From the NCBI GenBank assembly GCA_964016885.1, contig OZ024744.1, positions 121,458,001-121,522,000 of the forward strand: a stretch of DNA of 64,000 nt, given 5' to 3'. Each line of letters starts with the position of its first letter. The stretch's first letter is position 1. Under the pieces are notes generated by a model, which was given only the letters and a program-made list of their open reading frames with translations, searched no databases and was not told the origin of the DNA. This DNA is from Eledone cirrhosa. Its lineage: Eukaryota. Below, piece after piece: positions 1 to 64,000 of the stretch. The position numbers and the translations under genes are program-made.

Positions 1-3000
1 TGTTAGATGGTTGGGTCATGTGATGAGGAAGTATGAAAGTGACTGGGTGAGAGGAATCAGAGGTAGTGATGGATGTTGTGAAGAGAGATAGTGTGAGATG
101 GTTGGGTCATGTGTTGAGGAAGGATAAAAGTAACTGGGTGAGTGGAATAGAGGTAGTGATGGATGTTGTGAAGAGAGATAGTGTGGGACGGTTGGGTCAT
201 GTGTTGAGGAAGTATGAAAGTGACTGGGTGAGAGGAATCAGAGGTAGTGATGGATGTTGTGAAGAGAGATAGTGTGAGATGGTTGGGTCATGTGTTGAGG
301 AAGGATAAAAGTGACTGGGTGAGAGGAATAGAGGTAGTGATGGATTTTTTGAAGAGAGATAGTGTGAGATGGTTGGGTCATGTGTTGAGGAAGGATAAAA
401 GTGACTGTGTGAGAGGAATAGAAGTAGTGATGGATGTTGTGAAGAGAGATAGTGTGAGATGGTTGGGTCATGTGTTGAGGAAGGATGAAAGCGACTGGGT
501 GAGAGGAATAGAGGTAGTGATGGATGTTGTGAAGAGAGATAGTGTGAGATGGTTGGGTCATGTGTTGAGGAAGTATGAAAGTGACTGGGTGAGAGGAATA
601 GAGGTAGTGATGGATGTTGTGAAGAGAGATAGTGTGAGATGGTTGGGTCATATGTTGAGGAAGGATAAAAGTGACTGGGTGAGAGGAATAGAGGTAGTGA
701 TGGATGTTGTGAGGAGAGATAGTGTGAGATGGTTGGTTCATGTGTTGAGGAAGTATGAAAGTGACTGGGTGAGAGGAATAGAGGTAGAGATGGATGTTGT
801 GAAGAGAGATAGTGTGAGATGGTTGGGTCATGTGTTGAGGAAGTATGAAAGTGACTGGGTGAGAGGAATAGAGGTAGTGATGGATGTTGTGAAGAGAGAT
901 AGTGTGAGATGGTTGGGTCATGTGTTGAGGAAGGATAAAATTGATTGGGTGAGAGGAATAGAGGTAGTGATGGATGTTGTGAAGAGAGATCGTGTGAGAT
1001 GGTTGGGTCATGTGTTGAGGAAGTATAAAAGTGACTGGGTGAGAGGAATAGAGGTAGTGATGGATGTTGGGAAGAGAGATAGTGTGAGATGGTTGGGTCA
1101 TGTGTTGAGGAAGGATGAAAGTGACTGGGTGAGAGGAATAGAGGTAGTTATGGATGTTGTGAAGAGAGATAGTGTGAGATGGTTGGGTCATGTGTTGAGG
1201 AAGTATGAAAGTGACTGGGTGAGAGGAATAGAGGTAGTGATGGATGTTGTGAAGAGAGATAGTGTGAGATGGTTGGGTCATGTGTTGAGGAAGGATAAAA
1301 TTGATTGGGTGAGAGGAATAGAGGTAGTTATGGATGTTGTGAAGAGAGTTAGTGTGAGATGGTTGGGTCATGTGTTGAGGAAGGATAAAAGTGACTGGGT
1401 GAGTGGAATAGAGGTAGTGATGGATGTTGTGAAGAGAGATAGTGTGGGACGGTTCGGTCATCTGTTGAGGAAGTATGAAAATGACTGGGTGAGAGGAATC
1501 AGAGGTAGTGATGGATGTTGTGAAGAGAAATAGTGTGAGATGGTTGGGTCATGTGTTGAGGAAGGATGAAAGTGACTGGGTGAGAGGAATAGAGGTAGTT
1601 ATGGATGTTGTGAAGAGAGATAGTGTGAGATGGTTGGGTCATGTGTTGAGGAAGGATGAAAGTGACTGGGTGACAGGAATAGAGGTAGTTATGGATGTTG
1701 TGAAGAGAGATAGTGTGAGATGGTTGGGTCATGTGTTGAGGAAGGATAAAAGTGACTGGGTGAGTGGAATAGAGGTAGTGATGGATGTTGTGAAGAGAGA
1801 TAGTGTGGGACGGTTCGGTCATCTGTTGAGGAAGTATGAAAATGACTGGGTGAGAGGAATCAGAGGTAGTGATGGATGTTGTGAAGAGAAATAGTGTGAG
1901 ATGGTTGGGTCATGTGTTGAGGAAGGATAAAAGTGACTGGGTAAGAGGAATAGATGTCGTGATGGATGTTGTGAAGAGAGATAGTGTGAGATGGTTCGGT
2001 CATGAGTTGAGGGAGTATGAAAGTGACGGGGTGAGAGGAATAGAGGTAGTGATGGATGTTGTGAAGAAAGATAGTGAGATGGTTGGGTCATGTGTTGAGG
2101 AAGGTTGAATGTGAATGGGTGAAGGAATAGAGGTAGTGATGGATGTTGTGAAGAGAGATAGTGTGGGACGGTTGGGTCATGTGTTGAGGAAGTATGAAAG
2201 TGACTGGGTGAGAGGAATCAGAGGTAGTGATGGCTGTTGTGAAGAGAGATAGTGTGAGATGGTTGGGTCATGTGTTGAGGAAGGATAAAAGTGACTGGGT
2301 GAGAGGAATAGAGGTAGTGATGGATGTTGTGAAGAGAGATAGTGTTAGACGGTTGGGTCATGTGATGAGGAAGGTTAAAAGTGACTGGGTGAGTGGAATA
2401 GAGAGGTAGTGATGGATGTTGTAAAGAGAGATAGTGTGAGATGGTTGGGTCATGTGTTGAGGAAGGATAAAAGTGACTGGGTGAGAGGAATAGAGGTAGT
2501 GACGGATGTTGTGAAGAGAGATAGTGTGAGATGGTTGGGTCATGTGTTGAGGAAGGATGAAAGTGACTGGGTGAGAGGAATAGAGGTAGTGATGGATGTT
2601 GTGAAGAGAGATAGTGTGAGATGGTTGGGTCATGTGTTGAGGAAGTATGAAAGTGACTGGGTGAGAGGAATAGAGGTAGTGATGGATGTTGTGAAGAGAG
2701 ATAGTGTGAGATGGTTGGGTCATATGTTGAGGAAGGATAAAAGTGACTGGGTGAGAGGAATAGAGGTAGTGATGGATGTTGTGAGGAGAGATAGTGTGAG
2801 ATGGTTGGTTCATGTGTTGAGGAAGTATGAAAGTGACTGGGTGAGAGGAATAGAGGTAGTGATAGATGTTGTGAAGAGAGATAGTGTGAGATGGTTGGGT
2901 CATGTGTTGAGGAAGTATGAAAGTGACTGGGTGAGAGGAATAGAGGTAGAGATGGATGTTGTGAAGAGAGATAGTGTGAGATGGTTGGGTCATGTGTTGA

Positions 3001-6000
3001 GGAAGTATGAAAGTGACTGGGTGAGAGGAATAGAGGTAGTGATGGATGTTGTGAAGAGAGATAGTGTGAGATGGTTGGGTCATGTGTTGAGGAAGGATAA
3101 AATTGATTGGGTGAGAGGAATAGAGGTAGTGATGGATGTTGTGAAGAGAGATCGTGTGAGATGGTTGGGTCATGTGTTGAGGAAGGATAAAAGTGACTGG
3201 GTGAGAGGAATAGAGGTAGTGGTGGATGTTAGGAAGAGAGATAGTGTGAGATGGTTGGATCATGTGTTGAGGAAGTATAAAAGTGACTGGGTGAGAGGAA
3301 TAGAGGTATTGATGGATGTTGTGAAGAGAGATAGTGTGAGATGGTTGGGTCCTGTGTTGAGGAAGGATGAAAGTGACTGGGTGAGAGGAACAGAGGTAGT
3401 GATGGATGTTGTGAAGAGAGATAGTGTGAGATGGTTTGGTCATGTGTTGAGGAAGGATAAAAGTGACTGGGTGAGTGGAATAGAGGTAGTGATGGATGTT
3501 TTGAAGAGAGATAGTGTGAGATGGTTGGGTCATGTGTTGAGGAAGGATAAAAGTGACTGGGTGAGAGGAATAGAGTTAGTGATGGATGTTGTGAAGAGAG
3601 ATAGTGTGAGATGGTTGGGTCATGTGTTAAGGAAGTATGAATGTGACTGGGTGAGAGGAATAGAGGTAGTTATGGATGTTGTGAAGAGAGATAGTGTGAG
3701 ATGGTTGGGTCATGTGTTGAGGAAGGATAAAAGTGACTGGGTGAGAGGAATAGAGGTAGTGATGGATGTTGTGAAGAGAGATAGTGTGAGATGGTTGGGT
3801 CATGTGTTGAGGAAGGATTAAAGTGACTGGGTGAGAGGAATAGAGGTAGTGATGGATGTTGTGAAGAGAGATAGTGTGAGATGGTTGGGTCATGTGTTGA
3901 GGAAGTATAAAAGTGACTGGGTGAGAGGAATAGAGGTAGTGATGGATGCTGTGAAGAGAGATAGTGTGAGATGGTTGGGTCATGTGTTGAGAAAGGATTA
4001 AAGTGACTGAGTGAGAGGAATTAGAGGTAGTGATGGATGTTGTGAAGAGAGATAGTGTGAGACGGTTCGGTCATGTGTTGAGGAAGTATGAAAATGACTG
4101 GGTGAGAGGAATCAGAGGTAGTGATGGATGTTGTGAAGAGAAATAGTGTGAGATGGTTGGGTCATGTGTTGAGGAGGATAAAAGTGACTGGGTAAGAGGA
4201 ATAGATGTAGTGATGGATGTTGTGAAGAGAGATAGTGTGAGATGGTTCGGTCATGTGTTGAGGAAGTATGAAAGTGACTGGGTAAGAGGAATAGAGGTAG
4301 TGATGGATGTTGTGAAAAGAGATAGCGTGAGATGGTTAGGTCATGTATTGAGGAAGTATGAAAGTGACTGGGTGAGAGGAATAGAGGTTGTGATGGATGT
4401 TGTGAAGAGAGATAGTGAGATGGTTGGGTCATGTGTTGAGGAAGGTTGAATGTGAATGGGTGAGAGGAATAGAGGTAGTGATGGATGTTGTGAAGAGAGA
4501 TAGTGTAAGATGGTATGGTCATGTGTTGAGGAAGGATAAAAGTGACTGGGTGAGAGGAATAGAGGTAGTGATGGATGTTGTGAAGAGAAATAGTGTGAGA
4601 TGGTTGGGTCATGTGTTGAGGAAGGATAAAAGTGACTGGGTGAGAGGAATAGAGGTAGTGATGGATGTTGTGAAGAGAGATAGTGTGAGATGGTTGGGTC
4701 ATGTGTTGAGGAAGGATAAAAGTGACTGGGTGAGAGGAATACAGGTAGTGATGTATGTTGTGAAGAGAGATAGTGTAAGATGGTATGGTCATGTGTTGAG
4801 GAAGGATAAAAGTGACTGGGTGAGAGGAATAGAGGTAGTGATGGATGTTGTGAAGAGAGATAGTGTGAGATGGTTGGGTCATGTGTTGAGGAAGGATAAA
4901 AGTGACTGGGTGAGAGGAATAGAGGTAGTGATGGATGTTGTGAAGAGAGATAGTGTGAGATGGTTGGGTCATGTGTTGAGGAAGGATAAAAGTGACTGTG
5001 TGAGAGGAATAGAGGTAGTGATGGATGTTGTGAAGAGAGATAGTGTGAGATGGTTGGGTCATGTGTTGAGGAAGGATAAAAGTGACTGGGTGAGAGGAAT
5101 AGAGGTAGTGATGGATGTTGTGAAGAGAGATAGTGTGAGATGGTTGGGTCATGTGTTGAGGAAGGATAAAAGTGACTGGGTGAGAGTAATAGAGGTAGTG
5201 ATGGATGTTGTGAAGAGAGATAGTGTGAGATGGTTGGGTCATGTGTTGAGGAAGAATGAAAGTGACTGGGTGAGAGGCACAGAAGTAGTGATGGATGTTG
5301 TGAAGAGAGATAGTGTGAGATGGTTGGGTCATGTGTTGAGGAAGGATAAAAGTGACTGGGTGAGAGGAGTAGAGGTAGTGATGGATGTTGTGAAGAGAGA
5401 TAATGTGAGATGGTTGGGTCATGTGTTGAGGAAGGATAAAAGTGACTGTGTGAGAGGAATAGAGGTAGTGATGGATATTGTGAAGAGAGATAGTGTGAGA
5501 TGGTTGGGTCATGTGATGAGGAAGGATAAAAGTGACGGGGTGAGAGGAATAGAGGTAGTGATGGATGTTGTGAAGAGAGATAGTGTGAGATGGTTGGGTC
5601 ATGTGTTGAGGAAGGATAAAAGTGACTGGGTGAGAGGAATAGAGGTAGTGATGGATGTTGTGAAGAGAGATAGTGTGAGATGGTTGGGTCATGTGTTGAG
5701 GAAGGATAAAAGTGACTGGGTGAGAGTAATAGAGGTAGTGATGGATGTTATGAAGAGAGATAGTGTGAGATGGTTGGGTCATGTGTTGAGGAAGAATGAA
5801 AGTGACTGGGTGAGAGGCACGGAAGTAGTGATGAATGTTGTGAAGAGAGATAGTGTGAGATGGTTGGGTCATGTGTTGAGGAAGGATAAAAGTGACTGGG
5901 TGAGAGGAATAGAGGTAGTGATGGATGTTGTGAAGAGAGATAGTGTGAGATGGTTGGGTCATGTGTTGAGGAAGGATAAAAGTGACTGGGTGAGAGGAAT

Positions 6001-6024
6001 AGAGGTAGTGATGGATGTTGTGAA
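1..6024 (+). repeat. SatA: 90-bp tandem satellite (about 67 monomers, open at window start) derived from RTE-type LINE ORF2 C-terminal region
   Basis: Consensus GGAATAGAGGTAGTGATGGATGTTGTGAAGAGAGATAGTGTGAGATGGTTGGGTCATGTGTTGAGGAAGGATAAAAGTGACTGGGTGAGA, with a 90-nt period read directly. It translates to GIEVVMDVVKRDSVRWLGHVLRKDKSDWVR, containing the RWxGHVxR motif of RTE ORF2. Occasional 88-92-bp variants. Ends abruptly at ...GTTGTGAA 6024. Confidence 0.95.
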
Positions 6025-6098
6025 TGCTCGTATAACCATTGCTAAGTACGTGAACAATATATCACTCCACTTCTATACCAACTTGTTTATATTTCATT

Positions 6099-6300
6099 AA
6101 ATCATCATCATTCTTCCATGCTAACATCGGTTAGACGGGTTGTCCTGTTTTGGGCAGTGTCCGGTCAGCTGACCTTGACTTGCTCATACGGGAACTTTTC
6201 TGGCTTGATTTCTACAGCTGGATGCCCTTCCTAACACCATCCTTATTTACAGTGAGTGCTAGATGCTTTTTTGCCGTAGCACCTCCACGACCACTTTGCA
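6099..6300 (-). mobile_element. SINE fragment with RTE-type 3' tail
   Basis: Minus strand reads GGTGTTAGGAAGGGCATCCAGCTGTAGAAA (a conserved SINE body motif, from recall) and ends ACCCGTCTAACCGATGTTAGCATGGAAGAATGATGATGAT, a (GAT)n tail typical of RTE-mobilised elements. Confidence 0.55.
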
Positions 6301-6349
6301 GTGGGAGGGTATGAGGTCATATTGTCTATATGCTTCAGCTTCAGCTTGT

Positions 6350-6895
6350 ACCCATGGGGGGGGGGGGGTCTTCTGTATTACTGCGTGACGCCAGAGGTCA
6401 CGGTCCTGTGTCATCGCCCTTGAGAGGTGAAATTGGCCAAGGTCAGCTCCTATCACCTCATCCCAGGTCTTCTTGAGTCTCTGCACCTTTTTATGCAGCT
6501 GTCCTCCTTCATATGCATCACATGTCCATACCAACGCAATCTCCTCTCTAGTATACAGCATTTGATTCCCCTTATGTTTAGTCTCTCTCTCAATTCATTT
6601 ATGCTTTGCCACTCATGTATATTACTATTACATATCCAACGGAGCATGCAGGCTTCATTTCTTTCTAATCTACGCAAGTGTTCTACAGACAGCGCCCAAG
6701 TCTCACTACCATGTAACATTGCTGTTCGTATACACACATCATACAGTCTGTCTTTCATTTTGAGGGAAAAGCCTTTTGCAGCTAGCAGTGGCAGTAGCTC
6801 CCTGAACTTCTTCCATCCCATTCTTACCCTGGTTATTGTACTTTCTGAACACCCACCTCTGTTGCTAATTCAGTCACCTAGGTAACAGAAGCTAT
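6350..6895 (-). mobile_element. 5'-truncated, decayed RTE-clade LINE (end of RT, thumb and C-terminus)
   Basis: Minus-strand translation FCYLGD*ISNRGGCSESTITRVRMGWKKFRELLPLL...LYDVCIRTAMLHGSETW...MLRWIC...ELRERLNIRGIKCCILERRLRWYGHVMHM, then frameshifted KKTWDEVI...QDRDLWRHAV. These are RTE hallmarks (YLG, HGSETW, RLRWYGHV, DR..WR). Contains an in-frame stop and a deletion/frameshift. Confidence 0.9.
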
Positions 6896-7037
6896 TATTT
6901 ATATTTAATTAAATATTGTTTATATTTAATTAAAATTGGTTTATATTTAATTATTTGTTGTTTATAATTTGTTAACCTTGTTTTTAGGGAAATTCTATAT
7001 AGAATTATAGTATTATCAACAAATGTGCTACATAATA

Positions 7038-7149
7038 AATAATTGTTTCTACTTTTGGCACAAGGCCAGCAATTACCCAGTACATTACTGGTACTTTATT
7101 TTATCGACCCCGTTTGCTGGCCTTGTGCCAAAAGTAGAAACAATTATTA
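7038..7149. mobile_element. Palindromic element made of two SINE 3' ends (35-bp perfect inverted repeat)
   Basis: AATAATTGTTTCTACTTTTGGCACAAGGCCAGCAA (7038-7072) and its exact reverse complement (7114-7148). The spacer is SINE body sequence matching about 14136-14176. Flanked by direct repeat TACATAATA (7029-7037, 7150-7158). Confidence 0.85.
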
Positions 7150-7265
7150 TACATAATATATAATGTATGGCAATGATTTCTCATAAATGCATAGTTAACT
7201 CAAGAGAATGTGTTGTGCTTGTCTGACCAATGTAAGTAACTCCTGATCCATCAGAAACAGGTAAA

Positions 7266-7620
7266 CTATACTCTCGGCCATTTCCCTTCACATCCAAACA
7301 AAAACTTATTGACTGAAATCCCTCCATCTAGTAGTTCAGTCCTAACTCTGTTGTAGCAGTTCAAACAAAGAATATGACCAACAATACTTAGAAAAATAAA
7401 GCAGCCTATCAAAATAGAAAGTTTGTGTTTTTTGTATTTTAGCCAACACTGCAACCCTCGGTAACAATCATAGAACCAACACTGCAACCTGTTCCTCATA
7501 AAATCAACAAGCTGTTCTGCTTCCCGAAATACAGCCAGTTTGTTTTGGTCCCTTACCAGAGAGATCTCAATCAGCCCTGTGGAAACCCCATTCTTGCCAC
7601 TTCTCAAGCATGATAGAGCT
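7266..7620 (-). other. Unique open stretch, possible degenerate exon of a membrane protein (possibly the GT22 gene)
   Basis: About 117 non-repetitive open codons with a hydrophobic segment LSILIGCFIFLSIVGH, loosely recalling the S-x-x-x-H-K-E-x-R-F motif of GT22 mannosyltransferases but lacking KExRF. Same strand as the exon at 16281-16542. No clear splice sites. Confidence 0.2.
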
Positions 7621-8781
7621 GTACTCTCACAGACCACATCTTTAGAACTGTAAGATGTACTCTCACAGACCACATCTATAGGACTGTAAGATGTACTCTC
7701 ACAGACCACATCTATAGAACTATAAAATGTACTCTCACAGACCACATCTATAGGACTGTAAGATGTACTCTCACAGACCACATCTATAGAACTGTAAGAT
7801 GTACTCTCACAGACCACATCTATAGAACTATAAGATGTACTCTCACAGACCACATCTATAGGACTGTAAGATGTACTCTCACAGACCACATCTATAGGAC
7901 TGTAAGATGTACTCTCACAGACCACATCTATAGAACTGTAAGATGTACTCTCACAGACCACATCTATAGAACTGTAAGATGTACTCTCACAGACCACATC
8001 TATAGAACTATAAGATGTACTCTCACAGACCACATCTATAGAACTGTAAGATGTACTCTCACAGACCACATCTATAGGACTGTAAGATGTACTCTCACAG
8101 ACCACATCTATAGGACTGTAAGATGTACACTCACAGACCACATCTATAGGACTGTAAGATGTACTCTCACAGACCACATCTATAGGACTGTAAGATGTAC
8201 TCTCACAGACCACATCTATAGGACTGTAAGATGTACTCTCACAGACCACATCTATAGGACTGTAAGATGTACACTCACAGACCACATCTATAGGACTGTA
8301 AGATGTACTCTCACAGACCACATCTATAGGACTGTAAGATGTACTCTCACAGACCACATCTATAGGACTGTAAGATGTACTCTCACAGACCACATCTTTA
8401 GAACTGTAAAATGTACTCTCTCACAGACCACATCTATAGGACTGTAAGATGTACTCTCACAGACCACATCTATAGAACTGTAAGATGTACTCTCACAGAC
8501 CACATCTATAGGACTGTAAGATGTACTCTCACAGACCACATCTATAGGACTGTAAGATGTACTCTCACAGACCACATCTATAGGACTGTAAGATGTACTC
8601 TCACAGACCACATCTATAGGACTGTAAGATGTACACTCACAGACCACATCTATAGGACTGTAAGATGTACTCTCTCAGACCACATCTATAGGACTGTAAG
8701 ATGTACTCTCTCAGACCACATCTATAGGACTGTAAGATGTACTCTCACAGACCACATCTATAGGACTGTAAGATGTACTCT
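7621..8781. repeat. 36-bp minisatellite, about 32 copies
   Basis: Unit GTACTCTCACAGACCACATCTATAGGACTGTAAGAT. One 38-bp unit near 8411. The array starts and ends on GTACTCT. Confidence 0.95.
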
Positions 8782-8911
8782 GTCATAGAAAACCTTCACG
8801 TTCGCAGCCCATTTTACATTCAAATCCACAGTATGTACTCTAACAATGTGCCTCAATTGTCTTCAGAGAATGTACTTTCGAGCTAATCTTCATCTTCATG
8901 AAACTTTTAAA

Positions 8912-8945
8912 TCTCCCTCTCTCTCTCTCTCTCTCTCACTCTCTT
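8912..8945. repeat. (CT)n microsatellite
   Basis: tctccctctctctctctctctctctcactctct. Confidence 0.9.
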
Positions 8946-9021
8946 TATGTCCTGTAACTTAGCTGTTTAACAAGAAAGAGATCAAGCAAATAAATACCAG
9001 AATTAAAATTAAAACAATGGA

Positions 9022-9564
9022 AGTACTGAGGTTGATATATCAAGGTAGTGCCCCAGTATGGCCACAGTCTAATGACTGACACCAGTAAAACAGTAGTGAG
9101 GTTGATATGGTAGACTATATCAAGGTAGTGCCCCAGTATGGCCACAATCTAATGACTGACACCAGTGAAACAGTACTGAGGTTGATATGGTAGATATATG
9201 AAGGTAGTGCCCCAGTATGGCCATTGTTTAATGACTGACACCAGTAAAACAGTTTTGAGGTTGATATGGTAGACTATATCAAGGTAGTGTCCCAGTATGG
9301 CCACAGTCTAATGACTGACACCAGTAAAACAGTACTGAGGTTGATATGGTAGACTATATCAAGGTAGTGCCCCAGTATGGCCACAGTTTAATGACTGACA
9401 CCAGTAAAACAGTACTGAGGTTGATATGGTAGACTATATCAAGGTAGTGCCCCAGTATGGCCACAGTCCAATGACTGACACCAGTAAAACTGTACTGAGG
9501 TTGATATGGTAGATATATGAAAGTAGTGCCCCAGTATGGCCACAGTCTAATGACTGACACCAGT
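9022..9564 (+). repeat. 80-bp minisatellite (about 7 copies), probably SINE-derived
   Basis: Unit AGTACTGAGGTTGATATGGTAGACTATATCAAGGTAGTGCCCCAGTATGGCCACAGTCTAATGACTGACACCAGTAAAAC (9331 to 9411 = 80 nt), with 78-bp and shorter variants. Confidence 0.9.
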
Positions 9565-10244
9565 GGAGGTGGAGGTGGTGTTTGTGTTGTTGCGGAGGTT
9601 TGTTGTTGTAGAGTATCTGTGTATGTCATCTTTGCTGTTGTTTGTGTCAGTGTGGGAGATTTTTTGTTGTTTTGTTTTTTGTTTTTTACATTTTAGGGGT
9701 TCCACCTCATCTTCGCTCTGGGATGAAGGGGTTGATGTGTTTGCGTCAGATGTGAGTGGGCGTGTGTAAAAGTGCGTGTGGGTTTCAATTTGTGCGTGTT
9801 TGTTCGAGATGGGGGAGCGGAAGAGCTTCAGGGTGGGTGTTGCCTTGGTGGTTCTTGCAGTTGTTGTTTTTGTTGTTGGTATTGAGAGTTCTGTGGCTGT
9901 TGCTGGTGTTACTGCTGCAGATATTGGTGTTGGTGTTGCCTGTTGCAGTTGTTGTTGCTGTTGGGGCCGTGGTGTTGGCAGTCGTTCTCTGGTGCAGGTA
10001 CGAGCTGTCTTCTGTAAATGGCAGAAAGCTCGTAAATGTGTGTAGTTTGGCCACACAGGTGACAGCGGGGTCTTTACGCTTCTACGAAGACCTGTATTTC
10101 CTTTCCTCCTGGAAGGGTGATGGGGTACAGGATCTTGTCCATTTATAGGTAAAGATGCATCTTTTGATGTCTGCCAACACCTCTGGGGCCACATTTTCAT
10201 GAAAATTGATGAGCTTAATAGCCTCCGCTAATTTACCTTTTTCC

Positions 10245-10678
10245 TGATATGTCTATTATATGATATTATATGATATTATATGATATATGATATTATATCA
10301 TATTATATATGATATTATATATCATATGATATTATATGGTGTCATATTATATATGATATTATATGATATATGATATATGATATTATATGTCTATCATATG
10401 ATATTATATGTCTATTATATGATATTATATGTCTATTATATGATATTATATGGTATTATATGATAATATATGATATTATATGTCTATTATATGATATTAT
10501 ATTATATATATTATACGTCTATTAAATGATATATGATATTATATGTCTATTATATGAAATTATATGATATATGATATTATATGATATTATATGATATATG
10601 ATATTATATGATATTATATGACATTATATGATATATGATATTATATGATATTATATGATATTATATGATATATGATAA
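10245..10678. repeat. AT-rich (TGATA/TGATATTATA)n microsatellite
   Basis: Mixed 5- and 10-nt units tgatattata / tgata / tgtctattata. It resumes briefly at 10868-10886 after the SINE. Confidence 0.9.
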
Positions 10679-10679
10679 T

Positions 10680-10872
10680 GGCGGTGGACTGGCAGTATCA
10701 GTAGAGGGTCGGACGCCACGCTTTGATGCATAGAGTTATGGCCCTTGTCATTCTGAGTTCAAATCCCACCGAGGTTAACTTTGCCTTTCATCCTTACGGG
10801 GTCGATAAAATAAAGTACCAGTAATACACTGGGATGATTGCTGGCCTTGTTCCAAAAAGTAGAAACAATTAT
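10680..10872 (+). mobile_element. tRNA-derived SINE, near full length
   Basis: 5' GGCGGTGGAC, A-box-like TGGCAGTATCAG (10690), B-box GAGTTCAAATCC (10755-10766), body TTTGCCTTTCATCCTTACGGGGTCGATAAAATAAAGTACCAG, 3' end GCTGGCCTTGTTCCAAAAAGTAGAAACAATT. Homologous copies at 14105-14292 and 18172-18389. Confidence 0.85.
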
Positions 10873-11429
10873 ATGATATATGATATTCTGTATTTTTCAC
10901 CGCTGTCGCAGCAAAGGATTTTCTTTTTATTGTTATTGTTGTTGCTGTTGGTGGTAACACTGCTGCTGCTGTTGATTTCACTGTTGCTACAAAGGTTTTC
11001 ATTGGCATTGCTGCTGCTGCTGTAGCTGTTACTGGTAGCCATGTCGCTCCTGCTGCTGCTACTGTTGATACAAGTGACACTGCTGCTGCTGTTTCTGGTG
11101 TCAGTGATGCTGATTTCAGATGTGAGGCTCTTGCTTTTTATTGGTTGAGAGCTGTCACATGACTTTTCCTTTTCAAAATTTTGACAAAACGAAGGTGGTA
11201 ATGTCGCCATTTTCCTTTCAATAGGCATCTTTGTTTACAAAAATAGTTCAAATATTTGGGGCTTGGGCTCCAAATATTTTGAGGTTTCCTTTGCATAGGC
11301 AAAGATGGTGGCCTTATGACCTCTTTTGAGCAAAAATATTACAGCAAAATACAAAATACACAATATAAATTTACAAAACTAATAGCGCTCCGAACTGCAC
11401 GTCTTCTCAGACCAAACATCAAATATAAT

Positions 11430-14108
11430 AATATTGCTGGTGTTGGAGGAAGAAGGAATGGGACAAGAACTAGTTGGATGAAAGAATTGAATAGAACCGT
11501 CATGAAATGTTACCTGAAGAGTAACCACATGGGAAAAGACTATAGGAAACGGATGCATAACATCTGGAACAAGATTGGTCTATTTAAATTAGGTGAACAA
11601 AAATTGGCTGGTCAGGCTTGTGTTATAAGAACTAATGGATGGAGTTGGAACTGGAGGAACTGAACAGTAAGATTGAGTTGGAAATGGAGAGTGGGGTATA
11701 TCAGACAAATAAGCCAGTAGGAAATAAAGGTGAAGAAGTTGAGAGACCTGAGGAAGCAACCGAAGCAGACAATGATCTGAATGCTGAAATAAATTACATC
11801 TGGAACAAAGATACGGCCATTGAGGAAATGAATGCTGATGGGCTAGGACAAGATTTGGTTGATATCCTGAACTTAGTGGTAGATGAAATGAACAATGATA
11901 GTGGAAAACCTATGAACCTAAGATTTGTAGACAGGAAAAAGTTAAAAGAAACAACAGCTAAGGTAAACAAGGTCATCCCATACCTTGAGGCGAGGAACCT
12001 TCACCAATGCAACAATATCCTCAAAGCAACTGCAAATGCGGTGAGCAAATTACTTTGTATAAAAACGAGAGGAAACAACCAACAAGAAAGATCAGAACCT
12101 TGGTGGAAGAAACGACTGAATGGTCAAATCAAGGAAATGAGAAATGACATTGGAAAGCTTAAATCTTTACTGAATGGGACATTACAAAACATAGACACAA
12201 AAGATAGATTGGAAATAAAGTACAACACTAAGGGAAAAGAGCTAAATATTATTATAGTGGAACTGAAGCAACGCATTGTAGCAAAAAGCACAAAGATTAG
12301 GCGGTATGAGAACAGAGTTTGTCAGTATAGACAGAACCGCATGTTTGACAACAACCAGAAGATGTTGTTTGAACAGCTTGAAGGGAAAGAAAGAGGTAAC
12401 GACTTGATTCCTGAGGCAGAACAGACTAAGACATTCTGGAGAGGAATATGGGAGCAGGATGTTAAACATAATGATCAGGCAGTGTGGATTGAGACAGTAC
12501 AAAAGGAGATTAGTGAACAGGCACACCAACAACCTGATTTGAGTATCACAGTTGAAACTCTTAAAAGGCAGGCCAAAAAACTAACCAACTGGAAATCACC
12601 AGGCCCAGATGATGTGCAAGGATATTGGATAAAAAATATAACATCCCTCCACCCAAAACTGACAGCCATGTTCAATGACTGCTTGGTGTCGAGTGAAGTA
12701 CCAGAGTGGTTGACAAAAGGTACCACAGTTCTGGAAATGAAAGACCGAATCAAGGGTAATGATGTTACCAACTATAGGCCTATCACATGTCTGTCCGTAA
12801 TGCAGAAACTGTTAACAAGCATTGTGTCTGAGGAAATCTACTATCACCTCCCCATAAACAACTTGTTACCAGACGAACAGGAAGGATACCAAAAGAAGTC
12901 CCGTGGTACAAAAGACCAGTTATTTATTGATAAGATGGTAATAAGGAATTGCAAGAGGAGGCATACTGGTCTTGCTATGGGATGGATAGATTACAAAAAG
13001 ACATTCGACATGGTACCTCATTCTTGGATAACCAAAAGCCTAGAGATCTTCAAGGTGGCAGACAACATCAGACAGCTATTAAGTAAAAGTATGAAGTCCT
13101 GGGAAACAGAGCTAACATCAGGTGGAGAATCCTTGGGAGGTGTGAAGATCAAGAGAGGTATCTTCCAGGGAGATAATTTGTCCCCTTTGTTGTTTGTCCT
13201 TACCCTCATACACTTGTCCATCATATTGCGAAAAGTGAGAGCAGGATACAAGCTGGGAAGAGGAGAGCTTACGATCAACCACCTCTTCATGGACGATCTA
13301 AAACTCTTTGGGAAAAGTGAGGCAGAGTTGGATCTACTTGTTAACACTGTCCGTATTTCAGCTACAGAAGGAATGCTAATGGCTGCGCAAGAGTAAACCC
13401 TCAGAACGAAGTGGGTGAAACACCATATTGACAAGGAGGAGGCTAGCTCACTGTGTAAGATCTGTGGAGAGAGGGGACTGTGGCTCGCATCGTATCTGAG
13501 TGTAAACACCTAGCCCAGACTCACTATAAAAGCTGGAGACATGATATGACAGGAAATGTGATTCCCTGGCATCTATGCAAACTAAACAATTTACCACATT
13601 CTGAGAAGTGGTATGAGCATAAGCTAGAGTCGGTGATAGAAAACGATCAGGTGAAGGTGCTATGGGATTTTAGGATACAGATGGACAAGAAATTAGAACA
13701 CAATAGGCCTGACCTGGTGGTTTTTGACAAGGAAAAAAGTTTGTACTTGATTGTAGATGTAGCCTATCCCTTTGACACAAGAGTGCAAGAAAAGGGGAAG
13801 GAGAAAATTAACCGATACTAGGATTTAAAGTGGGAGTTAAAAAGGATTTGGAACTGCCATGAAGTCAAGGTCGTCCCAATTGTCATAGGTGCACTAGGTA
13901 CTATCACAAAGAGTTTCCAAGGATGGTTAAAAAAGATTAGTCCAGCCCCCTTTTTTGGAACACTTCAAAAGGCATGCTTCCTGGGAACAGCAAGAACCCT
14001 CCGATACGTCCTGAATATCTGAGGCTGCAGGTAGCGGCTTGATATTCATTTCAACAAACTTTCCAGTTAGATAACATCAATGACCGAGACTCAAAGAATA
14101 ATAATAAT
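11430..14108 (+). mobile_element. R4/Dong-clade (RLE) non-LTR retrotransposon, decayed, internally deleted
   Basis: N-terminal W..ELNRTVMKCY...YRKRM...EQKLAGQ. RT motifs KSPGPD, NYRPITCL, WIDYKKTFDMVPHSWI, GIFQGDNLSPLLF, FMDDLKLF. Jump at about 13357 to TEGMLMAAQE, then CKIC...C zinc finger, RHD, PD..D..K endonuclease (NRPDLVV...IVDVAYP...EKINRY), VPIVIGALG, stop at 14020-14022. 3' hairpin GAATATC...GATATTC and an (AAT)n tail. Multiple stops and frameshifts. Confidence 0.9.
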
Positions 14109-14292
14109 TGTTTCTCCTTTTGGCACAAGGCCAGCAATTACCCAGTACATTACTGGTACTTTATTTTATCGACCCTGTAAGGATGAAAGGCAAAGTTAAC
14201 TTCAGCAGGATTTGAACTCAGACCATAAAGGGCCATAACTCCTATGCTGCAAAGCATGGCGTCCGACTCTGTAACGATACTCGCCATTCACC
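14105..14292 (-). mobile_element. tRNA-derived SINE (same family as 10680-10872), followed by a short internal SINE fragment at 14291-14334
   Basis: Reverse complement matches the 10680 copy: B-box GAGTTCAAATCC, CTTTCATCCTTACAGGGTCGATAAAATAAAGTACCAG, GCTGGCCTTGTGCCAAAAGGAGAAACAATTATT. Confidence 0.85.
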
Positions 14293-14344
14293 AGTGCATT
14301 ACTGGTACTTTATTTCATCTACCTCGTAAGAATGATAGTAATAA

Positions 14345-14590
14345 TAATTTTTTTGTATGTTTTCTCTAGCAATCATTTGTTGAACGATGTTAACTGGCCT
14401 CAGCTCAGTGCCTGATCTCTGAGGCTCAATATATTGTGTAGGATTCTGGTAGTGCTTCTGATGGTAGTAATTTGGGCACTTGCCTATGAAATCAGGGATC
14501 ACAAGGCTTTCGTTGAAAGATGTGAAGCGTTTAGGGTCCATGTCTAGGACCCCAATGATGATTGGCGTGACCTCTGTCTCTACATGGTCA
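14345..14590 (-). mobile_element. Short 3' fragment of a third R4/Dong-type LINE
   Basis: Minus strand ETEVTPIIIGVLDMDPK...IPDFIG / ...TTRILHNILSL parallels the VPIVIGALG...TARTLRYVLNI terminus of the 11430 element. 3' hairpin GCCTCAG...CTGAGGC and an A/TTA-rich end. Confidence 0.6.
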
Positions 14591-14804
14591 TCAGTTTTAA
14601 CAGAACCTACAAGGTCTACAGTCACGTTGTTGTCTTAAGGGATCGCAATATGAATTAGAGTCCATTTTTGTTGAGAGGTTGTGTGTTTGTTTTTAAAACA
14701 ATATCAGGGTGAGGAAGGTCACATCACTGCTACTCCTTCCTTCCTTCCCAGCATGTCACAGTGCACTACTACTTCCAGCAAAAGCCTGCCACCTGATATA
14801 TTTC

Positions 14805-16218
14805 TGGTGGTGGTGGAGGTGGGGGTTGTAGTGGGGGTGACGGTGGTGGTGGTGGAGGTGGTGATGGTAGTGGTGGTGACTGTGACGGTAGTGGTGGTGG
14901 TGGCGGTGGTGGTGGTGGAGACGGTAGGGGTGGTGGTGGTGGTGGTGTTGGTGGTGGTGGTGGTGATGGTGGTGGTGATGGCAGTGGTGGTGGTGTTGAT
15001 GTTGTTGGTGGTGGTGGTGGTGGTAATGGTAGTGGTGGTGGTGGTGGTAGTGGTGGTGGTGGTGATTGTGTTTGTGGTGGTGGTGTTGGTGATGGTGGTG
15101 GCAGTGGCGGTGATGGTGGTGGTGGTGGTGGTGGTAGTGGTGGTGGTGATTGTGTTTGTGGTGGTGGTGGTGTTGTGGTGGTGTTGTGGTGGTGGTGGTG
15201 GGTGTGGTGTTGGTGGTGATAGTCGTGGTTGTGAGGGAGGTGGTGGTTGTAATGGTGGTGGTTGTGGTGTTAGTGGTGGTGATTGTGGTGGTAGTGGTAG
15301 TGGTGGTGGTGGCAGTGACAGTGGTGGTGGTTGTGATGGTAGTGTAGGTGGTGGTGGTGTTGGTGGTGATGGTGGTAGTGGTGGTGGTATTGGTGGTGGG
15401 GGTGGTAATGGTGGTGCTGGAGTGATGGTAGTGGTGGTGGTGGTGTTGGTAGTGGCAGTGGTACTGGTGATGGTGGTTGGGGTGGTAGTGGTGGTGGTGG
15501 TAGTGGTGGTGGTGGTAGTGTTGTGATGGTGGTGTTGTGGTGGTGGTGTTGGTAGTGGTGGTGTTGGTGGTGGCGAAGGTAGTGGTGATGGTGGTGGTGG
15601 TGGTGGTGTTGTTGGTGGTGGTGGTGGTACTGGTGGTAGTGGTGGTGGTGTTCGTGGTGGTGTTGTGGTGGTGGTGCTGCTGTTGGTGGTGATGGTTGTG
15701 GTGGTGGTGGAGGTTGTGATGGTGGTGTTGGTGGTGGTGCTAGTGGTGGTGCTAGTGGTGGTGGTGGTGGTGGTGGTGGTAATGGTGGTGGTGTTGTTGG
15801 TAATGGTGGTGCTAGTGGTGGTGTTGGTGTTGGTGATGGTGGTGGTGGTGATGGTGGTGGGGCTGATGATGACAATAATGATAGTAATGATGATGATGAT
15901 GATGATGATGGTGGTAGTGGTGGTGGTAGTGGTGGTGGTGTTGTGGTGGTGGTTGTGGTGCTGTTGGTGGTGATGGTTGTGGTGGTGGTGGAGGTTGTGA
16001 TGGTGGTGTTGGTGGTGGTGCTAGTGGTGGTGCTAGTGGTGGTGGTGGTGGTGATAATGGTGGTAATGGTGGTGCTAGTGGTGGTGTTGGTGTTGGTGTT
16101 GGTGATGGTGGTGGTGGTGATGGTGGTGGTGGTGGTGGTGATGGTGGTGGTGGTGGTGTTGGTGATGGTGGTGGTGGTGATGGTGGTGGGGCTGATGATG
16201 ACAATAATGATAATAATT

Positions 16219-16252
<34 letters not shown>
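14805..16252. repeat. Degenerate (GGT)n tract of about 1.45 kb ending in (GAT)n, with an internal duplication of about 0.3 kb
   Basis: Near-continuous GGT triplets with variants. The block ending GGGGCTGATGATGACAATAATGATA occurs twice (about 15860 and 16190). Confidence 0.95.
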
Positions 16253-16280
16253 CTATTATTAATGTAAGTATGTGCTTCAC

Positions 16281-16542
16281 CTTCCAATGTCTGAAAAACT
16301 TCATCTGGGTGTAATATCCACCAGTTTTTTGTATTGGAGACGTATGACAACCTGAACACTAGGACCACACAAAAGACAATCCAGTGTATCTTCTGAGGGA
16401 AGAAATTGTCATCCAGATATTTCATTGGATGTTCTTGTTCTGTGGAATATCTGCCAGAACCCTTCTTTCTCTGTTGTTCTCTTACGGAATATAAATCAGT
16501 TCCTTTAACAGGTTTGGCCGGTATTTTCCTCTTCTTAACCAT
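16281..16542 (-). CDS. First coding exon of an ALG9/PIG-B/PIG-Z family (GT22) mannosyltransferase-like gene
   Basis: MVKKRKIPAK...KIHWIVFCVVLVFRLSYVSNTKNWWILHPDEVFQTLE: a basic N-terminus, one TM helix, then the (H/V)PDExxQxxE lumenal motif of GT22 enzymes. Start context CAAAAATGG. Candidate acceptor TTTGTTATTTAG (AG at 16580-16579) and phase-1 donor GAAG|GTGAAG at 16281/16280. The poly-His tail in the ORF track is intronic repeat. Confidence 0.75.
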
Positions 16543-16602
16543 TTTTGGGAATTTTCACAACCAAATGAAAACCATCTTCTAAATAACAAAATAATAATAA
16601 TA

Positions 16603-18172
16603 ATAAAAGAAAAGTACAGTATAAAATCAACAAGTGACATAGACATGATGATAGAAATAATCAAGTAAAAAGTGTCGGCCAAAGCTGCTCGTATAAGGCA
16701 CTTTGAAAAATGCTCTAGATTCTTTACGGACAATAAAATGTTCAAAAACAACCAAAAAAATTCTACAGAAAAATTGGCAAGTCAACAATAACTGCTAAAT
16801 CAATACCACCCAAGGAGGAAGTGCAAGAATTCTGGCAAAAGATCTGGGCCGAAGGAAAAGTTCATAATATACATGCGCCATGGATAGACAGACAAATGAA
16901 AGATACAGCTCACCTTGAGGAACAAATATGGGAAAATATAACAGTTGAATAGTTGGGTTTAGCTCTTAGAAAATCCAGCAAATGGAAATCCCCAGGAAAA
17001 GACAAAATACCAAATTTTTGGATAAATGCCTTCACAGAGTCTCATAAGCTGTTAGCCCAACTTTACAATGAAATGGTTAAGGAGCCAGAAAAGATACCGT
17101 CATGGCTAGTTAACGGCATTACATTCCTACTTCCAAAGATCATACTCCATTACAAAAGATGCACAAAAATACAGTAATGAACTACAAATTTCAGAAGTTC
17201 CATTTACTGTAAAACACAGAAAAAGCAAAGCAGGTAAAAATAACTGCAAAGAAAGAACTGCTACAGAAACTGGCTAAGAAATGGCAAGGAAAGCCCAGAA
17301 AGAGCTAACAATCCTGATGTTGACAAAACTTTAACCCATCAGTGGTTGGCATCCTCTGGACTGAAATCACAGACTGAAGGACTCTTTATATCGGCACAAG
17401 ATCAGTGTCTGCCAACAAAAAATTACCAAGCCAACATAATAAAAAATGGATGCAACCCATTATGCCGTGTATGTAAAAAACAACCAGAGACCATTGATAA
17501 TATAATTTCAATGTGCAGTCCTATAGCTCTAACCGAATACCTAAACAGGCATGACAGAGCTGCACAATACATACATTGGATAATGTGTAAGCATTTTGAC
17601 CTGCCCCATCAAAAGAATTGGTGGGAGCATCAACCACCTCCCATATTTGAAAAAGATCACATTTCAATCTTGTGGAACTTTAGCATCCAAACAGACCGAA
17701 AAATAGATGCAAATAGACCTGATATAATACTGAAGGACTTTAAAAAGAGGGTATGCCTGCTAATTGATATGTCCGTTTCAATAGACAAGAATGTATCTAT
17801 AAAACATTTGAAAAATTGAGCAAGTATAAAGACCTGGAGATAGAGATTGGAAAAATGCGGAAGTTGAGAACTAAAACAATACCAGTGGTTGTAGGCGCTC
17901 TAGGAATGATACCTAAGGGGTCTAATGATTACTTATCCCAAATCCCAGGAAACCCGCGTATAGGAGAAATACAAAAGATAGTACTAATGGAAAATGCCCA
18001 TATACTAAGGAAGATTCTATCAATATGAATGCATCACAAGTCTAAACACCTAAAGTTACATGTATGTGTGTATGTGTTCTTTCTTGAACATGGCAGACCT
18101 TGTCTCTTGAGGTCACTGGTTGTGACTTGGTAATAACTCGTATGAACATAAAGCAAGATAAATGAAATAAAA
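16603..18172 (+). mobile_element. Second R4/Dong-clade LINE, 5'-truncated with RT core deleted
   Basis: KVSAKAARIRHFEK...NKMF, WKSPGKDKIPNFWI...WLVNGITFLLPK, jump at about 17139, then LKSQTEGLFISAQDQ, CRVC...C, RHD, NRPDII...LIDMS, KYKDL, IPVVVGALG, HILRKILSI* (stop ends 18028). Preceded by (ATA)n at 16591-16606. Confidence 0.88.
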
Positions 18173-18389
18173 ATGGTTTCTTATATAGGCACAAGGCCAG
18201 TAATTTGGGGTGAGGGGAAAGTCGATTAAATCGATTCCAGTACGTTACTGGTGCTTTATTTTATCACCCCCGTAAGGATGAAAGGCAAAATATACCTCGG
18301 TGGGATTTGAACTCAGACCATAAAGGGCCGTAACTCTATGCTACAAAGCATGGCGTCCGACCCTCTACCGATACTGCCAATCCACCGCC
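18172..18389 (-). mobile_element. tRNA-derived SINE, full length (longer variant)
   Basis: Minus strand GGCGGTGGATTGGCAGTATCGGTAGAGGGTCGGACGCC...GAGTTCAAATCCCACCGAGG...CTGGCCTTGTGCCTATATAAGAAACCATT. It carries an extra internal segment (ATCGATTTAATCGACTTTCCCCTCACCCCAA) absent from the other copies. Flanked by (TAA)n at 18391-18404. Confidence 0.85.
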
Positions 18390-18409
18390 CTAATAATAAT
18401 AATAGCCAC

Positions 18410-19330
18410 AAATGCCGACATATAGAAGATAACACAAAGACAAAGACAGGGACAGTGGGGGATTTACAATGAAATTGAGTCAAAAATACAAAAGCAATAA
18501 AATATATAAAAAATATGTAAAAATATAAGAATATATAAAAATAAAAAATAAATTCACCAATAGGGGGGATAACCAGCCAGGGGCGATTCAGGTACCGTTA
18601 CTATCCTGAAACACTTGACACTTCGAGGCTACATCTGAGTACCTCTCTCCTTCTCAAATTAGTCAGCCTACAGGCACATGCTCAGAGTAGGCCAATTCAC
18701 ACGAGCCATTCCCACCACATTCACCCCCACCTTTTAGCAAATGTACTGGCGGGGGGGGGGGGGGGGGCAGCGCTTCTCTCTCCACCCTCACCTTCCTTTC
18801 CAAGTGAAACTTGAAGAAGTTGATGAGGGGGCTGGCTGAAGAGAAAAGTGTCTGTCTTCAGTCCTTTCAACCTGGTCCACCATACAACCTCTTCACTACT
18901 GCCATCAGACAGAAAAATTGTCCGCCCTTCCCAGCCAAAAGAAGACCGCAGGTTGATCTTCACTATGGACTCAGCCATTAGCTGGATCCGTTCTACACGC
19001 GACAACAGCTGTTCGACATAACTCTACAAAATCAGTAATGCACGGACACTGTATGAGTAGGTACAGAATGGTTTCATCATTCTGCGCACATCTTAGGAAG
19101 GTCTCTCTACCTATAGAGTTTATCTTAAACTGACAGTGCCCTCCATAGCACTGCAAGGTGAGGGAATTCTGGAAGATATCCATAGTCCTCAGCTTGAAAG
19201 CCCTTTGGAACTGATTGGTCAGTTCAATATCATCGACACTCAGAGCCTCTTTGAGTGCATCGCCACACTTGAACATCACTAATCCTCTGGAGAATTCAAG
19301 AGTGGAATTTGCACTGACTGTATTGCCCAC
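18410..19330 (-). mobile_element. Decayed 3' end of an L1/Tx1-like LINE ORF2 (C-terminal Cys/His region) plus 3' UTR
   Basis: Fragments across frames: TMDIFQNSLTLQCY, RCAQNDETILYLLIQC (decayed CxxC...ET..H....C), LSRVERIQLMAESIVKI, EVVWWTRLKG (W..R motif). Followed by a T-rich 3' UTR on the minus strand. Many frameshifts. Confidence 0.65.
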
Positions 19331-19680
19331 ATGGTGGAGGGCAGTGAGCGCGTGCTAACATACCACATATTTGGTGCTTGCTCAGTCTCAGTTTCTTCAT
19401 GAGCCAGGACTGCAGATCAGTCAAAAAGACAAGCTATGGAAAGAACAGTTACTCAAAAAAGCGACCATACCTGTTCAACATTTAAGAATATCTGAAGCTA
19501 GCGAAGACTCAGTACATGTTTGCACCTCATTAGCCACAGCATACCCAGCCATCCACATACAGGATTTGGGCAGCAGATGGACCACCTCACAAATAGAACC
19601 TGTCCTTTTCACAAAAAGAGGAGAGCCGTCGTTTGAATTTGGTCAGGTGTGAACAAAGGCAAGGCACAACGGTTGTAGAT

Positions 19681-19798
19681 GATGGATGTGATGTATGTAT
19701 GTGTAGGAACTGAGATGTATGTATGTGTAGGAACTGAGAGAGAAACTAGGTATAAAAGGAATCAGATGTAGTGTGTAGGAGAGGAGACTGTGTTGGTA
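19681..19798 (+). repeat. Detached partial SatB monomer
   Basis: GAACTGAGAGAGAAACTAGGTATAAAAGGAATCAGATGTAGTGTGTAGGAGAGGAGACTGTGTTGGTA (19731-19798), preceded by an approximately 24-nt duplication GATGTATGTATGTGTAGGAACTGA. Confidence 0.9.
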
Positions 19799-20315
19799 AT
19801 GTAGTGACCTACATTCTGAGGGCTCTTCAATACATTCTCCATACGTTGTTTGGCTTAGTTCAGACAATCGCTATCAGCGTAGGAGAATGTATTTCAACTT
19901 CCGCCGAAAGGGAAAAATTCCCGCTTCTCTTCGAAAATATCTATCTTTGAATCTTGGCACCGCCAAGGTAAACATCTCTTGATTTTCATCAACAAATTTT
20001 CCAAAATGTAGCTATTGAACAATTACTGCAGCCGTGGCTTCTAACTTCAGCCATAGGTCTGCGTATTCTTTTACAGCATCTTAATTTGTTTTATTTCATT
20101 TTTTATGACATGTACTAACAGCTAACTCAACTTCTCATGTTTGTAAATAAATTATATATAAAAAAACCTTGTAATGCCTTATAATGATATTTGCCACAAC
20201 ATTCCCTTGGACTGCTTCGGTTGCTCTCAGTGATAAAATACACAAACAACAATACATACGTTCTCAACAACACATACTGAATTGGGGAACATCCACTAAA
20301 TAACTTCTTCTAAAA
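19799..20315. other. Unique 517-bp segment between the detached monomer and the SatB array; hairpins and promoter-like motifs
   Basis: Relatively CpG-rich for this window. Inverted repeat AATACATTCTCC(A)TACG / CGTAGGAGAATGTATT (19829-19893). ACTTCCG (ETS-like, about 19897) and TTCCCGC (E2F-like, about 19918). Confidence 0.3.
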
Positions 20316-23300
20316 TATAGACATGTGATGTGTATGGATGAACTGAGAGAGAAACTAGGTATAAGAGGAATCAGATGTAGTGTGTAGGAGAGGAGACTGT
20401 GTTGGTATAGACATGTGATGTGTATGGATGAACTGAGAGAGAAACTAGGTATAAGAGGAATCAGATGTAGTGTGTAGGAGAGGAGACTGTGTTGGTATAG
20501 ACATGTGATGTGTATGGATGAAGTGAGAGAGAAACTAGGTATAAGAGGAATCAGATGTAGTGTGTAGGAGAGGAGACTGTGTTGGTATAGACATGTGATG
20601 TGAATGGATGAACTGAGAGAGAAACTAGGTATAAGAGGAATCAGATGAAGGAGAAGAGACTGTGTTGGGATAGACATGTGATGTGTATGGATGAACTGAG
20701 AGGGAAGCTAGGTATAAGAGGAATCAGATGTAGTGTGTAGGAGAGGAGACTGTGTTAGTATAGACATGTGATGTGTATGGATGAACTGAGAGAGAAACTA
20801 GTTATAAGAGTAATCAGATGTAGGAGAGGAGACTGTGTTGGTATAGACATGTGATGTGTATGGATGAACTGAGATAGAAACTAGGTTTAAGAGGAATCAG
20901 ATGTAGGCGAGGAGACTGTGTTGGGATAGACATGTGATGTGTATGGATGAACTGAGAGAGAAACTAGGTATAAGAGGAATCAGATGAAGGAGAAGAGACT
21001 GTGTTGGGATAGACATGTGATGTGTATGGATGAACTGAGAGAGAAACTAGTTATAAGAGGAATCAGATATAGTGTGTAGGAGAGGAGACTGTGTTGGTAT
21101 AGACATGTGATGTGTATGGATGAACTGAGAGAATAACCGGCTATAAGAGGAATCAGATGTAGTGTGTAGGAGAGGAGACTGTGTTGGTATAGACATGTGA
21201 TGTGTATGGATGAACTGAGAGAGAAACTGGGTATAAGAGGAATCAGATGTAGGAGAGGAGACTGTGTTGGTATAGACATGTAATGTGTATGGATGAACAG
21301 AGGGAGAAACTGGGTATAAGAGGAATCAGATGTAGTGTGTAGGAGAGGAGACTGTGTTGGTGTAGACATGTGATGTGTATGGATGGAGAGAGAAACTAGG
21401 TATAAGAGGAATGAGATGTAGTGTGTAGGAGAGGAGACTGTGTTGGTATAGACATGTGATGTGTATGGATGAACTGAGAGAGAAACTAGGTATAAGAGGA
21501 ATCAGACGTAGTGTGTAGGAGAGGAGACTGTGTTGGTATAGACATGTGATGTGTATGGATGAACTGAGAGAGAAACTAGTTATAAGAGGAATCAGATATA
21601 GTGTGTAGGAGAGGAGACTGTGTTGGTATAGACATGTGATGTGTATGGATGAACTGAGAGAGAAACTAGGTATAAGAGAAATCAGATGTAGTGTGTAGGA
21701 GAGGAGACTGTGTTGGTATAGACATGTGATGTGTATGGATGAACTGAGAGATAGACTAGGTATAAGAGGAATCAGACGTAGTGTGTAGGAGAGGAGACTG
21801 TGTTGGTATAGATATGTGATGTGTATGGATGAACTGAGAGAAAAACCGGCTATAAGAGGAATCAGATGTAGTGTGTAGGAGAGGAGACTGTGTTGGTATA
21901 GACATGTGATGTGTATGGATGAACTGAGAGAGGTACTGGGTATAAGAGGAATCAGATGTAGTGTGTAGGAGAGGAGACTGTGTTGGTGTAGACATGTAAT
22001 GTGTATGGATGAACTGAGGGAGAAACTGGGTATAAGAGGAATCAGATGTAGTGTGAAGGAGAAGAGACTGTGTTGGTATAGACATGTGATGTGTATGGAT
22101 GAACTGAGAGAGAAACTAGGTATAAGAGGAATCAGATGTAGTGTGTAGGAGAGGAGACTGTGTTGGTGTAGACATGTGATGTGTATGGATGAACTGAGAG
22201 AGAAACTAGGTATAAGAGGAATCAGATGTAGTGTGTAGGAGAGGAGAGTGTGGTGGTATATACATGTGATGTGTATGGATGAACAGAGAGGGAAACTCGG
22301 TATAAGAGGAATCAGATGTAGTGTGTAGGAGAGGAGAGAGTGTTGGTATAGACATGTGATGTGAATGGATGAACTGAGAGAGAAACTAGGTATAAGAGGA
22401 ATCAGATGAAGGAGAGGAGACTGTGTTGGTATAGACATGTGATGTGTATGGATGAACTGAGGGAGAAATTGGGAATAAAAGACATCAGATGTAATGTGTA
22501 GGAGAGGAGACTGTGTTGGTATAGACATTTTATGTCTATGGATGAACTGAGAGAGAACCTAGGTATGAGAGGAATCAGATGTAGGAGAGGAGACTGTGTT
22601 GGTATAGACATGTGATGTGTATGGATAAACTGAGAGAGAAACTAGGTATAAGAGGAATCAGATGTAGGAGAGGAGACTGTGTTGGTATAGACATGTGATG
22701 TGTATGGATGAACTGAGAGAGAAACTAGGTATGAGAGGAATCAGATGTAATTTGTAGGAGAGGAGACTGTGTTGGGATAGACATGTGATGAACTGAGAGA
22801 AAAACTAGGTATAAGAGGAATCAGACGTAGTGTGTAGGAGAGGAGACTGTCTTGCTATAGACATGTGACGTGTATGGATGAACTGAGAGAGAAACTAGGT
22901 ATAAGAGGAATCAGATGTAGTGTGTATGAGAGGAGACTGTGTTGGTATAGACATGTGATGTGTATGGATGAACTGAGAGAGAAACTAGGTATGAGAGGAA
23001 TCAGATGTAGTGTGTAGGAGAGGAGACTGTGTTGTTATAGATATGTGATGTGTATGGATGAACTGAGAGAAAAACCGGCTGTAAGGGGAATGAATCAGAT
23101 GTAGTGTGTAGGAGAGCAGACTGTGTTGGTATAGACATGGGATGTGTATGGATGAACTGAGAGAGAAACTAGGTATAAGAGGAATCAGATGTAGGAGAGG
23201 AGACTGTGTTGGTATAGACATGTAATGTGTATGGATGAACTGAGGGAGAAACTGGGTATAAGAGGAATCAGATGTAGTGTGTAGGAGAGGAGACTGTGTT

Positions 23301-26300
23301 GGTGTAGACATGTGATGTGTATGGCTGAACTGAGAGAGAAACTAGGTATAAGAGGAATGAGATGTAGTGTGTAGGAGAGGAGACTGTGTTGGTATAGACA
23401 TGTGATGTGTATGGATGAACTGAGAGGGAAGCTAGGTATAAGAGGAATCAGATGTAGTGTGTAGGAGAGGAGACTGTGTTGGTATAGACATGTGATGTGT
23501 ATGGATGAACTGAGAGAGAAACTGGGTATAAGAGGAATCAGATGTAGTGTGTAGGAGAGGAGACTGTGTTGGTGTAGACATGTAACGTGTATGGATGAAC
23601 TGAGGGAGAAACTGGGTATAAGAGGAATCAGATGTAATGTGTAGGAGAGGAGACTGTGTTGGTATAGACATTTGATGTGTATGCATGAACTTAGAGAGAA
23701 ACTAGGTATAAGAGGAATCAGATGTAGTGTGTAGGAGAGGAGACTGTGTTGGTGTAGACATGTGATGTGTATGGATGAACTGAGAGAGATACTAGGTATA
23801 AGAGGAATCAGATGTAGTGTGTAGGAGAGGAGACTGTGTTGGTGTAGACATGTGATGTGTATGGATGAACTGAGAGAGAAACTAGGTATAAGAGGAATCA
23901 GATGTAGTGTGTAGGTGAGGAGAGTGTGTTGGTATATACATGTGATGTGTATGGATGAACAGAGAGGGAAACTCGGTATAAGAGGAATCAGATGTAGTGT
24001 GTAGGAGAGGAGAGAGTGTTGGTATAGACATGTGATGTGAATGGATGAACTGAGAGAGAAACTAGGTATAAGAGGAATCAGATGAAGGAGAGGAGACTGT
24101 GTTGGTATAGACATGTGATGTGTATGGATGAACTGAGGGAGAAATTGGGCATAAAAGACATCAGATGTAATGTGTAGGAGAGGAGACTGTGTTGGTATAG
24201 ACATGTGATGTGTATGGATGAACTGAGAGAGAAATTGGGAATAAAAGGAATCAGATGAAGGAGAGGAGACTGTGTTGGTATAGACATGTGATGTGTATGG
24301 GTGAACTGAGAGAGAAACTAGGCATAAGAGGAATCAGATGTAGGAGAGGAGACTGTGTGGGTATAGACATGTGATGTGTATGGATGAAATGAGAGAGAAA
24401 CTAGGTATAAGAGGAATCAGATGTAGGAGAGGAGACTGTGTTGGTATAGACATGGGATGTGTATGGATGAACTGAGAGAGAAACTAGGTATAAGAGGAAT
24501 CAGATGTAGGAGAGGAGACTGTGTTGGTATAGACATGTGATGTGTATGGATGAACTGAGAGAGAAACTAGGTATAAGAGGAATCAGATGAAGGAGAGGAG
24601 ACTGTGTTGGTATAGACATGTGATGTGTATGGATGAACTGAGAGAGAAACTCGGTATAAGAGGAATCAGATGTAATATGTAGGAGAGGAGACTGTGTTGG
24701 TATAGACATGTGATGTGTATGCATGAACTTAGAGAGAAAATAGGTATAAGAGGAATCAGATGTAGTGTGTAGGAGAGGAGACTGTGTTGATGTAGATATT
24801 TGATGTGTATGGATGAACTGAGAGAGATACTAGGTATAAGAGGAATCAGATGAAGGAGAGGAGACTGTGTTGGTATAGACATGTGATGTGTATGGATGAA
24901 CTGAGGGAGAAATTGGGAATAAAAGGAATCAGATGAAGGAGAGGAGACTGTGTTGGTATAGACATGTGATGTGTATGGATGAACTGAGAGAGAAACTAGG
25001 TATAAGAGGAATCAGATGTAGGAGAGGAGACTGTGTTGGTATAGACATGGGATGTGTATGGATGAACTGAGAGAGAAACTAGGTATAAGAGGAATCAGAT
25101 GTAGGAGAGGAGACTGTGTTGGTATAGACATGTGATGTGTATGGATGAACTGAGAGAGGTACTGGGTATAAGAGGAATCAGATGTAGTGTGTAGGATAGG
25201 AGACTGTGTTGGTGTAGACATGTAATGTGTATGGATGAACTGAGGGAGAAACTGGGTATAAGAGGAATCAGATGTAGTGTGAAGGAGAAGAGACTGTGTT
25301 GGTATAGACATGTGATGTGTATGGATGAACTGAGAGAGAAACTAGGTATAAGAGGAATCAGATGTAGTGTGTAGGAGAGGAGACTGTGTTGGTGTAGACA
25401 TGTGATGTGTATGGATGAACTGAGAGAGAAACTAGGTATAAGAGGAATCAGATGTAGTGTGTAGGAGAGGAGAGTGTGGTGGTATATACATGTGATGTGT
25501 ATGGATGAACAGAGAGGGAAACTCGGTATAAGAGGAATCAGATGTAGTGTGTAGGAGAGGAGAGAGTGTTGGTATAGACATGTGATGTGAATGGATGAAC
25601 TGAGAGAGAAACTAGGTATAAGAGGAATCAGATGAAGGAGAGGAGACTGTGTTGGTATAGACATGTGATGTGTATGGATGAACTGAGGGAGAAATTGGGA
25701 ATAAAAGACATCAGATGTAATGTGTAGGAGAGGAGACTGTGTTGGTATAGACATTTTATGTCTATGGATGAACTGAGAGAGAACCTAGGTATAAGAGGAA
25801 TCAGATGTAGGAGAGGAGACTGTGTTGGTATAGACATGTGATGTGTATGGATAAACTGAGAGAGAAACTAGGTATAAGAGGAATCAGATGTAGGAGAGGA
25901 GACTGTGTTGGTATAGACATGTGATGTGTATGGATGAACTGAGAGAGAAACTAGGTATGAGAGGAATCAGATGTAGTTTGTAGGAGAGGAGACTGTGTTG
26001 GGATAGACATGTGATGAACTGAGAGAAAAACTAGGTATAAGAGGAATCAGACGTAGTGTGTAGGAGAGGAGACTGTCTTGCTATAGACATGTGACGTGTA
26101 TGGATGAACTGAGAGAGAAACTAGGTATAAGAGGAATCAGATGTAGTGTGTATGAGAGGAGACTGTGTTGGTATAGACATGTGATGTGTATGGATGAACT
26201 GAGAGAGAAACTAGGTATGAGAGGAATCAGATGTAGTGTGTAGGAGAGGAGACTGTGTTGTTATAGATATGTGATGTGTATGGATGAACTGAGAGAAAAA

Positions 26301-29300
26301 CCGGCTGTAAGAGGAATGAATCAGATGTAGTGTGTAGGAGAGCAGACTGTGTTGGTATAGACATGTGATGTGTATGGATGAACTGAGAGAGAAACTGGGT
26401 ATAAGAGGAATCAGATGTAGGAGAGGAGACTGTGTTGGTATAGACATGTAATGTGTATGGATGAACTGAGGGAGAAACTGGGTATAAGAGGAATCAGATG
26501 TAGTGTGTAGGAGAGGAGACTCTGTTGGTGTAGACATCTGATGTGTATGGATAAACTGAGAGAGAAACTAGGTATAAGAGGAATCAGATGTAGGAGAGGA
26601 GACTGTGTTGGTATAGACATGTGATGTGTATGGATAAACTGAGAGAGAAACTAGTTATAAGAGGAATCAGATGTAGGAGAGGAGACTGTGTTGGTATAGA
26701 CATGTGATGTGTATGGATGAACTGAGAGAGAAACTAGGTATGAGAGGAATCAGATGTAGTTTGTAGGAGAGGAGACTGTGTTGGGATAGACATGTGATGA
26801 ACTGAGAGAAAAACTAGGTATAAGAGGAATCAGACGTAGTGTGTAGGAGAGGAGACTGTCTTGCTATAGACATGTGACGTGTATGGATGAACTGAGAGAG
26901 AAACTAGGTATAAGAGGAATCAGATGTAGTGTGTATGAGAGGAGACTGTGTTGGTATAGACATGTGATGTGTATGGATGAACTGAGAGAGAAACTAGGTA
27001 TGAGAGGAATCAGATGTAGTGTGTAGGAGAGGAGACTGTGTTGTTATAGATATGTGATGTGTATGGATGAACTGAGAGAAAAACCGGCTGTAAGAGGAAT
27101 GAATCAGATGTAGTGTGTAGGAGAGCAGACTGTGTTGGTATAGACATGTGATGTGTATGGATGAACTGAGAGAGAAACTGGGTATAAGAGGAATCAGATG
27201 TAGGAGAGGAGACTGTGTTGGTATAGACATGTAATGTGTATGGATGAACTGAGGGAGAAACTGGGTATAAGAGGAATCAGATGTAGTGTGTAGGAGAGGA
27301 GACTGTGTTGGTGTAGACATGTGATGTGTATGGCTGAACTGAGAGAGAAACTAGGTATAAGAGGAATGAGATGTAGTGTGTAGGAGAGGAGACTGTGTTG
27401 GTATAGACATGTGATGTGTATTGATGAACTGAGAGAGAAACTAGGCATAAGAGGAATCAGATGTAGGAGAGGAGACTGTGTTGGTATAGACGTGTGATGT
27501 GTATGGATGAACTGAGATAGAAACTAGGTATAAGAGGAATCAGATGTAGGAGAGGAGACTGTGTTGGTATAGACATGTGATGTGTATGGATGAACTGAGA
27601 GAGAAACTAGGTATAAGAGGAATCAGATGTAGTGTGTAGGAGAGGAGACTGTGTTGGTATAGACATGTGATGTGTATGGATGAACTGAGAGAGAAACTCG
27701 GTATAAGAGGAATCAGATGTAGTGTGTAGGAGAGGAGACTGTGTTGGTATAGACATGGGATGTGTATGGATGAACTGAGAGATAAACTAGGTATAAGAGG
27801 AATCCGACGTAGTGTGTAGGAGAGGAGACTGTGTTGGTATAGATATGTGATGTGTATGGATGAACTGAGAGAAAAACCGGCTATAAGAGGAATCAGATGT
27901 AGTGTGTAGGAGAGGAGACTGTGTTGGTATAGACATGTGATGTTTATGGATGAACTGAGAGAGAAACTGGGTATAAGAGGAATCAGATGTAGTGTGTAGG
28001 AGAGGAGACTGTGTTGGTGTAGACATGTAACGTGTATGGATGAACTGAGGGAGAAACTGGGTATAAGAGGAATCAGATGTAATGTGTAGGAGAGGAGACT
28101 GTGTTGGTATAGACATTTGATGTGTATGCATGAACTTAGAGAGAAACTAGGTATAAGAGGAATCAGATGTAGTGTGTAGGAGAGGAGACTGTGTTGGTGT
28201 AGACATGTGATGTGTATGGATGAACTGAGAGAGATACTAGGTATAAGAGGAATCAGATGTAGTGTGTAGGAGAGGAGACTGTGTTGGTGTAGACATGTGA
28301 TGTGTATGGATGAACTGAGAGAGAAACTAGGTATAAGAGGAATCAGATGTAGTGTGTAGGAGAGGAGAGTGTGTTGGTATATACATGTGATGTGTATGGA
28401 TGAACAGAGAGGGAAACTCGGTATAAGAGGAATCAGATGTAGTGTGTAGGAGAGGAGAGAGTGTTGGTATAGACATGTGATGTGAATGGATGAACTGAGA
28501 GAGAAACTAGGTATAAGAGGAATCACATGAAGGAGAGGAGACTGTGTTGGTATAGACATGTGATGTGTATGGATGAACCGAGGGAGAAATTGGGAATAAA
28601 AGACATCAGATGTAATGTGTAGGAGAGGAGACTGTGTTGGTATAGACATGTGATGTGTATGGATGAACTGAGAGAGAAATTGGGAATAAAAGGAATCAGA
28701 TGAAGGAGAGGAGACTGTGTTGGTATAGACATGTGATGTGTATGGATGAACTGAGAGAGAAACTAGGCATAAGAGGAATCAGATGTAGGAGAGGAGACTG
28801 TGTTGGTATAGACATGGGATGTGTATGGATGAACTGAGAGAGAAACTAGGTATAAGAGGAATCAGATGTAGGAGAGGAGACTGTGTTGGTATAGACATGT
28901 GATGTGTATGGATGAACTGAGAGAGAAACTAGGTATAAGAGGAATCAGATGAAGGAGAGGAGACTGTGTTGGTATAGACATGTGATGTGTATGGATGAAC
29001 TGAGAGAGAAACTCGGTATAAGAGGAATCAGATGTAATATGTAGGAGAGGAGACTGTGTTGGTATAGACATGTGATGTGTATGCATGAACTTAGAGAGAA
29101 AATAGGTATAAGAGGAATCAGATGTAGTGTGTAGGAGAGGAGACTGTGTTGGTGTAGACATGTGATGTGTATGGATGAACTGAGAGAGATACTAGGTATA
29201 AGAGGAATCAGATGTAGTGTGTAGGAGAGGAGACTGTGTTGGTGTAGACATGTGATGTGTATGGATGAACTGAGAGAGAAACTAGGTATAAGAGGAATCA

Positions 29301-32300
29301 GATGTAGTGTGTAGGAGAGGAGAGTGTGTTGGTATATACATGTGATGTGTATGGATGAACAGAGAGGGAAACTCGGTATAAGAGGAATCAGATGTAGTGT
29401 GTAGGAGAGGAGAGAGTGTTGGTATAGACATGTGATGTGAATGGATGAACTGAGAGAGAAACTAGGTATAAGAGGAATCAGATGAAGGAGAGGAGACTGT
29501 GTTGGTATAGACATGTGATATGTATGGATGAACTGAGGGAGAAATTGGGAATAAAAGACATCAGATGTAATGTGTAGGAGAGGACACTGTGTTGGTATAG
29601 ACATGTGATGTGTATGGATGAACTGAGAGAGAAATTGGGAATAAAAGGAATCAGATGAAGGAGAGGAGACTGTGTTGGTATAGACATGTGATGTGTATGG
29701 ATGAACTGAGAGAGAAACTAGGTATAAGAGGAATCAGATGTAGGAGAGGAGACTGTGTTGGTATAGACATGGGATGTGTATGGATGAACTGAGAGAGAAA
29801 CTAGGTATAAGAGGAATCAGATGTAGGAGAGGAGACTGTGTTGGTATAGACATGTGATGTGTATGGATGAACTGAGAGAGGTACTGGGTATAAGAGGAAT
29901 CAGATGTAGTGTGTAGGAGAGGAGACTGTGTTGGTGTAGACATGTAATGTGTATGGATGAACTGAGGGAGAAACTGGGTATAAGAGGAATCAGATGTAGT
30001 GTGAAGGAGAAGAGACTGTGTTGGTATAGACATGTGATGTGTATGGATGAACTGAGAGAGAAACTAGGTATAAGAGGAATAAGATGTAGTGTGTAGGAGA
30101 GGAGACTGTGTTGGTGTAGACATGTGATGTGTATGGATGAACTGAGAGAGAAACTAGGTATAAGAGGAATCAGATGTAGTGTGTAGGAGAGGAGAGTGTG
30201 GTGGTATATACATGTGATGTGTATGGATGAACAGAGAGGGAAACTCGGTATAAGAGGAATCAGATGTAGTGTGTAGGAGAGGAGAGAGTGTTGGTATAGA
30301 CATGTGATGTGTATGGATGAACTGAGGGAGAAATTGGGAATAAAAGACATCAGATGTAATGTGTAGGAGAGGAGACTGTGTTGGTATAGACATTTTATGT
30401 CTATGGATGAACTGAGAGAGAACCTAGGTATAAGAGGAATCAGATGTAGGAGAGGAGACTGTGTTGGTATAGACATGTGATGTGTATGGATGAACTGAGG
30501 GAGAAATTGGGCATAAAAGACATCAGATGTAATGTGTAGGAGAGGAGACTGTGTTGGTATAGACATGTGATGTGTATGGATGAACTGAGAGAGAAATTGG
30601 GAATAAAAGGAATCAGATGAAGGAGAGGAGACTGTGTTGGTATAGACATGTGATGTGTATGGGTGAACTGAGAGAGAAACTAGGCATAAGAGGAATCAGA
30701 TGTAGGAGAGGAGACTGTGTGGGTATAGACATGTGATGTGTATGGATGAAATGAGAGAGAAACTAGGTATAAGAGGAATCAGATGTAGGAGAGGAGACTG
30801 TGTTGGTATAGACATGGGATGTGTATGGATGAACTGAGAGAGAAACTAGGTATAAGAGGAATCAGATGTAGGAGAGGAGACTGTGTTGGTATAGACATGT
30901 GATGTGTATGGATGAACTGAGAGAGAAACTAGGTATAAGAGGAATCAGATGAAGGAGAGGAGACTGTGTTGGTATAGACATGTGATGTGTATGGATGAAC
31001 TGAGAGAGAAACTCGGTATAAGAGGAATCAGATGTAATATGTAGGAGAGGAGACTGTGTTGGTATAGACATGTGATGTGTATGCATGAACTTAGAGAGAA
31101 AATAGGTATAAGAGGAATCAGATGTAGTGTGTAGGAGAGGAGACTGTGTTGATGTAGATATTTGATGTGTATGGATGAACTGAGAGAGATACTAGGTATA
31201 AGAGGAATCAGATGAAGGAGAGGAGACTGTGTTGGTATAGACATGTGATGTGTATGGATGAACTGAGGGAGAAATTGGGAATAAAAGGAATCAGATGAAG
31301 GAGAGGAGACTGTGTTGGTATAGACATGTGATGTGTATGGATGAACTGAGAGAGAAACTAGGTATAAGAGGAATCAGATGTAGGAGAGGAGACTGTGTTG
31401 GTATAGACATGGGATGTGTATGGATGAACTGAGAGAGAAACTAGGTATAAGAGGAATCAGATGTAGGAGAGGAGACTGTGTTGGTATAGACATGTGATGT
31501 GTATGGATGAACTGAGAGAGGTACTGGGTATAAGAGGAATCAGATGTAGTGTGTAGGATAGGAGACTGTGTTGGTGTAGACATGTAATGTGTATGGATGA
31601 ACTGAGGGAGAAACTGGGTATAAGAGGAATCAGATGTAGTGTGAAGGAGAAGAGACTGTGTTGGTATAGACATGTGATGTGTATGGATGAACTGAGAGAG
31701 AAACTAGGTATAAGAGGAATCAGATGTAGTGTGTAGGAGAGGAGACTGTGTTGGTGTAGACATGTGATGTGTATGGATGAACTGAGAGAGAAACTAGGTA
31801 TAAGAGGAATCAGATGTAGTGTGTAGGAGAGGAGAGTGTGGTGGTATATACATGTGATGTGTATGGATGAACAGAGAGGGAAACTCGGTATAAGAGGAAT
31901 CAGATGTAGTGTGTAGGAGAGGAGAGAGTGTTGGTATAGACATGTGATGTGAATGGATGAACTGAGAGAGAAACTAGGTATAAGAGGAATCAGATGAAGG
32001 AGAGGAGACTGTGTTGGTATAGACATGTGATGTGTATGGATGAACTGAGGGAGAAATTGGGAATAAAAGACATCAGATGTAATGTGTAGGAGAGGAGACT
32101 GTGTTGGTATAGACATTTTATGTCTATGGATGAACTGAGAGAGAACCTAGGTATAAGAGGAATCAGATGTAGGAGAGGAGACTGTGTTGGTATAGACATG
32201 TGATGTGTATGGATAAACTGAGAGAGAAACTAGGTATAAGAGGAATCAGATGTAGGAGAGGAGACTGTGTTGGTATAGACATGTGATGTGTATGGATGAA

Positions 32301-35300
32301 CTGAGAGAGAAACTAGGTATGAGAGGAATCAGATGTAGTTTGTAGGAGAGGAGACTGTGTTGGGATAGACATGTGATGAACTGAGAGAAAAACTAGGTAT
32401 AAGAGGAATCAGACGTAGTGTGTAGGAGAGGAGACTGTCTTGCTATAGACATGTGACGTGTATGGATGAACTGAGAGAGAAACTAGGTATAAGAGGAATC
32501 AGATGTAGTGTGTATGAGAGGAGACTGTGTTGGTATAGACATGTGATGTGTATGGATGAACTGAGAGAGAAACTAGGTATGAGAGGAATCAGATGTAGTG
32601 TGTAGGAGAGGAGACTGTGTTGTTATAGATATGTGATGTGTATGGATGAACTGAGAGAAAAACCGGCTGTAAGAGGAATGAATCAGATGTAGTGTGTAGG
32701 AGAGCAGACTGTGTTGGTATAGACATGTGATGTGTATGGATGAACTGAGAGAGAAACTGGGTATAAGAGGAATCAGATGTAGGAGAGGAGACTGTGTTGG
32801 TATAGACATGTAATGTGTATGGATGAACTGAGGGAGAAACTGGGTATAAGAGGAATCAGATGTAGTGTGTAGGAGAGGAGACTCTGTTGGTGTAGACATC
32901 TGATGTGTATGGATAAACTGAGAGAGAAACTAGGTATAAGAGGAATCAGATGTAGGAGAGGAGACTGTGTTGGTATAGACATGTGATGTGTATGGATAAA
33001 CTGAGAGAGAAACTAGTTATAAGAGGAATCAGATGTAGGAGAGGAGACTGTGTTGGTATAGACATGTGATGTGTATGGATGAACTGAGAGAGAAACTAGG
33101 TATGAGAGGAATCAGATGTAGTTTGTAGGAGAGGAGACTGTGTTGGGATAGACATGTGATGAACTGAGAGAAAAACTAGGTATAAGAGGAATCAGACGTA
33201 GTGTGTAGGAGAGGAGACTGTCTTGCTATAGACATGTGACGTGTATGGATGAACTGAGAGAGAAACTAGGTATAAGAGGAATCAGATGTAGTGTGTATGA
33301 GAGGAGACTGTGTTGGTATAGACATGTGATGTGTATGGATGAACTGAGAGAGAAACTAGGTATGAGAGGAATCAGATGTAGTGTGTAGGAGAGGAGACTG
33401 TGTTGTTATAGATATGTGATGTGTATGGATGAACTGAGAGAAAAACCGGCTGTAAGAGGAATGAATCAGATGTAGTGTGTAGGAGAGCAGACTGTGTTGG
33501 TATAGACATGTGATGTGTATGGATGAACTGAGAGAGAAACTGGGTATAAGAGGAATCAGATGTAGGAGAGGAGACTGTGTTGGTATAGACATGTAATGTG
33601 TATGGATGAACTGAGGGAGAAACTGGGTATAAGAGGAATCAGATGTAGTGTGTAGGAGAGGAGACTGTGTTGGTGTAGACATGTGATGTGTATGGCTGAA
33701 CTGAGAGAGAAACTAGGTATAAGAGGAATGAGATGTAGTGTGTAGGAGAGGAGACTGTGTTGGTATAGACATGTGATGTGTATTGATGAACTGAGAGAGA
33801 AACTAGGCATAAGAGGAATCAGATGTAGGAGAGGAGACTGTGTTGGTATAGACGTGTGATGTGTATGGATGAACTGAGATAGAAACTAGGTATAAGAGGA
33901 ATCAGATGTAGGAGAGGAGACTGTGTTGGTATAGACATGTGATGTGTATGGATGAACTGAGAGAGAAACTAGGTATAAGAGGAATCAGATGTAGTGTGTA
34001 GGAGAGGAGACTGTGTTGGTATAGACATGTGATGTGTATGGATGAACTGAGAGAGAAACTCGGTATAAGAGGAATCAGATGTAGTGTGTAGGAGAGGAGA
34101 CTGTGTTGGTATAGACATGGGATGTGTATGGATGAACTGAGAGATAAACTAGGTATAAGAGGAATCCGACGTAGTGTGTAGGAGAGGAGACTGTGTTGGT
34201 ATAGATATGTGATGTGTATGGATGAACTGAGAGAAAAACCGGCTATAAGAGGAATCAGATGTAGTGTGTAGGAGAGGAGACTGTGTTGGTATAGACATGT
34301 GATGTTTATGGATGAACTGAGAGAGAAACTGGGTATAAGAGGAATCAGATGTAGTGTGTAGGAGAGGAGACTGTGTTGGTGTAGACATGTAACGTGTATG
34401 GATGAACTGAGGGAGAAACTGGGTATAAGAGGAATCAGATGTAATGTGTAGGAGAGGAGACTGTGTTGGTATAGACATTTGATGTGTATGCATGAACTTA
34501 GAGAGAAACTAGGTATAAGAGGAATCAGATGTAGTGTGTAGGAGAGGAGACTGTGTTGGTGTAGACATGTGATGTGTATGGATGAACTGAGAGAGATACT
34601 AGGTATAAGAGGAATCAGATGTAGTGTGTAGGAGAGGAGACTGTGTTGGTGTAGACATGTGATGTGTATGGATGAACTGAGAGAGAAACTAGGTATAAGA
34701 GGAATCAGATGTAGTGTGTAGGAGAGGAGAGTGTGTTGGTATATACATGTGATGTGTATGGATGAACAGAGAGGGAAACTCGGTATAAGAGGAATCAGAT
34801 GTAGTGTGTAGGAGAGGAGAGAGTGTTGGTATAGACATGTGATGTGAATGGATGAACTGAGAGAGAAACTAGGTATAAGAGGAATCACATGAAGGAGAGG
34901 AGACTGTGTTGGTATAGACATGTGATGTGTATGGATGAACCGAGGGAGAAATTGGGAATAAAAGACATCAGATGTAATGTGTAGGAGAGGAGACTGTGTT
35001 GGTATAGACATGTGATGTGTATGGATGAACTGAGAGAGAAATTGGGAATAAAAGGAATCAGATGAAGGAGAGGAGACTGTGTTGGTATAGACATGTGATG
35101 TGTATGGATGAACTGAGAGAGAAACTAGGCATAAGAGGAATCAGATGTAGGAGAGGAGACTGTGTTGGTATAGACATGGGATGTGTATGGATGAACTGAG
35201 AGAGAAACTAGGTATAAGAGGAATCAGATGTAGGAGAGGAGACTGTGTTGGTATAGACATGTGATGTGTATGGATGAACTGAGAGAGAAACTAGGTATAA

Positions 35301-38300
35301 GAGGAATCAGATGAAGGAGAGGAGACTGTGTTGGTATAGACATGTGATGTGTATGGATGAACTGAGAGAGAAACTCGGTATAAGAGGAATCAGATGTAAT
35401 ATGTAGGAGAGGAGACTGTGTTGGTATAGACATGTGATGTGTATGCATGAACTTAGAGAGAAAATAGGTATAAGAGGAATCAGATGTAGTGTGTAGGAGA
35501 GGAGACTGTGTTGGTGTAGACATGTGATGTGTATGGATGAACTGAGAGAGATACTAGGTATAAGAGGAATCAGATGTAGTGTGTAGGAGAGGAGACTGTG
35601 TTGGTGTAGACATGTGATGTGTATGGATGAACTGAGAGAGAAACTAGGTATAAGAGGAATCAGATGTAGTGTGTAGGAGAGGAGAGTGTGTTGGTATATA
35701 CATGTGATGTGTATGGATGAACAGAGAGGGAAACTCGGTATAAGAGGAATCAGATGTAGTGTGTAGGAGAGGAGAGAGTGTTGGTATAGACATGTGATGT
35801 GAATGGATGAACTGAGAGAGAAACTAGGTATAAGAGGAATCAGATGAAGGAGAGGAGACTGTGTTGGTATAGACATGTGATATGTATGGATGAACTGAGG
35901 GAGAAATTGGGAATAAAAGACATCAGATGTAATGTGTAGGAGAGGACACTGTGTTGGTATAGACATGTGATGTGTATGGATGAACTGAGAGAGAAATTGG
36001 GAATAAAAGGAATCAGATGAAGGAGAGGAGACTGTGTTGGTATAGACATGTGATGTGTATGGATGAACTGAGAGAGAAACTAGGTATAAGAGGAATCAGA
36101 TGTAGGAGAGGAGACTGTGTTGGTATAGACATGGGATGTGTATGGATGAACTGAGAGAGAAACTAGGTATAAGAGGAATCAGATGTAGGAGAGGAGACTG
36201 TGTTGGTATAGACATGTGATGTGTATGGATGAACTGAGAGAGGTACTGGGTATAAGAGGAATCAGATGTAGTGTGTAGGAGAGGAGACTGTGTTGGTGTA
36301 GACATGTAATGTGTATGGATGAACTGAGGGAGAAACTGGGTATAAGAGGAATCAGATGTAGTGTGAAGGAGAAGAGACTGTGTTGGTATAGACATGTGAT
36401 GTGTATGGATGAACTGAGAGAGAAACTAGGTATAAGAGGAATAAGATGTAGTGTGTAGGAGAGGAGACTGTGTTGGTGTAGACATGTGATGTGTATGGAT
36501 GAACTGAGAGAGAAACTAGGTATAAGAGGAATCAGATGTAGTGTGTAGGAGAGGAGAGTGTGGTGGTATATACATGTGATGTGTATGGATGAACAGAGAG
36601 GGAAACTCGGTATAAGAGGAATCAGATGTAGTGTGTAGGAGAGGAGAGAGTGTTGGTATAGACATGTGATGTGTATGGATGAACTGAGGGAGAAATTGGG
36701 AATAAAAGACATCAGATGTAATGTGTAGGAGAGGAGACTGTGTTGGTATAGACATTTTATGTCTATGGATGAACTGAGAGAGAACCTAGGTATAAGAGGA
36801 ATCAGATGTAGGAGAGGAGACTGTGTTGGTATAGACATGTGATGTGTATGGATAAACTGAGAGAGAAACTAGGTATAAGAGGAATCAGGTGTAGGAGAGG
36901 AGACTGTGTTGGTATAGACATGTGATGTGTATGGATGAACTGAGAGAGAAACTAGGTATGAGAGGAATCAGATGTAGTTTGTAGGAGAGGAGACTGTGTT
37001 GGGATAGACATGTGATGAACTGAGAGAAAAACTAGGTATAAGAGGAATCAGACGTAGAGTGTAGGAGAGGAGACTGTCTTGCTATAGACATGTGACGTGT
37101 ATGGATGAACTGAGAGAGAAACTAGGTATAAGAGGAATCAGATGTAGTGTGTATGAGAGGAGACTGTGTTGGTATAGACATGTGATGTGTATGGATGAAC
37201 TGAGAGAGAAACTAGGTATGAGAGGAATCAGATGTAGTGTGTAGGAGAGGAGACTGTGTTGTTATAGATATGTGATGTGTATGGATGAACTGAGAGAAAA
37301 ACCGGCTGTAAGAGGAATGAATCAGATGTAGTGTGTAGGAGAGCAGACTGTGTTGGTATAGACATGTGATGTGTATGGATGAACTGAGAGAGAAACTGGG
37401 TATAAGAGGAATCAGATGTAGGAGAGGAGACTGTGTTGGTATAGACATGTAATGTGTATGGATGAACTGAGGGAGAAACTGGGTATAAGAGGAATCAGAT
37501 GTAGTGTGTAGGAGAGGAGACTGTGTTGGTGTAGACATGTGATGTGTATGGATAAACTGAGAGAGAAACTAGGTATAAGAGGAATCAGATGTAGGAGAGG
37601 AGACTGTGTTGGTATAGACATGTGATGTGTATGGATAAACTGAGAGAGAAACTAGGTATAAGAGGAATCAGATGTAGGAGAGGAGACTGTGTTGGTATAG
37701 ACATGTGATGTGTATGGATGAACTGAGAGAGAAACTAGGTATGAGAGGAATCAGATGTAGTTTGTAGGAGAGGAGACTGTGTTGGGATTGACATGTGATG
37801 AACTGAGAGAAAAACTAGGTATAAGAGGAATCAGACGTAGTGTGTAGGAGAGGAGACTGTCTTGCTATAGACATGTGACGTGTATGGATGAACTGAGAGA
37901 GAAACTAGGTATAAGAGGAATCAGATGTAGTGTGTATGAGAGGAGACTGTGTTGGTATAGACATGTGATGTGTATGGATGAACTGAGAGAGAAACTAGGT
38001 ATGAGAGGAATCAGATGTAGTGTGTAGGAGAGGAGACTGTGTTGTTATAGATATGTGATGTGTATGGATGAACTGAGAGAAAAACCGGCTGTAAGAGGAA
38101 TGAATCAGATGTAGTGTGTAGGAGAGCAGACTGTGTTGGTATAGACATGTGATGTGTATGGATGAACTGAGAGAGAAACTGGGTATAAGAGGAATCAGAT
38201 GTAGGAGAGGAGACTGTGTTGGTATAGACATGTAATGTGTATGGATGAACTGAGGGAGAAACTGGGTATAAGAGGAATCAGATGTAGTGTGTAGGAGAGG

Positions 38301-41300
38301 AGACTGTGTTGGTATAGACATGGGATGTGTATGGATGAACTGAGAGATAAACTAGGTATAAGAGGAATCCGACGTAGTGTGTAGGAGAGGAGACTGTGTT
38401 GGTATAGATATGTGATGTGTATGGATGAACTGAGAGAAAAACCGGCTATAAGAGGAATCAGATGTAGTGTGTAGGAGAGGAGACTGTGTTGGTATAGACA
38501 TGTGATGTTTATGGATGAACTGAGAGAGAAACTGGGTATAAGAGGAATCAGATGTAGTGTGTAGGAGAGGAGACTGTGTTGGTGTAGACATGTAACGTGT
38601 ATGGATGAACTGAGGGAGAAACTGGGTATAAGAGGAATCAGATGTAATGTGTAGGAGAGGAGACTGTGTTGGTATAGACATTTGATGTGTATGCATGAAC
38701 TTAGAGAGAAACTAGGTATAAGAGGAATCAGATGTAGTGTGTAGGAGAGGAGACTGTGTTGGTGTAGACATGTGATGTGTATGGATGAACTGAGAGAGAT
38801 ACTAGGTATAAGAGGAATCAGATGTAGTGTGTAGGAGAGGAGACTGTGTTGGTGTAGACATGTGATGTGTATGGATGAACTGAGAGAGAAACTAGGTATA
38901 AGAGGAATCAGATGTAGTGTGTAGGAGAGGAGAGTGTGTTGGTATATACATGTGATGTGTATGGATGAACAGAGAGGGAAACTCGGTATAAGAGGAATCA
39001 GATGTAGTGTGTAGGAGAGGAGAGAGTGTTGGTATAGACATGTGATGTGAATGGATGAACTGAGAGAGAAACTAGGTATAAGAGGAATCACATGAAGGAG
39101 AGGAGACTGTGTTGGTATAGACATGTGATGTGTATGGATGAACCGAGGGAGAAATTGGGAATAAAAGACATCAGATGTAATGTGTAGGAGAGGAGACTGT
39201 GTTGGTATAGACATGTGATGTGTATGGATGAACTGAGAGAGAAATTGGGAATAAAAGGAATCAGATGAAGGAGAGGAGACTGTGTTGGTATAGACATGTG
39301 ATGTGTATGGATGAACTGAGAGAGAAACTAGGCATAAGAGGAATCAGATGTAGGAGAGGAGACTGTGTTGGTATAGACATGGGATGTGTATGGATGAACT
39401 GAGAGAGAAACTAGGTATAAGAGGAATCAGATGTAGGAGAGGAGACTGTGTTGGTATAGACATGTGATGTGTATGGATGAACTGAGAGAGAAACTAGGTA
39501 TAAGAGGAATCAGATGAAGGAGAGGAGACTGTGTTGGTATAGACATGTGATGTGTATGGATGAACTGAGAGAGAAACTCGGTATAAGAGGAATCAGATGT
39601 AATATGTAGGAGAGGAGACTGTGTTGGTATAGACATGTGATGTGTATGCATGAACTTAGAGAGAAAATAGGTATAAGAGGAATCAGATGTAGTGTGTAGG
39701 AGAGGAGACTGTGTTGGTGTAGACATGTGATGTGTATGGATGAACTAAGAGAGATACTAGGTATAAGAGGAATCAGATGTAGTGTGTAGGAGAGGAGACT
39801 GTGTTGGTGTAGACATGTGATGTGTATGGATGAACTGAGAGAGAAACTAGGTATAAGAGGAATCAGATGTAGTGTGTAGGAGAGGAGAGTGTGTTGGTAT
39901 ATACATGTGATGTGTATGGATGAACAGAGAGGGAAACTCGGTATAAGAGGAATCAGATGCAGTGTGTAGGAGAGGAGAGAGTGTTGGTATAGACATGTGA
40001 TGTGAATGGATGAACTGAGAGAGAAACTAGGTATAAGAGGAATCAGATGAAGGAGAGGAGACTGTGTTGGTATAGACATGTGATATGTATGGATGAACTG
40101 AGGGAGAAATTGGGAATAAAAGACATCAGATGTAATGTGTAGGAGAGGACACTGTGTTGGTATAGACATGTGATGTGTATGGATGAACTGAGAGAGAAAT
40201 TGGGAATAAAAGGAATCAGATGAAGGAGAGGAGACTGTGTTGGTATAGACATGTGATGTGTATGGATGAACTGAGAGAGAAACTAGGTATAAGAGGAATC
40301 AGATGTAGGAGAGGAGACTGTGTTGGTATAGACATGGGATGTGTATGGATGAACTGAGAGAGAAACTAGGTATAAGAGGAATCAGATGTAGGAGAGGAGA
40401 CTGTGTTGGTATAGACATGTGATGTGTATGGATGAACTGAGAGAGGTACTGGGTATAAGAGGAATCAGATGTAGTGTGTAGGAGAGGAGACTGTGTTGGT
40501 GTAGACATGTAATGTGTATGGATGAACTGAGGGAGAAACTGGGTATAAGAGGAATCAGATGTAGTGTGAAGGAGAAGAGACTGTGTTGGTATAGACATGT
40601 GATGTGTATGGATGAACTGAGAGAGAAACTAGGTATAAGAGGAATAAGATGTAGTGTGTAGGAGAGGAGACTGTGTTGGTGTAGACATGTGATGTGTATG
40701 GATGAACTGAGAGAGAAACTAGGTATAAGAGGAATCAGATGTAGTGTGTAGGAGAGGAGAGTGTGGTGGTATATACATGTGATGTGTATGGATGAACAGA
40801 GAGGGAAACTCGGTATAAGAGGAATCAGATGTAGTGTGTAGGAGAGGAGAGAGTGTTGGTATAGACATGTGATGTGTATGGATGAACTGAGGGAGAAATT
40901 GGGAATAAAAGACATCAGATGTAATGTGTAGGAGAGGAGACTGTGTTGGTATAGACATTTTATGTCTATGGATGAACTGAGAGAGAACCTAGGTATAAGA
41001 GGAATCAGATGTAGGAGAGGAGACTGTGTTGGTATAGACATGTGATGTGTATGGATAAACTGAGAGAGAAACTAGGTATAAGAGGAATCAGGTGTAGGAG
41101 AGGAGACTGTGTTGGTATAGACATGTGATGTGTATGGATGAACTGAGAGAGAAACTAGGTATGAGAGGAATCAGATGTAGTTTGTAGGAGAGGAGACTGT
41201 GTTGGGATAGACATGTGATGAACTGAGAGAAAAACTAGGTATAAGAGGAATCAGACGTAGAGTGTAGGAGAGGAGACTGTCTTGCTATAGACATGTGACG

Positions 41301-44300
41301 TGTATGGATGAACTGAGAGAGAAACTAGGTATAAGAGGAATCAGATGTAGTGTGTATGAGAGGAGACTGTGTTGGTATAGACATGTGATGTGTATGGATG
41401 AACTGAGAGAGAAACTAGGTATGAGAGGAATCAGATGTAGTGTGTAGGAGAGGAGACTGTGTTGTTATAGATATGTGATGTGTATGGATGAACTGAGAGA
41501 AAAACCGGCTGTAAGAGGAATGAATCAGATGTAGTGTGTAGGAGAGCAGACTGTGTTGGTATAGACATGTGATGTGTATGGATGAACTGAGAGAGAAACT
41601 GGGTATAAGAGGAATCAGATGTAGGAGAGGAGACTGTGTTGGTATAGACATGTAATGTGTATGGATGAACTGAGGGAGAAACTGGGTATAAGAGGAATCA
41701 GATGTAGTGTGTAGGAGAGGAGACTGTGTTGGTGTAGACATGTGATGTGTATGGATAAACTGAGAGAGAAACTAGGTATAAGAGGAATCAGATGTAGGAG
41801 AGGAGACTGTGTTGGTATAGACATGTGATGTGTATGGATAAACTGAGAGAGAAACTAGGTATAAGAGGAATCAGATGTAGGAGAGGAGACTGTGTTGGTA
41901 TAGACATGTGATGTGTATGGATGAACTGAGAGAGAAACTAGGTATGAGAGGAATCAGATGTAGTTTGTAGGAGAGGAGACTGTGTTGGGATTGACATGTG
42001 ATGAACTGAGAGAAAAACTAGGTATAAGAGGAATCAGACGTAGTGTGTAGGAGAGGAGACTGTCTTGCTATAGACATGTGACGTGTATGGATGAACTGAG
42101 AGAGAAACTAGGTATAAGAGGAATCAGATGTAGTGTGTATGAGAGGAGACTGTGTTGGTATAGACATGTGATGTGTATGGATGAACTGAGAGAGAAACTA
42201 GGTATGAGAGGAATCAGATGTAGTGTGTAGGAGAGGAGACTGTGTTGTTATAGATATGTGATGTGTATGGATGAACTGAGAGAAAAACCGGCTGTAAGAG
42301 GAATGAATCAGATGTAGTGTGTAGGAGAGCAGACTGTGTTGGTATAGACATGTGATGTGTATGGATGAACTGAGAGAGAAACTGGGTATAAGAGGAATCA
42401 GATGTAGGAGAGGAGACTGTGTTGGTATAGACATGTAATGTGTATGGATGAACTGAGGGAGAAACTGGGTATAAGAGGAATCAGATGTAGTGTGTAGGAG
42501 AGGAGACTGTGTTGGTGTAGACATGTGATGTGTATGGCTGAACTGAGAGAGAAACTAGGTATAAGAGGAATGAGATGTAGTGTGTAGGAGAGGAGACTGT
42601 GTTGGTATAGACATGTGATGTGTATGGATGAACTGAGAGGGAAGCTAGGTATAAGAGGAATCAGATGTAGTGTGTAGGAGAGGAGACTGTGTTGGTATAG
42701 ACATGTGATGTGTATGGATGAACTGAGAGAGAAACTCGGTATAAGAGGAATCAGATGTAGTGTGTAGGAGAGGAGACTGTGTTGGTATAGACATGTGATG
42801 TGTATGGATGAACTGAGAGAGAAACTAGGTATAAGAGGAATCATACGTAGTGTGTAGGAGAGGAGACTGTGCTGGTATAGACATGTGATGTGTATGGATG
42901 AACTGAGAGAGAAACTAGGTTTAAGAGGAATCAGATGTAGTGTGTAGGAGAGGAGACTGTGTTGGTATAGACATGTGATGTGTATGGATGAACTGAGAGA
43001 GAAATTGGGAATAAAAGGAATCAGATGAAGGAGAGGAGACTGTGTTGGTATAGACATGTGATGTGTATGGATGAACTGAGAGAGAAACTAGGCATAAGAG
43101 GAATCAGATGTAGGAGAGGAGACTGTGTTGGTATAGACATGTGATGTGTATGGATGAACTGAGAGAGAAACTAGGTATAAGAGGAATCAGATGTAGGAGA
43201 GGAGACTGTGTTGGTATAGACATGGGATGTGTATGGATAAACTGAGAGAGAAACTAGGTATAAGAGGAATCAGATGTTAGAGAGGAGACTGTGTTGGTAT
43301 AGACATGGGATGTGTATGGATGAACTGAGAGAGAAACTAGGTATAAGAGGAATCAGATGTAGGAGAGGAGACTGTGTTGGTATAGACATGTGATGTGTAT
43401 GGATGAACTGAGAGAGAAACTAGGTATAAGAGGAATCAGATGAAGGAGAGGAGACTGTGTTGGTATAGACATGTGATGTGTATGGATGAACTGAGAGAGA
43501 AACTCGGTATAAGAGGAATCAGATGTAGTTTGTAGGAGAGGAGACTGTGTTGGGATAGACATGTGATGAACTGAGAGAAAAACTAGGTATAAGAGGAATC
43601 AGACGTAGTGTTTAGGAGAGGAGACTGTCTTGCTATAGACATGTGACGTGTATGGATGAACTGAGAGAGAAACTAGGTATAAGAGGAATCAGATGTAGTG
43701 TGTAGGAGAGGAGACTGTGTTGGGATAGACATGTGATGTGTATGGATGAACTGAGAGAGAAACTAGGTATCAAAGGAATCAGATGTAGTGTGTAGGAGAG
43801 GAGACTGTGTTCGTATAGACATGTGATGTGTGTGAATGAACTGAGGGAGAAATTGGGAATAAGAGGAATCAGATGTAGTGTGTAGGAGAGGAGACTGTGT
43901 TGGTATAGACATGTGACGTGTATGGATGAAGTGAGAGAGAACCTAGGTATAAGAGGAATCAGACTGAGAGAGAAACTAGGTATCAGAGGAATCAGATATA
44001 GTGTGTAGGAGAGAAACAAGATGTAGTGTGTAGTAGAGTTTACTGTGTTGGTATAGACATGTGATGTGTATGAATGAACTGAGAGAGAAACTACGTATAA
44101 GAGGTATCAGATGTAGTGTGTAGGAGAGGTGACTGTGTTGCTATAGACATGTAATGTGTATGGATGAACTGAGAGAGAACCTAGGTATAAGAGGAATCAG
44201 ATGTAGGAGAGGAGACTGTGTTGGTGTAGACATGTGATGTGTATGGATGAACTGAGAGAGAAACCGGCTATAAGAGGAATCAGATGTAGTATGTAGGAGA

Positions 44301-47300
44301 GGAGACTGTCTTGCTATAGACATGTGATGTGTATGGATGAACTGAGAGAGAAACTAGGTATAAGAGGAATCAGATATAGGAGAGGAGACTGTGTTGGTAT
44401 AGACATGTGATGTGTATGGATGAACTGAGAGAGAAACTCGGTATAAGAGGAATCAGATGTAGGAGAGGAGACTGTGTTGGTATAGACATGGGATGTGTAT
44501 GGATGAACTGAGATAGAAACTAGGTATAAGAGGAATCAGATGTAGGAGAGGAGACTGTGTTGGTATAGACATGTGATGTGTATGGATGAACTGAGAGAGA
44601 AACTAGGTATAAGAGGAATCAGATGTAGTGTGTAGGAGAGGAGACTGTGTTGGTATAGACATGTGATGTGTATGGATGAACTGAGAGAGAAACTCGGTAT
44701 AAGAGGAATCAGATGTAGTGTGTAGGAGAGGAGACTGTGTTGGTATAGATATGTGATGTGTATGGATGAACTGAGAGAAAAACCGGCTATAAGAGGAATC
44801 AGATGTAGTGTGTAGGAGAGGAGACTGTGTTGGTATAGACATGTGATGTTTATGGATGAACTGAGAGAGAAACTGGGTATAAGAGGAATCAGATGTAGTG
44901 TGTAGGAGAGGAGACTGTGTTGGTGTAGACATGTAACGTGTATGGATGAACTGAGGGAGAAACTGGGTATAAGAGGAATCAGATGTAATGTGTAGGAGAG
45001 GAGACTGTGTTGGTATAGACATTTGATGTGTATGCATGAACTTAGAGAGAAACTAGGTATAAGAGGAATAAGATGTAGTGTGTAGGAGAGGAGACTGTGT
45101 TGGTGTAGACATGTGATGTGTATGGATGAACTGAGAGAGATACTAGGTATAAGAGGAATCAGATGTAGTGTGTAGGAGAGGAGACTGTGTTGGTGTAGAC
45201 ATGTGATGTGTATGGATGAACTGAGAGAGAAACTAGGTATAAGAGGAATCAGATGTAGTGTGTAGGAGAGGAGAGTGTGTTGGTATATACATGTGATGTG
45301 TATGGATGAACAGAGAGGGAAACTCGGTATAAGAGGAATCAGATGTAGTGTGTAGGAGAGGAGAGAGTGTTGGTATAGACATGTGATGTGAATGGATGAA
45401 CTGAGAGAGAAACTAGGTATAAGAGGAATAAGATGAAGGAGAGGAGACTGTGTTGGTATAGACATGTGATGTGTATGGATGAACTGAGGGAGAAATTGGG
45501 AATAAAAGACATCAGATGTAATGTGTAGGAGAGGAGACTGTGTTGGTATAGACATGTGATGTGTATGGATGAACTGAGAGACAAATTGGGAATAAAAGGA
45601 ATCAGATGAAGGAGAGGAGACTGTGTTGGTATAGACATGTGATGTGTATGGATGAACTGAGAGAGAAACTAGGCATAAGAGGAATCAGATGTAGGAGAGG
45701 AGACTGTGTTGGTATAGACATGTGATGTGTATGGATGAAATGAGAGAGAAACTAGGTATAAGAGGAATCAGATGTAGGAGAGGAGACTGTGTTGGTATAG
45801 ACATGGGATGTGTATGGATGAACTGAGAGAGAAACTAGGTATAAGAGGAATCAGATGTAGGAGAGGAGACTGTGTTGGTATAGACATGTGATGTGTATGG
45901 ATGAACTGAGAGAGAAACTAGGTATAAGAGGAATCAGATGAAGGAGAGGAGACTGTGTTGGTATAGACATGTGATGTGTATGGATGAACTGAGAGAGAAA
46001 CTCGGTATAAGAGGAATCAGATGTAATATGTAGGAGAGGAGACTGTGTTGGTATAGACATGTGATGTGTATGCATGAACTTAGAGAGAAAATAGGTATAA
46101 GAGGAATCAGATGTAGTGTGTAGGAGAGGAGACTGTGTTGGTGTAGACATGTGATGTGTATGGATGAACTGAGAGAGATACTAGGTATAAGAGGAATCTG
46201 ATGTAGTGTGTAGGAGAGGAGAGTGTGTTGGTATATACATGTGATGTGTATGGATGAACAGAGAGGGAAACTCGGTATAAGAGGAATCAGATGTAGTGTG
46301 TAGGAGAGGAGAGAGTGTTGGTATAGACATGTGATGTGAATGGATGAACTGAGAGAGAAACTAGGTATAAGAGGAATCAGATGAAGGAGAGGAGACTGTG
46401 TTGGTATAGACATGTGATGTGTATGGATGAACTGAGGGAGAAATTGGGAATAAAAGACATCAGATGTAATGTGTAGGAGAGGACACTGTGTTGGTATAGA
46501 CATGTGATGTGTATGGATGAACTGAGAGAGAAATTGGGAATAAAAGGAATCAGATGAAGGAGAGGAGACTGTGTTGGTATAGACATGTGATGTGTATGGA
46601 TGAACTGAGAGAGAAACTAGGTATAAGAGGAATCAGATGTAGGAGAGGAGACTGTGTTGGTATAGACATGGGATGTGTATGGATGAACTGAGAGAGAAAC
46701 TAGGTATAAGAGGAATCAGATGTAGGAGAGGAGACTGTGTTGGTATAGACATGTGATGTGTATGGATGAACTGAGAGAGAAACTCGGTATAAGAGGAATC
46801 AGATGAAGGAGAGGAGACTGTGTTGGTATAGACATGTGATGTGTATGGATGAACTGAGAGAGAAACTCGGTATAAGAGGAATCAGATGTAGGAGAGGAGA
46901 CTGTGTTGGTATAGACATGGGATGTGTATGGATGAACTGAGATAGAAACTAGGTATAAGAGGAATCATATGTAGGAGAGGAGACTGTGTTGGTATAGACA
47001 TGTGATGTGTATGGATGAACTGAGAGAGAAACTAGGTATAAGAGGGATCAGATGTAGTGTGTATGAGAGGAGACTGTGTTGGTATAGACATGTGATGTGT
47101 ATGGATGAACTGAGAGAGAAACTAGGTATGAGAGGAATCAGATGTAGTGTGTAGGAGAAGAGACCGTGTTGTGATAGACATGTGATGTGTATGGATGAAC
47201 TGAGAGAGAAACTAGGTATCAAAGGAATCAGATGTAGTGTGTAGGAGAGGAGACTGTGTTGGTGTAGACATGTGATGTGTATGGATGAACTGAGAGAGAT

Positions 47301-50300
47301 ACTAGGTATAAGAGGAATCAGATGTAGTGTGTAGGAGAGGAGACTGTGTTGGTGTAGACATGTGATGTGTATGGATGAACTGAGAGAGAAACTAGGTATA
47401 AGAGGAATCAGATGTAGTGTGTAGGAGAGGAGAGTGTGTTGGTATATACATGTGATGTGTATGGATGAACAGAGAGGGAAACTCGGTATAAGAGGAATCA
47501 GATGTAGTGTGTAGGAGAGGAGAGAGTGTTGGTATAGACATGTGATGTGAATGGATGAACTGAGAGAGAAACTAGGTATAAGAGGAATCAGATGAAGGAG
47601 AGGAGACTGTGTTGGTATAGACATGTGATGTGTATGGATGAACTGAGGGAGAAATTGGGAATAAAAGACATCAGATGTAATGTGTAGGAGAGGACACTGT
47701 GTTGGTATAGACATGTGATGTGTATGGATGAACTGAGAGAGAAATTGGGAATAAAAGGAATCAGATGAAGGACAGGAGACTGTGTTGGTATAGACATGTG
47801 ATGTGTATGGATGAACTGAGAGAGAAACTAGGTATAAGAGGAATCAGATGTAGGAGAGGAGACTGTGTTGGTATAGACATGGGATGTGTATGGATGAACT
47901 GAGATAGAAACTAGGTATAAGAGGAATCAGATGTAGGAGAGGAGACTGTGTTGGTATAGACATGTGATGTGTATGGATGAACTGAGAGAGAAACTAGGTA
48001 TAAGAGGGATCAGATGTAGTGTGTATGAGAGGAGACTGTGTTGGTATAGACATGTGATGTGTATGGATGAACTGAGAGAGAAACTACGTATGAGAGGAAT
48101 CAGATGTAGTGTGTAGGAGAAGAGACTGTGTTGTGATAGACATGTGATGTGTATGGATGAACTGAGAGAGAAACTAGGTATCAAAGCAATTAGATGTAGT
48201 GTGTAGGAGAGGAGACTGTGTTGCTATAGACATGTGATGTGTGTGGATGAACTGAGGGAGAAATTGGGAATAAGAGGAATCAGATGTAGTGTGTAGGAGA
48301 GGAGACTGTGTTGGTATAGACATGTGATGTGTATGGATGAAGTGAGAGAGAACCTAGGTATAAGAGGAATCAGACTGAGAGAGAACCTAGGTATCAGAGG
48401 AATCAGATATAGTGTGTAGGAGAGAAACAAGATGTAGTGTGTAGTAGAGTTTACTGTGTTGGTATAGACATGTGATGTGTATGAATGAACTGAGAGAGAA
48501 ACTAGGTATAAGAGGTATCAGATGTAGTGTGTAGGAGAGGAGACTGTGTTGGTATAGACATGTGATGTGTATGGATGAACTGAGAGAGAAACCGGCTATA
48601 AGAGGAATCAGATGTAGTATGTAGGAGAGGAGACTGTCTTGCTATAGACATGTGATGTGTATGGATGAACTGAGAGAGAAACTAGGTATAAGACGAATCA
48701 GATATAGGAGAGGAGACTGTGTTGGTATAGACATGGGATGTGTATGGATAAACTGAGAGAGAAACTAGGTATAAGAGGAATCAGATGAAGGAGAGGAGAC
48801 TGTGTTGGTATAGACATGTGATGTGTATGGATGAACTGAGAGAGAAACTCGGTATAAGAGGAATCAGATGTAGGAGAGGAGACTGTGTTGGTATAGACAT
48901 GGGATGTGTATGGATGAACTGAGATAGAAACTAGGTATAAGAGGAATCAGATGTAGGAGAGGAGACTGTGTTGGTATAGACATGTGATGTGTATGGATGA
49001 ACTGAGAGAGAAACTAGGTATAAGAGGAATCACATGTAGTGTGTAGGAGAGGAGACTGTGTTGGTATAGACATGTGATGTGTATGGATGAACTGAGAGAG
49101 AAACTAGGTATAAGAGGAATCAGACGTAGTGTGTAGGAGAGGAGACTGTGTTGGTATAGACATGTGATGTGTATGGATGAACTGAGAGAGAAACTAGTTA
49201 TAAGAGGAATCAGATATAGTGTTTAGGAGAGGAGACTGTGTTGGTATAGACATGTGATGTGTATGGATGAACTGAGGGAGAAATTGGGAATAAAAGACAT
49301 CAGATGTAATGTGTAGGAGAGGAGACTGTGTTGGTATAGACATGTGATGTGTATGGATGAACTGAGAGAGAAATTGGGAATAAAAGGAATCAGATGAAGG
49401 AGAGGAGACTGTGTTGGTATAGACATGTGATGTGTATGGATGAACTGAGAGAGAAATTAGGCATAAGAGGAATCAGATGTAGGAGAGGAGACTGTGTTGG
49501 TATAGACATGTGATGTGTATGGATGAAATGAGAGAGAAACTAGGTATAAGAGGAATCAGATGTAGGAGAGGAGACTGTGTTGGTATAGACATGGGATGTG
49601 TATGGATGAACTGAGAGAGAAACTAGGTATAAGAGGAATCAGATGTAGGAGAGGAGACTGTGTTGGTATAGACATGTGATGTGTATGGATGAACTGAGAG
49701 AGAAACTAGGTATAAGAGGAATCAGATGAAGGAGAGGAGACTGTGTTGGTATAGACATGTGATGTGTATGGATGAACTGAGAGAGAAACTCGGTATAAGA
49801 GGAATCAGATGTAATATGTAGGAGAGGAGACTGTGTTGGTATAGACATGTGATGTGTATGCATGAACTTAGAGAGAAAATAGGTATAAGAGGAATCAGAT
49901 GTAGTGTGTAGGAGAGGAGACTGTGTTGGTGTAGACATGTGATGTGTATGGATGAACTGAGAGAGATACTAGGTATAAGAGGAATCAGATGTAGTGTGTA
50001 GGAGAGGAGACTGTGTTGGTGTAGACATGTGATGTGTATGGATGAACTGAGAGAGAAACTAGGTATAAGAGGAATCAGATGTAGTGTGTAGGAGAGGAGA
50101 GTGTGTTGGTATATACATGTGATGTGTATGGATGAACAGAGAGGGAAACTCGGTATAAGAGGAATCAGATGTAGTGTGTAGGAGAGGAGAGAGTGTTGGT
50201 ATAGACATGTGATGTGAATGGATGAACTGAGAGAGAAACTAGGTATAAGAGGAATCAGATGAAGGAGAGGAGACTGTGTTGGTATAGACATGTGATGTGT

Positions 50301-53300
50301 ATGGATGAACTGAGGGAGAAATTGGGAATAAAAGACATCAGATGTAATGTGTAGGAGAGGACACTGTGTTGGTATAGACATGTGATGTGTATGGATGAAC
50401 TGAGAGAGAAATTGGGAATAAAAGGAATCAGATGAAGGAGAGGAGACTGTGTTGGTATAGACATGTGATGTGTATGGATGAACTGAGAGAGAAACTAGGT
50501 ATAAGAGGAATCAGATGTAGGAGAGGAGACTGTGTTGGTATAGACATGGGATGTGTATGGATGAACTGAGATAGAAACTAGGTATAAGAGGAATCAGATG
50601 TAGGAGAGGAGACTGTGTTGGTATAGACATGTGATGTGTATGGATGAACTGAGAGAGAAACTAGGTATAAGAGGGATCAGATGTAGTGTGTATGAGAGGA
50701 GACTGTGTTAGTATAGACATGTGATGTGTATGGATGAACTGAGAGAGAAACTAGGTATGAGAGGAATCAGATGTAGTGTGTAGGAGAAGAGACTGTGTTG
50801 TGATAGACATGTGATGTGTATGGATGAACTGAGAGAGAAACTAGGTATCAAAGGAATTAGATGTAGTGTGTAGGAGAGGAGACTGTGTTGGTATAGACAT
50901 GTGATGTGTGTGGATTAACTGAGGGAGAAATTGGGAATAAGAGGAATCAGATGTAGTGTGTAGGAGAGGAGACTGTGTTGGTATAGACATGTGATGTGTA
51001 TGGATGAAGTGAGAGAGAACCTAGGTATAAGAGGAATCAGACTGAGAGAGAAACTAGGTATCAGAGGAATCAGATATATTGTGTAGGAGAGAAACAAGAT
51101 GTAGTGTGTAGTAGAGTTTACTGTGTTGTTATAGACATGTGATGTGTATGAATGAACTGAGAGAGAAACTAGGTATAAGAGCTATCAGATGTAGTGTGTA
51201 GGAGAGGAGACTGTGTTGGTATAGACATGTGATGTGTATGGATGAACTGAGAGAGAAACCGGCTATAAGAGGAATCAGATGTAGTATGTAGGAGAGGAGA
51301 CTGTCTTGCTATAGACATGTGATGTGTATGGATGAACTGAGAGAGAAACTAGGTATAAGACGAATCAGATATAGGAGAGGAGACTGTGTTGGTATAGACA
51401 TGGGATGTGTATGGATAAACTGAGAGAGAAACTAGGTATAAGAGGAATCAGATGAAGGAGAGGAGACTGTGTTGGTAGAGACATGTGATGTGTATGGATG
51501 AACTGAGAGAGAAACTCGGTATAAGAGGAATCAGATGTAGGAGAGGAGACTGTGTTGGTATAGACATGGGATGTGTATGGATGAACTGAGATAGAAACTA
51601 GGTATAAGAGGAATCAGATGTAGGAGAGGAGACTGTGTTGGTATAGACATGTGATGTGTATGGATGAACTGAGAGAGAAACTAGGTATAAGAGGAATCAC
51701 ATGTAGTGTGTAGGAGAGGAGACTGTGTTGGTATAGACATGTGATGTGTATGGATGAACTGAGAGAGAAACTAGGTATAAGAGGAATCAGACGTAGTGTG
51801 TAGGAGAGGAGACTGTGTTGGTATAGACATGTGATGTGTATGGATGAACTGAGAGAGAAACTAGTTATAAGAGGAATCAGATATAGTGTTTAGGAGAGGA
51901 GACTGTGTTGGTATAGACATGTGATGTGTATGGATGAACTGAGAGAGAAACTAGGTATAAGAGAAATCAGATGTAGTGTGTAGGAAAGGAGACTGTGTTG
52001 GTATAGACATGTGATGTGTATGGATGAACTGAGAGAGAAACTAGGTATAAGAGGAATCAGATGAAGGAGAGGAGACTGTGTTGGTATAGACATGTGATGT
52101 GTATGGATGAACTGAGAGAGAAACTCGGTATAAGAGGAATCAGATGTAAGAGAGGAGACTGTGTTGGTATAGATATGGGATGTGTATGGATGAACTGAGA
52201 TAGAAACTATGTATAAGAGGAATCAGATGTAGGAGAGGAGACTGTGTTGGTATAGACATGTGATGTGTATGGATGAACTGAGAGAGAAACTAGGTATAAG
52301 AGGAATCAGATGTAGTGTGTATGAAAGGAGACTGTGTTGTTATAGACATGTGATGTGTATGGATGAACTGAGAGAAAAACCGGCTATAAGAGGAATCAGA
52401 TGTAGTGTGTAGGAGAGGAGATTGTGTTGGTGTAGACATGTAATGTGTATGGATGAACTGAGGGAGAAACTGGGTATAAGAGGAATCAGATGTAATGTGT
52501 AGGAGAGGAGACTGTGTTGGTATAGACATGTGATGTGTATGCATGAACTTAGAGAGAAACTAGGTATAAGAGGAATCAGATGTAGTGTGTAGGAGAGGAG
52601 ACTGTGTTGGTGTAGACATGTGATGTGTATGGATGAACTGAGAGAGAAACTAGGTATAAGAGGAATCAGATGTAGTGTGTAGGAGAGGAGAGTGTGTTGG
52701 TATATACATGTGATGTGTATGGATGAACAGAGAGGGGAAACTCGGTATAAGAGGAATCAGATGTAGTGTGTAGGAGAGGAGAGAGTGTTGGTATAGACAT
52801 GTGATGTGAATGGATGAACTGAGAGAGAAACTAGGTATAAGAGGAATCAGATGAAGGAGAGGAGACTGTGTTGGTATAGACATGTGATGTGTATGGATGA
52901 ACTGAGGGAGAAATTGGGAATAAAAGACATCAGATGTAATGTGTAGGAGAGGAGACTGTGTTGGTATAGACATGTGATGTGTATGGATGAACTGAGAGAG
53001 AAATTGGGAATAAAAGGAATCAGATGAAGGAGAGGAGACTGTGTTGATATAGACATGTGATGTGTATGGATGAACTGAAAGAGAAACTAGGCATAAGAGG
53101 AATCAGATGTAGGAGAGGAGACTGTGTTGGTATAGACATGTGATGTGTATGGATGAACTGAGAGAGAAACTAGGTATAAGAGGAATCAGATGTAGGAGAG
53201 GAGACTGTGTTGGTATAGACATGGGATGTGTATGGATGAACTGAGAGAGAAACTAGGTATAAGAGGAATCAGATGTAGGAGAGGAGACTGTGTTGGTATA

Positions 53301-56300
53301 GACATGTGATGTGTATGGATGAACTGAGAGAGAAACTAGGTATAAGAGGAATCAGATGAAAGAGAGGAGACTGTGTTGGTATAGACATGTGATGTGTATG
53401 GATGAACTGAGAGAGAAACTCGGTATAAGAGGAATCAGATGTAGGAGAGGAGACTGTGTTGGTATAGATATGGGATGTGTATGGATGAACTGAGAGAGAA
53501 ACTAGGTATAAGAGGAATCAGATGTAGGAGAGGAGACTGTGTTGGTATAGACGTGTGATGTGTATGGATGAACTGAGAGAGAAACTAGGTATAAGAGGGA
53601 TCAGATGTAGTGTGTATGAGAGGAGACTGTGTTGGTATAGACATGTGATGTGTATGGATGAACTGAGAGTGAAACTAGGTATGAGAGGAATCAGATGTAG
53701 TGTGTAGGAGAAGAGACTGTGTTGTGATAGACATGTGATGTGTATGGATGAACTGAGAGAGAAACTAGGTATCAAAAGAATCAGATGTAGTGTGTAGGAG
53801 AGGAGACTGTGTTGGTATAGACATGTGATGTGTGTGGATGAACTGAGGGAGAAATTGGGAATAAGAGGAATCAGATGTAGTGTGTAGGAGAGGAGACTGT
53901 GTTGGTATAGACATGTGATGTGTATGGATGAAGTGAGAGAGAACCTAGGTATAAGAGGAATCAGACTGAGAGAGAAACTAGGTATCAGAGGAATCAGATA
54001 TAGTGTGTAGGAGAGAAACAAGATGTAGTGTGTAGTAGAGTTTACTGTGTTGGTATAGACATGTGATGTGTATGAATGAACTGAGAGAGAAACTAGGTAT
54101 AAGAGGTATCAGATGTAGTGTGTAGGAGAGGTGACTGTGTTGGTATAGACATGTAATGTGTATGGATGAACTGAGAGAGAACCTAGGTATAAGAGGAATC
54201 AGATGTAGGAGAGGAGACTGTGTTGGTGTAGACATGTGATGTGTATGGATGAACTGAGAGAGAAACCGGCTATAAGAGGAATCAGATGTAGTATGTGGGA
54301 GAGGAGCCTGTCTTGCTATAGACATGTGATGTGTATGGATGAACTGAGAGAGAAACTAGGTATAAGAGGAATCAGATATAGAAGAGGAGACTGTGTTGGT
54401 ATAGACATGGGATGTGTATGGATAAACTGAGAGAGAAACTAGGTGTAAGAGGAATCAGATGAAGGAGAGGAGACTGTGTTGGTATAGACATGTGATGTGT
54501 ATGGATGAACTAAGAGAGAAACTCGGTATAAGAGGAATCAGATGTAGGAGAGGAGACTGTGTTGGTATAGACATGGGATGTGTATGGATGAACTGAGATA
54601 GAAACTAGGTATAAGAGGAATCAGATGTAGGAGAGGAGACTGTGTTAGTATAGACATGTGATGTGTATGGATGAACTGAGAGAGAAACTAGGTATAAGAG
54701 GAATCAGATGTAGTGTGTAGGAGAGGAGACTGTGTTGGTATAGACATGTGATGTGTATGGATGAAGTGAGAGATAAACTAGGTATAAGAGGAATCAGACG
54801 TAGTGTGTAGGAGAGGAGACTGTGTTGGTATAGATATGTGATGTGTATGGATGAACTGAGAGAAAAACCGGCTATAAGAGGAATCAGATGTAGTGTGTAG
54901 GAGAGGAGACTGTGTTGGTATAGACATGTGATGTTTATGGATGAACTGAGAGAGAAACTGGGTATAAGAGGAATCAGATGTAGTGTGTAGGAGAGGAGAC
55001 TGTGTTGGTGTAGACATGTAATGTGTATGGATGAACTGAGGGAGAAACTGGGTATAAGAGGAATCAGATGTAATGTGTAGGAGAGGAGACTGTGTTGGTA
55101 TAGACATGTGATGTGTATGGATGAACAGAGAGGGAAACTCGGTATAAGAGGAATCAGATGTAGTGTGTAGGAGAGGAGAGAGTGTTGGTATAGACATGTG
55201 ATGTGAATGGATGAACTGAGAGAGAAACTAGGTATAAGAGGAATCAGATGAAGGAGAGGAGACTGTGTTGGTATAGACATGTGATGTGTATGGATGAACT
55301 GAGAGAGAAACTAGACATAAGAGGAATCAGATGTAGGAGAGGAGACTGTGTTGGTATAGACATGTGATGTGTATGGATGAACTGAGAGAGAAACTAGGTA
55401 TAAGAGGAATCAGATGTAGGAGAGGAGACTGTGTTGGTATAGACATGGGATGTGTATGGATGAACTGAGAGAGAAACTAGGTATAAGAGGAATCAGATGT
55501 AGGAGAGGAGACTGTGTTGGTATAGACATGTGATGTGTATGGATGAACTGAGAGAGAAACTAGGTATAAGAGGAATCAGATGAAGGAGAGGAGACTGTGT
55601 TGGTATAGACATGTGATGTGTATGGATGAACTGAGAGAGAAACTCGGTATAAGAGGGATCAGATGTAGTGTGTATGAGAGGAGACTGTGTTGGTATAGAC
55701 ATGTGATGTGTATGGATGAACTGAGAGAGAAACTAGGTATAAGAGAAATCAGATGTAGTGTGTAGGAAAGGAGACTGTGTTGGTATAGACATGTGATGTG
55801 TATGGATGAACTGAGAGAGAAACTAGGTATAAGAGGAATCACATGAAGGAGAGGAGACTGTGTTGGTATAGACATGTGATGTGTATGGATGAACTGAGAG
55901 AGAAACTCGGTATAAGAGGAATCAGATGTAAGAGAGGAGACTGTGTTGGTATAGATATGGGATGTGTATGGATGAACTGAGATAGAAACTATGTATAAGA
56001 GGAATCAGATGTAGGAGAGGAGACTATGTTGGTATAGACATGTGATGTGTATGGATGAACTGAGAGAGAAACTAGGTATAAGAGGAATCAGATGTAGTGT
56101 GTATGAAAGGAGACTGTGTTGTTATAGACATGTGATGTGTATGGATGAACTGAGAGAAAAACCGGCTATAAGAGGAATCAGATGTAGTGTGTAGGAGAGG
56201 AGACTGTGTTGGTGTAGACATGTAATGTGTATGGATGAACTGAGGGAGAAACTGGGTATAAGAGGAATCAGATGTAATGTGTAGGAGAGGAGACTGTGTT

Positions 56301-59300
56301 GGTATAGACATTTGATGTGTATGCATGAACTTAGAGAGAAACTAGGTATAAGAGGAATCAGATGTAGTGTGTAGGAGAGGAGACTGTGTTGGTGTAGACA
56401 TGTGATGTGTATGGATGAACTGAGAGAGATACTAGGTAAAAGAGGAATCAGATGTAGTGTGTAGGAGAGGAGAGTGTGTTGGTATATACATGTGATGTGT
56501 ATGGATGAACAGAGAGGGGAAACTCGGTATAAGAGGAATCAGATGTAGTGTGTAGGAGAGGAGAGAGTGTTGGTATAGACATGTGATGTGAATGGATGAA
56601 CTGAGAGAGAAACTAGGTATAAGAGGAATCAGATGAAGGAGAGGAGACTGTGTTGGTATAGACATGTGATGTGTATGGATGAACTGAGGGAGAAATTGGG
56701 AATAAAAGACATCAGATGTAATGTGTAGGAGAGGAGACTGTGTTGGTATAGACATGTGATGTGTATGGATGAACTGAGAGAGAAATTGGGAATAAAAGGA
56801 ATCAGATGAAGGAGAGGAGACTGTGTTGGTATAGACATGTGATGTGTATGGATGAACTGAAAGAGAAACTAGGCATAAGAGGAATCAGATGTAGGAGAGG
56901 AGACTGTGTTGGTATAGACATGTGATGTGTATGGATGAACTGAGAGAGAAACTAGGTATAAGAGGAATCAGATGTAGGAGAGGAGACTGTGTTGGTATAG
57001 ACATGGGATGTGTATGGATGAACTGAGAGAGAAACTAGGTATAAGAGGAATCAGATGTAGGAGAGGAGACTGTGTTGGTATAGACATGTGATGTGTATGG
57101 ATGAACTGAGAGAGAAACTAGGTATAAGAGGAATCAGATGAAAGAGAGGAGACTGTGTTGGTATAGACATGTGATGTGTATGGATGAACTGAGAGAGAAA
57201 CTCGGTATAAGAGGAATCAGATGTAGGAGAGGAGACTGTGTTGTTATAGATATGGGATGTGTATGGATGAACTGAGAGAGAAACTAGGTATAAGAGGAAT
57301 CAGATGTAGGAGAGGAGACTGTGTTGGTATAGACGTGTGATGTGTATGGATGAACTGAGAGAGAAACTAGGTATAAGAGGGATCAGATGTAGTGTGTATG
57401 AGAGGAGACTGTGTTGGTATAGACATGTGATGTGTATGGATGAACTGAGAGAGAAACTAGGTATGAGAGGAATCAGATGTAGTGTGTAGGAGAAGAGACT
57501 GTGTTGTGATAGACATGTGATGTGTATGGATGAACTGAGAGAGAAACTAGGTATCAAAGGAATCAGATGTAGTGTGTAGGAGAGGAGACTGTGTTGGTAT
57601 AGACATGTGATGTGTGTGGATGAACTGAGGGAGAAATTGGGAATAAGAGGAATCAGATGTAGTGTGTAGGAGAGGAGACTGTGTTGGTATAGACATGTGA
57701 TGTGTATGGATGAAGTGAGAGAGAACCTAGGTATAAGAGGAATCAGACTGAGAAAGAAACTAGGTATCAGAGGAATCAGATATAGTGTGTAGGAGAGAAA
57801 CAAGATGTAGTGTGTAGTAGAGTTTACTGTGTTGGTATAGACATGTGATGTGTATGAATGAACTGAGAGAGAAACTAGGTATAAGAGGTATCAGATGTAG
57901 TGTGTAGGAGAGGTGACTGTGTTGGTATAGACATGTAATGTGTATGGATGAACTGAGAGAGAACCTAGGTATAAGAGGAATCAGATGTAGGAGAGGAGAC
58001 TGTGTTGGTGTAGACATGTGATGTGTATGGATGAACTGAGAGAGAAACCGGCTATAAGAGGAATCAGATGTAGTATGTGGGAGAGGAGCCTGTCTTGCTA
58101 TAGACATGTGATGTGTATGGATGAACTGAGAGAGAAACTAGGTATAAGAGGAATCAGATATAGAAGAGGAGACTGTGTTGGTATAGACATGGGATGTGTA
58201 TGGATAAACTGAGAGAGAAACTAGGTGTAAGAGGAATCAGATGAAGGAGAGGAGACTGTGTTGGTATAGACATGTGATGTGTATGGATGAACTAAGAGAG
58301 AAACTCGGTATAAGAGGAATCAGATGTAGGAGAGGAGACTGTGTTGGTATAGACATGGGATGTGTATGGATGAACTGAGATAGAAACTAGGTATAAGAGG
58401 AATCAGATGTAGGAGAGGAGATTGTGTTAGTATAGACATGTGATGTGTATGGATGAACTGAGAGAGAAACTAGGTATAAGAGGAATCAGATGTAGTGTGT
58501 AGGAGAGGAGACTGTGTTGGTATAGACATGTGATGTGTATGGATGAAGTGAGAGATAAACTAGGTATAAGAGGAATCAGACGTAGTGTGTAGGAGAGGAG
58601 ACTGTGTTGGTATAGATATTGGGTGTGTATGGATGAACTGAGAGAAAAACCGGCTATAAGAGGAATCAGATGTAGTGTGTAGGAGAGGAGACTGTGTTGG
58701 TATAGACATGTGATGTTTATGGATGAACTGAGAGAGAAACTGGGTATAAGAGGAATCAGATGTAGTGTGTAGGAGAGGAGACTGTGTTGGTGTAGACATG
58801 TAATGTGTATGGATGAACTGAGGGAGAAACTGGGTATCAGAGGAATCAGATGTAATGTGTAGGAGAGGAGACTGTGTTGGTATAGACATGTGATGTGTAT
58901 GGATGAACAGAGAGGGAAACTCGGTATAAGAGGAATCAGATGTAGTGTGTAGGAGAGGAGAGAGTGTTGGTATAGACATGTGATGTGAATGGATGAACTG
59001 AGAGAGAAATTAGGTATAAGAGGAATCAGATGAAGGAGAGGAGACTGTGTTGGTATAGACATGTGATGTGTATGGATGAACTGAGAGAGAAACTAGGTAT
59101 AAGAGGAATCAGATGTAGGAGAGGAGACTGTGTTGGTATAGACATGGGATGTGTATGGATGAACTGAGAGAGAAACTAGGTATAAGAGGAATCAGATGTA
59201 GGAGAGGAGACTGTGTTGGTATAGACATGTGATGTGTATGGATGAACTGAGAGAGAAACTAGGTATAAGAGGAATCAGATGAAGGAGAGGAGACTGTGTT

Positions 59301-62300
59301 GGTATAGACATGTGATGTGTATGGATGAACTGAGAGAGAAACTCGGTATAAGAGGAATCAGATGTAGGAGAGGAGACTGTGTTGGTATAGACATGTGATG
59401 TGGATGGATGAACTGAGAGAGAAACTAGGTATAAGAGGGATCAGATGTAGTGTGTATGAGAGGAGACTGTGTTGGTATAGACATGTGATGTGTATGGATG
59501 AACTGAGAGAGAAACTAGGTATGAGAGGAATCAGATGTAGTGTGTAGGAGAAGAGACTGTGTTGTGATAGACATGTGATGTGTATGGATGAACTGAGAGA
59601 GAAACTAGGTATCAAAGGAATCAGATGTAGTGTGTAGGAGAGGAGACTGTGTTGGTATAGACATGTGATGTGTGTGGATGAACTGAGGGAGAAATTGGGA
59701 ATAAGAGGAATCAGATGTAGTGTGTAGGAGAGGAGACTATGTTGGTATAGACATGTGATGTGTATGGATGAAGTGAGAGAGAACCTAGGTATAAGAGGAA
59801 TCAGACTGAGAGAGAAACTAGGTATCAGAGGAATCAGATATAGTGTGTAGGAGAGAAACAAGATGTAGTGTGTAGTAGAGTTTACTGTGTTGGTATAGAC
59901 ATGTGATGTGTATGAATGAACTGAGAGAGAAACTAGGTATAAGAGGTATCAGATGTAGTGTGTAGGAGAGGTGACTGTGTTGGTATAGACATGTAATGTG
60001 TATGGATGAACTGAGAGAGAACCTAGGTATAAGAGGAATCAGATGTAGGAGAGGAGACTGTGTTGGTGTAGACATGTGATGTGTATGGATGAACTGAGAG
60101 AGAAACCGGCTATAAGAGGAATCAGATGTAGTATGTGGGAGAGGAGCCTGTCTTGCTATAGACATGTGATGTGTATGGATGAACTGAGAGAGAAACTAGG
60201 TATAAGAGGAATCAGATGTAGGAGAGGAGACTGTGTTGGTATAGACATGGGATGTGTATGGATGAACTGAGATAGAAACTAGGTATAAGAGGAATCAGAT
60301 GTAGGAGAGGAGACTGTGTTAGTATAGACATGTGATGTGTATGGATGAACTGAGAGAGAAACTAGGTATAAGAGGAATCAGATGTAGTGTGTAGGAGAGG
60401 AGACTGTGTTGGTATAGACATGTGATGTGTATGGATGAAGTGAGAGAGAAACTAGGTATAAGAGGAATCAGATATAGGAGAGGAGACTGTGTTGGTATAG
60501 ACATGTGATGTGTATGGATGAACTGAGAGAGAAACTAGGTATAAGAGGAATCAGATGAAGGAGAGGAGACTGTGTTGGTATAGACATGTGATGTGTATGG
60601 ATGAACTGAGAGAGAAACTCGGTATAAGAGGAATCAGATGTAGGAGAGGAGACTGTGTTGGTATAGACATGGGATGTGTATGGATGAACTGAGATAGAAA
60701 CTAGGTATAAGAGGAATCAGATGTAGGAGAGGAGACTGTGTTGGTATAGACGTGTGATGTGTATGGATGAACTGAGAGAGAAACTAGGTATAAGAGGGAT
60801 CAGATGTAGTGTGTATGAGAGGAGACTGTGTTGGTATAGACATGTGATGTGTATGGATGAACTGAGAGAGAAACTAGGTATGAGAGGAATCAGATGTAGT
60901 GTGTAGGAGAAGAGACTGTGTTGTGATAGACATGTGATGTGTATGGATGAACTGAGAGAGAAACTAGGTATCAAAGGAATCAGATGTAGTGTGTAGGAGA
61001 GGAGACTGTGTTGGTATAGACATGTGATGTGTGTGGATGAACTGAGGGAGAAATTGGGAATAAGAGGAATCAGATGTAGTGTGTAGGAGAGGAGACTGTG
61101 TTGGTATAGACATGTGATGTGTATGGATGAAGTGAGAGAGAATCTAGGTATAAGAGGAATCAGACTGAGAGAGAAACTAGGTATCAGAGGAATCAGATAT
61201 AGTGTGTAGGAGAGAAACAAGATGTAGTGTGTAGTAGAGTTTACTGTGTTGGTATAGACATGTGATGTGTATGAATGAACTGAGAGAGAAACTAGGTATA
61301 AGAGGTATCAGATGTAGTGTGTAGGAGAGGTGACTGTGTTGGTATAGACATGTAATGTGTATGGATGAACTGAGAGAGAACCTAGGTATAAGAGGAATCA
61401 GATGTAGGAGAGGAGACTGTGTTGGTGTAGACATGTGATGTGTATGGATGAACTGAGAGAGAAACCGGCTATAAGAGGAATCAGATGTAGTATGTGGGAG
61501 AGGAGCCTGTCTTGCTATAGACATGTGATGTGTATGGATGAACTGAGAGAGAAACTAGGTATAAGAGGAATCAGATATAGAAGAGGAGACTGTGTTGGTA
61601 TAGACATGGGATGTGTATGGATAAACTGAGAGAGAAACTAGGTGTAAGAGGAATCAGATGAAGGAGAGGAGACTGTGTTGGTATAGACATGTGATGTGTA
61701 TGGATGAACTAAGAGAGAAACTCGGTATAAGAGGAATCAGATGTAGGAGAGGAGACTGTGTTGGTATAGACATGGGATGTGTATGGATGAACTGAGATAG
61801 AAACTAGGTATAAGAGGAATCAGATGTAGGAGAGGAGACTGTGTTAGTATAGACATGTGATGTGTATGGATGAACTGAGAGAGAAACTAGGTATAAGAGG
61901 AATCAGATGTAGTGTGTAGGAGAGGAGACTGTGTTGGTATAGACATGTGATGTGTATGGATGAAGTGAGAGATAAACTAGGTATAAGAGGAATCAGACGT
62001 AGTGTGTAGGAGAGGAGACTGTGTTGGTATAGATATGTGATGTGTATGGATGAACTGAGAGAAAAACCGGCTATAAGAGGAATCAGATGTAGTGTGTAGG
62101 AGAGGAGACTGTGTTGGTATAGACATGTGATGTTTATGGATGAACTGAGAGAGAAACTGGGTATAAGAGGAATCAGATGTAGTGTGTAGGAGAGGAGACT
62201 GTGTTGGTGTAGACATGTAATGTGTATGGATGAACTGAGGGAGAAACTGGGTATCAGAGGAATCAGATGTAATGTGTAGGAGAGGAGACTGTGTTGGTAT

Positions 62301-64000
62301 AGACATGTGATGTGTATGGATGAACAGAGAGGGAAACTCGGTATAAGAGGAATCAGATGTAGTGTGTAGGAGAGGAGAGAGTGTTGGTATAGACATGTGA
62401 TGTGAATGGATGAACTGAGAGAGAAACTAGGTATAAGAGGAATCAGATGAAGGAGAGGAGACTGTGTTGGTATAGACATGTGATGTGTATGGATGAACTG
62501 AGGGAGAAATTGGGAATAAAAGACATCAGATGTAATGTGTAGGAGAGGAGACTGTGTTGGTATAGACATGTGATGTGTATGGATGAACTGAGAGAGAAAT
62601 TGGGAATAAAAGGAATCAGATGAAGGAGAGGAGACTGTGTTGGTATAGACATGTGATGTGTATGGATGAACTGAGAGAGAAACTAGACATAAGAGGAATC
62701 AGATGTAGGAGAGGAGACTGTGTTGGTATAGACATGTGATGTGTATGGATGAACTGAGAGAGAAACTAGGTATAAGAGGAATCAGATGTAGGAGAGGAGA
62801 CTGTGTTGGTATAGACATGGGATGTGTATGGATGAACTGAGAGAGAAACTAGGTATAAGAGGAATCAGATGTAGGAGAGGAGACTGTGTTGGTATAGACA
62901 TGTGATGTGTATGGATGAACTGAGAGAGAAACTAGGTATAAGAGGAATCAGATGAAAGAGAGGAGACTGTGTTGGTATAGACATGTGATGTGTATGGATG
63001 AACTGAGAGAGAAACTCGGTATAAGAGGAATCAGATGTAGGAGAGGAGACTGTGTTGTTATAGATATGGGATGTGTATGGATGAACTGAGAGAGAAACTA
63101 GGTATAAGAGGAATCAGATGTAGGAGAGGAGACTGTGTTGGTATAGACGTGTGATGTGTATGGATGAACTGAGAGAGAAACTAGGTATAAGAGGGATCAG
63201 ATGTAGTGTGTATGAGAGGAGACTGTGTTGGTATAGACATGTGATGTGTATGGATGAACTGAGAGAGAAACTAGGTATGAGAGGAATCAGATGTAGTGTG
63301 TAGGAGAAGAGACTGTGTTGTGATAGACATGTGATGTGTATGGATGAACTGAGAGAGAAACTAGGTATCAAAGGAATCAGATGTAGTGTGTAGGAGAGGA
63401 GACTGTGTTGGTATAGACATGTGATGTGTGTGGATGAACTGAGGGAGAAATTGGGAATAAGAGGAATCAGATGTAGTGTGTAGGAGAGGAGACTGTGTTG
63501 GTATAGACATGTGATGTGTATGGATGAAGTGAGAGAGAACCTAGGTATAAGAGGAATCAGACTGAGAAAGAAACTAGGTATCAGAGGAATCAGATATAGT
63601 GTGTAGGAGAGAAACAAGATGTAGTGTGTAGTAGAGTTTACTGTGTTGGTATAGACATGTGATGTGTATGAATGAACTGAGAGAGAAACTAGGTATAAGA
63701 GGTATCAGATGTAGTGTGTAGGAGAGGTGACTGTGTTGGTATAGACATGTAATGTGTATGGATGAACTGAGAGAGAACCTAGGTATAAGAGGAATCAGAT
63801 GTAGGAGAGGAGACTGTGTTGGTGTAGACATGTGATGTGTATGGATGAACTGAGAGAGAAACCGGCTATAAGAGGAATCAGATGTAGTATGTGGGAGAGG
63901 AGCCTGTCTTGCTATAGACATGTGATGTGTATGGATGAACTGAGAGAGAAACTAGGTATAAGAGGAATCAGATATAGAAGAGGAGACTGTGTTGGTATAG
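20316..64000 (+). repeat. SatB: over 43.6-kb satellite of 90-bp and 83-bp monomers (about 500) with kb-scale higher-order repeats, derived from RTE LINE ORF2
   Basis: Consensus ATGAACTGAGAGAGAAACTAGGTATAAGAGGAATCAGATGTAGTGTGTAGGAGAGGAGACTGTGTTGGTATAGACATGTGATGTGTATGG, translating DELREKLGIRGIRCSV*ERRLCWYRHVMCM. The 83-bp form lacks 7 nt between TGTAG direct repeats. There are also 80-bp and 94-bp variants and a rearranged variant. Open at window end. Confidence 0.97.

Follow-up and report, generated by a model that had tools for sequence, protein, structure and literature searches.

The birth of satellites from LINEs is known; what is new here is position-specific seeding across LINE families, with all intermediates present in one genome. 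According to our best explanation, to which we give a probability of roughly 55%, two neighbouring satellites, SatA and SatB, were begun by microhomology-guided duplications made during DNA repair or recombination inside genomic LINE copies, and the duplications spread by ectopic conversion. SatA and SatB are tandem expansions of overlapping pieces of one coding segment, located after the reverse transcriptase (RT) domain in two RTE-type LINE families. Under this scheme, the first duplication would arise at short matches within a genomic copy and would then pass between LINE copies by conversion, growth to 0.1-0.5 Mb would take place only inside a large satellite block, and TG/ATG-rich sequence would be what makes the segment hot.

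Two satellites and their parent elements

The window (the whole 64,000-nucleotide stretch of DNA analysed, G000:C28:121,458,001-121,522,000 of a 3.0-Gb assembly) contained the following features:

1..6024, plus strand: SatA array (TRF), with a 90-bp unit from the RWxGHV segment of an old LINE family, O
6100..6900 (ends approximate), minus strand: 5'-truncated copy of a family M LINE with a trinucleotide tail, an antisense insertion adjoining the end of SatA
6480..6869, minus strand: open stretch of 130 codons of the M copy, spanning the HGSETW and RWxGHV motifs
19690..19798, plus strand: isolated part of a SatB monomer that includes a local duplication of 24 bp and lies about 520 bp upstream of the SatB array
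20316..64000, plus strand: SatB array (TRF), forming the left portion of a ~114-kb block that reaches approximately C28:121,591,900

The two arrays lie on the plus strand and, as an earlier sequence-only reading had proposed, are about 14 kb apart (14.3 kb by TRF) and share a main period of 90; both the peptides it quoted and the local element are present. Its statement that both monomers are exactly 30 codons was too strict: within the window, 90 bp was the length of 54 of 66 SatA monomers and of only 263 of 487 SatB monomers, another 194 of the latter being 83 bp and the remaining 30 being 80, 94, 238, 91 or 86 bp. SatB is organised as mixed 90- and 83-bp units, including eight composite units of 238 bp, together with higher-order blocks that recur at distances of 783, 3782, 4203 and 6362 bp.

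The window holds the right end of a plus-strand SatA block of about 415 kb (C28 ~121,048,800-121,464,000), and a second, minus-strand SatA block of about 524 kb occupies C28 between 121.80 and 122.33 Mb; the extents of these blocks and of the SatB block are based on sampled interiors. Because this larger SatA block on the opposite strand is only 0.34 Mb away, the same orientation of the two arrays, which is true of the window itself, carries little weight. Other arrays, with units of 64, 48, 42, 25 and 82 bp, surround SatA and SatB on C28, and the satellite block that houses them all spans at least 1.9 Mb (start at or before 120.70 Mb, end at or beyond 122.60 Mb). All 40 SatA DNA candidates that were scored were on C28; away from it, the SatA junction matches listed, which extend through C20, belonged to short arrays. 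On C18, a SatB array of at least 26 kb was found. The only homologue named to species came from Octopus bimaculoides and the nearest atlas clusters were molluscan, which makes the animal likely an octopus or a relative of one. SatA-like pieces in two other organisms were short and shallow and were left aside. No parents were found for the 25-, 36-, 42- and 44-bp repeats.

Comparison of the monomers with LINE consensuses separated their parents. Without gaps, SatA matched the family O consensus at 81 of 90 positions, a value that may be slightly raised by the choice of 19 of 30 O loci for their similarity to SatA, and matched four other consensuses at 41-50. SatB matched M, K1 and K2 at 72-73 of 90 positions, O at 49 and R at 42. 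Since SatA matches O and SatB matches M/K, each matching the parents of the other poorly, two separate origins from different LINE families are established, as had been suggested from the sequence alone. A single ancestral satellite was rejected on the same grounds; SatA does have an RTE-type match, no one RTE copy accounts for both monomers, and the tandem repeats derived from these elements are uniform in neither position nor length. The two 90-bp consensuses agreed at 44 of 90 positions at the best rotation (p 0.04-0.06, 2000 shuffles each), barely above shuffles, and are thus as divergent at the DNA level as the earlier reading had described them. Over the parent region, O and M/K were about 68-69% similar.

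Around the GH codons, SatA was derived from positions -51 to +38 and SatB from -72 to +17. The two monomers therefore do share a segment, of 69 bases (23 codons), with an offset of 7 codons rather than the 5 that had been proposed; in the alignment of about 25 codons offered before, the last two aligned SatB residues are upstream sequence that lies across the junction. The local element at about 6100-6900, which had served as the reference for both monomers, was 79% identical to SatB over 89 bases and matched SatA poorly; it is a relative of SatB's parent and not of SatA's.

Family M is abundant in the genome, and K1 and K2 are its relatives. Family O was reached by a motif search that gave one decayed copy (L221), another motif search being empty. 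The upstream part of this copy, outside the SatA segment, retrieved 30 loci, 19 of which had a SatA-like segment and were used for the O consensus, which reads as RT plus C-terminal region. That the local element or one of the abundant families gave rise to SatA was rejected, as 58 and 30 loci gave no blastn match and only weak profile matches. Protein searches with distant relatives for the SatA parent recovered the abundant families alone.

We take the parents to be RTE-type on the basis of ORF architecture and characteristic motifs rather than an RT tree, and R is presumably Rex3/Expander-like, judging by its motifs. The long-ORF architecture was read in M alone, the other families (O, K and R) being known here as 3' parts. 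The M ORF (1040 aa) contains Exo_endo_phos, RVT_1 and a PHD-like finger, and its closest relative of solved structure is L1 ORF2p. In two 5.5-kb loci, whose 5' ends were not delimited, no other same-strand ORF of more than 200 aa was found that could be a separate ORF1. In RTEs, a short UTR is followed at the 3' end by a run of short tandem repeats; trinucleotide 3' tails were observed in M, K and R copies and were less clear in O. Microsatellites are common in RTEs (PMC9115989). RTE-2_OV and the octopus RTE-clade LINEs described there resemble our families in having one ORF, about 1,040-1,110 aa long, that encodes endonuclease, RT and a zinc-binding module, and the octopus elements also in having a 3' microsatellite (PMC9115989). 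The likeness to RTE-2_OV is one of architecture, and here the zinc-binding module is a PHD finger by its score; internal arrays, which are present in the parents here, are not part of the description of the octopus elements in that source (PMC9115989).

Recurrent duplication of the GH segment

The RWxGHV (GH) segment was found duplicated head-to-tail in four RTE-type families, often still within the element, with periods of 24-139 bp, mostly about 80. The proposal of a repeatable satellite-generating process at this segment thus gained support from four families, many loci and many periods, while the special status once given to 90 bp was not supported. Genome-wide, the GH motif gave 8730 dimer matches and was present as 19,675 single motifs. 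A stricter pattern, two GH motifs plus downstream element sequence, gave 361 matches, and hand counting among the 100 listed yielded at least 69 loci. Among these listed matches, 53 loci had a register of 80 bp and 7 of 71/75 bp; other registers were 24, 38, 51, 63, 85, 88, 112 and 123 bp, and none was 90. Because 53 of the 69 share one 80-bp register, these loci are possibly non-independent. Among them, L395 is more than a simple duplication of element sequence, and units of 139 bp are present as well at L403.

The 64-bp array beside SatA, sampled over at least 306 kb, comes from the same GH segment of family R. At other places, R copies contain duplications of this segment with units of 65, 93 and 124 bp, among them 65 bp x13 at L260/L280 and 93+65 bp at L279, and in some of the copies the element is preserved on both sides. 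K copies have 38- and 80-bp arrays in place (L355-L370). In family O, GH dimers occurred in 2 of 19 copies; the dimers at L221 and L236 and the array at L425 are intermediate short arrays for the O segment. The SatB junction was also present on C2, C4, C9, C12 and C18 among the matches listed: a ten-unit SatB-type array on C9 (L427) retains an intact 3' part of the element, and 88-bp units on C22 (L426) lie within an element that keeps both flanks. The SatA junction was found at no fewer than 48 loci among 100 of 4,968 matches listed, and the one locus read has five units in which more bases agree with the parent.

Of 297 joints for a 981-bp K2 stretch, 15 were listed, and the 80-bp joint was the only one of these 15 to run backward. 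In run X12, from a different sample, 428 raw reads contain it, with 14 different start points, at a depth inflated by an adjacent restriction site. A giant palindrome or an assembly artefact was rejected, given that this joint is seen in raw reads and that the interval between the SatA blocks is unmirrored.

Other parts of the same ORF served as controls. For the KKFRE motif, 287 bases upstream of GH and present as 13,842 single motifs, there were 22 dimer matches, distributed over 8 loci, and WVHKR gave 10 matches at 2 loci; per motif copy, GH loci exceeded KKFRE loci at least sixfold. The GH segment thus had more loci than either control, although it is not unique: HGSETW, with 2,366 dimer matches and at least 13 loci among the 100 matches listed, is a second hot segment, and the 3' UTR is also hot. 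In 58 arbitrary 10-kb samples (580 kb), 58 arrays with units of 20-250 bp were found, none with period 90; nine of them map to these families, eight to the M 3' UTR, where a repeat of about 48 bp is built in, and one to the GH segment. Since the number of distinct registers at GH (about 10, among 100 of 361 matches listed) is close to that at KKFRE (8 in all), the enrichment of first duplications is perhaps only modest, and the difference from KKFRE may lie in the spread and growth of a few registers.

The satellites do not behave as coding sequences. Variants in 1,586 SatA monomers included 830 synonymous changes against 1075 expected, and 200 of these monomers contained a stop; stops were present in 232 of the 263 SatB 90-mers. 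Coding constraint, or a gene for a tandem-repeat protein, was rejected in view of the lack of a synonymous excess in SatA and the stops in most SatB 90-mers. The open frame of SatA is inherited from its parent: RWxGHV marks the place, and the DNA is what matters. It is very unlikely that the 90-bp length or the segment was selected, be it for chromatin phasing, centromere use, supply of small RNAs against LINEs or a repeat peptide. Such a function would fit the 90-bp basis of the two largest arrays in the window and the resemblance of the inverted SatA blocks, within their satellite block of at least 1.9 Mb, to pericentromeric DNA. However, 83-bp units make up 40% of SatB in the window, the neighbouring large arrays have units of 25, 42, 48, 64 and 82 bp, period 90 is found in none of the 58 sampled arrays and none of the 69 GH loci among the matches listed, and neither satellite shows the coding behaviour that a peptide would demand.

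Origin and spread of the duplications

The junctions suggest how the duplications began. Microhomology averaged 3.5 bases in 14 registers compared with 2.2 by chance (p ~0.0004), junction positions having been placed by eye after the arrays were seen and some matches being of 1-3 bases. For the SatB junction, a perfect match of 7 bases, at a spacing of 90 bases, is present in one K1 copy; for the SatA junction, the O consensus has only a 3-base exact match. The two 90-bp lengths likely arose from different short matches at different positions in different parents, the shared length being a coincidence.

Sequence composition is a further correlate, as TG and ATG abound in the hot segments of M and K but not in the cold ones. 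Low complexity as the sole cause was rejected: it fits M, K and O and fails for R. The same contrast would be expected if a PRDM9-like factor that places meiotic breaks, or one that stabilises arrays, bound a TGGT/CATG-type word, the elements carrying their own recombination hot spot. Among the 65 of 88 sampled monomers retained after removal of LINE-derived ones and duplicates, TGGTA was present in 20 (expected, 6.6-7.5) and CAGTG in 17 (expected, 4-6). By analogy, human meiotic breaks lead to microhomology-flanked duplications that are more frequent near telomeres (PMC7615360). On the other hand, CATG and CATGTG failed to pass the multiple-testing threshold, and the enriched words may derive from abundant SINE parents, so that we regard such a factor as improbable. 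CATGTG as a general minisatellite word was rejected as not significant.

The chromosomal distribution bears on whether the first events took place on DNA or during reverse transcription. K-family arrays were on C1-C4, four giant contigs that make up 54% of the assembly, at 2 of 69 loci among the matches listed, compared with 78 of 150 single K-type copies (hand count). Ten of the 13 HGSETW arrays listed on C1-C3 were within 32 Mb of a contig end. Arrays of the younger families are therefore shown to be biased to small chromosomes and chromosome ends. Registers also clustered locally: five 71/75-bp loci lie within 3 Mb of C13, and the three examined are separate insertions that differ by 9-10%. 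These three observations together favour events on DNA. So do mixed units. Seven of 12 arrays with the 80-bp register were essentially of one subfamily and five mixed K1 and K2 units, single K copies being mostly of one type, and such mixing points to DNA-level repair or recombination. Private bases were present in every unit of two of the 12 arrays (L406 and L415), which shows that arrays expanded after locus-private changes. In the two-unit arrays L397 and L400, the difference between units is about that between flank and consensus, and a late duplication is not shown. We infer from this body of evidence that the first duplication was made at the DNA level rather than during reverse transcription, that conversion spread it, and that TG/ATG richness causes the hotness.

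RT jumping or slippage and rolling-circle amplification, the processes suggested by the sequence-only reading, are thus not where the evidence leans. An origin in retrotransposition, by which RT would slip or jump back, or between transcripts, at the GH segment, array-bearing copies would retrotranspose and unequal exchange would follow, is nevertheless possible, if doubtful. It would account for the finding that separate insertions, with 5' ends and 3' flanks of their own, have identical junctions; for a 124-bp junction common to three R-family copies, as array-bearing masters would give; for the junction motif shared by the SatB arrays of C9, C18 and C28, the C9 array also sharing SatB's derived bases; and, through template switches between RNAs, for mixed-subfamily units. 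The SatA junction, too, counts against our best explanation: 24 of its 48 loci are on C1-C4 among the matches listed, a spread proportional to contig size and without small-chromosome bias, which is expected if an array-bearing master had retrotransposed. The avoidance of C1-C4 by K arrays and not by K copies, the local clustering of registers and the private bases common to all units of an array speak against an origin in retrotransposition. We also rejected the idea that array-bearing copies stem from segmental duplication, the 3' flanks of 16 loci giving only short matches, which we attribute to dispersed repeats that they have in common. Upstream sequence is shared by L408 and L413.

A bolder extension of repair- and conversion-driven seeding, which we consider speculative and on balance improbable, is that homologous LINE segments carry a DNA signal attracting breaks or conversion. 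Arrays would then spread to neighbouring copies and across subfamilies as a contagious insertion, the genome would be a library of seeds, and four LINE-derived seeds would have built much of the megabase block, perhaps a centromere.

Relation to known systems and significance

Satellites of Lathyrus sativus have grown from short arrays inside LTR retrotransposons (PMC7004042). The present case is similar in that short arrays lie in dispersed elements and a few expand in one type of chromosomal region; it differs in involving non-LTR LINEs, in drawing on coding sequence that has no built-in repeat, and in that homologous segments of divergent families act separately. Satellites derived from LINE ORF2 include chicken HinfI from CR1 and PROsat and Pvc 20 from L1 (PMC9659126), whose monomers, like those here, come from LINE coding sequence. 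Those are single cases, whereas here hot and cold segments of one ORF were counted. Minisatellites are also known from Alu, B1 and MaLR elements (PMC9659126), and these, together with the mutagenesis at human meiotic breaks (PMC7615360), resemble our arrays in being element-derived, in junction microhomology and in an excess at chromosome ends; the human process may serve as an analogy for the arrays here. In contrast with the Alu, B1 and MaLR minisatellites, the present arrays reach hundreds of kilobases and mix subfamilies. Among open-licence papers without their supplements, no description of RTE-ORF-derived or octopus satellites was found, and neither 'satellite' nor 'centromer' occurs in the main text of a 2026 repeat annotation of Octopus vulgaris (PMC13282606).

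For one segment in four families, all stages were observed, from dimers through 3-20-unit arrays in elements to arrays of 0.1-0.5 Mb. Hot and cold segments of the same ORF act as internal controls, so that the birth of satellites, and the part that recombination plays in it, can be counted in one assembly. A 2022 review stated that there is no conclusive evidence for preferred regions of elements as satellite sources (PMC9659126), and our results bear on this question, left unresolved there, of whether some parts of mobile elements are preferred. The C28 satellite block is a candidate centromeric block in what is likely a cephalopod genome.

Arrays of the C28 block

Besides SatA and SatB, the following arrays were identified (L-numbers are loci of the same assembly):

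64-bp satellite, contig G000:C28, about 120.70-121.006 Mb (L091, L092, L281-L287)
48-bp arrays originating in the family M 3' UTR (L093, L099, L145, L157, L288, L295, L296)
25-bp array (L160, L291)
42-bp array (L110, L155, L156)
82-bp array (L292, L293)

The source of the 64-bp satellite, which is at least 306 kb long and whose left end was not found, was family R, in the same RWxGHV window that gave SatA and SatB. The SatA/SatB block was flanked by the 48-bp arrays. With regard to the other large arrays of the block, the 25-bp unit contained a telomere-like hexamer and the 82-bp unit matched a SINE-like dispersed repeat; a parent was sought for the 42-bp unit and none was found. G000:C28 (136.5 Mb) is placed after all other contigs, out of size order. 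This contig may be a sex chromosome.

Spacer features inside the window

11283-14040 and 16600-18030, a pair of broken LINEs belonging to a different type
16279-16460, minus strand, possible host exon
7620-8781, 9036-9564 and 14805-16252, minisatellites with units of 36 and 80 bp, plus a long tract of trinucleotide repeats

The first broken LINE contained an RVT_1 domain, and the C-terminal region of both looks like a restriction-like endonuclease, as in R4/Dong-like elements. The minus-strand stretch may be a host exon: its end resembles a splice donor, and it has a motif like that of GPI mannosyltransferases; a Pfam search gave no support for this putative exon. The 80-bp minisatellite unit matched a dispersed repeat.

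SatA ends and a SatA-register array on C2

Window 6100-6900 and L154:1276-1900, M-like elements, antisense
G000:C2:127,581,900-127,583,000 (L425), five-unit array in SatA register

Two SatA ends each carried one of these M-like insertions, and past the one in L154 there was one SatA monomer with more ancestral bases. The C2 array was flanked on both sides by exon-like stretches, which we take to read like a DEAD-box helicase gene.

Genome-wide minisatellite load

In 58 arbitrary 10-kb genome samples (L297-L354), the 48-bp type from the M 3' UTR was the commonest LINE-derived minisatellite. Arrays with units of 20-250 bp occupied 84 of the 580 kb sampled (14%), and the genome is therefore very rich in minisatellites.
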